Assembly (NCBI GenBank): GCA_903889245.1
Contig: CAISWQ010000123.1
Location: 3,470-67,469 of the forward strand
Origin: an uncultured Lentisphaerota bacterium
Lineage (GTDB): Bacteria; Verrucomicrobiota; Kiritimatiellia; CAIQIC01
Direction: 5' to 3'
Length of the DNA: 64,000 nucleotides
The notes under the pieces are model-generated. The model saw only the letters and a list, made by a program, of their open reading frames with translations. It was not told where the DNA came from and searched no databases. Both the position numbers and the translations under genes were made by a program. Every line of letters begins with the position of its first letter. The stretch's first letter is position 1. This document shows, in pieces, positions 1-64,000 of this stretch.

Positions 1-3730
<3,730 letters not shown>

Positions 3731-3823
3731 CTGACACCTGTAAGCTCGGAGTTAAGACACAAGAACCAGGGCGCGGCGCCGGGCTCCCGCCCGGCCGTCC
3801 CGCCCTCCAACGCCGCGGCCGAC

Positions 3824-4237
3824 TTACTTGAGTTCGACCTTGGCGCCAGCCGCTTCGAGCTGCTTCTTGATCTTCTCCGCCTCGTCCTTGCTCGCGCCTT
3901 CCTTGACGTTCTTCGGGGCGCCCTCGACGAGGTCCTTGGCTTCCTTCAAGCCCAAACTGGTGATCGCGCGGACTTCCTTGATGACGGCGATCTTGTTCGT
4001 GCCAGCGCTGGCGAGCACGACCGTGAACTCGGTCTTCTCCACCGCCGCCGCACCCGCCGCCGCGCCGCCGGCCGCCGGGGCCGCCGCCGCCACAGGCATC
4101 GCCGCCGAAACGCCGAGCTTCTCCTCGAGCGCCTTCACGAGCTGGCTCAACTCCAGCACGGTGATGCCCTGGATGTACTCGATGAACTCGGCCATCTTGC
4201 CTTCGACCTTGACTGCTTCCTTCGCTTGCTCTGTCAT
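3824..4237 (-). CDS. rplL: 50S ribosomal protein L7/L12
   Basis: [35 protein letters not shown]; operon position. Confidence 0.98.
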
Positions 4238-4265
4238 TTTATTCTCCTTCTGACTGCCACACTGT

Positions 4266-4793
4266 TCAGGCCTGCGCGGCCTTTTCCTTCTGCTCCTGGT
4301 ATGCCTTCAGCACGTAGACGACGCTGGCCAGCTTCTGGTTGAGCGCGCCCACCAGCCGCTGCATCGGCGCGGCCAGCGTGCCCACCAACTGCCCGTAGAG
4401 CTGCTCGCGCGACGGGAGGTCGGCGAGCTGGCCCACGTCCTGCGCGGAGAGGATCGCGCCTTGCAGCGCACCGATCTTGATGACCGGTTTCTCCTTCTCC
4501 TTGATGAAGTCGCGCAGCACCTTGGCGGCGCGCGCCACATCACCACGTCCGCTGATCATGGCGGAGGGGCCGGTGAGGCCCGGCTCCAGGCCGGCCTGCC
4601 CCAAATCTTTCGCGACCAACCGCACGAGGCTGTTCTGCACCACGTGGAACTCCGCCTCGGCGTCGCGCAGCTTGTTGCGCAACTGGCTCATGGCGGCCAC
4701 GTTCAGGCCCTTGTAGTCGGTCAGGATGACGAAGTGCGCGTCCTTCATCCGGCCGCGCAGTTCATTGACGATGGATTGTTTTTCAAGTCGCAT
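4266..4793 (-). CDS. rplJ: 50S ribosomal protein L10
   Basis: DYKGLNV...[12 protein letters not shown]; between rplA and rplL. Confidence 0.96.
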
Positions 4794-4809
4794 GATTGCT
4801 TCGCGCAGC

Positions 4810-5508
4810 TTACGCCACCGCGACCTCCTTGATCTGGATGTGCAGCCCGGGGCCCATCGTGGAGCTCACCGTGGCGCGCTTGATGTAGATGCCCTTCGCC
4901 GCGGCCGGGCGCGCGGCCTGGATCGCCGCGATCACCGCCTTGCTGTTCTCGACGAGCGCCTCGTTCGTGAACGAAAGTTTGCCGAACGGGACCATCACGT
5001 TGCCGTTGCGGTCCATGCGGTACTCGACGCGGCCGGCCTTGCAGACCTTGACCGCCGCCGCCGTATCCTCGGTGACCGTGCCCGTCTTCGGGTTCGGCAT
5101 GAGCCCGCGCGGACCGAGCACTTTGCCGAGCTTGCGGACTTCCTTCATGGTCTCGTTCGTCGCCACCGCGACATCGAAGTCGGCCCAGCCGCCCGCCACC
5201 TTGGCCACGAGGTCCTCGTAGCCGACGTGCTCGGCGCCCGCCGCCTTGGCGGCATCGGCCGCCGCACCCGTGGCGAACACGAGCACGCGCACCTTCTTGC
5301 CGGAGCCGTTGGGCAGCACCACCGTGCCGCGGACGTTCTGGTCGGACTGCGTCGGGTCCACGCCGAGGCGGAACGCGAGCTCGGCGGTTTCATCGAACTT
5401 CGCCGTCTTGTTCGCCTGCAGGAACGCGACCGCGTCCTTGAGGTCATACACTTTATCCGCCGTCACCTTGGCCTTGACCGCGGTGTATTTTTTGCCGTGC
5501 TTGCTCAT
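4810..5508 (-). CDS. rplA: 50S ribosomal protein L1
   Basis: MSKHGKKY start overlaps rplK stop; LGKVLGPRGLMPNPKTGTVT, SSTMGPG. Confidence 0.97.
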   Translation of the reverse strand: MSKHGKKYTAVKAKVTADKVYDLKDAVAFLQANKTAKFDETAELAFRLGVDPTQSDQNVRGTVVLPNGSGKKVRVLVFATGAAADAAKAAGAEHVGYEDLVAKVAGGWADFDVAVATNETMKEVRKLGKVLGPRGLMPNPKTGTVTEDTAAAVKVCKAGRVEYRMDRNGNVMVPFGKLSFTNEALVENSKAVIAAIQAARPAAAKGIYIKRATVSSTMGPGLHIQIKEVAVA

Positions 5509-5933
5509 TAGCCCTCCACCTCGATGCCCATGCTGCGGGCCGTGCCGGCGACCATCCGTGCGGCGCGCTCCAGATTTGTGGCGTTGAGATCCTTGCTCTT
5601 CAGCTTGGCGATATCCAGCACCTGCTGCTTCGTCACCTTGCCGACTTTTTCCTTGTTCGGCGTGCCGGAGCCCTTGGCGATGTTCGCCGCCTTCTTCAGC
5701 AGCGTCGAGGCCGGCGGGGTCTTGGTGATGAACGTGAAGGTCTTGTCCTGGTAGACCGTGATCACCACCGGGATGACCAGCCCCGCGTCCTTCTGCGTCG
5801 CCGCGTTGAACTGCTTGCAGAACTCCATGATGTTGACGCCCTGCTGGCCGAGCGCCGGGCCCACGGGGGGCGCCGGGTTGGCCTGGCCGGCCGGAATCTG
5901 CAACCGCACAATGCCTGTGACTTTCTTTGCCAT
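5508..5933 (-). CDS. rplK: 50S ribosomal protein L11
   Basis: [30 protein letters not shown]. Confidence 0.98.
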
Positions 5934-5959
5934 GTTCGTTGTTTCCTTGCGGACTGCGG

Positions 5960-6006
5960 TTCCAAGGTTTGGAAAACGCGAGGCGGTCGTTTTCCAAGGG
6001 TTGGAA
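5960..6006. repeat. TTCCAA-N3-TTGGAA palindrome doublet (spacing 32 bp)
   Basis: ttccaaggtttggaa at 5960 and ttccaagggttggaa at 5992. Confidence 0.9.
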
Positions 6007-6013
6007 ACTGCCG

Positions 6014-6571
6014 CTAGCTAGCCTTTTCCACCTGCCAATATTCCAGTTCCACGGGCGCGGTGCGGCCGAAAATCTGCACCGAGATCTTCAGCTTGCCGCG
6101 CGTCGGATCCACTTCCTCGATCACACCGGTGAAGTTGAGGAACGGGCCGTCGGTGATCTTCACCTGCTCGCCCGGCTCGAAGGTGACCTTGGGCTTGACC
6201 TTCTTCTCCTTGTCCTCGACCTGGTAGAGGATGTGGTCAATCTCGCTCTGCTTCAGCGGCACGGGCTTGTCGCCGCCGATGAAGCCGATGATGCCCTGCG
6301 TCTTCTGGTTCGTGAAGAAATTCCACGCGTTCTCCTCCAGCGTGCCGTCGGCCTTGTAGAGCGCGACGTGCACGAGCACATAGCCGGGGAAGAATTTCCG
6401 CGTCTGCGTGGTCCGCTTGCCCTGCTTGACTTCCGAGACCTTCTCGGTCGGGATCAGGACCTCGTCCACGATCTCCTTCATTTCTTCCAGCCGGATGCGC
6501 CGTTCAAGGCTTTCCTTGACCTTGTTCTCCTGGCCGGAGAGCGTATGCAAGACGTACCACTTCTTTTCCAT
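6014..6571 (-). CDS. nusG: Transcription termination/antitermination factor NusG
   Basis: [25 protein letters not shown] motif [23 protein letters not shown]. Confidence 0.98.
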
Positions 6572-6594
6572 GACTGCTCCAGAACTCGCCGGGA

Positions 6595-6798
6595 TTACCT
6601 AAGCACCAGTTTCAGGACACTGTTCAGGACGAAATCGCTGACGCCCACGAACGCCGAGAGAATGACGACGGACACGATGACGACCACCGTGGACTCCTTG
6701 AGTTCCCCCCACGTCGGCCACGAGCATTTCTTCAGCTCCTGGCGCACCTCGTCGAAGAACGTGCGCACCGCGCCCACCCATGCTCTGATCTTTTCCAT
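6595..6798 (-). CDS. secE: Preprotein translocase subunit SecE
   Basis: ELKKCSWPT followed by one TM helix; between tRNA-Trp and nusG. Confidence 0.93.
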   Translation of the reverse strand: MEKIRAWVGAVRTFFDEVRQELKKCSWPTWGELKESTVVVIVSVVILSAFVGVSDFVLNSVLKLVLR

Positions 6799-6825
6799 GA
6801 ATCGTTCTCTCCGGGGCAACGCGGG

Positions 6826-6901
6826 TGGCACGGCAGGAGGGACTTGAACCCGCAACCTGCGGTTTTGGAGACCGCCGCTCTGCCAATTGAGCTACTGCCG
6901 T
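6826..6901 (-). tRNA. tRNA-Trp (CCA)
   Basis: 76-nt cloverleaf, anticodon loop CTCCAAA, T-loop GTTCAAG, encoded CCA end. Confidence 0.96.
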
Positions 6902-6917
6902 ATCGTCCGTGAATCCT

Positions 6918-7070
6918 TTACTTGATTTCGCGGTGAACGGTGTGCTTGCGCTCCGCGGAGCAGAATTTCTTCAGCTCGACGCGTTCCGTCATCGTGCGCT
7001 TGTTTTTGGTCGTCGTGTAGTTGCGTCGCTTGCACTCCTGACACGCCAACGTAATGATTTCGCGGGGCAT
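6918..7070 (-). CDS. rpmG: 50S ribosomal protein L33
   Basis: Hand-translated [50 protein letters not shown]. Confidence 0.95.
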
Positions 7071-7094
7071 GATTCCACCGTTCTCCCGAAGGCC

Positions 7095-8303
<1,209 letters not shown>

Positions 8304-8368
8304 GTTTCTCTCCTGCCGACTCGGCTTGTTGGTTGTTCCTGTTTCCTAATTTTATTACCGACATCCAC

Positions 8369-8444
8369 TGGAGCCTACGAGCGGGATCGAACCGCTGACC
8401 TCGTCCTTACCAAGGACGTGCTCTACCAACTGAGCTACGTAGGC
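8369..8444 (-). tRNA. tRNA-Thr (GGT)
   Basis: 76-nt cloverleaf, anticodon loop TTGGTAA, CCA end; directly upstream of tuf. Confidence 0.96.
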
Positions 8445-8650
8445 CCGTCCAAAACTCCAGCGTCATCCGCTCATCTGCCCGGCCGCGCCACCCGGCGCAC
8501 CCGTTTAACGCAAAGCAAAAAAAGAGCGCAAACAATCCCCCGCGCTTTTTTCCCGTAACTGAAAAAAGAGCCGGCAGACTGCCTACTCCCTTCAAACTTA
8601 TGTCTGCGGCACGCTTACAAATGAGGCATCCACAACGTGCAGCGCGCGAC

Positions 8651-8695
8651 ACTCTAGCGGACTTTCCCTACCCGTCAACAACTTTTTTGAAAATT
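8651..8695 (-). promoter_or_regulatory. Putative sigma70 promoter for tRNA-Thr-tuf operon with A/T-rich UP element
   Basis: TTGACG-16nt-TAGAGT on minus strand, preceded by TTCAAAAAAGTTG. Confidence 0.6.
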
Positions 8696-8696
8696 T

Positions 8697-8745
8697 TTCC
8701 AAGCCCGCGGAAAACAGGCCTCTATCGTTTCTAAGGGGCTGGGAA
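8697..8745. repeat. Degenerate TTCCAA-N3-TTGGAA doublet
   Basis: ttccaagcccgcggaa at 8697 and ttctaaggggctgggaa at 8729 (32 bp apart). Confidence 0.55.
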
Positions 8746-8754
8746 CACGCGCCC

Positions 8755-10689
8755 TCACCGCGGCGGGGCGACAGGGCGGAAGTGGCGGTGAGTCAGGGTC
8801 GGCCAGGTCTGGCCGGTGTCATAAAGATTGCCCAGCCACAGCGGTTGCGGCAGCCAGACGCGATAGCAGTTGGTTACACTCCACGCGGTACCGGCCGAGG
8901 CGTAGTCGCACATCGTGATGGTCTGCGGCTGACCCTCGACGGTGGCGGGCACATCGAACGCCATCCACGCGCCGATGCGCGCGGCGGCCTGCGGATTCGG
9001 CTTGAGCCGGATGAACGGCGCGGCGCTGCGATCCAGCAACGCCTTCGCCTCGATGTTCACCTCCGGCGTCAGGCGGCTATCGAGCGCGAGCACGAGCGGG
9101 CCGCGCAGGATCGCCAGTTGGCCGTTGCCATCGGGCGCCTTGACGATGCGGCCGCGCAGGTCGGGTACGAGTTGGATGCGGTCGCCACCCTTCCACGTGC
9201 GCTGCAGCTTGGCATAACTGCCGGGCTGCACCGGCACCGCCTCGCCGTTGACCGTCAGGCTGGTGTTCGCGCTCCACGCCGGGATGCGCAGCGCGAGCGT
9301 GAAGGCTTCCGGCTTGGCGAGTTCGAGCACGATCTCGATCTTGTTCGCGATCGGATATTCCGTCTGCTGCTTGATCATCACCTTCTGCCCGCCGGGCGTG
9401 GCGACCTCCGCCGTTCCGGGAAAATACAAATTGACCACCGGGCCTTCGGCAGCGGTCATGACCGCCCACTGCGGCGCAAGCAGCAAGCCGCGCGGGCCGC
9501 TGACGACGCAGCAGCTCAACCCGACCTCGTCGTGCTGCATCAGGCTCGGCACGCGCTCGCCGTTGATGCCGCTGAAATAGGCCCACCAACGGCCGTCCGG
9601 CATCTGCGCGGCGAGCAGGCCGTTGTAGAGATTGCGCTCGAGCTCGTCGGCGAACCGCACGTCGCCCGTCAGCCGCAGCAACTGGTAGAGGAATTTCATC
9701 CACGTGGCGGTGACGCACGTTTCCATCGGCTGGAACACCGCGGCCGTCTGGTTCGTGTGTCCGCTGCACCAGTGCTCGCCGCGCGTACCGGGGCCGATGA
9801 TCGTCGTCTCCTGGCTCAACACGCCCTCGGCCAGCTTGATCGAGGCATTGAGATAGTTCTTCTCGCCGGTGAAGCGGTAGAGTTCGCACAGGCCCTCATA
9901 GCACGACATCATTTCGTAGGCCTTGTTCCAACGCATGTTCACCGGCGTCACACCCGCGAGACTGTCCTCGATCAGTCGCAGCCCGTTCGTGCATTGCGGC
10001 ACGTGATGCGAGGGCTGGCTCCACTGCCCGACAATGTACTGCGCGTAATCCAGGTACTTCTTCTCGCCCGTCCGCTGATAGAGCAGCACCGTCGGTTCGA
10101 GGATGGACGACGCCGCGAGGCCCTTGTGCGTGCCGATGTCGGCGATGTTCGTCTTGCCCGCGCCGGTCTGCGCGAGCAGCGTATCCATGTGCCGGCTCGC
10201 GGCGGCGAGCGTCGGCGCGTCGCCCGTACGGTCAACGTAGGCCAGCAGGCCGAGCAGCGCGTACTTGCGCCCCCACACGTCCCAACCCTTGAGCCGGTGC
10301 TCCGGCTGGCGCGTGCCGAGGTAGCCATCCGGCGCGGCGGTCGCCACCAGCGCGCGGGCGCCCTCGTCGAGCTTCGCGCGCGTCGCCGCCGTCGGCCGGT
10401 AGGCATCGGCCAGCGCGAGCGAGGTGTACCACTTGCCCCAGTACTCGCAACGCCAGTCCTTGAACCCCTCTTCCGCCTTGTCGCGGTAGGGCTTCACCAG
10501 CGGCTCGACCGGCTGCGCCAGCACGCGGTTCGCAATGCACTGATCAATCTTCGCGCCGAGCCGGCCCTCAATGCGGACCGCGCCCGCCGCCGGCGGCCGG
10601 AAGACATCCGGCGCCACCGGCTGCACCGACCCGCCCAGCACCGGCGCCGCCAACGCCACCACGGGGAGGATTTTGAGATTCATTTTCAT
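8755..10689 (-). CDS. GH127-like (DUF1680) beta-L-arabinofuranosidase family glycoside hydrolase, exported
   Basis: Signal peptide MKMNLKILPVVALAA; KAYEMMSCYEG, METCVTATW, LERNLYNGLL, CC pair, RIPAWS, LRGPLVLA. Confidence 0.85.
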   Translation of the reverse strand: MKMNLKILPVVALAAPVLGGSVQPVAPDVFRPPAAGAVRIEGRLGAKIDQCIANRVLAQPVEPLVKPYRDKAEEGFKDWRCEYWGKWYTSLALADAYRPTAATRAKLDEGARALVATAAPDGYLGTRQPEHRLKGWDVWGRKYALLGLLAYVDRTGDAPTLAAASRHMDTLLAQTGAGKTNIADIGTHKGLAASSILEPTVLLYQRTGEKKYLDYAQYIVGQWSQPSHHVPQCTNGLRLIEDSLAGVTPVNMRWNKAYEMMSCYEGLCELYRFTGEKNYLNASIKLAEGVLSQETTIIGPGTRGEHWCSGHTNQTAAVFQPMETCVTATWMKFLYQLLRLTGDVRFADELERNLYNGLLAAQMPDGRWWAYFSGINGERVPSLMQHDEVGLSCCVVSGPRGLLLAPQWAVMTAAEGPVVNLYFPGTAEVATPGGQKVMIKQQTEYPIANKIEIVLELAKPEAFTLALRIPAWSANTSLTVNGEAVPVQPGSYAKLQRTWKGGDRIQLVPDLRGRIVKAPDGNGQLAILRGPLVLALDSRLTPEVNIEAKALLDRSAAPFIRLKPNPQAAARIGAWMAFDVPATVEGQPQTITMCDYASAGTAWSVTNCYRVWLPQPLWLGNLYDTGQTWPTLTHRHFRPVAPPR

Positions 10690-10800
10690 GCGCGCATTCT
10701 CTGGACGCGCAGAGGAAAAGCAAGCGCCGATTCCGGCACGGCGGGATCGGCCGCGGTCTGACGAACGCGGCGACCAGAAAAGCAACCCCCGCCCTCACCA

Positions 10801-10846
10801 TTCCAAGCCTTGGGAAAATTCGGCTGTTTTTTCCCAAGGCTTGGAA
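10801..10846. repeat. TTCCAA-N3-TTGGAA doublet (spacing 31 bp)
   Basis: ttccaagccttggga at 10801, tcccaaggcttggaa at 10832. Confidence 0.85.
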
Positions 10847-10904
10847 ACAGACACGCAGGTGTTCGACAAAAAATGAGGAACGCAGGAAAGGCCGAAACCA
10901 TCGT

Positions 10905-10945
10905 CACCATCCACCATCCCAGCACTCCACCACTCCATCACTCCC
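10905..10945. repeat. Short degenerate 8-bp tandem repeat (CACTCCAY)
   Basis: cagcactccaccactccatcactcc just downstream of a stop codon. Confidence 0.55.
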
Positions 10946-10956
10946 GCTCTTCCGCG

Positions 10957-11871
10957 TCAGAGCAGGCCCTGATAGGCGAGCCAGAGGCCGCGGTAATATT
11001 TCAGCACGCGGACGGGGTCGGTGCTCTCGGGGATTTCCGCGAAGGTGTAGCCGCTGAAGCCGCTCTCGCCCAGCCGCGTCAGCAGCTTGCGGAACGGATA
11101 CTCTTCGAGGCACAGGTCGCGCATGTGCACGGTGAAGATTTTGTCTTTGACGAGGTCGAAGTTCGCGTCGAAGCCGCCGTCCTGCAGGTCGGTCTGGTTC
11201 GAGTTCCAGCACAGCCCCACCTGCGGGTGGTTCGCGTAGTCCATGATCTTCTTGCAACGCGGCACGCGCGAGGTTTCGCCGCCGTGGATTTCGAGCCGTA
11301 CCTGCAGGCCGAGCCCGGCCGCGCAGTCGCCAAGCTCGCGCAGCGACTTGCCGATCTGCTCCAGCGTCTGCTCCTCCGGCACTTCCTTCGGCAGGGCGTT
11401 CGGCCGGACCTTGATGCCGGTCGCGCCGACATCTTGCGCCAGCGCGAGATATTCCTTCGTCGCCTCGATGTCCTTGCGGAGCTTCGCCTGGTCCGGCGTA
11501 TGGAAATCGAACGCACTGCCGAGGCTCACCAGCTTGACCGGCGAGCCGGCAAACCGCTTCTTCACCTCCGCGCGCTGCTCCTTGCTCAAGCCGACCTCGA
11601 CGCCGTGTTTGTGCGTGGCCCGCAGTTCGACGCCCTCGATCTTCGCAGCCGCGCAGTTCTTGATGATCGTCTCGATATCCCAGTCCTTGGCGATGTTATA
11701 GGTGACGATGCCGAGGTGGAACTTGGATTTGCTGGTGACGAGGCTCGGCGCGGCCTCCTCCTTCTTTTCCTTCTTCGGCTTGCTGGCCGCGAGCGCAGCC
11801 GGGCCCAGCACAGTGACCGCGCCGCAGCCCACGGCGGCGCCCGACAGGAAACGGCGACGGGAGATATTCAT
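10957..11871 (-). CDS. Sugar phosphate isomerase/epimerase (xylose-isomerase-like TIM barrel), Tat-exported
   Basis: SRRRFL Tat motif; GVELR, LEIHG, VHMRD metal-binding pattern. Confidence 0.85.
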   Translation of the reverse strand: MNISRRRFLSGAAVGCGAVTVLGPAALAASKPKKEKKEEAAPSLVTSKSKFHLGIVTYNIAKDWDIETIIKNCAAAKIEGVELRATHKHGVEVGLSKEQRAEVKKRFAGSPVKLVSLGSAFDFHTPDQAKLRKDIEATKEYLALAQDVGATGIKVRPNALPKEVPEEQTLEQIGKSLRELGDCAAGLGLQVRLEIHGGETSRVPRCKKIMDYANHPQVGLCWNSNQTDLQDGGFDANFDLVKDKIFTVHMRDLCLEEYPFRKLLTRLGESGFSGYTFAEIPESTDPVRVLKYYRGLWLAYQGLL

Positions 11872-11935
11872 GCGCGTGCTTCTAGCAGAACCCCCGGCAA
11901 ATTCAACGCCAACCTTGGTGGGGGCGCAGTCTCTT

Positions 11936-12034
11936 CCGTAGCCGCGTTCGTAAGAACGCGGCACACCCCACCCCGACCTTGAAGCTGGCCGCGGCTGGGC
12001 TGATGTGGCCGCATGCTGACGAATGCGGCTACGG
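11936..12034. repeat. Inverted pair of GTAG-type REP-like palindromes
   Basis: ccgtagccgcgttcgtaagaacgcgg ... ccgcatgctgacgaatgcggctacgg. Confidence 0.7.
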
Positions 12035-12041
12035 GCTGGTT

Positions 12042-13184
12042 TCACGGAATGTCGTAGAGCAGGAATTCGCAGGGCAGGTCGCCGTTGAGCAGTTCGACGC
12101 GCAGGCGCGGGCGCGGCGACATTTCCTGCGCGTAGGCGGGCGCGCCGGCGAGCAGGGCGACACGCCAGCCGTGCAGGCGACAGAACGCGGCCATGACTTT
12201 GCGCGGGAAAAGCGGCTCGGTTTCCAGCCGCACGCCGTACGGGGGATTGGTGACGATCAGCGCGGGCTGGTCATCGCCCTGCAGGTCGAGCACCGACTGC
12301 TCGCGGAAGGCGAGCTTGACGCCGGCGGCGCGCGCGTTGAGCTGCGCCTTGGCGAGGACGGTGGCATCGCTATCGGCGGCGATGATCCGCGGTGTCTGGC
12401 CGGCGCGCGCGCCGCGCAGTTGGCCCTTCATCTCGCGCAGCGCCTGGGCCTCGGCGTCGCCGAAGCTGGCCCAGCGCTCGAAGCCGAAGCGCTCGCGGGT
12501 GAGGCCGGGCGCGACGTTCGCCGCCCAGAGCGCGGCCTCGATGGCAATGGTGCCGGAGCCGCAGAGCGGATCGAGCAGGCGCGTCTTGCGGTCCCAGCCG
12601 GCCATGCGCAGCAGCGCGGCCGCGAGCGTCTCGCGCAGCGGCGCCTCGCCGGTCTCACGGCGGTAGCCGCGCTTGTGCAGCGGCTCGCCGCTCATATCGA
12701 GGTAGAGCGCCGCCTTGTCGTTGCCAAGGTAGAGGAAGACGCGCACATCGGGGTCCTCGGAAACGTTCGGCCGCAGCCCCTGCGTCGCGCGGAGCTGGTC
12801 TACGATCGCGTCCTTGACCTTGAGCGCGGTCGCGCCCTCGTGCGTAAGCTGGCTGCCGCGGCAGATGGCGTTGACGGAGAAGGTTTGCTTCGGCGTCAGG
12901 TGCCGCGCCCAGGCGACCGACTGGACGCCGGTATAGAGCATCGCCGGCGAGGGTGCGGGGAAGCGCGCGAGCAACACGTGGATGCGCTGGGCAATCCGGC
13001 TTTGCAGGCACGCGCGCCAGCCATCCTGCCACGAGCCGCGGAACGGAATCCCGCCGCGATTGAACCGCACCGAGGGCAGCCCCAGCTCGCGCAGCTCGTC
13101 GCACAGCACCTCCTCCGTGCCGGCAATCGCCGAGGCATGGAACTCCAGCTTCTCCTCCACCGCGCACTGACCCTGAAATTTCAT
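12042..13184 (-). CDS. THUMP-domain RNA methyltransferase (RlmL-like)
   Basis: LHKRGYR, EAPLRETLAAALL, DPLCGSGTI, NPPYG. Confidence 0.9.
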   Translation of the reverse strand: MKFQGQCAVEEKLEFHASAIAGTEEVLCDELRELGLPSVRFNRGGIPFRGSWQDGWRACLQSRIAQRIHVLLARFPAPSPAMLYTGVQSVAWARHLTPKQTFSVNAICRGSQLTHEGATALKVKDAIVDQLRATQGLRPNVSEDPDVRVFLYLGNDKAALYLDMSGEPLHKRGYRRETGEAPLRETLAAALLRMAGWDRKTRLLDPLCGSGTIAIEAALWAANVAPGLTRERFGFERWASFGDAEAQALREMKGQLRGARAGQTPRIIAADSDATVLAKAQLNARAAGVKLAFREQSVLDLQGDDQPALIVTNPPYGVRLETEPLFPRKVMAAFCRLHGWRVALLAGAPAYAQEMSPRPRLRVELLNGDLPCEFLLYDIP

Positions 13185-13223
13185 GCGCGTATTGTCGGGT
13201 GACGGCGCGCGGAAGTAAAGAAT

Positions 13224-13360
13224 TCACCACAGAAGAAAACGAAGCGAACAAAGGCCAGGGGAGAACAGCGCAGGCGGGAAGACGCGAAGAAAGCCATCCA
13301 CAGATTACGCAGATTTCACAGAGGCCAGGGCGCAGCCCGCAGACAAAAGAACGAAAGGCC
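13224..13360. repeat. Degenerate ~9-bp-period purine-rich intergenic repeats
   Basis: caccacagaagaaaacgaag..., ccacagattacgcagatttcacaga. Confidence 0.5.
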
Positions 13361-13416
13361 CCAACGAGCCAGGCAGCGTTCAAGGGCGGACCCTATCCGC
13401 CCAGCATATTCACCTT

Positions 13417-14187
13417 TCACGGTCTAACCCTACACAGTCGGAGGGCAAGAACGCCCAAGCCTCCAAGTAACAATGCGCCTGTCGTCGGTTCCGGCACAAT
13501 ATTCGGAGAGAAGATATTTATGCTGTCAATGGTTACAGGACCTGTCCCAGATTCTGGGTGTTGAGGAACTCCTTGTACTTCGAAGGTGTACTCGCCTGGC
13601 AGAGCACTAGGATCTCCCCTATATGGCATTCCTTCGTTAGCTTCGTAATCAATTCTCCATGTTCCATTATCATACATTGTATACGTTCCTACCTTTCCGT
13701 TATTGTTCAAATCTATTCCTGCAGTCCATAAACTTCCACCATTTAAACCATTTGTTGCGACTTCTCCGGCTTGCATGCCTAGAGTAGTATATGGTGGTCC
13801 ATCTCTTGACCAAAGCCATCCATTGGTAGAACTGCTCGCTCCCCCATCTACTTTAAAAGCACCTATTGGATAATCAAACCCCGCACCCAAATCGCTTTGA
13901 TCCTTAATAAAATTAGCTACAATCATATTTGGAGCCGAATTTGAAATTAAAGTTCCGTTTTTATCGAAATAGTTTACATGAGCAACATTGTATAGTACAT
14001 CCCTATACTCCTCTGCCATATAAGGTCCCAAAGTTGACTCTGGTCCAGTTATATCTGTTACTAAATCTCCTTTTGCCTTTCCAAGCATTCCAGCTCCCAT
14101 CAAAACCAGGAGGGCCAAGCCTTGGAGGGCGAAGCGTTGGAGCCGGCACGACAGCAAACGGAGCGTCGCGAAATCTGATGTATTCAT
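13417..14187 (-). CDS. PEP-CTERM sorting-domain surface protein, AT-rich core
   Basis: N-terminal hydrophobic signal; C-terminal VPEPTTGALLLGGLGVLALR plus basic tail. Confidence 0.8.
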   Translation of the reverse strand: MNTSDFATLRLLSCRLQRFALQGLALLVLMGAGMLGKAKGDLVTDITGPESTLGPYMAEEYRDVLYNVAHVNYFDKNGTLISNSAPNMIVANFIKDQSDLGAGFDYPIGAFKVDGGASSSTNGWLWSRDGPPYTTLGMQAGEVATNGLNGGSLWTAGIDLNNNGKVGTYTMYDNGTWRIDYEANEGMPYRGDPSALPGEYTFEVQGVPQHPESGTGPVTIDSINIFSPNIVPEPTTGALLLGGLGVLALRLCRVRP

Positions 14188-14353
14188 CTGTTCCTTGGTA
14201 TTCTCTTGCGGCCATGGGCTTGGACTGGAAAGGCAGCGTGCTTTTCCGCGTGGAAAAAAGGAGCGATTCCCAAACCCGGAACTTCCGGGGTCAGACAGCG
14301 AGGCTGTTTCTTTGTTCGCACGGTTTGGGAATCGCTTCGGGGTTGCATGTCGG

Positions 14354-14425
14354 TTACGGGCCGACGGTGAGGATGGCGGTGTCGCTCCATTCGCCGGTCG
14401 GGTTGCCTTTGTCCCGTGTCATCAT
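14354..14425 (-). pseudogene. Relic C-terminal fragment of a paralog of the adjacent hypothetical gene
   Basis: MMTRDKGNPTGEWSDTAILTVGP* aligns ungapped with R-VGDDRVGQWSAPVSIMVG* of 14428..15117. Confidence 0.5.
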
Positions 14426-14427
14426 GC

Positions 14428-15117
14428 TCATCCCACCATGATGCTCACGGGGGCGCTCCATTGGCCGACGCGGTCGTCGCCGACGCGATAGATCGCGCGG
14501 TAGGTCCACTTGGTGGGCGTCGCGGGCAGCGGCTGCGTGTCGGTATAGCCGGGCGTGGTATCCATCGCAAGCAGGGCATAGCCCTGGCCGCGATCCACCT
14601 GCATCTCGCAGGCGTCGAGGAATTGGGCCTGGCCTGCCCAGCCCCAGTCCACGAAGACCTGTCCGCCCCGCAGCTCGACCTTGATGCTGGGTTGCATGGC
14701 CGCCAGGTCGGGCGCGGTCTGCACGGGGCCTTCGATGCCAAGCGCTTCGCCAAGCGCCGCGTTATAGTTGGCGCTGGCCTTGAGCTGCTTGACCAGCGCG
14801 CGGAAGCGCACTTCGATGCCCACGGCAACGGCGGGCACACTGGCGGGGAACGTGGGGGCGACGGGCGCGCCGGCGACCGGCGCGGTGCCGCCGCCGCGGA
14901 CAAGGTTCTTCCACGCCGTCCATTCCTGTCCCCCGTTCTGCATGGTTTGCTGGCACGCAAGCGTGTAGCCGAAATACTCGGCATCGGCGGCTTGCGCGGC
15001 AACCTGCGCGGGCGTGACGCCCAAGGCCGTGGCATAGGCCGGCAGGTTGGTCTTGACCGTCTGCAACTGCGCCGCAAAGTCGGCGTCACTCCGTTGCAGG
15101 TAATCTTGCTTCGGCAT
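14428..15117 (-). CDS. Hypothetical protein with helical N-terminus and FnIII-like C-terminal domain (frame open to ATG 15270)
   Basis: Strong SD AGGAGAAGGAG before MPKQDYL; C-terminal WTYRAIY...GQWS. Confidence 0.75.
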   Translation of the reverse strand: MPKQDYLQRSDADFAAQLQTVKTNLPAYATALGVTPAQVAAQAADAEYFGYTLACQQTMQNGGQEWTAWKNLVRGGGTAPVAGAPVAPTFPASVPAVAVGIEVRFRALVKQLKASANYNAALGEALGIEGPVQTAPDLAAMQPSIKVELRGGQVFVDWGWAGQAQFLDACEMQVDRGQGYALLAMDTTPGYTDTQPLPATPTKWTYRAIYRVGDDRVGQWSAPVSIMVG

Positions 15118-15360
15118 GGTACTCCTTCTCCTTTTTTGTGTTGGCACTGCACCTTCGGTGGGCGGCGGGACATAGCCCGGATCGCCCGGCTCCAAGATGT
15201 ACGCAGGCTCCCCCCAGCGCAGGTTGGGATCGTCCCACCGATACCCGGCGTCCCAATGGAGGGGTTTCATGAATAACTCACCTTTTCAGCCCCCCAAGGC
15301 TCGTTTGGGCCTGTTTTGACCATAAACAACGGCTCCGGATGATTTTTCGGTGTCCCCGGA

Positions 15361-15549
15361 CCGTTCGTAGGCGCCGCCGGACCCTCCGTAGGCGCCGCCC
15401 GCTGATCCGTAGGCACCGACGGACCATCCGCAGGCACCGCCGGATCGCCCGTCGGGGCCGACCGCACTTCCATCGGCACCGACGCACGAGCGGGGGATAC
15501 CGGTAAAGCGTTCCACCGCACCGCCGGAACGTCCGGGGGAACCGCAGGA
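15361..15549. repeat. Nine degenerate 21-bp tandem units (heptapeptide xGPAVPT on minus strand)
   Basis: ccgttcgtaggcgccgccgga / ccctccgtaggcgccgcccgc / tgatccgtaggcaccgacgga / ccatccgcaggcaccgccgga ... at an exact 21-bp period. Confidence 0.8.
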
Positions 15550-15573
15550 GAGAGCTAGGAGACGGCTACGGCT

Positions 15574-15632
15574 TGGGGCGCTGGGGCGCTGGGGCGCTGG
15601 GGCGCTGGGGCGCTGGGGCGCTGGGGCGCTGG
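15574..15632. repeat. Perfect 8-bp simple sequence repeat (TGGGGCGC)x7
   Basis: Seven identical units counted directly. Confidence 0.97.
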
Positions 15633-15710
15633 ATTGGGGTTCCTCATATCCTGCGGAACAAATAGTCCCGCGCTGTCCACCGCGTCAAGGACTTTTTCGG
15701 TCCGCAACCG

Positions 15711-15845
15711 AACCGCAGAATAGCGAACAAGGAATATCGAAGGCTGAAGGACGGAGGGAGAGCAGAGGTCAGAGGTCAGAAGTCAGAGGTCCGTTTTCTG
15801 CTTTCAGCTTTCAGCTTTCTGCTTTCTGCTTTTTGCTTTCAGCTT
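15711..15845. repeat. Cluster of heptamer tandem repeats (GAANNNC, CAGAGGT, GCTTTCW)
   Basis: gaatagc-gaacaag-gaatatc; cagaggt-cagaggt-cagaagt-cagaggt; gctttca/gctttct run. Confidence 0.85.
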
Positions 15846-15858
15846 TTCCAATCCCTGG

Positions 15859-15891
15859 AAAAAAAAGAAAGCCGGGCCACGGGGCCCGGCT
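15859..15891 (-). terminator. Rho-independent terminator of rpsA
   Basis: AGCCGGGCC-ccgt-GGCCCGGCT followed by TTCTTTTTTTT; U-tract overlaps a single TTCCAATCCCTGGAA unit at 15846. Confidence 0.85.
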
Positions 15892-15913
15892 GGCGATGTG
15901 TGTGGGGTGAAGG

Positions 15914-17671
15914 TTATTCCTTCTTGTCGCCCTTTTCGCCGGGGCGCCACTCTTCCTGCTGCTGCATGGCGGCGCCGAGCGCGGCATCGAGCATCCCGCC
16001 CATATCCACGATGCTCTCGCCGGGGCGCAGCCCTTCGAGCATGGACTCATCCACCTTGAACTCTTCGTCGGGCAACTGCGCGGCCTTGATGGAAAGGCCG
16101 ATGCGGCGCTCGACAGGATCAATTTTGATGACGCGGGCTTCCACTTCCTGGCCAGGCTGGAGCACGTCCTTGACCTTCTGGACGCGGTCGTCGCTGATCT
16201 GGCTGATGTGGACGAGGCCATCGATGCCTTCCTCGATCTCGACGAAGGCGCCGAAGGAGGCGAGCTTGCTGACCTTGCCCTTGACGCGCTGGCCGACTTT
16301 GTACTTCGAGGCGATCGAACTCCACGGATCTTCCTGCGCCTGCTTGAGGCCGAGGCTGATCCGCTGCTGCGAGGGATCGACTTCGAGCACGACGGCCTCG
16401 ACGACGTCGCCCTTCTTGAGGACTTCGGTCGGATGGTTGACCTTGCGGGTCCACGACATGTCGGAGACGTGGATCATGCCGTCCATACCTTCTTCGATCT
16501 CGACGAAGGCGCCGTAGTTGGTGAAGTTGCGGACCTTGCCGGTGATGCGCGTGCCGATCGGGTACTTGTTCTGGACCTCGTCCCACGGGTTGGATTCGGT
16601 CTGGCGGATGCCGAGCGAAATCTTCTGCTCGTCGCGGTTGACGCCGAGGATGACGGCATCCACAGCCTGGCCGACGGTGAGCACATCCGACGCCTTCGCG
16701 ACGCGCTTGGTCCACGAGAGTTCGGAGACGTGCACGAGACCCTCGACGCCTTCCTCGATCTGGATGAACGCGCCGTAGGGCATGACGTTGGTGACGGTGC
16801 CGTGGACGCGGCGGCCGACCTGGTAGCGGGCCTCGATATCGTCCCACGGGTTACGGGTCTTCTGCTTGAGGCCGAGGGAAATCCGCTCCTTCTCGAGGTT
16901 GACGTCGAGGATGAGCACTTCGAGCTCCTGGCCGACCTTGAGCATCTCGGAGGGATGGTTGACGCGGCCCCAGCTCATGTCGGTGACGTGCAGCAGGCCA
17001 TCCATACCGTTGAGGTCCACGAACGCGCCGAAGTCGGTGAGGTTTTTGACGAAGCCCTTGCGGATCTGGCCGATCTGGATATCGCGCAGCAGGCCCTTCT
17101 TCTGTTCCTTGCGGCGGTCTTCGAGCATCTCGCGGCGCGAGACGACGAGGTTGCGGCGCTCCTTGTTGATCTTGAGAATCTTGAACTCGAGCGGCTTGTT
17201 GAGGTAGGCGTCCGGGTCCTTGACCGGCGTAACGTCGAGCTGCGAGCCGGGGAGGAACGCGTCCACGCCGACATCCACGAGCATGCCGCCCTTGACGCGG
17301 CCGACGATCGTGCCTTCGATGACGCTGCCCTCGGTGTAATTTTCCAGGACGCGGTCCCAGTTGCGCTGCTGCTCCGCGCGCTGCTTGCTGACGACGATCT
17401 GGCCGTCATCGTTTTCGAGCTGCTCGATGAGGACCTCGATGGCATCGCCGGCCTTGACGGCGGCGAGGTCTTTGAACTCCTCGCCGGGGATGATGCCCTC
17501 GGACTTGTAGCCGATATCCACGACGACTTCGTTGGAGCGGACTTCGAGGACTTTGCCGCCGACGATGGAGTTTTCCTTGAAGGACTTCAGGGTTTCCTCG
17601 TAGCGGGCGGCCATGGCGGCCTTTTCTTCACTGATGGGAGCGGCGGGGGCCGCGGCTTTTTTCTTGCTCAT
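15914..17671 (-). CDS. rpsA: 30S ribosomal protein S1
   Basis: Six S1 repeats (DFGAFVDL, GLLHVTDMSW, YGAFVEIEEG). Confidence 0.97.
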   Translation of the reverse strand: MSKKKAAAPAAPISEEKAAMAARYEETLKSFKENSIVGGKVLEVRSNEVVVDIGYKSEGIIPGEEFKDLAAVKAGDAIEVLIEQLENDDGQIVVSKQRAEQQRNWDRVLENYTEGSVIEGTIVGRVKGGMLVDVGVDAFLPGSQLDVTPVKDPDAYLNKPLEFKILKINKERRNLVVSRREMLEDRRKEQKKGLLRDIQIGQIRKGFVKNLTDFGAFVDLNGMDGLLHVTDMSWGRVNHPSEMLKVGQELEVLILDVNLEKERISLGLKQKTRNPWDDIEARYQVGRRVHGTVTNVMPYGAFIQIEEGVEGLVHVSELSWTKRVAKASDVLTVGQAVDAVILGVNRDEQKISLGIRQTESNPWDEVQNKYPIGTRITGKVRNFTNYGAFVEIEEGMDGMIHVSDMSWTRKVNHPTEVLKKGDVVEAVVLEVDPSQQRISLGLKQAQEDPWSSIASKYKVGQRVKGKVSKLASFGAFVEIEEGIDGLVHISQISDDRVQKVKDVLQPGQEVEARVIKIDPVERRIGLSIKAAQLPDEEFKVDESMLEGLRPGESIVDMGGMLDAALGAAMQQQEEWRPGEKGDKKE

Positions 17672-17750
17672 GTTTTTCCGATCACGGCACGGCGACTCGT
17701 TGCGGGCCATCCGCCGGGTCAGAGACCCGGCCTACCTCATCAGGTTTATT

Positions 17751-17922
17751 TTCCAGGGCTTGGAAACCGCAGACGCTGGTTTTTCCAAGCCTTGGAAATT
17801 TTCGCCCAATTTTTTCCGGGGCCTGGAAATTTCCACAGGGATTTTTCCAAGGCTTGGGAAAGGAGGGTGCGCTTTGTTCCAAGGTTTGGAAAAAAGGTTG
17901 GTTGAATTTCCAACCCTTGGAA
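17751..17922. repeat. Six-unit TTCCAA-N3-TTGGAA array
   Basis: Units start at 17751, 17783, 17814, 17845, 17877, 17908. Confidence 0.95.
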
Positions 17923-18035
17923 TCAGCCGGCTGGCGCCGGCGTTACGTCATGAACTTCCTGCAACGGTTATGGGTTACGGGCTGATATTTTATGGCGTGC
18001 CGCAGCAGCCCACGTCCGCGGCACGTCAAACCGGT

Positions 18036-18068
18036 AAAAGGGTCGGGCCGACATTGCTGTCGGCCCGA
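18036..18068 (-). terminator. rRNA operon terminator
   Basis: TCGGGCCGACA-gcaa-TGTCGGCCCGA followed by CCCTTTT after 5S. Confidence 0.75.
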
Positions 18069-18074
18069 TAAAAA

Positions 18075-18191
18075 ATCCCGGCAACGTGCTACTCTCCCAC
18101 GGCCTACACCGCAGTACCATCGCCGCTGTGGGGCTTAACTTCCGTGTTCGGAAAGGGAACGGGTGTGGCCCCCACGCTATGATCACCGAGA
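18075..18191 (-). rRNA. rrf: 5S rRNA
   Basis: Reverse complement has CCCGTTCCCTTTCCGAACACGGAAGTTAAG and GATGGTACTG...GGGAGAGTAG. Confidence 0.95.
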
Positions 18192-18249
18192 AAAAATGAA
18201 ATTGCATAGAGAAGGACATTCTTCACACAGCATCGTGTGATGTTAAGTT

Positions 18250-21203
<2,954 letters not shown>

Positions 21204-21266
21204 AAAATTTGGTCACACATATCTCGAACATTCGGTGAAGAATGTTTCTACCCTTCTCTATGCAAT

Positions 21267-21278
21267 TGTCAAAGAACT
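21267..21278 (-). promoter_or_regulatory. BoxA-like antitermination site in ITS
   Basis: AGTTCTTTGACA upstream of 23S. Confidence 0.6.
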
Positions 21279-21359
21279 GACCCGCGATGCGGGAAATTGA
21301 ATATTGCTTGCGGCGCGACCATCGCGCAGCAACCGACATTCAATTGATCAACGGCGGCT

Positions 21360-21436
21360 TGGTGGGCGTGCCTGGAATCGAACCAGGGACCTCGTCCTTA
21401 TCAGGGACGCGCTCTAACCAGCTGAGCTACACGCCC
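21360..21436 (-). tRNA. tRNA-Ile (GAT)
   Basis: 77-nt cloverleaf, anticodon loop CTGATAA, CCA end. Confidence 0.96.
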
Positions 21437-21517
21437 AACGGTATTGCCAATTTTTGATTTGCGATTTCCGATTTTGGAAATTCGGCAATCAGCAATCGGC
21501 CTTCGGCAATCTCTGAT

Positions 21518-21593
21518 TGGTGGAGGCAACCGGGCTTGAACCGGTGACCCCGAGCTTGCAAAGCTCGTGCTCTCCCAACTGAGCTATGCCCCC
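21518..21593 (-). tRNA. tRNA-Ala (TGC)
   Basis: 76-nt cloverleaf, anticodon loop TTTGCAA, CCA end. Confidence 0.96.
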
Positions 21594-21797
21594 AACAATG
21601 TGACGGCATGTCCACGATTCCGAACCCGGCTTTGCGCCGCCGTTCAGAACAACCCACGAACTCGCTTCGAGACCGAAGCGGTGCGATTTCCACTAACCTG
21701 ACAGTAGCCCTTGACTCATCTTGCGATGAGTTGCGTTCCGCTTGCGCGAAACGATTGTCTCTCCAATCTGAAATCTGATTAGGATTTCAAACGGATG

Positions 21798-23375
<1,578 letters not shown>

Positions 23376-23532
23376 AAAACTTTGAGCTGCCGTGTCGGCT
23401 CGCGACATCGGCATTTAATTGACCCAAGTGCAGTTATGCTGTTCGCAAAACTGCGAAAATCTACCGCAGGCTTAAAACTACATAGAAATCGCACCGCTTC
23501 CGTATCGAAGCGATGCTCGCGGGTTATTCTGT

Positions 23533-23544
23533 TTTCAAAGAACC
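23533..23544 (-). promoter_or_regulatory. BoxA-like site in rrn leader
   Basis: GGTTCTTTGAAA upstream of 16S. Confidence 0.6.
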
Positions 23545-23732
23545 AGACAACAAAAGACTTCCTTCTGGCCCATTTTATTACCGTGGGCCAGCGGAGTCCC
23601 ACTATCATATATTAACGCCGGAATTTCTTGCCAGCGCTCGTTCACATACAAGCAAATTTCGACTCGCTCTTCTCTTCGCCGCCGCCAAGTTTATTGCTGG
23701 CAGCGAAGCATGTACGTGACGAATGTGGCGAC

Positions 23733-23780
23733 AGAGTAAAGCAGCACTGCGGTTGCGTCAACAACTTTTTTCAAAAAATT
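23733..23780 (-). promoter_or_regulatory. Putative rrn promoter with UP element
   Basis: TTGACG-17nt-TACTCT with upstream AATTTTTTGAAAAAAGTTG. Confidence 0.65.
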
Positions 23781-23813
23781 ACTATTATTTTTTCTGCCAA
23801 CCTTTCCGCCTCT

Positions 23814-24287
23814 CTATCCGGCCCAATTCCACCGCAAGGCAGCACAATAGACAATGTGATTCAGCGCAAGCGCATACACAGAAGAGATGACATCATCAAC
23901 AGTAATCCCCCAGCCTCCTTGCAGGCTCTGAAGCTGACGCGCAGGATAAGGCTTGATGATGTCCAACGCACGATGCGTCAGGAAGGCTAAGACAAGTAGA
24001 GGCCATGAGAACGGCAGGCCGATCATGGTGATCGGGAACGTCAGGTATTCATCCGCAACGACACAATGCGGATCCTTTATTCCAGCCTTTTTCTCTCCTA
24101 CCCCACAAATCGGGACTGCCAGCAGGGCAAGGCCGCTGCAAGCAACGATCTGCCACGGCCAGGCACATTGACTCATCAACCAAGCCAGCGGCAAGCCCAG
24201 CAACGTTCCCACCGTCCCAGGAGCAAATGGGCTATGCCCCAGACCAAAGCCCGTCGCCAAAGCATTCACGAATTGTGTCGCTTGCAT
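23814..24287 (-). CDS. pgpA: Phosphatidylglycerophosphatase A
   Basis: GFGLGHSPFAPGTVGTL, DPHCVVADE, DIIKPYP, GGWGITVDD. Confidence 0.92.
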   Translation of the reverse strand: MQATQFVNALATGFGLGHSPFAPGTVGTLLGLPLAWLMSQCAWPWQIVACSGLALLAVPICGVGEKKAGIKDPHCVVADEYLTFPITMIGLPFSWPLLVLAFLTHRALDIIKPYPARQLQSLQGGWGITVDDVISSVYALALNHIVYCAALRWNWAG

Positions 24288-24332
24288 CCGGACGGAGTTT
24301 AGCACGCAGACCATCCCCAGCAATACGCTTTC

Positions 24333-24361
24333 TTGACGTGGCAAGGGGGATGCCCTAGTTT
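24333..24361 (+). promoter_or_regulatory. Putative sigma70 promoter of tig-clpP-clpX
   Basis: TTGACG-17nt-TAGTTT. Confidence 0.55.
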
Positions 24362-24409
24362 ACCGCCCGCCTTTTCAGAGGCAGTATCAACCATCGAAAG
24401 AGGAAGCGG

Positions 24410-25732
24410 ATGAAGTGTACGATTGAAGAACTCGGATCCTGTCGTAAGAAATTGAATATTGAATTTTCCGCCGAGGAAACAAGCTCGGAATTCAACACCA
24501 CGCTAAAAAGCTTTACCAAGGCCGCACGCATTCCTGGTTTTCGTCCTGGTCGCGCGCCGGCGGCCATGGTGCAGCGGCACTACGGCAAGGAAATCGCGGA
24601 GGAAATCCGCGACCGGCTGGTAGCACGCGGCTATCATGACGCCATCGCCGAGCACAAGTTGGACGTGGTGGAGTTATTGGATGTGACTGACGCTCACTTC
24701 GTGCTCAACCAACCGCTCGCGTTCAGCGTGACGCTGGATGTCCCGCCGCAGTTTGACTTGCCGGCTTACAAAGGCATCGCGCTCACCGGCACCAAGGTCA
24801 TTGTGCGCGATGACGAAGTCGAAGGAACCCTCAAAGGTATGCTGGAGCGACAGGCCAAGTTCGAAGATGTGACCGGGCGCGCCGTGCAGAAGGGCGATTT
24901 GGTGCAGGTTGATTATGTCGGCATGAGCGATGGCAAGCCAGTCGCGGAGATCGCGCCTGAAGCCGCGGGGCTCGGCAAGATGGATGGCTATTGGATGCTG
25001 GTCGAGGATGAGCATGCATTGCTTCCCGGACTTGGCGCGGCGCTGATTGGTGCAACGATGGGCGAGACGAAGCAGGCCGAGGTCAAGTTCCCGGCCGATT
25101 TCAGCCGCAAGGAACTCGCGGGTAAGTCCGCACAGTACACGGTGACGGTCAAGGCGATTCGCGAACGCAAGCTGCCGGCGAATTACGAAAGCTTGTTCAA
25201 GCCGTTCGGCGCAGAAAACGAGGAACAACTCCGGGCGCGTATCCGCAAAGATCTGCAAGCCTTGAAGGACAATCAGGAGCAGCGGCAGCGCCGCGATGCC
25301 GCCGCGCAATGGCTCCTTGCCAACACCAAGGTCGAGGTGCCCGAATCGGTCGTACAGCGCGAGACCCAGAGCAACGTCTATGATGTGGTCAGCCAGAACA
25401 TGCGGCGCGGGATCGCCAAGGAAGAGATTGAAACGCATCGCGGCGAAATCTTCGAGGCCGCCAAGCGGACCGCTACCGGCGACGTGAGGTTGCGTTACAT
25501 CCTGCATAAGATCGCCGACGCCGAGTCCATGGACGTCAGCGCCGCGGAACTGGATGCCGAAATCCAGAAGATCGCCACGCAGTCGCGCATGACCCCGCAG
25601 CAGGCGCGCAGCCAGCTCCAGAAGAACGAGCGCTTAGAAGCCCTCCGCGAGGCGCTGCGCCGCGACAAGTCGCTCGACCTCGTGCTGGCCCAAGCGGTGG
25701 TCACAGAGGTCGAGGCCCCGGAGAAAAAATAA
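24410..25732 (+). CDS. tig: Trigger factor
   Basis: [10 protein letters not shown] ribosome-binding motif, FKBP-like domain; precedes clpP. Confidence 0.95.
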
Positions 25733-26352
25733 TGACGACGCACAATCAGTTGGTCCCGATGGTCGTCGAACAGACCGGCCGCGGCGAGCGCGCCTACGAC
25801 ATCTTCTCGCGCCTGCTCAAGGACCGCATCGTGTTCATCGGCACCGCGATTGATGACGAGATCAGCAACCTCATCATCGCGCAGATGCTCTTCCTCCAAG
25901 GCGAAGACGCCGAGAAGGACATCAGCTTCTACATCAATTCGCCAGGCGGCTCCGTGACGGCCGGGCTGGCGATCTACGACACGATGCAATATCTCAAGTG
26001 CGATGTGGCAACGTATTGCGTCGGCCAGGCGGCGAGCATGGGCGCCGTACTGCTCGCGGCCGGTGCCAAGGGCAAGCGACACGCACTGCCGAACGCACGG
26101 ATCATGATTCACCAGCCATGGGGCGGCGTGCAGGGCCAGGCCACCGACATCAGCATCCAAGCCAAGGAAATCCTGCGCCTGCGCGACAACCTGAACAACA
26201 TCCTCGCGCACCACACCGGCAAAGCGCTCGACGCCATCTCGCACGACACCGACCGCGATTTCTTCATGTCCGCCGAAGAAGCGCGCAACTACGGCCTGGT
26301 TGATCAAGTCGTCACCAGCCGCCGGCTGGGCGCGGCGACAAAGGAGAAGTAA
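25732..26352 (+). CDS. clpP: ATP-dependent Clp protease proteolytic subunit
   Basis: [32 protein letters not shown]. Confidence 0.98.
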
Positions 26353-26355
26353 TCC

Positions 26356-27651
<1,296 letters not shown>

Positions 27652-27663
27652 AGGGAGCGGCTG

Positions 27664-29379
27664 ATGTTTATCACGGGGCGAGTTTTCCAAGGCTTGGAAA
27701 ATGGCACCCCAGTTTTTTCCAAGGCTTGGAAATTTTTCGGCGCTTTTTCCCAAGGCTCGGAAAATTCCGCCGGAGTTTTTCCAGGGCCTGGCTGGCGCAG
27801 AGCGCAGCACAGGAATTTTCCCGCGGGATTTTCCAAGGCTGGGAAAAACCACCCGTTCCACTTTCCAATCCTTGGAAAAATTTTCTTGCTCGCCGCGCTG
27901 ACGGCAGTGGCCGGCGCGCGGGAGCTGCCGCTGACCATCCTCTACACGACCGATCTCCACGGACATCTGGCGGGTGTGACCTCGAGGAAGGAGCCGCGCG
28001 GCACCGGCGGCCTGCTGCGCTGCGCGACGCTCATCGAGCAGGTCCGCGCGCAGGAGAAAAACGTCCTGCTGCTCGACGCGGGCGATACGCTGCAAGGCTC
28101 GGCCGAAAGCTGGCTTACCGGCGGCCGCTGCCTGACGCGCGCCATGGAACTGCTCCGCTATGACGCGTGGTGCCTCGGTAACCACGACTTCGACTGGGGC
28201 ACGGCCGCGCTGACCAACCTGCTCGCCAAGTCCAAGCTCGATGTGCTCGCGGCGAACATCGCGCCGCCGCTGCCCGGCGTGCAGTCGTGGCTACTCAAGG
28301 AAACCCGCGGCGTGCGCGTCGCGCTCATCGGCCTGACGAATCCGTTCATCCCGAAGTGGACGCGGCCGGAGCTGCTCGGCGACTACCGCTTCGACCGGCC
28401 GGTGGAAACGCTCGCGCGCCTGCTGCCGGCGGTACGCGCGGAGAAGCCCGACGTGATCGCCTTGCTGATCCACGAAGGCTACCGTCCCGCCGGCGACGAT
28501 GGCGCGAACGAAATCCGCGCCCTCGCCAAGCGCTTCCCGGAACTCGATGTGATCCTCGGCGGTCATCAGCACGAAGCGCTGCTCGCGCCGACCGGCCTGG
28601 GCGTGCTCTATCTCGAAGCCGGCTGCCACGGGCAGGCCGTCGGGCGCGTGGACCTGCTCGTGGACATTGACCGGCACAAGGTGGTGCGCCGCTCCGCCAG
28701 CCTGCTCATCGCGAGCAACGGCGTGCCGGAGTCGGCGGAGCTGCGGCGGCACTTCATCCGCGACTTGTCGCGCGCCGAGAAGCATCTGGCCGAGCCGGTC
28801 GGCGCGGCGGCCGCGGCCATCGCGGCGACCGGCCCGGTGCGCGGGCAGTCGCCGCTGCAGCAGTTGCTCTGTGCCGCCATCGCAGAAAAAGTGCAGGCCG
28901 AGATCGTGCTGCACGGCACGCTCGCGGAGGCCGGCCTCGCCGCCGGGCCGCTGACCATGCGCGACATCTGGCGCATCGTGCCCTATGAGAACCGCATCGG
29001 CGTGGCGTATCTGACGTTGCAGGAAATCCGCGCGATACTGGAGGAGAATGCGAACGTGCCCGGCGATCACTTCCTCGGCGTCTGGGGGCTGGCCTACGAT
29101 TTGCGCACCGCCGCCGCGCCCGGCCAGCGCGTGCATAATCTGCGGCTTGCCGACGGGACCAAGGCGCACGGCAAGAAACGCTATGCGGTCGCCTTCAACA
29201 GCCACACGCTCGCCTCCGGCGGCGGGCGGTTCCCCACCCTGCCCCAACTGATCGCCGAGCCGCGCGCGCGCTTCGCGCTGACAACCAACGACACCCGCGC
29301 CGCCGTCGCCGCTTACGTCCGTCAGCACTCGCCGCTCTACCCAGCCCATCCGTCGCTGGTGAAAATCAGCAGTGAATGA
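27664..29379 (+). CDS. Bifunctional metallophosphatase / 5'-nucleotidase; signal peptide interrupted by repeat array
   Basis: TTDLHG, DAGD, GNHDFD, GGHQH; 5'-nucleotidase C domain (PYEN); SD AGGGAG before ATG. Confidence 0.88.
   Translation: MFITGRVFQGLENGTPVFSKAWKFFGAFSQGSENSAGVFPGPGWRRAQHRNFPAGFSKAGKNHPFHFPILGKIFLLAALTAVAGARELPLTILYTTDLHGHLAGVTSRKEPRGTGGLLRCATLIEQVRAQEKNVLLLDAGDTLQGSAESWLTGGRCLTRAMELLRYDAWCLGNHDFDWGTAALTNLLAKSKLDVLAANIAPPLPGVQSWLLKETRGVRVALIGLTNPFIPKWTRPELLGDYRFDRPVETLARLLPAVRAEKPDVIALLIHEGYRPAGDDGANEIRALAKRFPELDVILGGHQHEALLAPTGLGVLYLEAGCHGQAVGRVDLLVDIDRHKVVRRSASLLIASNGVPESAELRRHFIRDLSRAEKHLAEPVGAAAAAIAATGPVRGQSPLQQLLCAAIAEKVQAEIVLHGTLAEAGLAAGPLTMRDIWRIVPYENRIGVAYLTLQEIRAILEENANVPGDHFLGVWGLAYDLRTAAAPGQRVHNLRLADGTKAHGKKRYAVAFNSHTLASGGGRFPTLPQLIAEPRARFALTTNDTRAAVAAYVRQHSPLYPAHPSLVKISSE
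27685..27877. repeat. Six-unit TTCCAA-N3-TTGGAA array inside CDS 5' end
   Basis: Units start at 27685, 27717, 27748, 27779, 27831, 27863. Confidence 0.92.
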
Positions 29380-29438
29380 AAGCGCCAGAAAATGGGATTG
29401 CCACGGCGGCGTGTTTGCGTTGAAATGTCGGTGCCGTA

Positions 29439-31412
29439 ATGAAAGCCGAACGGGACAAGGAAGGACGCCCCGCCGAAACGCCGACGCCGCCGGCGTGGCA
29501 CGAGAAGGCTGAACTGCTCGCCGAGATGAGCCGGCTGGCGCAGATCGGCGGCTGGGAATTTGACCCCATCACGGGCCAGGGATTCTGGACGGAGGAGATA
29601 GCGCGCATTCACGATCTGGATCCGGCGCAGCCCGCCGGGGTGCAGTTTGGCTTGAGTTTCTATCCGGGCGAAGCGCGCGCGCACATCGAGCAGGCGGTGC
29701 GCGAAGCGGTCGAGTTGGGCAAGCCCTACGATCTGGAATTGGAATTCATCTCGGCCAAGGGCGCGCACAAGTGGGTGCGCACGGTCGGCGTGCCGGTGCA
29801 GGAGGGCGGCTGCGTGGTGAAGGTCTGGGGCACCATGCAGGATATCACCGCGCGCAAGCAGGCCGAGGCGCAGGTCCGCGAGCAGACCGCCGCCCTGGCC
29901 CGCAACCACGCGGAATGGGAGCATGTGTTTGGCGCCATCGGCGCGCCCATTGCCCTGCTCGATCCGCATCATCAGCTCCTCATGGCCAACCAGTCGTTGT
30001 TGCAACTCACGGGCAAGACGTTCGAGGAGTTGTGCGGCCGGAAGTGCTGGGAGTTCTGCCATGGCGCGCGCCAGCAGGGCCCGCACCTGAATTGCCCCTT
30101 CGAGGCCATGCGCGAGAGCGGGCATGAGGAACGCCGGGAGATTTATTTCGCCGCGTTCGACGCCACCTATCTCGTCTCCTGCACGCCGGTGTTCGACGCG
30201 GCCGGCCGCCTCGCCAAGATCATCCACTTTGCCACCGACATCACCGAGTTGAAGAAGCTCCAGAAGGATCTGTTGCAGGCGCAGAAGATGGAGACCGTCG
30301 GCCAGTTGGCCGGCGGCATCGCCCACGACTTCAACAACGTCTTGCAGACCATCCTGGGCTATACCGAGCTGCTGCTGAAGAACACGCCCGCTGACGACGA
30401 GCGCCGGCCCGACTTGCAGGAGATTCAGCGCAGTGGCGAGCGCGCCGCCGCCTTGACCCGCCAGTTGCTCGCCTTCTCCCGCCGGCAGATGTTGATGCCC
30501 GCCATCACGGACCTCAATGCCCTGATCGCCAATCTTGCCAGGATGCTCGCCCGCCTGCTCGGCGAGGACATCACGCTCAAGCTCGAACTCACCCCCGACC
30601 TGGGCCGCGTCCGGGTGGACCCTTCGCAGATTGACCAGGTCCTGATGAACCTGGCCGTCAACGCCCGCGACGCCATGCCGCACGGCGGCCAGATCAGCCT
30701 CCGCACCGAGCGCCTCACGCTCGATGTTGCCGACCTCGCCCTGCATCCTGAAGGCCGCACCGGCCATTTCATCCGCCTCGTCTTCACCGACACCGGCGCC
30801 GGCATGACGCGGGCGGTGCGCGAGAAAATCTTCGAGCCCTTCTTCACGACCAAGGGACCCGGCAAGGGCACCGGCATGGGTCTTGCCACGGTCTATGGCA
30901 TCATCAAGCAGCACGACGGTTGGATCACCGTCTATAGCGAACCCGGCCACGGCACGGCCTTTACTATTTATCTGCCCGCCTGCGCCGTGCCCATCACCAC
31001 GCCGCCGCCGACGCCGCTCCCGGCCACCCGTCTGCCCCGCGGCCACGGCGAGGCCCTCCTCATCGCCGAGGATGAGCCCCATGTCCGCCGCATGACCGAG
31101 CAGCTGCTCACCAAGTCCGGCTACCAGGTGACCGCCGTCGCCACCTGCGCCGAGGCCCGGGAAAAATGCGGCGCCCACATCCGCCTGCTCTTCAGCGATG
31201 TTGTGCTCCCCGACGGCAGCGGCCTCGACTTGGTGCGGGAGTTACAGCAGCGCCATCCGCACCTGCGCTGCGTCCTCGCCAGCGGCTATGCCGACCTCCA
31301 CGAACGCTGGCCGGAGATAGCCGGGCGCGGCTGGCCCTTCCTCGTCAAACCCTATAAACAGACCGACCTCCTCCACGCCCTCGCCACCGCCCTCCACCCG
31401 CCCCCCGCGTGA
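29439..31412 (+). CDS. Cytoplasmic PAS-PAS hybrid sensor histidine kinase / receiver
   Basis: H-box [33 protein letters not shown]-terminal REC (SDVVLP, KP). Confidence 0.93.
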
Positions 31413-31671
31413 GCCGCCGGGGCCGCGCCCACCGCTACGCAGCGCGGGCCCCGTGTTACGGCGGACCTTCCGGCGACACAAAAATTCATTTCCGGTGATT
31501 AGAAAATCGTTTCCTAAACACTCCCCCGGCCATCAAAAACGAGAAAACGGGTGAATTTCCAAGAAAACAGGCCCCTTCCGCAAAACTGCGCCCCCCTTTC
31601 GCCTCTGCCGTCAGACGGCTGCCGGCAAAGTCAGGATTGTCAGCCACCGGCTCCTGCGGTAGCATCCGGCC

Positions 31672-32556
31672 ATGGCAAAAATCAATATCCCCGACGCCTT
31701 GAAAGCCGCCGTGCCTCAAACCATGTTCGGCCGCATCCTCGCCGCCACGCCGGTGATCATGACCGTCGTCGCCACCGCCCTCGCGGGCTTGGCCTCCAGC
31801 GAGATGACGCGCGCGCAATACAACCGCTCGCTCGCCGCCCAGCAGCAGTCCAAGGCCGGCGACCAGTGGAGTTTCTTCCAGGCCAAACGCCTGCGCGCCG
31901 CGCTCCAGCGCAACACGCTCGACATCCTGCGCGCGACCGCCGAGGTGCGCCCCTACGCGGCCACCGATCTCGACGCCGCCACCGCCGCCGCCCTGCAAAC
32001 CGGCGAGCTGCCGGCGCTGCCGGACGCGACCGCCATGGAGGCCAGCCTCACCGCCGCGCTCGCAGTCCTCGAACAGTCCCCCACCGATGCCGGGGCCGCG
32101 ACGGTGATCGCGCAGGTGAAAGCCCCGGCGCTGGAGGCCGCTCTGCTCGCCGCCAAGGAGCGGGCGCACGCGCTGGATAAACTCCTCGAGCCCATCACCA
32201 AGACCGTTGAACAACTCGACCGGCAACTGGCGCAGACCGCCTCCGACCCCGCCCTCCACCGGCCGTTCGTCGCCGCGCGCCTGCGCTACACGGCGAACCG
32301 CTACGACGCCGAAGCGCGCGTGAACCAGGCCATCGCCAACCTCTACGAAGTGCAGGTGCGCATGAGCAACCAGAAGGCCGACCGGCACCACCACCGCAGC
32401 AAGTCCTTCTTCTTCGGGATGCTCATCGCGCAGGCCGCGGTCATCATTGCCACCTTCTCACTCGCGGCTGCGCGCCGCAGCCTGCTATGGGGCCTGGCCG
32501 CCGCCGGCGGCGCCGCCGCGGTCTCCTTCGCCCTTTACGTCTATCTCTTCGTGTAA
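31672..32556 (+). CDS. DUF4337-like membrane protein
   Basis: N-terminal TM, DQWSFFQAK motif, two C-terminal TMs. Confidence 0.7.
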   Translation: MAKINIPDALKAAVPQTMFGRILAATPVIMTVVATALAGLASSEMTRAQYNRSLAAQQQSKAGDQWSFFQAKRLRAALQRNTLDILRATAEVRPYAATDLDAATAAALQTGELPALPDATAMEASLTAALAVLEQSPTDAGAATVIAQVKAPALEAALLAAKERAHALDKLLEPITKTVEQLDRQLAQTASDPALHRPFVAARLRYTANRYDAEARVNQAIANLYEVQVRMSNQKADRHHHRSKSFFFGMLIAQAAVIIATFSLAAARRSLLWGLAAAGGAAAVSFALYVYLFV

Positions 32557-32570
32557 GCGACGCACGGTTT

Positions 32571-32741
32571 TTCCAAGCCTTGGAAAAAGCCCCCTGACCT
32601 TTTCCGGGGCTTGGAAAAATCTTCACGAAATTTTCCAAGCCCTGGAAATAAAAGCGCGAAAAGTTCCCAGCCTTGGAAAAAATTCCGCGAAACTTTCCAA
32701 TGTCTGGAAAAACCGGCGCCCCGCGTTTCCAATCCTTGGAA
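32571..32741. repeat. Six-unit TTCCAA-N3-TTGGAA array between convergent genes
   Basis: Units start at 32571, 32602, 32633, 32664, 32695, 32727. Confidence 0.95.
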
Positions 32742-32793
32742 ACCGCGCCGCATTGCGCCGCTGGCCCTCTCCCGTTGTGCGCCTGTTCAACCT

Positions 32794-32908
32794 CGGCTCG
32801 CGAGTACGCTCGCCCTCCCACCCACAACCCACACGGGGAGGGCGAGCCTACTGGCGAGCCGCCCGTGTGTGGCAGATTCCGTTGCGAGGGCGAGCGTACC
32901 CGCGAGCC
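32794..32908. repeat. Three REP-like units (GAGGGCGAGCSTACYSGCGAGCC), one inverted
   Basis: cggctcgcgagtacgctcgccctcc; ggagggcgagcctactggcgagccg; gagggcgagcgtacccgcgagcc. Confidence 0.75.
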
Positions 32909-32960
32909 AAAGCCGAACGATCTCCCGCCTTCCTCACGCCTGCGCCAGGCGGGCGCATCC

Positions 32961-34163
32961 TCACGGCAGACACTGCGCCTGATAGGCCGCCGGGACCAGT
33001 TCTTTGATCAGCCGCGCGCGGTCCGCGCCCGTTGCGCCGGCGGCGCTGGGCCTGCCGTTGAGCAGGCAGTTCTCCAACTTCACCGTGCCGGCGGCGTTCA
33101 GTTCCATGTGCTCCAGCGTGAGGCGCTGCGCCTCCAGCACCGTGGTCTTGGCAGTCTGCGCCGGCACCGTTTTGCCGAGGCGGCGGATGAGGACGTTGTC
33201 GAGCATGAGTGCAGCGTGCTCATGCGCCGCCGCGCTCACGTCCAGCGGATGTTCCGATGACGAGAGCACGACGGCGTTCGCCACCTTGTAACGGCCGTTG
33301 TTCAGGAAGAACAAATCGTGGCCCAGGCAGCCGGCGATGAAGACGCGGTTATAGCTGGTGTGCGCGGAGTTGATGTCGGTGATGCCGGTGCTGTTGCCGA
33401 GGGCGACGAAACCCTCCACGCGCACCTCGGCGCTCTCGTGCGAGCTGATGCCATCATCGCCGCATTCGATCGCGCGGATGTTCTCGAAGGCCACGTCGCG
33501 GCAGTCGCCGTGGATGTTGAAGCCGTCGTTATGCACATGCGTCGCCGTGAGGTTTCTGATCACGAGGTGCGCGTTGGCGCCGCCAAGCTGCACGCCGGCG
33601 CTGCGGATGGGCGCGCGGATATGCGCCTCGGCGAGCTTCTGCCCCGGCGGCAGCTTCACAAAGAAGGTGCCGAAGATTTGTTTCGAGGGCGGCTGCGCGC
33701 GCGCCTTGTCCTCGATGAAGGTCCATTCCCCGGCTTGCAACTCTTCCGCTTTCTTGAACGCCGCCCTGTGGCCCTTCGACATGCGGCCCATGTGGTTCAT
33801 CTTTCCATCCCAGAGGAAGAACCAGCGGATGAGCAGGAAGTCATCGAGCCGGGGCAGCAGGTTGTCGTTAGCGAACAGCCCCGGCGCGACCTCCTTCCAT
33901 TGCGCAGGGTCGAGCGGGTCGGACCCTTCGAGCGTCGCGCCGTGTCCATCGAGCGTGATCGGCTTGCCGGGCGCACCCTGCTTGCCGGAGAAGGCCGCGC
34001 AGTCGTGATAAATCTTCGGCTCGAGATGAATCGTGTCGCCCGGCTGCGCGAGCTTGATCGCCTCGGCGATGGTCTTCGCGTCGCTACCGACGCGGATATC
34101 GCGACCGTGCGCGGCCAGCAGCGCGAACGTGCCACCCAGCAGGAACAGCCAGCGGGCCTTCAT
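32961..34163 (-). CDS. Exported right-handed parallel beta-helix (pectin-lyase-like) protein
   Basis: Signal peptide, AQPGDTI, PITLDG, NDGFNIHG, GDDGISSHE repeats. Confidence 0.75.
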   Translation of the reverse strand: MKARWLFLLGGTFALLAAHGRDIRVGSDAKTIAEAIKLAQPGDTIHLEPKIYHDCAAFSGKQGAPGKPITLDGHGATLEGSDPLDPAQWKEVAPGLFANDNLLPRLDDFLLIRWFFLWDGKMNHMGRMSKGHRAAFKKAEELQAGEWTFIEDKARAQPPSKQIFGTFFVKLPPGQKLAEAHIRAPIRSAGVQLGGANAHLVIRNLTATHVHNDGFNIHGDCRDVAFENIRAIECGDDGISSHESAEVRVEGFVALGNSTGITDINSAHTSYNRVFIAGCLGHDLFFLNNGRYKVANAVVLSSSEHPLDVSAAAHEHAALMLDNVLIRRLGKTVPAQTAKTTVLEAQRLTLEHMELNAAGTVKLENCLLNGRPSAAGATGADRARLIKELVPAAYQAQCLP

Positions 34164-35605
34164 CAGGGCGTGGCGGCTTTCTTGTTGCCCTTCCCCTTGG
34201 CCTTGCGCTTGGGTTCGGCGGCGGCGGCGGACGCGGGCTCCGGATACTGGCCCTTGTCATCCGTGTCCTTGATCCACTGTTCGAGCGCGGCGCGCAGCCG
34301 CTTCAGCGCGGCCTGATGCTCCGGCTGCTGCGACGCGGCGAGGTTGTTGATCTCCCACCGGTCGGCGTCGAGGTCATAGAGTTCCTCGTCGGGCCGGCGC
34401 GGCTGGCACAGGAAAGCCTGCGCCGGCGTCAGCTTGCCCTGCGCGTGCAGTTCCTTGAGCAGGTTCCAGACGGGATACTGCCGCTCCTTGTAAGCATTCG
34501 GCGCGAGGAACGGAACCTCCGGCGTGAAGTTGCGGATGTAGCGGTAGCGCGCGTCGCGGACCGAGCGGATGCGCATCGCGGTCTCGTCGCAGCGGTCGCG
34601 ATAGCCGAAGACGAACTCGCGCGGCGGCGCGGCCTGCGGCCCGAGGAACGGGCGACCTTCCATCTTCGGTGGCAACGCCGCGCCCGCGAGCGCGAGCATC
34701 GTCGGCGCAAGATCAATGCTGTGGCGCAGACCGCTGTCCACCGTGCCGGGCTTGCAGCCGGCGGGCGCCGGGAAATTCTTCGGCCAGCGGACGATGCACG
34801 GCACATGCAGCCCTTCCTCGTAGCAGAACTGCTTGCCGCGCACGTGCGCCTGCCCGTTATCGCCGAAGAACACGACGAGCGTGTCATCGGCCAGCCCGTC
34901 CTTTTCCAGCGCCTGCAACACGCGGCCGATCTTCCGGTCCAGCTCGCTGACATCATCGAGATAGGCCGCCCAATCGGCGCGCGCGACCGGATGATCGGGA
35001 TAATACGGCGGCAGTTCCACCTTGGCCGGATCGGCTTTCTTCGGGCCGTGGAATGTGCGGTGGGTCTCCTTGAAATTGATCTGCGCATAGAACGGCTGAT
35101 GGCCCTTGAGGGCGCTCCACTCCTTGGAGTCGAAGGGCTGGCCCTCGTAGGAGAAATTCCAGTCCGTCTTGCCCGTGCCGTTGAAGCCGCAACTCTCCGG
35201 CAGCGTCACCAGGTTCGCGGTGAAGTAGCCCGCCGGCCGCAGCCAGTCGGTCAGCACGCGCACGCCCTCCGGCAGCTTGTAGCCATCGGTGCGGTGCGAG
35301 CGATGCTGGTGCGCGCCGATGGTCGTCGCGTACATGCCGGTCATGAACGCCGAGCGGCTCGGCGAGCAGACGTGGCCGCTGTAGAAACGGGTGTAACGCA
35401 CGCCCCCGGCGGCGAGCCGGTCGAGGTTCGGCGTCCAGACCTCCTGCGTGCCGTAGCAGGCGAGGTGCGGGCCGAGGTCCTCGGCGATCAGCCAGAGCAG
35501 GTTCGGCCGACGCCCGGCCTCCGCCGCCAGCGCCGGGGCGGTCGCGGCGGCGGCCACGCCCAGGCCGGCCAGCTTGAGGAAATCACGACGGGTGGTTGGC
35601 TTCAT
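34163..35605 (-). CDS. Sulfatase (Tat-exported)
   Basis: TRRDFLK, CSPSRSAFMTG, GDNG, ELYDL. Confidence 0.93.
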   Translation of the reverse strand: MKPTTRRDFLKLAGLGVAAAATAPALAAEAGRRPNLLWLIAEDLGPHLACYGTQEVWTPNLDRLAAGGVRYTRFYSGHVCSPSRSAFMTGMYATTIGAHQHRSHRTDGYKLPEGVRVLTDWLRPAGYFTANLVTLPESCGFNGTGKTDWNFSYEGQPFDSKEWSALKGHQPFYAQINFKETHRTFHGPKKADPAKVELPPYYPDHPVARADWAAYLDDVSELDRKIGRVLQALEKDGLADDTLVVFFGDNGQAHVRGKQFCYEEGLHVPCIVRWPKNFPAPAGCKPGTVDSGLRHSIDLAPTMLALAGAALPPKMEGRPFLGPQAAPPREFVFGYRDRCDETAMRIRSVRDARYRYIRNFTPEVPFLAPNAYKERQYPVWNLLKELHAQGKLTPAQAFLCQPRRPDEELYDLDADRWEINNLAASQQPEHQAALKRLRAALEQWIKDTDDKGQYPEPASAAAAEPKRKAKGKGNKKAATP

Positions 35606-37143
35606 GGTTTGGCTCCCTTGGCTTTCTTGTTTTTCCTGCCGCCAGCAACGGGTCGCACGGCACGCTCGTTATCGGCGGGCGAGAACGACCGCGGTGCCAC
35701 ATCGTTCGCCAGCAGTTCCGCGACAAGCGGATCGCGCATCTCCTCGCCCCACTTCGCGAGCAATGCGCGGTGGCGCAACAGCACCTCGCGGCTGGCGGGA
35801 TCGGCGGCGAGATCCTGCGTCTCGCCGGGATCGTTCTGCAAATCCACCAGCGACTCGCGCCGCAGACCGCGGCCATAGACGCAATATTTAAAGCGGTCAG
35901 TCCGCACCATGCGGCCGGCCATCTCCGGCTTGAGTCCCTCCACCATGCCGGTCTGTACCATGTGGTTTTGCACGACGACAAACTCGCGCCAGTCGCCAAC
36001 GCTCTGGCCGAGCGCGAGCGGCAGCAGGCTGCGGCCGGGCAGCGTACGCGGCGCGGCGATGCCCGCGGCGTCGAGCAGCGTTGGCAGGATATCCAGACCG
36101 GTGTTGATCAACTTGTCGCTGATCGCCGCCGGCGTCCTGCCGGGCCAGCGGAGGATCAGCGGCACGCGGGCCGACTCCTCGTAGAAGACGGTCTTCTGGT
36201 TGAAACCGTGCGCGCCGGCGCAATCGCCGTGGTCGGCGGTGAACACGATCAGCGTGTTCTCCGCGAGCCCGGTCTTCTTCAGCGCGGCGAGCAGCTTGCC
36301 GATCTCGGCATCCACCAACTCGGTCATGCGGTAATAGCCCCAGCGGTGCCTGCGCCAGTCATCGGGTGTGAACTGGCCGACGGGGAACGGCCCGTCATCC
36401 ACCTGATAGGCGCGGCGGATCAGCGTCATGCCATCGGGCTCGTTCACGGGCGGCGCGAGGTTCGCCGGCGGCGGCGGCAATTTTTCCGGCGCGGGCGGCG
36501 GGCCGATCTCGCCGCAGTTGAGCGTCTGCTGGCGGCCCGCGAGCCGGCGCGCCCACTCGCAGATGTTGTGCGGGTTGAGGTAGCTGGCGACGAGCAGGAA
36601 CGGCTTGCTATGCGGCTGCGCGAGGAATTTTTCCGCGCCGGCGGTGACGCCCATGTCGTGGCCGCCAGGACTCTTCTCCGAGAACATCTCGAAGCCGTGC
36701 GCCTTGGGGTCGCGCGGGTTGAAGTTCAGATGCCACTTGCCCGCATAGGCCGTCTCGTAGCCAGTGTTGCGAAAGTAGGTGCCCAGGCACGGGAACTTCT
36801 GCGGGTCGAGCTGGCCCTTCACATCATTGCTGGTGACGCCCGTCTCGTGCGGATACCGGCCGGTGAAGACCGAGTTGCGCCACGGCATGCACAGCGGGTT
36901 CGAGCTGTAGGCGCGCGTGCAGAGCAGACCGCCGGCGGCGAGGCCATCCATCGCCGGGGTGTTGATCCACTGCCTGCCCATCCGGCAGCTCATCACCTCG
37001 GCGAACTGCTGGTCGGTGATGATGAACAGGATGTTCGGGCGTTTTTCCAAACCTTGGAAAACCGGGGCCGCGCTTTTTCCAAGGCTTGGAAAACCGAGCG
37101 CGCCCAGCCCGGCCAACTTCAGAAATTCACGGCGCTGCAACAT
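35602..37143 (-). CDS. Sulfatase (Tat-exported) with palindrome doublet in signal region
   Basis: QRREFLK, PNILFIITDQQ, CMPWR, GKWHL, ADHG. Confidence 0.9.
   Translation of the reverse strand: MLQRREFLKLAGLGALGFPSLGKSAAPVFQGLEKRPNILFIITDQQFAEVMSCRMGRQWINTPAMDGLAAGGLLCTRAYSSNPLCMPWRNSVFTGRYPHETGVTSNDVKGQLDPQKFPCLGTYFRNTGYETAYAGKWHLNFNPRDPKAHGFEMFSEKSPGGHDMGVTAGAEKFLAQPHSKPFLLVASYLNPHNICEWARRLAGRQQTLNCGEIGPPPAPEKLPPPPANLAPPVNEPDGMTLIRRAYQVDDGPFPVGQFTPDDWRRHRWGYYRMTELVDAEIGKLLAALKKTGLAENTLIVFTADHGDCAGAHGFNQKTVFYEESARVPLILRWPGRTPAAISDKLINTGLDILPTLLDAAGIAAPRTLPGRSLLPLALGQSVGDWREFVVVQNHMVQTGMVEGLKPEMAGRMVRTDRFKYCVYGRGLRRESLVDLQNDPGETQDLAADPASREVLLRHRALLAKWGEEMRDPLVAELLANDVAPRSFSPADNERAVRPVAGGRKNKKAKGAKP
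37045..37091. repeat. TTCCAA-N3-TTGGAA doublet within sulfatase CDS
   Basis: Units at 37045 and 37077; encode FPSLGK..FQGLEK. Confidence 0.93.
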
Positions 37144-37158
37144 GGTTGCCTGCCTGCC

Positions 37159-38802
37159 TTATTTGTTTTTCTTCCGCTCCGCCCGCGCCGCCTTCTTGGC
37201 CGGGCCGGTCGGTTCAGGATCGGTGAAGGGCGACCGCTCGAACGTCTGGCCGTCGCCGCAGACGCGCGGGTCGTTGGCCTCGGTCAAAATCTTCATCAGG
37301 CGCTCGGAGAGTTCGCGCCTGACCTCGGCATAGGCGGTGTTGGTCGCCACGTTGACCGTCTCGTCGGGATCGTTACGCAGATCAAACAGCTCCTCCGCCG
37401 GCCGCTTGGCGAAGGCATAGTCGAAGTGCCACGCCCACTCCGGCAGGCCAAACTGCCGGACCAGCCAGGTCTTCGTCGGGCTGGCATCCATGTCGGCGAA
37501 CGCGGCAAAGGTATTGTGCTCCAGCGGCGGAATGGTCTCGCGGCTGGTGAAGTTCGGCGTGCCCATCGGCCAGCGGTCCGGCGCGAAGTTGCGGACCAAG
37601 AGGAAGTCGCGCGTGCGCAGCGAGCGCTGCGGGTACGGCAGGTTGCCCTCGCGCGCCGCCGCGACGTGCCGCTCGCGGCCGGTGACGACGCCCGTGCGCG
37701 TGGGGTCCACCAGCCCCGCGCGGTCGGAGGTGAGCACGTTCAGGATGCTGCGGCCGGTCATGACGGTCGGCGGCTTGACGCCGCCGGCTTCGCAGAAGGT
37801 CGGCGCGAGGTCCATCAGGTTCACGAAATCATCCACCACGCGCCCGCCCTTGATGCCCGGCCCGCGCGCGAGCAGCGCGACGGCGACGCCGTGGTCATAG
37901 AGGTTACACTTGCCACCGGGGACGCCGGGCATGCCGTGGTCGCCGCTGATGACGAGCAGCGTGTTATCGAGTTCGCCAAGCTCGCGCAGGCGCTCGATGA
38001 TGACGCCGACCCCGGCGTCCCACGCCTGGATTTCGCCCATGTAGTCGGTGACATCGGCGCGCACCTCGGGCACGTCGGGCATGAACTTCGGCAACCGGCC
38101 CTTGAGCGCGTTGGGTTCGAGGCCCCAGAGCGCCTGGCCGGAATCCTTCTCGTAGGCGCGGTGCGTCAGCGTCGGCCCGAACCAGTAGCAGAGCGGCTGG
38201 CCCGGTTTGCGGTCGGCGAGGAACGCGTTGAAATTGTCGCGCACCTGGCCGAGCATCTTCGCCTTCGCGTCGGCGAAGCTCATGCCGCCGCGGACGAGCG
38301 CGGTGACGTTCTCGGAGAAGTTGTTGTAGTCGCGGCCGGCTTTTTCATAGGCGTGCTGCTGGCCGCCGTAGGGCGCGTCCGCGGGTGTGCCGGGGCTCCA
38401 ACACTTGTAGCTCTTGCCGAGGTGATAGCCGGCGTCGCGCAGCAGCAGCGGATAGCTGGGGATGCTGGCGTCCCACTGCGCGCCCTGCAAAATCGCGCCG
38501 CGGCCCGTGCGGAAGAAATACTGGCCGGAGAGCAGCGAGCTGCGGCACGGCGTACAGCTCGGCGCGGTGACGAACGCATGGCGGAACAACACGCCCTCGC
38601 GCGCGACGCGGTCGAGGTGCGGCGTGGTCAGCAGCGCGTTGAGCGTCGGTCGCGTGTCGAGTGCCGCGTAGCAGTTCGCGTAGCGGCCCCAGTCATCGGC
38701 GAAACAGAAGACGATGTTCGGCTTCTTGTCCGCGGCGCCAGCCGCGACGGCCAGCAGCCAGCCGCACAACCACGCGCCAGTTTTTCCCAGTGATGTCTGC
38801 AT
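37159..38802 (-). CDS. Sulfatase (sulfamidase-like)
   Basis: PNIVFCFADDWG, CTPCRSSLLSG, GDHGMP; SD GGAGGA. Confidence 0.92.
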   Translation of the reverse strand: MQTSLGKTGAWLCGWLLAVAAGAADKKPNIVFCFADDWGRYANCYAALDTRPTLNALLTTPHLDRVAREGVLFRHAFVTAPSCTPCRSSLLSGQYFFRTGRGAILQGAQWDASIPSYPLLLRDAGYHLGKSYKCWSPGTPADAPYGGQQHAYEKAGRDYNNFSENVTALVRGGMSFADAKAKMLGQVRDNFNAFLADRKPGQPLCYWFGPTLTHRAYEKDSGQALWGLEPNALKGRLPKFMPDVPEVRADVTDYMGEIQAWDAGVGVIIERLRELGELDNTLLVISGDHGMPGVPGGKCNLYDHGVAVALLARGPGIKGGRVVDDFVNLMDLAPTFCEAGGVKPPTVMTGRSILNVLTSDRAGLVDPTRTGVVTGRERHVAAAREGNLPYPQRSLRTRDFLLVRNFAPDRWPMGTPNFTSRETIPPLEHNTFAAFADMDASPTKTWLVRQFGLPEWAWHFDYAFAKRPAEELFDLRNDPDETVNVATNTAYAEVRRELSERLMKILTEANDPRVCGDGQTFERSPFTDPEPTGPAKKAARAERKKNK

Positions 38803-38816
38803 GCGTTCCTCCCGTT

Positions 38817-40277
38817 TCACTGCGGCCGCGCCGCCTGCCAGCCGCCGCGCAGCAGCGCCTTGAGTTCCTGGACCACGGCCGCGTACTTGGGCTCGGCGGC
38901 GAGGTTGCGCAGCTCCCGCGGGTCCGTGGTGTGGTCATAAAGTTCCGCGCCGTCCTGGCCCTCGTTCCACTCGGTGTAGCGGTAACGCTCGGTGCGCACG
39001 CTGCGGCCGAGTGCGGCCGCCGCCTTCCCCTTCTTGCCATCAATGCGCCCACCCTTGCGGCCGTGGATCACCTGCGTGAACGCGCCCTGCTTCCATGCGC
39101 GCGCGGGTTCATCGAGCAGCGGGCGCAGGCTGGTGCCTTCGAGGTCCGCGGGTGCCTTCAGCCCGCACAGGTCGGCGAGCGTCGGATAGACGTCCACCAG
39201 TTCCGCGAGCCGGCCGGTCGCCTGACCCGCCGCCTTCATCCCCGGCGCAGCGATGATCAGCGGGACGCGCGCGGCCTCCTCGAAGACGGTCATCTTCTGC
39301 CACTGCCCGTGCTCGCCGAGGTGATAGCCGTGATCGCTGATGAACACCACGACCGTGTTCTGCGCGAGGCCCTGTTTCTCCAGTTCGTCGAGTACGATGC
39401 CGAACTGCGTATCCATGAAGCTGACCGACGCGAGATAGGCCTGCTTCACGGTGCGTTGCTGCGCCTCGTCCATGCCGTAGTGCGGCGGCGTCACGGTCAG
39501 CGCGGCGGCGGGCTTGCCCTCGCGGTCGCCGGCGGGCACCTGCGCGAGCGCGAGCTGCTCCTGCGGATAGAGGCCGAAATATTTTTTCGGCGAGACGTAG
39601 GGCGTGTGCGGGCGGAAGAAGCCGACGGCGAGGAAGAACGGCTTGTCCTTGTGCTCGCGCAGCAGGCGGCAGGCCTCGCGCGCGATCTTGCCATCGGTCT
39701 GCTCGATGTCGTCGCCCTCGGCGGCGAGCCAGCTCAACGTGCCGCCGTAGTTGCCCGTGCCGCGCGCGACCGTGGCCTTCTCGCCGGTGATGATGCTGAA
39801 AATCTTATCCTCGTCGTCGCAGTCGCGGCCGCGCGGGTTGTAGCGCTCTTCCCACGAAACCGGATCATCGAGGCCATCGGTGCCGATCTGCTTGGGCACG
39901 CCGTAGTGATAGAGCTTGCCGACGCGCGCGACGAAGTAGCCGTTGTTCTTGAAGAGCTGCGGCAGCGTCACGGTCTGCGGCCGCACGTCGCGGAAGAAGG
40001 TCTGGTTCTCGCTGACCTTCGTCGTGTCCGGGCGTAGGCCGGTGAGGAACGAGGCACGGCTGGGATTGCAGAGCGGATATTGGCAATAGGCGCGGTCGAA
40101 GCGCAGGCCGCGCTGCGCGAGCCGGTCAATCTTCGGCGTCAGCGCCGGCGCGCCGTAGCAGCCCTGCACGGCGCGGCAGTCGTCGGAGACCAGCAGCAGC
40201 ACGTTCGGCGGCTGCGCGGACACCGCGCCCATCGCCGCCACCAGCACCGTGACAAGACAACCGAGCCTGTGTTTCAT
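38817..40277 (-). CDS. Sulfatase (iduronate-2-sulfatase-like)
   Basis: CNPSRASFLTG, GKLYH, GFFRPHTPY, SDHGYHLGEH. Confidence 0.92.
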   Translation of the reverse strand: MKHRLGCLVTVLVAAMGAVSAQPPNVLLLVSDDCRAVQGCYGAPALTPKIDRLAQRGLRFDRAYCQYPLCNPSRASFLTGLRPDTTKVSENQTFFRDVRPQTVTLPQLFKNNGYFVARVGKLYHYGVPKQIGTDGLDDPVSWEERYNPRGRDCDDEDKIFSIITGEKATVARGTGNYGGTLSWLAAEGDDIEQTDGKIAREACRLLREHKDKPFFLAVGFFRPHTPYVSPKKYFGLYPQEQLALAQVPAGDREGKPAAALTVTPPHYGMDEAQQRTVKQAYLASVSFMDTQFGIVLDELEKQGLAQNTVVVFISDHGYHLGEHGQWQKMTVFEEAARVPLIIAAPGMKAAGQATGRLAELVDVYPTLADLCGLKAPADLEGTSLRPLLDEPARAWKQGAFTQVIHGRKGGRIDGKKGKAAAALGRSVRTERYRYTEWNEGQDGAELYDHTTDPRELRNLAAEPKYAAVVQELKALLRGGWQAARPQ

Positions 40278-40415
40278 GCTTCGCTCCCTCTGCCTCGATG
40301 AACGGCCAGACGGCGCGAAAAGTATCATGGTTCCGCGCCGGATGCCGGTCCTTTTTCGCGCCTTGACACGAACGCCTGACGGCGTTACACACCGCACCAT
40401 GTTACGGGGTGCCGG

Positions 40416-41414
40416 ATGAATACAACCAAGGTGCGCAGCCGTGGAGGGATGGTCTGGTTCGCGGGCCTGTTCGGTCTGGTCCTCGCCGCGCAGGCGATCA
40501 CCACCAACGACGTCGGCTACCTGCGCCTGACGTTCTATAACAACGGCGAGGGCGATGGCAGCGGCAAGACCGGCCAGCAGGATTGGAGCGAGGTCCAGGT
40601 CAACGACATGGTCGCCTCCGCGCAGGCGTGGGCGAACATCCTCGGCAACACCGCCGGCCGCATGGTGGATGTCCACTGCTTCTGGACCAACTTCTCCGGC
40701 TCCATTCTCGGCGGCGCCTCCAGCCCCTACGTGGGCAACTACGTCAACGCGCAGACCTACACCGAATATGTCTGGCGCAACGGCGTGAACTACACCCGGC
40801 CGGGCGGCTCTTATGCGGACTGCACCATCACCTATGACATGGACGCCGCCGGCTTCGCCTGGAATTTCGGCAGCGACGCGCCGACCGGTTCGGAGATTGA
40901 TTTCCGCAGCGTCGTCACCCACGAAATCGGCCACGCCGTCGGCTTCACGAGCACCTACATCAGCAGCACTGACAAGTGGTGGCTCGGCGGCATCACCGCG
41001 TGGGACAGTTGGCTGCGCGACGACGCCGGCAACGCGCCGCTGGCCAACTCCACCGGCACACCCGGCAACTTCACCCAGGTTGATGATCCGATCTGGTTCA
41101 CCGGCCCGAACGCCTTCGCGGCCAACGGCGGCGCCAACGTGCCGGTCTATGCGCCCACGACCTACGCCGCCGGCTCATCGCTCACGCACCTGAACGAGAG
41201 CAGCTATCCCAGCACCTTGATGACGCCGGGTGTCGGGCTGGGCGAAATGGTCCGCACCATCAGCGCCGTGGAGGAGGGGGTGCTGCTCGACCTTGGCTGG
41301 AATGTCATCCCCGAACCCGCCACGCTTTCGCTTTGTGTGCTGTTGCTCGGCGGCGGACTGGCCGCGCGCCGCATCCGCCGCGCCGTGCGCGCCCCGCCCC
41401 CGCCCCGCGCCTGA
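40416..41414 (+). CDS. PEP-CTERM surface protein with zincin-type HExxH metalloprotease motif
   Basis: Signal peptide; VTHEIGHAVGF; GSSLTHL...LMTP; C-terminal IPEPATLSL...RRIRR. Confidence 0.82.
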   Translation: MNTTKVRSRGGMVWFAGLFGLVLAAQAITTNDVGYLRLTFYNNGEGDGSGKTGQQDWSEVQVNDMVASAQAWANILGNTAGRMVDVHCFWTNFSGSILGGASSPYVGNYVNAQTYTEYVWRNGVNYTRPGGSYADCTITYDMDAAGFAWNFGSDAPTGSEIDFRSVVTHEIGHAVGFTSTYISSTDKWWLGGITAWDSWLRDDAGNAPLANSTGTPGNFTQVDDPIWFTGPNAFAANGGANVPVYAPTTYAAGSSLTHLNESSYPSTLMTPGVGLGEMVRTISAVEEGVLLDLGWNVIPEPATLSLCVLLLGGGLAARRIRRAVRAPPPPRA

Positions 41415-41419
41415 TTTTT

Positions 41420-41497
41420 TTCCAAGGCCCGGAAAATCTTCCGTGAAATTTTCCAATGCCTGGAAAAACCGCCGGTTCCCATTTCCAATCCTTGGAA
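41420..41497. repeat. Three-unit TTCCAA-N3-TTGGAA array
   Basis: Units at 41420, 41451, 41483. Confidence 0.92.
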
Positions 41498-41499
41498 AC

Positions 41500-41646
41500 T
41501 GTAGCGGCGGCCTATGGCCGCCGACGGCGACCACAGGTCGCCGCTACAGAAGAAGATGCCGGGGCGGACTTGTCCGCCGGCGGCGGAGATCCGGCCTACA
41601 AATGGGCTTGGTCACCAGCTTCTGTAGGCCGAGTCTCTGACTCGGC
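41500..41646. repeat. GTAG-type REP-like palindromes (two inverted pairs)
   Basis: tgtagcggcggcctatggccgccg / cggcgaccacaggtcgccgctaca; ccggcctaca / tgtaggccgagtctctgactcggc. Confidence 0.72.
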
Positions 41647-41666
41647 GGTTGGCAACTTTAGCCGCG

Positions 41667-42884
41667 TCACGGCGCGGGGAGCGGCTCGAGGCGGCCGAAC
41701 ATGATGCGCTCCTTGCGCGAGGCGTCGCGGTCGCCCTGCGTCACGGTCAGGTAGATGATCTCGTTGTGCTTGCGGAAGGTCGGATACTGGAAAGATTTTT
41801 CCGTCTCGAAGCGATACTTGCGCTCCCACGTCTGGCCGTCGCGCGAAACATCGAGGTTGAACACCGAGCGGTTGACACCGCCGATGCGCGTGCGCTCCTG
41901 CCAGCCGAGGTAATAGACGCCGCCGAAGCGGTCGAACGTGGGCTTGGAGTTCGCGCCGTTGGCGACGCAAGGCAACTCGCGGCCCACGGTCCACGTCTGG
42001 CCGTCGGCGCTGGAGGTGAAGTGGTAGTTGCCCTTGTCGTTGCGGCAGATCGCCAGCCACGTGCCGTCGGGCAGGCGGTTCACGGCGGACTCGGAAAGCT
42101 GCGCGGTCTGCGGCTCGTTGTAGTGGCCGAGCACCTCGAAGGTGGCAAGGTCGTCGTGGACCAGCGCCAGCGCGTTCTGGCCGGCGGGGAAGTTGTTGAG
42201 CGCCACGTAGAGCCGGCCATCGAAGCGCTTGAACGAATCGAACAGATAGAGGCCGTGATCCTTCGGCGGCCGCTTGAAGCCGTGGGCCGCGGCGTCGGCG
42301 TGGAAATACTGCGGCTGCATATCGAAAGTGCCGGCGGCGGTTTTCAGGCGTGCCTTGTGCACCTGCTTCTCGAACGTGACGGTGGCGAGGTCGAAGTCGA
42401 GGAACCACGTCTGCGCCTGGCCTTTGCCCGGATGCTCCACCGCGAAGTAGCAGCGCAGCGTGGTGGCGTCCTTCTGGAGGATACGCGGCACAAAGCATGC
42501 GCCCCGCGGGAGCGTGATATTCCCGAACGCCTGCTCGCCACGCGCGAACGGGATGATCTGCTCCACCGCCAGCGTCTGGAGATTCACGATGGACAGTGCG
42601 CAATAAATTTCTGGCCAGCCCGCGCTCTCGCCGGCGCGCCTGCCGTTGACTTCGGCCACGACATAGGCGCGGCCGTTCGCGAGCGCCAGCTCCGCATCGT
42701 GTGCGCCCTTGACCTGCGGCGCGGTGATGCACACGAGGCCCGCCAACACCTTGTCGGCCGCCTGCTTCGCGTCCCAGCCCGCCGGCAGCAGCCCGGCGTC
42801 CGCGGGCCCGCCGGTAAGAAAAGCGGACACGACGAGAAACAAGATGAACCTCGGAATATTTTGTATGGCGGCGGCTGGTTGCAT
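41667..42884 (-). CDS. Sialidase-like BNR/Asp-box beta-propeller protein
   Basis: Asp-boxes SADGQTW and SRDGQTW, SESAV, FQYP. Confidence 0.75.
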   Translation of the reverse strand: MQPAAAIQNIPRFILFLVVSAFLTGGPADAGLLPAGWDAKQAADKVLAGLVCITAPQVKGAHDAELALANGRAYVVAEVNGRRAGESAGWPEIYCALSIVNLQTLAVEQIIPFARGEQAFGNITLPRGACFVPRILQKDATTLRCYFAVEHPGKGQAQTWFLDFDLATVTFEKQVHKARLKTAAGTFDMQPQYFHADAAAHGFKRPPKDHGLYLFDSFKRFDGRLYVALNNFPAGQNALALVHDDLATFEVLGHYNEPQTAQLSESAVNRLPDGTWLAICRNDKGNYHFTSSADGQTWTVGRELPCVANGANSKPTFDRFGGVYYLGWQERTRIGGVNRSVFNLDVSRDGQTWERKYRFETEKSFQYPTFRKHNEIIYLTVTQGDRDASRKERIMFGRLEPLPAP

Positions 42885-42891
42885 ATGCCCC

Positions 42892-43887
42892 TCACCTGTT
42901 CAGCGCTGTGCCCAGTCCCAGTTCCCGGGCGTTGGCCAGCGCGCGGGCGGCGGCGCACAAGTCCTGGATGGCCACGCCGACGGATTTAAAGAAGGTGATT
43001 TCGTCCGCCGCGGTCCGGCCCGGTTTCTGGCCCAGGACCAGTTGGCCGAGTTCGGTCCTGAAATGCGCCTCATCAATCAAACTGGCGCGTAACGGCAGCA
43101 GCAGGTCGCCCGCTTCCTCCATGGCCGAGGCGAGATGGTCCACCACCACGCGGGCGCGGCAGACCGTCGCCGCCGGCACCTCGGCCCGGTCGGGATGAAA
43201 GACGCCGATGGCGTTGAGGTGCGTACCGGGCCGGACGTCGCGGTCGTCGAAGACCGGCGCGGCGGCGGTCGTCGCCGCGCAGATGATATCGGCCTCCGCC
43301 AACGCGGCAGCGGGCGACGTGGCGACCACGATGGGCAAGCCGAGCTGCTGCTGCATCTCGGCGGCGAAGCGCGCGGCGGATTCCGGAAGGCTATCGAACA
43401 CCCAGGCCCGTTCGATCCGCCGGACACAGGCGACCGCTTCCAACTGCGTTCGCGCCTGCACACCCGACCCGACAATCGCCACGGTGGTCGCGTCCGGTCG
43501 CGCGAGCAGGTCGGTGGCCAGCCCCGAGGCCGCGCCGGTGCGGAGGGCGGTCAGGCTGGCACCATCCATGACGGCCAGCGGCTCGCCGGTGGTGCCATCG
43601 GCGAGCATCACGGTGGATTGAATCACGGGCAAGCCCTGCTGCGGATTGCGGCCGAACAGGGTGATGAACTTCAGCGCGAAAAGTTTCTGCGCGGCCGAGT
43701 GGCACGGCATGACGAGCGCCACGCCCTGCTCGCCGGGCGCATCCAGACGCAACCGTGGCGGCAGCGTCACCTCGCCGCGCGCGAGTTGCGCGAACGCGTC
43801 GCGCATGGCGGCGATGGCCTCGCGCATCGGCAACGCGCGGCGGACATCGGCGGCCGCCAGATGGAGCATGGTGGTGGGCGTTTTCAT
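42892..43887 (-). CDS. Ornithine cyclodeaminase / mu-crystallin family protein
   Basis: LTALRTGAASG, GSGVQA, FKSVGVAIQD. Confidence 0.92.
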   Translation of the reverse strand: MKTPTTMLHLAAADVRRALPMREAIAAMRDAFAQLARGEVTLPPRLRLDAPGEQGVALVMPCHSAAQKLFALKFITLFGRNPQQGLPVIQSTVMLADGTTGEPLAVMDGASLTALRTGAASGLATDLLARPDATTVAIVGSGVQARTQLEAVACVRRIERAWVFDSLPESAARFAAEMQQQLGLPIVVATSPAAALAEADIICAATTAAAPVFDDRDVRPGTHLNAIGVFHPDRAEVPAATVCRARVVVDHLASAMEEAGDLLLPLRASLIDEAHFRTELGQLVLGQKPGRTAADEITFFKSVGVAIQDLCAAARALANARELGLGTALNR

Positions 43888-45440
43888 AAACAGGCGGCAC
43901 AACCGGGTTTCAGTTTCCGCGCGGCCGGCGTGACGGCGAGCCCGCCCTGCGAGGTGCAGCGCAGTTCCGGCGGCAGCGCGCGGCCGACGGCATAGACCGC
44001 GTCAATGGTCTCATCGAGCGGGATGAGGTTCGGGTAGCCGCCGAGCACGAGATCGGCGTTGAGGAAGGCGTTCGCGGCGGCAGCGGCGTTGCGCGTATGG
44101 CAGGGAATTTCCACCGTGCCATGCAGCAGGTCGCAGATGGAGCCCATCGTGTTCTGGAACGAGATCGCCGCGGCGTCGCAGGCCTGCTGCGCGGTGCCGC
44201 CGAGCGCCTCCACGACGGCCGCGGCGGCCATCGCGCCGGCCGCGCCGATTTCCACCTGGCAGCCCGCGACCTCGGCGGCAAAGGTGGCGCGCTGCGCCAC
44301 GATCACGCCGATGGCGCCGGCGGCGAGCAGGGCGCGGCCGAGGTCGTCGCGCGTCAACTTCCGCTCCTCCGCCAGCGTCACCAGCGCGCCGGGGAGCACG
44401 CCGGCCGAGCCGCCGGTGGGCGCGGCGCAGACGACGCCCATCGCGCCATCCACGTGCATCACGGCCAGCGCGCGGGCCGCAGCGCGCGTGTGCAGGCTGC
44501 GCGTGGTCAGCCGGCCGGCGCCTTCTGCGTTGAAAATTTTTCCGGCGCAGGCGGGGAGCAGTTGCAAACCCCGGAAGTCGGTCGCCAGACCGCGCTCGAC
44601 GGCGCGGACCATGATGTCGTAGCGGCGCAACATCTCCGCCAGCACAGCGACCTCGCTGATGCCCAGCAACTGCGCCTCGTAGGCCAGCGCCACGCGGCCC
44701 AGGGAAAGCCCGCGTTGTCCGGCAACCGTCACCATCTCCGCGGCGCTCGCAAAAAGCGGCTGCCCGGTCTGCACGAAATAGACCGGCGCGGATTCCCAGA
44801 CCGCGGCGGCCAGCGCCTGGAATTTTTCTCGGGCTGCGGCCGATAGCTTCGTCCTGCGGCGCGCGCACATCTGCACATCCGCACCGCGCGCGGCACTGGC
44901 GGCACACTCCAGCAGGGCGCCATCCTCGGCGAGCAAGGCCTTGGCCGCAGCGGCAACTTTCGCCGGCAAGCTGACCAGCACCTCGAACGCCGCGCCGTTG
45001 AACAACACCGGGTGGTCTGCGACGCGGACAATCTCCACCTCGCCGCCGCCGATGGAGCGCGCCACGAGTGTGAGGCTGGTGCCGGCCGCCGCGGTGAGTT
45101 CCAACTCCACCGTATTCGGATGCCCGGCCCCGGCGAGCGGCCGGACCTCAAAACGCAGGTCCACACCCGCCGCCGCCGCATCCGGTAGCGCGGTGAAAAA
45201 TGACTCGTCGGTCAACGGCTTGCCCAGCAGGCCCATCGCGAAGCCACGGTCCGCGCCCTGGGCCGCGTAGGTGGCGGCGTAGGAGCCGGCCGGGTCGAAC
45301 GCGAGCACGGCCCACCGTGGCGCGCCGCCGAGGAGCGCGCGCGCCATGCTGCCGATATGGAACGCGCCGGCGGTGTGCGAACTCGAAGGTCCGCGCATCA
45401 CCGGGCCAAGCACGTGATTCAGAATGCTGATGGTTTTCAT
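43884..45440 (-). CDS. Fe-S L-serine ammonia-lyase, fused beta+alpha subunits
   Basis: GPSSSHTAG (beta), SIGGG, APTGGSAG, GCQVEIG, CD...VEIPC, LRCTSQGGLA (alpha). Confidence 0.88.
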   Translation of the reverse strand: MKTISILNHVLGPVMRGPSSSHTAGAFHIGSMARALLGGAPRWAVLAFDPAGSYAATYAAQGADRGFAMGLLGKPLTDESFFTALPDAAAAGVDLRFEVRPLAGAGHPNTVELELTAAAGTSLTLVARSIGGGEVEIVRVADHPVLFNGAAFEVLVSLPAKVAAAAKALLAEDGALLECAASAARGADVQMCARRRTKLSAAAREKFQALAAAVWESAPVYFVQTGQPLFASAAEMVTVAGQRGLSLGRVALAYEAQLLGISEVAVLAEMLRRYDIMVRAVERGLATDFRGLQLLPACAGKIFNAEGAGRLTTRSLHTRAAARALAVMHVDGAMGVVCAAPTGGSAGVLPGALVTLAEERKLTRDDLGRALLAAGAIGVIVAQRATFAAEVAGCQVEIGAAGAMAAAAVVEALGGTAQQACDAAAISFQNTMGSICDLLHGTVEIPCHTRNAAAAANAFLNADLVLGGYPNLIPLDETIDAVYAVGRALPPELRCTSQGGLAVTPAARKLKPGCAACL

Positions 45441-47185
45441 CGTTGCTCCAACCGCGCCCGCACCAGTTCGGGTAGGAACTTGACCGGCACCGCGCCCTCT
45501 TCCAGCACCGCCTGATGATAACGCCCCAGATCGAACTGCGCGCCCTGCTCCCGCTGGATGTGCTGGCGCAGCCGCGTGAGCGCCATGCGCCCGACGAAGT
45601 AGGTGGAAAGCTGGACGGAGCTTTGCTTGGCGCGGATGATTTTGAGCTGCGCCTCGCCCTCGGTTTGGAACACGTCTTCGGTGAGGAACCGCTGCGCTGC
45701 CTCGTCGGTCAGACCGTCGCAGTGCATCTGGTGGTCGAGGATCGTATTGGCCACCGCGCGCAGATAGAACTTGAGCCCGGTCAGCCGCAGCGCCGGGTCG
45801 CCGCCGCCATAGCCCTCGTCCAGCAGCATCTGCTCGCCATAGACGGCCCAGCCCTCGATATAGACATCGGAACCGCACGTCCGCCGGATGAGCGAGGGCT
45901 GCCGGTTGGCGTAATGGAACTGGACGAAATGGCCGGGATAGGCCTCGTGGATCGTCAGGATCTGCAGCATGCGCCGGTGATATTCCTGCACGAAACTCCG
46001 GATGCGCTCCGGCGACCAGTCATGCGGCGGCGGGCTGATGTTATAGAGGCTCGCCGTCTCCGGGTCCAGCGGCGGCGCGGGCTGCAGGTTGGCCGTGGAA
46101 TTTCCGCGCATGAACTCCGGCATCTCCATGACGCGGCAGCGGTCCGGCTCCGGCAGCGCCAGGAGTTTTTTCTCCGCGATGAACCGCTTCAGCTTGGCGA
46201 CCGTCGCCTGCGCCTCGCCGACGAGCTGCTGCGGCTCGGCATGATCGCGGGCGATGGCGCCCAGCACACGCTGCACCACCTCGCGCCGGCCCGCGGCGTC
46301 GTCGGGCGGCAGCGTGAGCGCCGGGAAATGGACGCACCACAGTTGGCGCGCGAGCACATACAGGTCGCGGCTGACGCGCTGGAACTCCGCCTCGGCCTCC
46401 CTCAAGGCCTCCTCCGCGGTGATGCCCGCCGCGATCTCCAGCTCGAATTTCTTCGCGAATTTTTCCCGGCCAAGCCGCCACTCGCCGGTGGCGCGCGGCA
46501 ACAGGTCCTCCTCCAGGAAGCGCTGGTGCCTGCGCAACGCCTCCACCACCCGTCCCGCCGCGGCCTTCAGCTCCGGCGTCACCGCTGACCGGCCCACCAG
46601 CGCAAACAGTTCCCGCTCATAGAAGCTGATCGCGCCACGGTTCTGCTTGATCGCCGTCTCGACCACGACGCGCGGCGGGTCGCGCAGGTTGGCGCGCGCC
46701 GCCTCCAGCACACGCGGAATCTCCGCCATCCGCGCCGTCGCGTTGGCGATGTTGGTGGCCATGGGCAACGAGGATTGCGTAAAGAGCACGAACACGCTGT
46801 CGGTGATGTACTCGCCATAGACGCGCGGATCGCGCTCGAACGCGCGGATATTTTCCGTCACCCACAGGCTGCGCTGAAGTTGATGGCGCAGGATTTCGAA
46901 ATCCACCTGCGCCGGCCGCGAGAGTTGCGCGTAGTCCACCGCGCGCGGCAATTCCTCCAGCGTGCGACGCTCATGTTCCAGCCAGCGCGCGCGGCCGGCG
47001 GCGGAGACATCGTCGAGCTGATGATCGAACCGGTGATCACCCAGCCGCGTCGCCGTCAACGGGCACAGGCGAAACTCCGCTTCCAGATGACGCTGATAAA
47101 ATTCGGTGAGCTTCAGATCCATGTCGGCGGCGGACGCCGGCAACGTCAATAGCCACGCTGTCGTGATGACCACTTTGAAGTTCAT
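45437..47185 (-). CDS. DUF885 family exported protein
   Basis: HEAYPGH, EGWAVYGE, YFVG; signal peptide. Confidence 0.88.
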   Translation of the reverse strand: MNFKVVITTAWLLTLPASAADMDLKLTEFYQRHLEAEFRLCPLTATRLGDHRFDHQLDDVSAAGRARWLEHERRTLEELPRAVDYAQLSRPAQVDFEILRHQLQRSLWVTENIRAFERDPRVYGEYITDSVFVLFTQSSLPMATNIANATARMAEIPRVLEAARANLRDPPRVVVETAIKQNRGAISFYERELFALVGRSAVTPELKAAAGRVVEALRRHQRFLEEDLLPRATGEWRLGREKFAKKFELEIAAGITAEEALREAEAEFQRVSRDLYVLARQLWCVHFPALTLPPDDAAGRREVVQRVLGAIARDHAEPQQLVGEAQATVAKLKRFIAEKKLLALPEPDRCRVMEMPEFMRGNSTANLQPAPPLDPETASLYNISPPPHDWSPERIRSFVQEYHRRMLQILTIHEAYPGHFVQFHYANRQPSLIRRTCGSDVYIEGWAVYGEQMLLDEGYGGGDPALRLTGLKFYLRAVANTILDHQMHCDGLTDEAAQRFLTEDVFQTEGEAQLKIIRAKQSSVQLSTYFVGRMALTRLRQHIQREQGAQFDLGRYHQAVLEEGAVPVKFLPELVRARLEQR

Positions 47186-47202
47186 CGGGCTCCAGTCACC
47201 AT

Positions 47203-48675
47203 CTATTTGATCCCCGCCATCCACTTGCGCATCAGCCCGGCGAGGGCGAGCAGCACGAGGCCCAGGCCGATGGCGGATAGCGCCACGATGAGGAACCGGT
47301 GCGCCATGTCCGCCGGACCGCTGCCGCACTCGCCGGCGATCAGCCCCGCGACAAGATTGCCCAGCGAAGCTGCGAGGAACCAGATGCCCATCATCTGGCC
47401 CACGTAACGCGGCGGCGCGAGCTTCGTCACCGAGCTCAAGCCCACCGGGCTCAAGCACAGCTCCGCGACGGTGTGCAGCAGATAGGTCATCAGCAGCCAG
47501 ACCGGGACGACCTGCCCGTGCGCGGCGCGTTGCGCCCCCAACATGATGACGAGGAACCCGGCCGCGAGCAGCAACAGGCCGAGCGCGAACTTCACGCCCA
47601 GCGGAATATCGCGACCGCGGCGCGCAAGCGTCACCCACACGCCCGCGACCACCGGCGCGAGCGTGACCACGAAGAGCGGGTTGAGCATCTGGAACCAGCT
47701 CGCCGGCGCCTCCCAGCCGCCGAGCGTGCGCAGCGTGTAGCGCTCGGCGAACAGGTTCAGCGACGAGCCCGCCTGCTCGAACCCGGAGAAGAACAACGCC
47801 GAGGAGATGAACAGGATCGCGATTACACCGACGCGCCGCTTCTCCTCGCCGGTGAGCGTGCGCGAGAGAAACAGATGCAGGAAGAAAACCAGCGCGATGC
47901 CCAGGATGATCCACTTGGCCGATTGCGCGAGCGCCACCGGATTGAGCCGCACCACGCCCAGCATGAGCAGCGCGGTGGCCGCCACCACAACGGCGAGCGC
48001 CGTCCACGCCAGGCCGCGGTCGCGCGCGCGCACCGCCCCGCCATCCGGCTGCCGCCCGGCATCGCCCAGCCGCCCGCGCATCGCGCTGAACTGCGCCAGC
48101 CCCACCACCATGCCGACGCCCGCCGCCGCGAAGCCGGCGTGCCAGTTGACCTTCTCGCCGAGCCAGCCGCACATCAGCGGCCCGATGAACGCGCCGACGT
48201 TGATGCCCATGTAGAAGATGGTGAAGCCCGCGTCGCGCCGCGCGCCGCCCTCGGGGTAGAGCTTGCCGACAATCGCGCTGATGTTCGGCTTCAGCAGGCC
48301 GGTGCCCAGCGCCACGAACAGGAGGCCGAGGTAGAACGCCTCGATGCGCGGTACCGCGAGCGTGAAGTGGCCGAGCGCGATCATCGCGCCGCCGAGCCAG
48401 ACGGTTTTCTGCGCGCCGAGCAACCGGTCGGCGACCCAGCCGCCCGGCAGCGCGGCGAGGTAGACCGCCGCCGTGTAGAGCCCGTAGATCGCGCCGGCCA
48501 GCTTGTCGGAAAAACCCAGCCCGCCCTGCTGCACCGCCGCGGTCATAAAGAGCACGAGCAGCGCGCGCATCCCGTAATAGCTGCACCGCTCCCACATCTC
48601 GGTGAAGAACAGGGTGGAAAGCCCGCGCGGGTGGCGCGGCGCGGCCGGGACCGTGGTGTTGCTCACGGATGACAT
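47203..48675 (-). CDS. POT family proton-dependent oligopeptide transporter
   Basis: EMWERCSYYGMR, GTGLLKPNIS, FYMGINVG, ELCLSPVG. Confidence 0.95.
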   Translation of the reverse strand: MSSVSNTTVPAAPRHPRGLSTLFFTEMWERCSYYGMRALLVLFMTAAVQQGGLGFSDKLAGAIYGLYTAAVYLAALPGGWVADRLLGAQKTVWLGGAMIALGHFTLAVPRIEAFYLGLLFVALGTGLLKPNISAIVGKLYPEGGARRDAGFTIFYMGINVGAFIGPLMCGWLGEKVNWHAGFAAAGVGMVVGLAQFSAMRGRLGDAGRQPDGGAVRARDRGLAWTALAVVVAATALLMLGVVRLNPVALAQSAKWIILGIALVFFLHLFLSRTLTGEEKRRVGVIAILFISSALFFSGFEQAGSSLNLFAERYTLRTLGGWEAPASWFQMLNPLFVVTLAPVVAGVWVTLARRGRDIPLGVKFALGLLLLAAGFLVIMLGAQRAAHGQVVPVWLLMTYLLHTVAELCLSPVGLSSVTKLAPPRYVGQMMGIWFLAASLGNLVAGLIAGECGSGPADMAHRFLIVALSAIGLGLVLLALAGLMRKWMAGIK

Positions 48676-48768
48676 GGCGCGGAGTCTAGGCGAAGAGCAC
48701 CCGTCTTGTCTTGCCAGAAAATCGCAGCGCCGAGACGCCTGAAGACCGCGCTTCATTTTCCCGCTTCC

Positions 48769-48896
48769 CCGGGGAGCGTACGCGCCCTCGCGTGCGGCGT
48801 GAGGCGCCTCGCCTCACGCAATCAGCACAAAACAGCACCCCTTCGCAGACCGCGAGGGCGCGGTCTGCCGCACGCGAGGGCGCGTGCGCTCCCCGG
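48769..48896. mobile_element. 128-bp MITE/REP-doublet-like element with 30-bp inverted ends
   Basis: Left ccggggagcgtacgcgccctcgcgtgcggc matches the reverse complement of the right end at 29/30; internal hairpins. Confidence 0.65.
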
Positions 48897-48922
48897 ATTT
48901 CAAGCTAACTTCGGCAGCGGGT

Positions 48923-49984
48923 TTATTTGGCTGGCTTCTTCTCCAGCGCGCGCAGATCCATCGGGCAGTTCGGATCGTGCGGCACCGCCGGGCCGACCTC
49001 GTCCACCGGCGCGGTGAAGAGATATTTCCACACCGCCTCGTGGATGAACTCGCCCTTGGCGTTCTTCACCGCCGCGCCGCCGGGCACGACAGAACTGTGC
49101 GCGCGGCTGGCGTTGCCTTTCACGTCGGCGGCGGTGATCAGCCGGCGCGTGTGGCCAAAAGGCGCGGGCATCTTGTCCACATCCACAATCGGGCCGCAAC
49201 TGTGCAGGCCGAGCAGCTCCCACGAGCGATCATAGTGGTGGCCGGTCCAGCCGCCATCGAGCACGTGGCTGAACGCGAAGAAGCGGTTGGTCGGCGTCGC
49301 CGAGGGCAGCGCCTGCCACTGCTCCAACTGGTCGCGCGGGCCGCAGAACATCACCACGCGGTCCACGCGCTGGAACTTCGCGAAGCGCGCCGAGGTCGTC
49401 GAGCCGTGCGAGCTGCCGGAGATGATGACGCGATCCCAGCGCAGCCCGGCGCGGTCGGCGGTCAGGAAATAGTCCCAGCGCCCCTGCGGGTTTTCCTTCG
49501 CGAGCCACTTCACGAACTGCAGCGCGCGCTCCATCATGCCATCGGGCTTGGGGATGCTCACCAGCGGGCTGAAGTCCTCGCCGGTCGCGGCCTCGAGCCG
49601 GATCTTGCCGAGCAGCAGGCCATCGTCGCCCGGCGACGCATTGCCGAACTTGCCGAACCAACCGTTGGCGTAATGGACGCGGATCGCGTGCAGGCCGTAG
49701 CTGTTCACGCGCTCGAAGAGCGGCGCGGAGTGGCCCATCAGCCAGATCACCAGCCTGCCCTGCGGCTTCACGCGCGTATCCACCGACGCGTTCTCGATAT
49801 CGGCCGGCTTGCCGCCCTTCTCGAAGACGAACTCGATCTCCGGGTGCGGCCGCGCGCGCGCATCGAGCACGCTTGCCCGCGCCGTCAGCTCATAGCGCTG
49901 CGGCTTGGGATCGTTGAATACCAGCGGCGCCTCGGCGGCCGCCGCCATGCCACTGATCAGCACCAACATCACGGGCATTTTCAT
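48923..49984 (-). CDS. Exported hypothetical alpha/beta-hydrolase-like protein
   Basis: Signal peptide, GSSHG nucleophile-elbow-like motif, C-terminal AHSSV. Confidence 0.6.
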   Translation of the reverse strand: MKMPVMLVLISGMAAAAEAPLVFNDPKPQRYELTARASVLDARARPHPEIEFVFEKGGKPADIENASVDTRVKPQGRLVIWLMGHSAPLFERVNSYGLHAIRVHYANGWFGKFGNASPGDDGLLLGKIRLEAATGEDFSPLVSIPKPDGMMERALQFVKWLAKENPQGRWDYFLTADRAGLRWDRVIISGSSHGSTTSARFAKFQRVDRVVMFCGPRDQLEQWQALPSATPTNRFFAFSHVLDGGWTGHHYDRSWELLGLHSCGPIVDVDKMPAPFGHTRRLITAADVKGNASRAHSSVVPGGAAVKNAKGEFIHEAVWKYLFTAPVDEVGPAVPHDPNCPMDLRALEKKPAK

Positions 49985-49997
49985 ATTTCGTCTCCGT

Positions 49998-51263
49998 TCA
50001 TTTCTTCAGCGGAATCTGATGCGGTGTCTTCGTGCCGTTGCTGTCATAGACGGTATAGCTGATCGCGCCGTTGAGGCAGCGGACGAGCGAGGTGTGATAG
50101 AACTTGGTGCGCCCGAGATGTCCGCCCGTCTGCAGGTTGGGGAAGCAAAGCGAGGGCTCGGAGACGAGCTGCGCCTGATGCGTGTGGGCGGAGACCATGA
50201 GCTGAGGCTTGATGGTGTCGTTGAACGCGGCGGCGAACTCCGGCAGCTTGTAGCCGTGCGCCTTGTTGCACTCCTTGCAGAAATGGTTCACCGTGAGTTC
50301 GCCATCCGCCCGGATCAGCGGGATATGCACGGCCGCGATGTTATAGCGGAACTGTTTCCACTCCTGTTTGGGCAGGACGGTTTTGGCCAGCCAGTCGAAC
50401 TGACGATCCTTATAGGCGTCGAATTCCGAGAGCCCGCTGTAACGCGGCATGTCGTCGCTGTGATCATCGCCAAGGAAGAGCGCGGTGATGAAGAGCGACC
50501 CGAAGCTGTAGGTGAAGTAGCGCTGGTTGTCCGGGCTCGGCGTCGGGAAGATCTGGTTGGTCAGGCGCGACCACGTGCCCTTGATCTCGTGGTTGCCCGA
50601 GACATAGAGGCAGGGCATCGCGCCCTTGGTCGCCTGATAGGCCAGGCCGAGCAGCGGCTCGATGTAATCATCCGCGCTGTTATAGTCGTTGCTGAAGTCG
50701 CCGAGCAGCAGCACGAAGTTATAGGGCTCATCAACGCGCTCCAGCGCCTTGCGCGCGAGTTTGGCGCCGCCCTGCACGTCGGAGATTACGAGGAAGGCGA
50801 TGTTGTCCTGCGGGCGCTGCACGGTCACGGCGTGCGGCGCGGAGACGATCTCCTCACCCATCTGGTAGCCATAGCGGCTGGTATCGATGGTGCGGCGCGA
50901 GGAGACGCAGTAGGTCGCACCGGCGGTTTCCAGCAGCGTCTTGGGGACATCCACACGATGGATGCGCGTCTGGAAATCGCCCACGCCATCGGTGGCATCG
51001 GAGAACGCCTGCTGCGAACCATCCTTCTGTTTCACCACGACCTTCGCCGAGCCGAACTGGGTGGTCGACCAGATGACGCGATAGCACTCCTTGTTCTCCA
51101 GCAGCACGGGCTGGCTGGTGAATTCGAAAGGCGGCCGGTTGGTCGCGGTCTGGGCAAAGCCGCAACAACTGGCCAACCAGAGACCGGCCAGACAAACGAA
51201 CAACCGGACGCGACCGGACCGGAGAATCAGCTTGGCCACCACGAAGCGATTATGTTTTTGCAT
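49998..51263 (-). CDS. Exported calcineurin-like metallophosphoesterase (purple acid phosphatase-like)
   Basis: SDVQ, LGD, GNHE, HIP, SAHTH motifs. Confidence 0.8.
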   Translation of the reverse strand: MQKHNRFVVAKLILRSGRVRLFVCLAGLWLASCCGFAQTATNRPPFEFTSQPVLLENKECYRVIWSTTQFGSAKVVVKQKDGSQQAFSDATDGVGDFQTRIHRVDVPKTLLETAGATYCVSSRRTIDTSRYGYQMGEEIVSAPHAVTVQRPQDNIAFLVISDVQGGAKLARKALERVDEPYNFVLLLGDFSNDYNSADDYIEPLLGLAYQATKGAMPCLYVSGNHEIKGTWSRLTNQIFPTPSPDNQRYFTYSFGSLFITALFLGDDHSDDMPRYSGLSEFDAYKDRQFDWLAKTVLPKQEWKQFRYNIAAVHIPLIRADGELTVNHFCKECNKAHGYKLPEFAAAFNDTIKPQLMVSAHTHQAQLVSEPSLCFPNLQTGGHLGRTKFYHTSLVRCLNGAISYTVYDSNGTKTPHQIPLKK

Positions 51264-51333
51264 GGCGCATTTTTGCCGGACGTGGCGGCGAGTCAAGGGC
51301 AAACAGGGAGCGCAGCCGGCGCGTGTCTGCGCT

Positions 51334-52560
51334 TCACTGCTTCGACTTGAATGGCCCGCAGACTTTTGTGACGCGATGGCTCTCGGACGTGTCGTCCACA
51401 ATCACGACGCGATACTCCCCACCGCCGGGCGCGACGCGGATGACGATGTGCCCATGCCCGCTGGCCATGCGGTCTATGTCCTTGATGGCCTCGCGCGCCT
51501 TCACGTGCACATCGGTGGCGAAGACATCACGCGGGCCGGGATAGAGCTTCTCCGAGTACAGCCGTTGCCAGGCGCCCGTGGTCGGATGATGGGCGTCCCA
51601 CACGGAGAGCGTCCAGATGCGGGCGCGCAGCGTGGACACAAAAAACTCGTTCATCGTATCCACATAGCCGTGATGGTCCAGGATGGCGGCGTCCACCGCG
51701 CCCACAGCCTTGGCCACGGGGGTTTCGATGTCATACCAGTCCGGCTTGTTGGGACGGAGGCCGGGCTGATCGCCGCCGTTGAAAAACCGGAACGCGCCAT
51801 AGCGCAGCAGGAAGGAGATGCTCAAGACGTTTTCGTCCGGCAACTGTTTGCGGGGCACATTCGCCAGGTCCGGAATCCGGTGCTCGACCGCCGTGCCCCG
51901 GCCGGTCCAGATCACGCCGTTGGCGCCGACGTTCTGAAACTCGAACTGCGGATACTTGCCCGGCTCGCGCCGCAGCACCACCTGGTCCTTGCGGCCGGGG
52001 GCGAACTGCTCCGCCTTCAGCCCGCGCTGTTCCGTCTGCCACTTCACAAAGGCCCGGTAGTTTTTGATGACCGGGCTTTCCAGCGGCGTGGGAAAGTTGT
52101 AGCCGGGCCAGCCGCGGTCGAGCAGTTTGCCGATCGGCAGTTTCTCGCCGACCCACGTGATGCCGGTGAGCCGGTAGGCGCCGGCGCCGCCCATCGGCTG
52201 GCTGTTGGTGATGCCGCCCATGTGGTCCTCGTGGAAGTGCGTCAGCAGCGCGTAGTCGAGCGCCGGCTGCGGGTCGTGCCGCAGCGCGTGCTGGATATAG
52301 CGCACGATCCATTCGCCGGCCGGCCGCGAACCATCGGGCCGGTCGGGCGTGTGGTTGGGCGACTTGCGTTCGATCTCCCCGGCATCCACCAGCAGCGTGG
52401 TGCCGTCGGGGAAGATGTAGAGGCCGGCATTGCCGCGTCCGCTGCTGATCTGGTGAATGTCCAGCATCCCCGGCTGCCACCGCTCGATCTCCTGGTTGAC
52501 CGCGTCCTCGGCGCGCAGCCCTGTCAGCAACGCCAGCGATAGCATCAGTATCCGTTTCAT
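51334..52560 (-). CDS. MBL-fold (ComEC-like) exported metallo-hydrolase
   Basis: LVDAG, THFHEDHMGG, GGD, HHG. Confidence 0.82.
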   Translation of the reverse strand: MKRILMLSLALLTGLRAEDAVNQEIERWQPGMLDIHQISSGRGNAGLYIFPDGTTLLVDAGEIERKSPNHTPDRPDGSRPAGEWIVRYIQHALRHDPQPALDYALLTHFHEDHMGGITNSQPMGGAGAYRLTGITWVGEKLPIGKLLDRGWPGYNFPTPLESPVIKNYRAFVKWQTEQRGLKAEQFAPGRKDQVVLRREPGKYPQFEFQNVGANGVIWTGRGTAVEHRIPDLANVPRKQLPDENVLSISFLLRYGAFRFFNGGDQPGLRPNKPDWYDIETPVAKAVGAVDAAILDHHGYVDTMNEFFVSTLRARIWTLSVWDAHHPTTGAWQRLYSEKLYPGPRDVFATDVHVKAREAIKDIDRMASGHGHIVIRVAPGGGEYRVVIVDDTSESHRVTKVCGPFKSKQ

Positions 52561-53480
52561 GGACTCACCTTTTTGGTTCGCAGGTTGGCGTACCACTTCA
52601 GAAAAAGTTCCGGCCACTGCGCCGGCGGAAAGCCGTGCTGCACGCGCGTCGGGATCAAATTGCCGACGCCGTGCCCGCCTTCCTCAAACAGGTCCAGGCG
52701 CACCGGCACGCCGAGCTTCGTGAGGTCCGCCTTGATCTGCTGCGGCAACTCGACTGGCTTGTCGGTGGTAGCGTGGACCAGATAGACCGGCGGCGCGTTG
52801 CTGGGAAACTGGAACGGCGAGGCCGCCTGCCGCCAGTGCCAGACGCCCAAGCCGATGGCGAAATCCGGCCGGCTGCTCTGGCGCTCGATGGGATCGGCCG
52901 CCGCCGGGTCGCCCGCGTCGAAGTGCGCCGCCAGGTTCATCGCGAGGTTCGCGCCCGCCGAATAGCCGGCGAGGCCGATCTGGTGCGGATCGAGCTGCCA
53001 CTCCGCCGCGCGCTGGCGCACCAGCCGCACCGCGCGCCCGGCGTCGAGCAACGTCAGCGCCTGGATGCCCGCGTTGTCCACCATGTGCGGCGGCCGCGTG
53101 CGATACTTCAGCCCGATCACCGTCACGCCGCGCGGGTTGAAGACCTGCGCCGCATAGACGACATGCGTCTTCCAGTCGAGCCCGCCGTAGCCGCCGCCGG
53201 CGCAGACGATCAGGGCCATGCCCGTGCGCTTCTCCGGCGGCGGCAGATACACGCTGATGGTCGGCACCGAAACATTACGGATGCGCGCCTCGTCGGTCAC
53301 AACCTCCGGCCCGGCGTTCTCCACAAACCGCGGCGGCCGGCCGGGCCAGAGCGCCACCGGCGCGGGCGTGTTCGTGCCCAGCAGTTGCTGGTGCGCCGAC
53401 TCGCCGGATGTGAGCTGCGCCGGCTCTACCGCGCTGGCCCGCAGCAACGCCACCATCGCCAGCATGACCGCCCCACGCAT
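52557..53480 (-). CDS. Exported alpha/beta hydrolase (carbohydrate esterase-like)
   Basis: AGGGY, GYSAG, GGHG. Confidence 0.82.
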   Translation of the reverse strand: MRGAVMLAMVALLRASAVEPAQLTSGESAHQQLLGTNTPAPVALWPGRPPRFVENAGPEVVTDEARIRNVSVPTISVYLPPPEKRTGMALIVCAGGGYGGLDWKTHVVYAAQVFNPRGVTVIGLKYRTRPPHMVDNAGIQALTLLDAGRAVRLVRQRAAEWQLDPHQIGLAGYSAGANLAMNLAAHFDAGDPAAADPIERQSSRPDFAIGLGVWHWRQAASPFQFPSNAPPVYLVHATTDKPVELPQQIKADLTKLGVPVRLDLFEEGGHGVGNLIPTRVQHGFPPAQWPELFLKWYANLRTKKVSP

Positions 53481-53564
53481 TATGTTTTCCGGCTGTGGCA
53501 ACCGTGGTGACCCAGCAGCTAATTTCATTTCGCAAGTCCCTTCACCACAAGTTCACTGCCGTAA

Positions 53565-54992
53565 TTACAAGTCGTTCTTTTCGGCAAAACGCAAGCTCCG
53601 GGCAACAAAGAAGGCGGGTATGGTGCCGAGGAAGGCACTTATCCCCATGAGGACAAACAATGGCGTCATTCCAAAGTAGTCGTGCAAGGAGCCGACTACG
53701 AAACTCAACACCCACCCCATGATACTCGCACACATGACCCCAATGCCCACCACCAGGCCAACACCCCGTGGCGACACAGCCCCCGCAATGCAGGCATAGA
53801 GATTAACAAGCAATGCCTGATAGGCGGCAGTCGCAAGTGCCGCGAAAGTGATAAACATCATCGGCTTGCTCGCGATAGCCATCCCAAGGCTTGCCAGCAA
53901 CAACAGAATACCGCTGACAGGGATTACTATCGAACGCAGCGCAGCCAGTCGAAATCCCGACAAGGCCGGGATATCTGAAGCAAGTGCTCCCACCAAAGCG
54001 CCTCCGATACCAGCGGCGCTGATTACAACGGCAAACTGTGATAAATCAGTCAGCGCGACAGCAAATGTACGTTGCATGAAATGTGGCACCCAAAATACAA
54101 GCAGATAATTCAGTGGCGCGATCAGGAGATGCGCCAGCACATAAAGCCAACTGCGCAGTTTTCCAAGCGCACAGAAACCCTCGAACATGGTCTCCGTTCT
54201 AACGCTGGATAAGCATGGCCGGCGCCACGCCCACAACAACAGGCCACTCCAGAGCAGGAACAATACGAACAAGACGCCTGCCGTGACAAAAAACACGCTA
54301 CGCCAGCCTGACTGCACTGTCATGGCCGACACCACCCCAGGTCCCACGAAAGCGGCGTTAAGCGTTCCATATAACACCATGGCCACTGCGATCGCTTGCA
54401 GTTTACGCGGCACACACTCGCTCACCGCTTGCATCGCCGCTGGCAGAGCCCCGCCGGAGGCTAATCCAAGCACGATTCTGCCGACGATTAGCATAAGCAG
54501 GCCGCCCGCGAAGCCGGTAATCAAAGTCGCCATCAGACCTCCGACGAGAACAATTCCATAAATCCAGCGCGTGCCGATAAGGCAACACAGCACACCCATG
54601 AGCAAGGATCCGATGATGTACGGAACCAGAAAAGCACCACTCACTTTTGCGTATTCGATATTGGAGAAGCCGAATTCCTGTCGTAACACAGGAGAAAGGA
54701 TGCCTAACTGTTGGCGGGACAGGTATACGACAAAGCCAGCAAGGAGAATTAAGGCCAGTAACAGCCAGCGATGCAAGTCCTTGGAGCCCATATCAGTTTC
54801 TTGATTTGTCAGAGGTGAACTGGCTGCCGGTATTCCCGCCTCCATTACCGGTGCCCCCGTAACTGTCGAAGATGCAGTCGCAGCGGCTGGCAAAATCAGT
54901 GGACGCTGGCATGTGGGACAGGCAATTTGCAGGCTTTCTTGCCGCTCTTGAAACTCAAGCCGTTGCTGACAGTGTGGACACGAGTATTTCAT
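53565..54992 (-). CDS. MFS transporter (ExuT/ACS-like) with N-terminal zinc ribbon; lower GC
   Basis: CPHC...CPTC then about 12 TM segments, GWRSVF. Confidence 0.75.
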   Translation of the reverse strand: MKYSCPHCQQRLEFQERQESLQIACPTCQRPLILPAAATASSTVTGAPVMEAGIPAASSPLTNQETDMGSKDLHRWLLLALILLAGFVVYLSRQQLGILSPVLRQEFGFSNIEYAKVSGAFLVPYIIGSLLMGVLCCLIGTRWIYGIVLVGGLMATLITGFAGGLLMLIVGRIVLGLASGGALPAAMQAVSECVPRKLQAIAVAMVLYGTLNAAFVGPGVVSAMTVQSGWRSVFFVTAGVLFVLFLLWSGLLLWAWRRPCLSSVRTETMFEGFCALGKLRSWLYVLAHLLIAPLNYLLVFWVPHFMQRTFAVALTDLSQFAVVISAAGIGGALVGALASDIPALSGFRLAALRSIVIPVSGILLLLASLGMAIASKPMMFITFAALATAAYQALLVNLYACIAGAVSPRGVGLVVGIGVMCASIMGWVLSFVVGSLHDYFGMTPLFVLMGISAFLGTIPAFFVARSLRFAEKNDL

Positions 54993-55073
54993 GGCATATC
55001 CCCTTATTGAGACTTGCTTGCACATGCCCACCGTGGGAGTGCTGTGCTTCGATCCCTGCATGATACGGAAAAA

Positions 55074-55322
55074 TCATGTATCCATGTTTGCACCCTGACC
55101 AGTTAAAGGCAAGCCAGCCCTTTTCCCCGTCAATAGCGGGAGCATCACGGGCTCGCCGGCGCGCGCGGTCAGCATCAAGGCCGCCAGCACGCCGGCTTTT
55201 CCAAGGCTTGGAAAAATTGCGGCGATTTTTTCCAAGGCTTGGAAAATTTTCCGTGAAATTTTCCAATGTCTGGAAAAACCAGCCGTTCCCGTTTCCAATG
55301 CTTGGAAAAGTCTCCGCATCAT
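55074..55322 (-). pseudogene. Probable truncated 5' end of an exported-protein gene with array inside signal peptide
   Basis: ATG overlaps GH106 stop (ATGA); MMRRL-[array]-AGVLAALMLTARA-GEPV then runs into low-GC DNA. Confidence 0.5.
55199..55307. repeat. Four-unit TTCCAA-N3-TTGGAA array
   Basis: Units at 55199, 55230, 55261, 55293. Confidence 0.95.
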
Positions 55323-58300
55323 TTCGTCCATTCGACGACGCGCGCCGAACGCAGCATGACCGGGCCGAGCAGGCCCGAGGGCAGCAGCGGCGAGTCGGGC
55401 TTGTAGGGATTGACCGTGGTCCAGGCGACGCGTTCGGCCTCGGGCTTCGCGAGGTCGCCGATCAGCCGGTTCGGCCACAGGTTCGTCACGCGCACCTCGA
55501 GCTTGTTCGCGCCGGCCTTGGCCGTGCCGGTCAGGTTGACGCGGAACGGCGGTTTCCAGAGCACGCCCAGCGACTGGCCATTGAGGACGACCTCGGCGAG
55601 GTTCTTCACCGCGCCCAGGTCCAGATGCAGTTCGAGCCCGCCGGCGAGGCGCTCCGCCGGCAGTGTGAATTCGCGGACATAGGTGGCGGTGCCGGAGAAA
55701 TGCCGGATGCCTTCCTCGGGGCGCGCGGGCCACGAGACCAGCGCGGCGAACTCGGCCTGCGCCGGCGCACCGAGGCGCGGCGGGAAGTGGACCTGCCACG
55801 GACCGGTCAGCTCGCTGGGCGCGGGTACTTCCGCGGCGCTGGCTTTGCACTCGCGGCCGGACTGCGTGCGCGCAGTCCAGTTACCACCCTGCCATGCGCG
55901 CAGCAGTGGCTGGCCATTTTTCCCGCCGACCAGTTCCGCCGTCGCGGCGTCGAGCGCGGGCGGCTGCAGCGGATCGGCCGCGCCCGCCGGCTCGCGGAAG
56001 AAGACGAACACGGAGCCGCAGGGATCGAAGACCAGCGGCACGATGGTGCGGCCGCCTTCCACCCGCCACGCCGGCGCGGGTTCGATGCGGCCCGTATCGG
56101 GATGCCAGAACTCGGGCTTGCGGCCGGTGACGCGGAACGAGGCCTGGATGGTCCCGGTGCGTTCGCTGCCGTTGCACACAAAATACAAATCCGCGTCGTC
56201 CAGCTTCCGGTGGATGTAGTTGGGCGCCGCGTTCGTGTCGCCTGTCCAGAGAAAGTCTGGCGCCACGTTCAGCTTCGCGAGCGCCTCCGCGACCGTGCCC
56301 GAGCTGACCACGCGGCCGGAACCGCCCCAGACTTCGTCGGCGATGCGCCGCACCTCGGCATCGCACGCGGGATGACCGGCGAGGCTCGGCGAGGCGGCCG
56401 GGCGCGGGCCGATCACCGCGGCGCCGGCGCCGACGAGCTCGCGCACCTTGCGCGCGATGGCGGGCGTCATGCGGTCGCTCTCCGGCAGCACGAGTGCCGC
56501 GTAGCTGGTGCCATCGGGCAGCGCGAGGCGGCCGGCCTGCACGCTCATCCGCGTGAGCAGGACTTCCGCGCCGCAGCCATCGTAGTCGAAGCCGGCGGGC
56601 GGCGTGGGCTTGAGCTGCTCGCGCGCGACCAGCTCGTTGGGCGCGCCCTCGCCCACGTAGTAGCAGAGATCGCCGACGAAGCGGCCCTGCTGCAGCAGAT
56701 GCTGGCAGCGCGCGAGGTAGGTGAGCCACGCCGCGCCCGGCTCCCACCACGTCTGCGTGCGCTCGAAGTTGATACCCCACGGCCCCATCGTCATGCCGGG
56801 CTGGCGGTCGGGCCACGGCTGGTGCGCGTAGCGGTGGAAGACGAGCTGGTTGAGCCCGAGGCAAAAGGCGTTATCGCCGAGCGCCTTCAACGAGAACGGA
56901 TCGCTGCGCCAGCCGGCCTTCTCGGCGCCGGCGGTGAACGACTCCGCCGCGACCAGCCGCTTGCCGTAGACGTGCGCGGCGGCCGCGGCCTCCTTCACGT
57001 CCTGATGGCCGTGCAGCCAGAACTCGCCCATCGGGATATCGGTCCGCGCCTTGCACTGGAACTGGTCGGCCACGGTCGGCATGCCGATGCCCACCGCCTC
57101 GCCGATCAGCAGCATGTTGTGCGCGTGCAGCCGGTCGCGGAGCAGCGCGTAATGATTTTCCGCGACGAGGTCGGCGATTGTGCGGCGCAGATCCCAGAGG
57201 AAGCGCTCGGTCTCCTCCACGCTGCCGATGACACAGCCCGCGAGTGCGGGCAGCCACGGCTGCGGATCGTAGCCGCGCAGGCGCTGGAACTCGGCGCGCA
57301 GGTCGGGCGTCCAGTTCTGGCAGTAGGCCTCCCAGCTATCCACCAGCATCAGCTTCAGGCTCCGGCCCGCGAGCGGACCGGCGTCCTTGATCAGCCGGCC
57401 CATCAGGCCATCGAAGAACTGGTTGACCGCCGCGCGGTTCAGCTTGTCGCACTCGAGGCCCGTGCCCTCCGGCGGCGCGGGCTTGTTGACCATGCCCGTC
57501 GGCGTATGGCCGAGCCGCAGGATCATCCACTCGCCCGCCGGCACCTCCCACTCCAGGCGGCCGCCCGCATCCATGCGCGCGGTGAGGTCGTGCACGCGCT
57601 CCCGCGGAAGCGCCGCCGGCGCGGGCCGCTCCGCGCCGCGCGCGGGCTTCTCCAGGCGGCCGGGCGCGACCGCGGCCTTCTGCTCGAACCGCTCTAGGCG
57701 CGACCCGCCCAGCTCCACCTCGCCGAGGCCGATCTCCTTGGCGAGGAACTGGTGGCCGCGCGTGATCAGGATGCGCACGAACTTCGCGCGGACCGGCGCG
57801 AAGGAAACCGAGGCCGAGGGCATCGTCGGGAAGTTTGCGAGCTTCCGGAATTTTTTCCCGTCGTCGCTGATCTGCAGCTCCGCCGCCCATGGATAAAGCG
57901 GGAACGTCACCGTGCGCAGCCGCGCCGAGCCGAAGCGGACCGGCGCGGCAAACTCGAACTGCACCTGGCCCGGCCCGTGCGTCGCCGGCAGCGGGAACCA
58001 CGCGACCGTGTCGGCGCGGCCATCGATGAGCTTCGCCAGCTCGGCGGCGGGCAGCGAGCCGGTGAGGCGCGGCTTGAGCGTTGCGAGCGGCGGCGGCTCG
58101 GCCGGGTCGGCGGGCACGGCGAAGACCGCGACGTCGCGGTAGAACCCGTAGTTGGTGGGCGGCTGCGGGAGCGTCTCGCGGAAGCGGCACGGCCCGGTCA
58201 CCCGCACCGCGCTCTTCGTGAGCTCCTGCATCGCGTGCTCCGGCTTCACCCACGGCCCGCCCGACTCGCTCCAGCCGGGACAACCGTGGACGGTGATCTC

Positions 58301-58612
58301 GAGCCCGAGCCGCTCCGCCTCGCTGAACGCGTGCTGCATCAGCGCGTACCACTCCGGCCCCAGCACCTTGGCCGGGCCCGGCGCCTCGCCGTAGGCCACG
58401 TTGAAGATGTGCGCGCCGCCGAGCCCGATTTTTTTCATCGCCTCGAGGTCGGCGGTGATGCCCTCGCGCGTGATGTTGCCGCTCATCCAGTGCCACCACG
58501 TACGCGGCCGCGCCGCGAGCGGCGGCGCCTGAAAGTCTTCCTCCAGCCCCGCCGGCGACAGCAACGGGAGCTGCAACAACAAGCCGCAAGCCAGCCACGC
58601 GCTACGTTTCAT
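55319..58612 (-). CDS. GH106-like alpha-L-rhamnosidase family glycoside hydrolase
   Basis: RPRTWWHWMSGNITREGITADLEAMK, GWSESGGPW, DSWE, AAESFT, VTNLWPNRLIGD, SGLLGPV. Confidence 0.88.
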   Translation of the reverse strand: MKRSAWLACGLLLQLPLLSPAGLEEDFQAPPLAARPRTWWHWMSGNITREGITADLEAMKKIGLGGAHIFNVAYGEAPGPAKVLGPEWYALMQHAFSEAERLGLEITVHGCPGWSESGGPWVKPEHAMQELTKSAVRVTGPCRFRETLPQPPTNYGFYRDVAVFAVPADPAEPPPLATLKPRLTGSLPAAELAKLIDGRADTVAWFPLPATHGPGQVQFEFAAPVRFGSARLRTVTFPLYPWAAELQISDDGKKFRKLANFPTMPSASVSFAPVRAKFVRILITRGHQFLAKEIGLGEVELGGSRLERFEQKAAVAPGRLEKPARGAERPAPAALPRERVHDLTARMDAGGRLEWEVPAGEWMILRLGHTPTGMVNKPAPPEGTGLECDKLNRAAVNQFFDGLMGRLIKDAGPLAGRSLKLMLVDSWEAYCQNWTPDLRAEFQRLRGYDPQPWLPALAGCVIGSVEETERFLWDLRRTIADLVAENHYALLRDRLHAHNMLLIGEAVGIGMPTVADQFQCKARTDIPMGEFWLHGHQDVKEAAAAAHVYGKRLVAAESFTAGAEKAGWRSDPFSLKALGDNAFCLGLNQLVFHRYAHQPWPDRQPGMTMGPWGINFERTQTWWEPGAAWLTYLARCQHLLQQGRFVGDLCYYVGEGAPNELVAREQLKPTPPAGFDYDGCGAEVLLTRMSVQAGRLALPDGTSYAALVLPESDRMTPAIARKVRELVGAGAAVIGPRPAASPSLAGHPACDAEVRRIADEVWGGSGRVVSSGTVAEALAKLNVAPDFLWTGDTNAAPNYIHRKLDDADLYFVCNGSERTGTIQASFRVTGRKPEFWHPDTGRIEPAPAWRVEGGRTIVPLVFDPCGSVFVFFREPAGAADPLQPPALDAATAELVGGKNGQPLLRAWQGGNWTARTQSGRECKASAAEVPAPSELTGPWQVHFPPRLGAPAQAEFAALVSWPARPEEGIRHFSGTATYVREFTLPAERLAGGLELHLDLGAVKNLAEVVLNGQSLGVLWKPPFRVNLTGTAKAGANKLEVRVTNLWPNRLIGDLAKPEAERVAWTTVNPYKPDSPLLPSGLLGPVMLRSARVVEWTK

Positions 58613-58628
58613 GATGCTCTCCTCATGG

Positions 58629-58674
58629 TTCCAAGCCTTGGAAAATCCAGCGCCGGTTTTTCCGAGGCTTGGAA
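58629..58674. repeat. TTCCAA-N3-TTGGAA doublet just upstream of GH106 RBS
   Basis: Units at 58629 and 58660. Confidence 0.9.
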
Positions 58675-58680
58675 AAACGA

Positions 58681-58736
58681 ACCACAGAAGTCAAACCTCT
58701 GCGGACCTCTCTCCGCCCTCGGTGACCTCTGTGGTT
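58681..58736. repeat. 9-bp-period CTCTGYGG-type repeat
   Basis: accacaga ... ctctgcggacctct ctccgccctcggtgacctctgtggt. Confidence 0.5.
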
Positions 58737-58759
58737 TCTTCCGATATGCAAAGTCACGT

Positions 58760-60106
58760 TCACTCCACCCGCACCTGACCCACGCTGAAGCGGCCGGCCT
58801 GCTCCGGCACGTCCATCGCCAGCTTTAACGGCGGATGGTTGCCGGCGGCATCGGTCAGCGCGACCGCGAGAATGTACGCGCCCGCCGGCAACGCCGCGGG
58901 AATGGCGAGCGTCTCGTTGAGCGTGCGCTCACCCGGCAGCCAGTCGCGCGGGTCGCTCTTCGCGTCGGCTCCGGCGACTTCGTGGCCGGCCGCGTCGAGC
59001 AGCAGCAGGCGCAGCTTATAGGGCCGGTAGAGCTTGCCGACGCCAACGTTCGCCCACTTCATCCCGATGGCGAGCGACGCGCCGCGCTTCGCCACAGGCA
59101 CAAACGTGGCTTCGCGCAAGGCAAAGCGATAGCCCGCGAGCCGCGCGAGTTTCTCCAACTGCGGCAGCGCCTCCGGCGGAACGCGGCCGAGGTTGTCGTT
59201 GATCATCGTGACGTGGTTGGCGAGCATGAAGTTCACGGCGGCGTCGAACGACCAGCCGCGCGACTTCATGTCCTCATAGGCACCGAACCACTCGAACACG
59301 ACCGGCGCGGTTTTCCAGGTCTCCGCCATGGCAGGCACAGCGGCATATTTCTTCGAGCCGATCCAGTTCTTCTCGTGCCACGGCGAGCCGACGCCGTCGC
59401 GCCGCAGGCCCGCGCCGCGCGCGAGCGCGTAGGGCAGCACCTCGGCATCGTCGGTCATGAACACCAGCGGCGTCTTGCGGAAGGCGTTCACGTACATGTC
59501 CACGATTTGCCGGCGCACGGCCGCGGGCGCGGGATGTTTCGTGTGCCACTCGCCCCAGACGCCGTAGGAGCCGATGTCGAGGAACTCGACGCCCGGCTGC
59601 CCGTCGTAGCGTTCGCCTAGCGCCTTGATGAACGCGCCGTGATGCTTGAGGAAGAGCGGGTCGGTGTAGTCGGGCTCGATGCGCGTGATCTTTTTGCCGC
59701 CGCTGGTGGGATGGTTGTCCTTGATCTCGTAGTCGAAGCCCTTGCAGCCGGCGTCGAACAGCCACTTGGGCGAGGTGTAGTAGCCGGGACTGTGTGCGCT
59801 GCACGCCATCACGCGCAACGCGACGCGCGCATGGCGCGGCTGCCACGCGGCGATGGCATCATCGATGAACTTCCAGTTGAACTTGCCCGGCTCCGGCTCG
59901 GCATCCATCCAGGCGAAACGGATGTAGACGACCGAACACGGCAAGCGCGGCTCCTTCTTCGGCGTGCGGTTGTTGCTCATCCACCCCGCGCCGGGATTGG
60001 CAAACAGCGTATCCACCTCGCGAAACACGACGCGTTGCACCTCCGCGCCGCGAGCAACCATACCGGCCAGGAACAGAATGGTTAGAGCGTGGGGTAAGCT
60101 CTTCAT
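58760..60106 (-). CDS. DUF4832-domain / GH42-like TIM-barrel putative glycoside hydrolase
   Basis: NPGAGW, YIRFAWMDAEP, GSYGVWGEWH, AGYRF. Confidence 0.7.
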   Translation of the reverse strand: MKSLPHALTILFLAGMVARGAEVQRVVFREVDTLFANPGAGWMSNNRTPKKEPRLPCSVVYIRFAWMDAEPEPGKFNWKFIDDAIAAWQPRHARVALRVMACSAHSPGYYTSPKWLFDAGCKGFDYEIKDNHPTSGGKKITRIEPDYTDPLFLKHHGAFIKALGERYDGQPGVEFLDIGSYGVWGEWHTKHPAPAAVRRQIVDMYVNAFRKTPLVFMTDDAEVLPYALARGAGLRRDGVGSPWHEKNWIGSKKYAAVPAMAETWKTAPVVFEWFGAYEDMKSRGWSFDAAVNFMLANHVTMINDNLGRVPPEALPQLEKLARLAGYRFALREATFVPVAKRGASLAIGMKWANVGVGKLYRPYKLRLLLLDAAGHEVAGADAKSDPRDWLPGERTLNETLAIPAALPAGAYILAVALTDAAGNHPPLKLAMDVPEQAGRFSVGQVRVE

Positions 60107-60168
60107 CGGATGGCACTCATTTGCGTTGATCCATTATTTATCGAGACATGCTCCAGGCTTCCACCGGT

Positions 60169-60579
60169 TCAGGGAAGGCTGGCCAGCAGTTCGTCGGGGC
60201 CAAGCACCTTGAGGTTGGCCAGGCGGAAGTCATGCTGGTTGCGCGTAACGATGACTTCGGCGCCCACCAGCCGGCCCGCCTGCTCCAACACCGCATCCTC
60301 GAAATCGGCCACCCGGCTTTTGAGCGCTTCCTGCAATACGGCCCGGTTGACCGGTGCGATCTCGAACAACTCCAGCAATTTTCGCAGGGCCTGATGGGCT
60401 TGCGGGCGGGGCATGGCCTGCGTCAGCAGATAGTCAATGGTGGTGATGGTGGTGGCGCACAGGAAACCCTGCAATCGGGACTGTTCGATCAGGCCCAGCA
60501 CCTCGGCTGAGGCCGCAGCAAAGGGTTGCCGATCCAGCAACACATCAAGGACCACATTGGTATCAACCAGAACTTTCAC
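60169..60579 (-). CDS. PIN-domain (VapC-like) toxin
   Basis: VLVDTNVVLD, DFEDA, IVTRN..DF. Confidence 0.9.
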   Translation of the reverse strand: MKVLVDTNVVLDVLLDRQPFAAASAEVLGLIEQSRLQGFLCATTITTIDYLLTQAMPRPQAHQALRKLLELFEIAPVNRAVLQEALKSRVADFEDAVLEQAGRLVGAEVIVTRNQHDFRLANLKVLGPDELLASLP

Positions 60580-60815
60580 GAATACTTGGCCCGCAGATGT
60601 TTTTTATAGTCAGCCTCGGAGACACCGCGCCCCTTCAAAACGCCGACCAGCGAGGCGGTGAGGGGTGGCAGCGCAGGCGCTTTAGGACGAACCACGGTCA
60701 AGCTGTCGAAAAACTCCCCGACAATTTGCGAGACCGATTTCCCCCGCCGGCTGGCCTCCACCTTGGCCGAGCGGACCAAGGCCTCGTCCATGCGCAGGGT
60801 GAGCTTCGTATTCAT
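60576..60815 (-). CDS. RHH-type antitoxin (DUF6364-like)
   Basis: MNTKLTLRMDEALV...GKSVSQIV, LRAKYS; stop overlaps PIN start. Confidence 0.82.
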   Translation of the reverse strand: MNTKLTLRMDEALVRSAKVEASRRGKSVSQIVGEFFDSLTVVRPKAPALPPLTASLVGVLKGRGVSEADYKKHLRAKYS

Positions 60816-60844
60816 GACGTACTCTCTAGCCTGACTTGTACGTC
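60816..60844. promoter_or_regulatory. Putative TA operator inverted repeat
   Basis: GACGTAC-N15-GTACGTC abutting antitoxin start. Confidence 0.5.
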
Positions 60845-60954
60845 TTGTCAATATCCACCTGGCGCAACGTTCACCTATCGCGCCACGTAAGAGTCAGACA
60901 AGACCTCTATTCTTGACGCCATATCCAGCGGGCGTCAAAGCCGGGGATGGCCCT

Positions 60955-62514
60955 TCATTTCCACTCGTCGGTGCGGAAGGTTTGCGCGGGGAGGCCGTCC
61001 TTGTTGAAGAGGTTCGCCCACGGCGCGTTGCTGCTCCACGCGTAGCGGACCGCGACCGGCTGCGGCACGGCGGCGCAGGAGACGACGACGCTGTCGCCCT
61101 CGATCTGCGCCTCGGCCCAGCGGAATTTCTTGTCGGCACCCGCGACCATGAAGCCCTGCAGCTTGTCGCTATGCCGCGCGGCGAGCCCCTGCCCGACGTG
61201 CGTGAAGCTGATGCGGATCTTGCCGCCCTCGACCTTGTGCGCGGCGTAGAGCGGGCCGCTATATTCGACCGGCTGCCCGTAGACGAAGCCAAGCGCCACG
61301 CGGACGGCGCGCGCGCCGTAGCCATTCTTGTTCGTGGGATGCGTGCCGCTGCCGAGGTCGGTGCTGGTGACCATCGCGGTCTTGGGATGTTGCTGGATCT
61401 TGAGGTGCAGTTCGCGGTAGAGGCCATCAATGTTGCCCGGCTCGCGCGGGAGTTGCGGACTGAACTTGCTCGCGTTCTTCGTCACAGGATCGCCGAGGTC
61501 CCACGCGGTGCCGCCGCCGCTGTGCTTCTGGACGTAGAGGAACGGGAAGTCCTGCCCCCACTCCTTGCGCCAGCCAGCAATGAGCGCACCCATGAGGTTG
61601 AACTGATCCACGCCGGTGATTGCCGTGCCGCTCTCGCCCTGATCCCAGAGCACGCCGCGGATCGCATAGGGCGCATAGGGCTGGACGTGCGCCTGATAGA
61701 GGTTGCCGATGCGGCCGGCGGACTCGCCCGGCTTCGTGGGCTTGGTGGGACCGCGCGGCCCGCGCTTTTTCTCCTGCTTCGCTTTCTCGGCGACCGGTTT
61801 CCACGCGGCGAGGTCCTTTTCATATTTCTGCTGCGCCGCGGCCAGGTCATAGGTCTTGGCGAACTCCGCCGCCTGCGCCTGGCAGGCGGCGTCGCTGCGC
61901 AGCATCTCCTCGGTCAGCCAGTAGCCCGAGGGCGTGCCGCCGACCGCGCCGACCATGATGCCGACGGGCACGTCGAGCTTCTGCTGGAGCTGGTAGCCGA
62001 ACGCGAACAGCAGCGCGGAGAACTGCTTGATGTTCGCGGGTGTCGCCTCCTCCCAGCCGGCGCGGCCCTTGTGCAGCAGGCGCAGCTTGGGATAGGTGGC
62101 CTCGGCGGCCCTGGCCAGCGCGGGATCGTTGTTCGTGTAGCTCGGCACGTGCATGTCCATGTTCGACTGGCCGGAGCCGAGCCAGACCTCGCCGACGAGC
62201 ACGTCGGAAATGGTCAATGGTTTATGGCTGATGGAGGAGGTGATGGTCATCGTGCGTGGCTCTGCCGAGACCGGCAACGGGTCCAATTTCACCATCCATT
62301 TACCCTTGGCATCCGCCGTGGCCGTTTTGGTCTGGCCGGCAAAGGCAACGGTCACCTGCTCGCCGGGCGCGGCGGTGCCCCAGATCGGCGCGGCCGCATC
62401 GCGCTGCAATACCATGTGATCGGAAATTGCCGGCGGCAGCTTCACCTCGGCGCGCGCCGCGAACGCGCAGGCCACCAAGGCGGACAGGCAGAGAACGAGC
62501 GTGGATGGTTTCAT
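60955..62514 (-). CDS. Sialate O-acetylesterase (SASA) family protein
   Basis: SDHMVLQR, GEVWLGSGQSNM, WDQGES, HPTNK, VRYAW, FRTD. Confidence 0.9.
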   Translation of the reverse strand: MKPSTLVLCLSALVACAFAARAEVKLPPAISDHMVLQRDAAAPIWGTAAPGEQVTVAFAGQTKTATADAKGKWMVKLDPLPVSAEPRTMTITSSISHKPLTISDVLVGEVWLGSGQSNMDMHVPSYTNNDPALARAAEATYPKLRLLHKGRAGWEEATPANIKQFSALLFAFGYQLQQKLDVPVGIMVGAVGGTPSGYWLTEEMLRSDAACQAQAAEFAKTYDLAAAQQKYEKDLAAWKPVAEKAKQEKKRGPRGPTKPTKPGESAGRIGNLYQAHVQPYAPYAIRGVLWDQGESGTAITGVDQFNLMGALIAGWRKEWGQDFPFLYVQKHSGGGTAWDLGDPVTKNASKFSPQLPREPGNIDGLYRELHLKIQQHPKTAMVTSTDLGSGTHPTNKNGYGARAVRVALGFVYGQPVEYSGPLYAAHKVEGGKIRISFTHVGQGLAARHSDKLQGFMVAGADKKFRWAEAQIEGDSVVVSCAAVPQPVAVRYAWSSNAPWANLFNKDGLPAQTFRTDEWK

Positions 62515-62543
62515 GACAGGACTCCTTCGGTTTTAGCAGACGT

Positions 62544-63524
62544 TCAGCGTTGCGTCGGCGCTTTGAGCTTCTCGATCAGGAACGCGCCGGTGGTCGCGTG
62601 CTTCACATCGGTCGCGCCGGGATAGAAGACCTCGCAGGGCACGCCGCATTCCTTGCAATGCTCCTGCAACTTCACGCCGAAGTTGGCGGTATGCGTCGGG
62701 TCCTTCTGGTCCTGCCCGAGCGCCGGCGGCGCATTAAAGGTGCAGTAGATCGGCGGATCATCGCTGCTGACGAGCGCGTACGGCGAATACTCGGCGATCC
62801 ACGGCAGAATCTTGTCGCGCCCGTCGAGAAACTCCTGAAAATTCTTGAAGCCAAACGCGTGGCCGCCGTACTTGCTGTTCGGCGTCCACTCCTTCATCTG
62901 CTTGGGGTCGAGCGTCGTCTGCGGGCCGGAGACCGCGGCACACCACAGACGCGTGGACTCGCGCGCGATGGGATCATCGCTCTTCGGATCGGCCATATCG
63001 GGATGGAACGCGAGCCACAGGCTGGAGCACGCGCCCGCCGAGCCACCGCTCGCGCCGATGCGTTCCTTGTCAATGTTCCACTCCTGCGCCTTGCTGCGGA
63101 CGAATTGCAGCGCGCGCGCCGCGTCGGTCAGCGGCCCCTTGACCGGCGGCACGACCTTGTCGGCGGTCGCCTCTGGAATGAAACGATATTCAATCGAGAC
63201 CACCGAGATGCCGTTCTTGAGCATCTCCGGCAACAGGCCTGCCACGCTGGAACGATTGCCGCCCATCCAACCGCCGCCGTGGATGAAGAACAGCAGCGGC
63301 GTCGGCTTGTCGGACTCCGCCTTCCAGAACGTCATGACCTGTTTCGGGTGTTTGCCGTAGGCCACGTCGTCCAGTGTCGCCTTCGGCAGCGGCGGCGCGG
63401 GCTTGGCGGCTTTCGCCGGTTTGGCGGCGGGCTTCTTGGCCGGCGCCTTCTCCGCCGCCAGCGATGGCAGCGATAGCGCGAGCGTTCCAACCAACATCCA
63501 ACGACCGAGTCTCTGCAACTTCAT
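62544..63524 (-). CDS. Exported alpha/beta hydrolase (HSL/BD-FAE-like esterase)
   Basis: HGGGW, GGSAG, DPTH. Confidence 0.87.
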   Translation of the reverse strand: MKLQRLGRWMLVGTLALSLPSLAAEKAPAKKPAAKPAKAAKPAPPLPKATLDDVAYGKHPKQVMTFWKAESDKPTPLLFFIHGGGWMGGNRSSVAGLLPEMLKNGISVVSIEYRFIPEATADKVVPPVKGPLTDAARALQFVRSKAQEWNIDKERIGASGGSAGACSSLWLAFHPDMADPKSDDPIARESTRLWCAAVSGPQTTLDPKQMKEWTPNSKYGGHAFGFKNFQEFLDGRDKILPWIAEYSPYALVSSDDPPIYCTFNAPPALGQDQKDPTHTANFGVKLQEHCKECGVPCEVFYPGATDVKHATTGAFLIEKLKAPTQR

Positions 63525-63591
63525 GATGTTCTCCTTTGGTAAGACATTCCCTTCCCAACGGCCCTATCAACGGCCCGGCCCGGCGGATATT

Positions 63592-63637
63592 TTCCAAGCC
63601 TTGGAAAATAGTGCGGCGTTTTTTCCAAGGCTTGGAA
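63592..63637. repeat. TTCCAA-N3-TTGGAA doublet
   Basis: Units at 63592 and 63623. Confidence 0.92.
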
Positions 63638-63652
63638 CTTTCCGCCGCCGGC

Positions 63653-64000
63653 TTACTTCGCCTTGGCCTTTTTCTTTTGTTGCTGCTGTTGCTGCTGTTT
63701 CTTGGGGCCCGGGCGCGGGCTCTCGAAAATGGGCGGGACGAGCTGCGCGTTCCACGCCTCGAAGGCGGCGGTCAGGCGCTTGACCACATCGGGCTTCTCG
63801 GCGGCGAGGTCATGCTCCTCGCCGATGTCGGCAGCGAGGTCGTAGAGATGCGACTGCTGCTCGCCGGTGCTCTTCAGCAGTTTGTAGCGGCCTTCGCGGA
63901 CGGCCCAGCCGCTGCCGCCACCGGTGCGCCAGAAGAGGCGCTCGTGCGGTGCGGCCTTGTTCGCGCCCGTCAGGTGCGGGACCAGGTTGACGCCATCGAG
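63653..64000 (-). CDS. Sulfatase C-terminus (5' part outside window)
   Basis: LDGVNLVPHL, LFWR, AVREGRYKL, LYDLAADIGEEHDLA; ends KKQQQQQQQKKKAKAK. Confidence 0.85.
   Translation of the reverse strand, partial: LDGVNLVPHLTGANKAAPHERLFWRTGGGSGWAVREGRYKLLKSTGEQQSHLYDLAADIGEEHDLAAEKPDVVKRLTAAFEAWNAQLVPPIFESPRPGPKKQQQQQQQKKKAKAK

Follow-up and report, generated by a model that had tools for sequence, protein, structure and literature searches.

A large, apparently undescribed family of short palindromic repeats in helically phased arrays across a bacterial class

The genome of an uncultured Lentisphaerota bacterium contains a very large and apparently so far undescribed family of short palindromic repeats, the units of which consist of a 19-bp core, TTTTCCAAG-S-CTTGGAAAA, and a 12–13-bp spacer and usually form arrays of two to four. 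We put a probability of roughly one half on the reading that these arrays are phased platforms, i.e., candidate binding sites, for a dimeric double-stranded DNA-binding protein that would co-evolve with its site. The family also shows the traits of a propagating repeat, i.e., block insertion, tandem duplication, variable copy number, core switching between lineages and entry into coding regions. The earlier note on this DNA had opposed protein site and mobile repeat; probably both descriptions apply.

In the window, i.e., the whole stretch of 64,000 nucleotides that was analysed, the 15-bp palindrome TTCCAANNNTTGGAA occurs in 19 exact copies compared to none in each of 100 shuffles, in 35 copies at ≤2 mismatches (shuffle mean 1.13) and in 53 copies at ≤3 mismatches (12.06 expected). 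The palindrome arrays reported earlier are real and had been understated. Eleven of the 12 sites originally listed were recovered at ≤2 mismatches, whereas the remaining one (8697..8712) is a degenerate single copy, TTCCAAGCCCGCGGAA, one base over length, which is unmatched at ≤3 mismatches and a doubtful member of the family; an extra match at 9721 (2 mismatches) within a GH127 gene is probably due to chance. All 23 within-array start-to-start intervals in the window amount to 31 bp (14) or 32 bp (9), in agreement with the spacing previously described.

Arrays of two units are located at 5960..6006 (interval 32 bp), at 10801..10846 (31 bp) between a GH127-like gene and a xylose-isomerase-like TIM-barrel gene, at 37045..37091 (32 bp) between two sulfatase genes, and at 58629..58674 and 63592..63637 (31 bp each). 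The first of these lies within the 80 bp separating nusG (6014-6571) from rplK (5508-5933), both on the minus strand; in five other genomes of the class this junction comprises only ~18–25 bp and carries no array. A single unit with a TCC centre (15846..15860) adjoins heptamer tandem repeats. The 3-unit array at 41420..41497 (intervals 31, 32 bp) has convergent flanking genes and is polar, with the centres GGC, TGC and TCC, and the 4-unit array at 55199..55307 (31, 31, 32 bp) is flanked by an MFS transporter gene and a GH106 rhamnosidase gene. Two arrays comprise six units: that at 17751..17922 (32, 31, 31, 32, 31 bp) separates the start of the gene for ribosomal protein S1 (15914-17710, minus strand) from the 3' end of the rRNA operon, where the 5S rRNA lies at 18076-18190 (minus strand), and that at 32571..32741 (31, 31, 31, 31, 32 bp) begins 15 bp past a stop codon and is polar, its centres reading GCC, GGC, GCC, GCC, TGT and TCC in order. 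Finally, the array at 27685..27877, between a ClpX-like AAA gene and a 5'-nucleotidase gene, contains five clear units, the last with a TCC centre, and a degenerate unit at 27779, with steps of 32, 31, 31, 52 and 32 bp; the single 52-bp step pointed out before is real and leads from this degenerate unit to 27831. At the orthologous site three congeners carry arrays as well, of 2, 3 and 2 units.

A scan of the whole genome (5.26 Mb, 125 contigs) yielded 1,345 exact copies, and 2,820 when ≤2 mismatches were allowed. In total, ~2,830 units in 1,041 arrays cover 71,453 bp, i.e., 1.36% of the assembly, corresponding to one unit per 1.9 kb. The 1,041 loci span 1–8 units, with 415 arrays of two units, 225 of three, 203 of four, 60 of five and 14 of six or more. 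Regarding the unit, the earlier description of a 15-bp palindrome separated by spacers with an A-tract and a T-tract holds for the spacers, which open with an A run and close with a T run, but not for the core: because of these runs the true core is 19 bp long, TTTTCCAAGSCTTGGAAAA, as seen in a logo of 1,594 unit pairs. Its general form is T4-CCA-N5-TGG-A4, and in the source genus it is a perfect palindrome. The spacing is indeed kept while the spacers drift, 1,568 of the 1,594 spacers being distinct, and adjacent spacers are 42.4% identical compared to 40.7% for random pairs. Between the genomes G000 and G001, 133 of 153 columns are identical at the outer 12 core positions, 66 of 113 in spacers and 156 of 209 in other intergenic DNA, a comparison that comprises six orthologous arrays and in which aligners tend to pair repeats with repeats. 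The cores are thus conserved and the spacers have decayed to near-random sequence. Moreover, the arrays are polar: a unit with a TCC centre is found at exactly one end in 110 of the 203 four-unit arrays and at both ends in none of them, and interval lengths are position-specific.

The distances between neighbouring units are 31 bp (915), 32 bp (582), 30 bp (20) and 33 bp (5), resulting in a mean of 31.39 bp, i.e., 3 × 10.46 bp. Constant spacing is in part a trivial outcome when a 31-bp unit is copied in tandem; in the genomes G014, G016 and G022 spacers show conservation, and next to each other they are sometimes identical. However, the phasing suggested earlier follows the helix itself and is more than an effect of the 31-bp unit, as irregular distances also follow ~10.5 bp: 66 neighbour distances are not close to multiples of 31.5 bp, and 44 of these deviate by no more than 1.5 bp from a multiple of 10.5 bp, compared to 38% expected (Rayleigh p ~4e-6). 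Furthermore, arrays in G016 and G024 mix 22- and 31-bp steps.

The units are predominantly intergenic. According to gene calls from a crude home-made caller, at least 88% (2,496 of 2,830) lie between genes, and most of the 334 units in called coding sequences are within open reading frames that run spuriously through arrays, although arrays sometimes also lie in frame within genes. Arrays occupy 804 of 3,022 intergenic regions (27%), with every orientation class represented; they are commonest between convergent genes (143 of 380) and in divergent promoter regions (117 of 411) as common as in tandem regions. The array start is within 10 bp downstream of a stop codon in 233 of 852 cases, the median distance being 25.5 bp.

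The architecture is found throughout the class, which belongs to the PVC bacteria, in metagenome-assembled genomes labelled Kiritimatiellaeota, Lentisphaerae or Verrucomicrobia, and stays constant while the core varies by lineage in the form of "dialects"; other classes of the same phylum show background level only. Within one genus the copy number ranges from 2 to 746, and in 200 kb sampled from the congener G055 no comparable palindrome family was found. This range and the negative result for G055 are easier to reconcile with an element that is dispensable or selfish than with an essential system of the host. Of 100 gene pairs syntenic between two species, 7 carry an array in both, 7 in only one and 86 in neither (p 2e-6), and the number of units is equal in just two of the seven arrays common to both. 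Arrays are gained as blocks at gene junctions and enlarged by tandem duplication, the number of units changing between species; no target-site duplications were found at the array insertions.

Taken as a binding platform, each core would be the site of a sequence-specific dimeric protein reading double-stranded DNA, and neighbouring dimers would be in contact along one face of the helix, so that an array would build an oligomer of ~2–4 dimers over roughly 50–125 bp. The family might then spread and be kept like a repeat element because occupied, phased sites persist. Our best guess is that bound arrays would serve as markers or insulators of gene boundaries and as organisers of the nucleoid. 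A function at gene boundaries does not explain the genome G166, in which copies are mostly single and many lie within genes in all three frames (28, 22 and 18). The putative geometry is of the Lrp type. Lrp/AsnC sites are described as clustered inverted repeats of ~13–17 bp placed two or three helical turns centre to centre, about 100 bp being wrapped by 3–4 dimers (PMC2995911). The arrays resemble these in their 15–19-bp cores, their 22- and 31/32-bp steps and their 2–4 units, but their centre is G/C-rich instead of AT-rich and there are about a thousand near-consensus arrays rather than a few degenerate ones. Lrp itself was rejected: in the two f10 genomes, which carry strict, phased 31-bp arrays, neither a family search nor a protein query detected Lrp. 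The arrays would therefore function in the manner of Lrp sites without belonging to them, and the protein would be a different one, co-evolving with its site. As further binders an extra ParB paralogue, an extra DnaA-C protein and Y1 transposases were considered, and, like Lrp, none of them tracks the arrays. Of the cooperative dimeric protein on one helix face proposed earlier, spacing and phasing are borne out, whereas all four protein candidates are unfit. No cognate gene is present in the window, as had been stated.

The strongest competitor, which we nevertheless regard as rather unlikely, is a selfish hairpin of the REP/BIME type, in which an HUH tyrosine transposase (RAYT or a related enzyme) reads the core (7-bp stem, 5-nt loop) in single-stranded form and copies it, the phasing being no more than a consequence of the 31-bp length of the copied unit. 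RAYT-type proteins are indeed encoded in the genome, one scoring 89.2 bits against NCBIfam NF047646 (cut-off 80) and a second 74.8 bits, and entry of arrays as blocks devoid of target-site duplications is HUH-like. The strong interspecies variation in copy number, the lineage-specific core, the conserved spacers and visible tandem duplication in G014, G016 and G022, and the extragenic, high-copy placement, often starting just past stop codons, point in the same direction. However, both RAYT genes are flanked by GC-rich REP families of their own, one GTAG-tagged with 67–91 copies and the other with 23–36 copies, and not by TTCCAA units, and GTAG or CTAC is found near only 84 of the 2,830 units. 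Multi-copy "long" Y1 proteins (330–350 aa) occur in four array-rich congeners and are absent among the six hits of the array-less G055, yet G000, the richest genome in arrays, yielded no long form, and in other genomes none of six such loci is abutted by an array. G007 (97% completeness) carries 66 exact copies and no PF01797 match. Moreover, distances off the unit are still phased by 10.5 bp and intervals of 30 and 33 bp are nearly absent. Compensatory covariation is absent, with 29 G–C double changes at pair 5/9 compared to ~45 expected under independence, and G·U-compatible changes are as frequent on one strand as on the other, irrespective of how the region is transcribed (187 vs. 184 and 189 vs. 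176); it is the sequence and not the hairpin that is conserved. These observations uphold the earlier view that the repeat is not a simple REP hairpin. In comparison with REP/BIME elements of Enterobacteria, Pseudomonas and others (PMC3733652), the family shares short, often clustered palindromic extragenic repeats in hundreds to thousands of copies, the location near gene ends and the species-variable copy number. It differs in the lack of a GTAG/CGTC tag and of a RAYT gene flanked by units, in its AT-rich stems, head-to-tail order, strict helix phase and variable spacers, and the two classical REP-RAYT systems of the same genome look quite different from the units.

It is improbable that the motif is propagated by a drive of the uptake-sequence (USS/DUS) or HIP1 type, in which substitutions towards it would be favoured by a DNA-uptake, repair or methylation system and arrays would be the places where it is tolerated. 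The motif does occur within genes in tolerated frames: 31 of 41 single units deep within coding sequences of G000 read F-Q-x-L-E, with ~2.5 near-matches expected genome-wide by chance. A conserved FQTL[E/D] site in an AddA-like helicase is encoded by TTC CAA ACN YTG GAA, or a sequence one mismatch away from it, in five motif-bearing congeners and by TTT CAA ACG CTG GAC in the motif-less G055, and G130 carries two units 31 bp apart inside the helicase gene with its length unchanged compared to G166. The density and the lack of target-site duplications are also in line with substitution, and so are the lineage dialects of the core; DUS have dialects as well. Thousands of copies, tolerated frames and an apparent origin by substitution complete the resemblance to USS of Pasteurellaceae and DUS of Neisseriaceae. 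The ComEC channel, encoded in 198 of 201 genomes of the class, is uninformative because it is equally present in motif-less lineages. On the other hand, the intergenic majority of units lies in phased arrays, and we know of no uptake signal or HIP that forms intergenic phased arrays; nor, to our knowledge, are uptake sequences palindromes in phased tandem arrays. Substitution does not account for the insertion of blocks of 2–3 units at junctions where the genes had been close together, and the reading frames in G166 are nearly even. HIP1 of cyanobacteria is a hyper-abundant palindrome over a large clade, located in and between genes, with exceptional low-count or variant lineages and a function that is not settled (PMC5861425, PMC4390886, PMC13756078). 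The two are alike in being abundant, clade-wide, both intragenic and intergenic, and subject to exceptional lineages; HIP1 is, however, an 8-mer devoid of fixed-spacing arrays, in contrast to a 19-bp, mostly intergenic core in helically phased polar arrays.

That the arrays act as RNA, i.e., as terminators, 3'-end stabilisers or protein-sponge hairpins, is very improbable. Their starts just past stop codons, the peak between convergent genes and the 6-unit array next to the rRNA operon 3' end would fit, and RNA of the arrays has a much more stable fold than shuffled sequences (z = −7), but strong folding is automatic for repeated palindromes. The G·U-compatible changes show no strand asymmetry relative to transcription, compensatory changes are missing, and divergent promoter regions carry arrays as often as tandem ones. 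Intrinsic terminators were rejected, as the AT-rich stems are followed by A's rather than U's and 20 kb contain 13 terminator-like matches compared to 15.5 expected; no Rfam family matches the arrays.

Hardly credible is a titration of the replication initiator along the chromosome by low-affinity or variant DnaA-box pairs: the half-site TTTTCCACA of some dialects (G022, G024) fits the DnaA-box consensus TTWTNCACA and a 5-unit array in G000 begins 11 bp past the dnaN stop codon, but the G000 half-site TTTTCCAAG (2,146 copies) lacks the CACA end, dialects such as TTTTACGT resemble no DnaA box, canonical boxes are scarce, with 109 genome-wide, and cluster near dnaA as usual (4 in 16 kb), and DnaA, with a single DnaA-C domain gene in the genome, is too conserved for a specificity switch within a genus.

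CRISPR was rejected on dimensions, i.e., a 19-bp repeat instead of 24–48 bp, 12–13-bp spacers and the large number of small loci. The arrays share with CRISPR a partly palindromic repeat, unique spacers of fixed length and polarity with a variant terminal repeat, but their spacers keep the A run and the T run and in some genomes a family consensus.

The palindromic motif TTCCAANNNTTGGAA occurs in 19 exact copies in the window, whereas each of 100 shuffled versions contained none, and at up to two mismatches 35 copies were found compared to 1.13 expected (up to three mismatches: 53 compared to 12.06). Eleven of the 12 sites that the earlier note had listed as phased runs of this palindrome hold at up to two mismatches, while the remaining one at position 8697 turned out to be a degenerate copy that is one base too long. 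The spacing described there was recovered in the window arrays, in which all 23 intervals between units measure 31 bp (14) or 32 bp (9), the lone 52-bp step coming after a degenerate unit at 27779. The reading of the arrays together with a sequence logo of 1,594 unit pairs showed that the conserved core, TTTTCCAAGSCTTGGAAAA, comprises 19 bp and contains the 15-bp palindrome TTCCAA-N3-TTGGAA. Its CC and GG positions are almost invariant and the ends of the unit consist of T and A runs, while the 12–13 intervening bases carry very little information.

The source genome is a 5.26-Mb assembly of 125 contigs with 64.7% G+C, in which the window occupies positions 3470-67469 of contig C123. The exact pattern is present 1,345 times in this assembly, and copies at up to two mismatches number 2,820. 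Chaining of the units resulted in 1,041 arrays with 2,830 units, consisting of one (124), two (415), three (225), four (203), five (60), six (10), seven (3) or eight (1) units and spanning 71,453 bp, i.e., 1.36% of the assembly. An array lies within 300 bp of 57 of the 250 contig ends compared to approximately 13% expected, showing that the assembly breaks at arrays and that these counts are lower bounds. Similarly, many matches in other MAGs are located within 200 bp of contig starts, and as the repeat fragments short-read assemblies the copy numbers of MAGs are underestimates. The sequencing runs containing the window stretch are DNA runs of one lake-water study only.

Genome-wide, the distances between neighbouring units are 31 bp (915), 32 bp (582), 30 bp (20) and 33 bp (5), with a mean of 31.39 bp (three turns, each 10.46 bp). 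Slippage by one base within the A/T runs should result in 30 or 33 bp as readily, so that the narrow range of permitted unit spacing looks selected. Moreover, the range of 16–200 bp includes 66 neighbour distances that lie away from the multiples of 31.5 bp, and these cluster at 20–22, 41–42, 52–53, 83–85, 104 and 114–116 bp. Of these, 44 deviate by at most 1.5 bp from a multiple of 10.5 bp compared to 38% expected (Rayleigh R = 0.435, p ~4e-6, best period 10.3–10.7 bp), and in the arrays of two other genomes (G016 and G024) steps of 22 and 31 bp are mixed. The helical phasing proposed in the earlier note, with 10.5-bp periodicity to be looked for across the genome, is thereby borne out, as even the distances outside the regular spacing follow it.

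Using a simple purpose-made codon-bias caller, which yielded 3,710 genes in the source genome (87% coding), arrays were found in 804 of 3,022 intergenic regions, 217 of the 1,041 arrays not being assignable to a clean intergenic region, and the called coding sequences contain only 334 of the 2,830 units. Tandem (282/1,163 and 262/1,068), divergent (117/411) and convergent (143/380) intergenic regions all carry arrays. The median distance from a stop codon to the array start is 25.5 bp, with 233 of 852 arrays starting within 10 bp, and the arrays are located farther from start codons (median 71 bp). In the window they separate all kinds of genes, such as nusG and rplK, the rRNA operon and rpsA, a ClpX-like and a 5'-nucleotidase gene, sulfatases and glycoside hydrolases. 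The 226 array units that lie deep in coding sequences by these calls are distributed over the three frames almost evenly (93, 65 and 68), as expected for spurious open reading frames running through arrays. As long open reading frames run straight through them, automatic annotation will over-extend genes at arrays. In the window (27664-29379), an ATG at position 27664 would extend the 5'-nucleotidase gene in frame, a start of this gene at 27886 being likelier.

The spacers of the source genome are almost all different (1,568 of 1,594 distinct), and adjacent spacers are no more alike than random pairs (42.4% compared to 40.7% identity). In BIMEs, palindromic units alternate in a mosaic and are connected via conserved linkers; because of this spacer diversity and since linker families were not seen, the arrays were not assigned to this class. 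The arrays are polar. A variant unit with a TCC centre, read outward, is present at array ends in 294 cases compared to 28 for its complement, and it marks one end in 292 arrays and both ends in a single one; among four-unit arrays 110 have such an end, 93 have none and 0 have both. In arrays oriented by this end, the third interval is almost always 31 bp (132 compared to 6), the last interval measures 32 bp in most cases (181 compared to 97) and a T-type centre tends to occupy the penultimate unit. A faint spacer consensus ..TTCCGCGAAA.. is obtained in the source genome upon this orientation, spacer orientation and consensus bringing little gain over a column-shuffled control. The polarity of arrays in the source genome correlates neither with GC skew nor with the majority gene strand, and it shows only a weak association with the starts of neighbouring genes (109 compared to 69).

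If a hairpin formed by the core mattered, covariation would be expected between its paired positions. Pair 5/9 is G-T in 335 units, A-C in 320 and G-C in only 29, about 45 of the latter being calculated under independence, whereby the 3-mismatch detection limit biases slightly against double changes. Furthermore, single changes compatible with G.U pairing are equally frequent on both strands irrespective of the transcription direction of the flanking genes (187 compared to 184 in ++ regions, 189 compared to 176 in -- regions). The core is conserved as sequence rather than as hairpin.

The exact 19-mer is present in MAGs titled Lentisphaerae, Verrucomicrobia, Kiritimatiellaeota or Kiritimatiellales, which together with a gene content rich in sulfatases points to Kiritimatiellia as the class. 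The exact 15-bp pattern was found in 114 of 201 sampled genomes of the class, a hand count giving at least 20 copies in 65 of the 201 and up to 856 copies outside the source genome, while a reversed control pattern yielded 0–2 copies in the same genomes and every genome of other classes in a phylum sample contained 0–4 copies. A two-unit pattern gave 0 matches to viral contigs. Within the single genus g31 the copy number ranges from 2 to 746, and no comparable palindrome family was detected in 200 kb sampled from its array-less member G055. Moreover, genomes devoid of the pattern can show the same architecture with another core, i.e., a dialect. The dialects include TTTTACGT-N3-ACGTAAAA with 31-bp steps in G008 (15 exact copies in 188 kb), TTTTCCATAGCGTGGAAAA in G014 and TTTTCCATTGTGTGGAAAA in G022 (like G008 a member of genus g5), the latter two cores both 31 bp apart and sharing the conserved polar spacer (A)TCGCGAAAAAG, and TTCCAAT-S-ATTGGAA in G016, G013, G045 and G067. 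A pattern capturing the architecture only (T4-N11-A4, 12–13 bases, T4-N11-A4) was positive in each of the 12 genomes sampled from family f4, and it gave 31 matches compared to one control match in two genomes of genus g38. The common denominator of the dialects is T4-CCA-N5-TGG-A4 at two- or three-turn steps.

The evolution of the arrays was analyzed by comparing the source genome with 400 kb of a congener (median protein identity 79%). Of 100 syntenic adjacent gene pairs, 7 carry arrays in both genomes, 4 in the congener only, 3 in the source genome only and 86 in neither (Fisher p 2e-6), and the unit number is equal in two of the seven shared arrays. At window position 27652-27885 arrays are present in all four genus members examined, with five clear and one degenerate unit in the source genome compared to two, three and two in its congeners; the spacers at this site are not alignable across the four. 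In the aligned columns of six sites shared by the source genome and the congener, a small sample in which the aligner tends to pair repeats with repeats, identity amounts to 87% at the outer 12 positions of the core (133/153), compared to 58% in the spacers (66/113) and 75% in other intergenic DNA (156/209).

Arrays can be gained as a block. A three-unit array resides in an 80-bp gap of the source genome where the orthologous genes of the congener overlap by 4 bp, and five of five other genomes lack the two-unit array that separates nusG from rplK in the window (5960-6006), their junction measuring only approximately 18–25 bp. In the source genome, the direct repeats flanking 917 arrays are at chance level for target-site duplications. 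Moreover, a search for an autonomous element flanked by arrays revealed no gene family of the source genome with more than three members at 60% identity or above, whereby MAGs tend to lose multi-copy genes. A MITE or another derivative of a DDE transposon was rejected on both grounds, the flanking repeats and the array-flanked multi-copy gene not found in the source genome. In two genomes (G016 and G014), neighbouring spacers may have the same sequence or recur with a period of three units, showing that arrays also grow by tandem duplication.

Units are also found within coding regions. Of 122 sites sampled in the complete single-contig genome G166, a congener of G055, 68 are located in open reading frames (frames 28, 22 and 18), and 31 of 41 single units deep in coding sequences of the source genome read TTC CAA NNN TTG GAA (F-Q-x-L-E). 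In genus g31, the gene of an AddA-like helicase contains in-frame units and arrays in variable loops (loci L118-L121 and L113:7020-10031), recalling the in-frame palindromic elements of Rickettsia. A conserved FQTL[E/D] site is encoded by the motif codons in five array-bearing genomes and not in the array-less one, two units are placed 31 bp apart without a change in length in G130, and G200 shows a 35-residue insertion bounded by two units as well as a three-unit array in a variable loop. This coding-region evidence shows that units arise by substitution and by insertion or expansion. The sites also behave like a self-propagating repeat family.

These data are best explained by a dimeric protein that would read double-stranded DNA sequence-specifically, bind cooperatively to neighbouring cores on one face of the helix and form oligomers on arrays of mostly two to four units, a reading to which we assign a probability of roughly one half. 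Protein binding and cooperativity, as well as any cellular role, are what we infer from the DNA sequence. As a guess, the bound arrays might serve boundary marking, insulation or nucleoid organisation. Several known proteins were considered as binder. The arrays resemble in their geometry Lrp/AsnC sites, which in the passages of PMC2995911 that deal with them are 13–17-bp inverted repeats, clustered and two or three turns apart. The single Lrp gene of the source genome adjoins an aminotransferase gene, and the Lrp family occurs in lineages without the TTCCAA pattern. Lrp/AsnC proteins were rejected as binder since G045 and G067, which are 95–96% complete and carry arrays with a strict 31-bp step (150 and 119 copies), gave no match to PF01037 or to the Lrp protein of the source genome. 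An additional ParB/Noc-like paralogue is ruled out by the presence of exactly one ParB in five of five g31 genomes including the array-less one, and an additional DnaA-C domain protein is ruled out as DnaA is the sole protein of this type in the source genome.

Alternatively, the arrays might represent a hairpin repeat driven by an HUH enzyme, which we regard as rather unlikely. They share with REP elements the nature of a high-copy extragenic palindrome of approximately 20–40 bp, here with a 19-bp core and 2,830 units. REP elements carry a terminal GTAG or CGTC tag according to the passages on them in PMC3733652; GTAG/CTAC is present within positions -12 to +27 of only 84 of the 2,830 units, i.e., the tag is absent. 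The source genome encodes two classical REP-RAYT systems of its own, on contigs C113 (L070:1121-1904) and C91 (L069:1326-2004). Its two RAYT-type genes score 89.2 and 74.8 bits with NCBIfam NF047646 (cut-off 80), and each has inverted copies of a separate GC-rich repeat, and not TTCCAA units, on its flanks. The GTAG-tagged REP family comprises 67 copies at up to two mismatches (91 at up to four) and the second family 23 (36 at up to four). A TTCCAA array is located within 150 bp of 32 of the 67 and 15 of the 23 copies, so that both repeat types occur in common intergenic regions. A classical REP element was rejected as the tag is missing and the RAYT genes are flanked by other repeats.

Across 41 relatives PF01797 does not track the arrays; G007 (97% complete, 66 exact copies) has zero matches, and genus g5, which is devoid of the TTCCAA motif, has many. 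In many genomes of the bacterial class a group of multi-copy proteins of 330–350 amino acids with an N-terminal HUH/Y1 domain was observed, termed long Y1 here (e.g., L167:2201-3217 and L169:2242-3240), whose approximately 200 C-terminal residues gave zero sequence matches in Pfam or PDB. This group is present in the four array-rich g31 genomes and absent among the six matches of the array-less member, and the form was not found in the source genome. None of six long Y1 loci in five other genomes is abutted by an array, no dialect being assumed in this search. Based on the flanks, the missing tag, the distribution of PF01797 and the Y1 loci, a cognate transposase of the RAYT/Y1 type was rejected. 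CRISPR arrays, the spacers of which stem from foreign DNA, differ in their dimensions, with repeats of 24–48 bp at one or a few loci compared to 19-bp repeats, 12–13-bp spacers and 1,041 loci here, and were rejected.

That the motif is propagated by a drive of the USS or HIP type appears clearly improbable. A HIP-type palindrome, which has cognate orphan DNA methyltransferases, is hyper-abundant in coding and non-coding DNA. This applies to G166 with 68 of 122 sampled sites in open reading frames, whereas it does not apply to the source genome, in which at least 88% of the units belong to intergenic arrays. Uptake sequences (USS/DUS) are characterised by a preferential uptake of the DNA bearing them; the competence channel ComEC is encoded in 198 of 201 genomes of the class and, being nearly universal, discriminates nothing. 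As a separate observation, a ComEC match in a two-contig genome of another family (G054:C1:1409676-1410500) contains three in-frame TAG codons and may be a pseudogene or reflect TAG reassignment.

A role of the arrays at the RNA level is very unlikely. The predicted fold of array RNA is strong (z = -7), which is automatic for repeated palindromes. At the gathering score Rfam gave seven matches in the window, all to rRNA or tRNA and zero on arrays. Intrinsic terminators were rejected, since the stems are AT-rich and followed by A's compared to the required G+C-rich stem and U run, and a scan for terminator-like structures resulted in 13 matches compared to 15.5 expected, i.e., in no enrichment, with a single match touching an array.

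Titration of DnaA by the arrays is even less probable. The DnaA-box consensus is TTWTNCACA, to which the half-site TTTTCCACA of some dialects of other genomes conforms, and in the source genome a five-unit array begins 11 bp past the dnaN stop codon (contig C100). A cluster of DnaA boxes was rejected as the half-site of the source genome reads TTTTCCAAG, while its 109 canonical boxes are a set apart that is enriched in the vicinity of dnaA. In the dnaA-dnaN region (C100:82508-85851) there are four DnaA-box-like 9-mers in 16 kb compared to 0.33 expected.

Extending the preferred reading of a cooperative dimeric binder, it is tentatively proposed that the class possesses a chromosome-marking system not recognised before. 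The predicted dimeric protein would polymerise on phased arrays at about one quarter of the gene boundaries, protein and site would co-evolve via dialects, and the sites would spread on their own through insertion, tandem growth and substitution, reaching even into genes; such a self-spreading binding-site array would be neither a transposon nor an ordinary regulon. The arrays are interspersed bacterial repeats that are unusual in their helical phasing, their dialects and their class-wide spread, and no account of this repeat was found in the main texts of the mostly open literature covered, which included two REP surveys. If a dedicated protein reads the arrays, they would constitute a novel type of chromatin or boundary element in bacteria that is defined by sequence and can readily be mapped in hundreds of genomes. 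They would then also offer a natural experiment in which a DNA-binding protein and thousands of its sites shift specificity together. Moreover, the arrays touch the old open question of the purpose of interspersed bacterial repeats and of the way in which these spread when a transposase is lacking. In practical terms, they break MAG assemblies, mislead gene callers and provide a clade-specific signature for binning.

Further features of the window were observed in addition. A complete rRNA operon (5S, 23S, 16S) is located on the minus strand at 18076-23375 with two tRNA genes in its 16S-23S spacer (21363-21436 and 21521-21593), accounting for the low-G+C stretch at 18–24 kb and the gap in the gene calls there, and two further tRNA genes are found at 6829-6901 and 8372-8444. 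The single unit at 15846 is adjoined by a dense patch of unrelated tandem repeats (15356-15846), which consists of repeats with a 21/42/63-bp period (15356-15484), TGGGGCGC repeated 7.4 times (15574-15632) and the heptamers CAGAGGT (four copies) and TTTCTGC (seven copies; 15763-15846).
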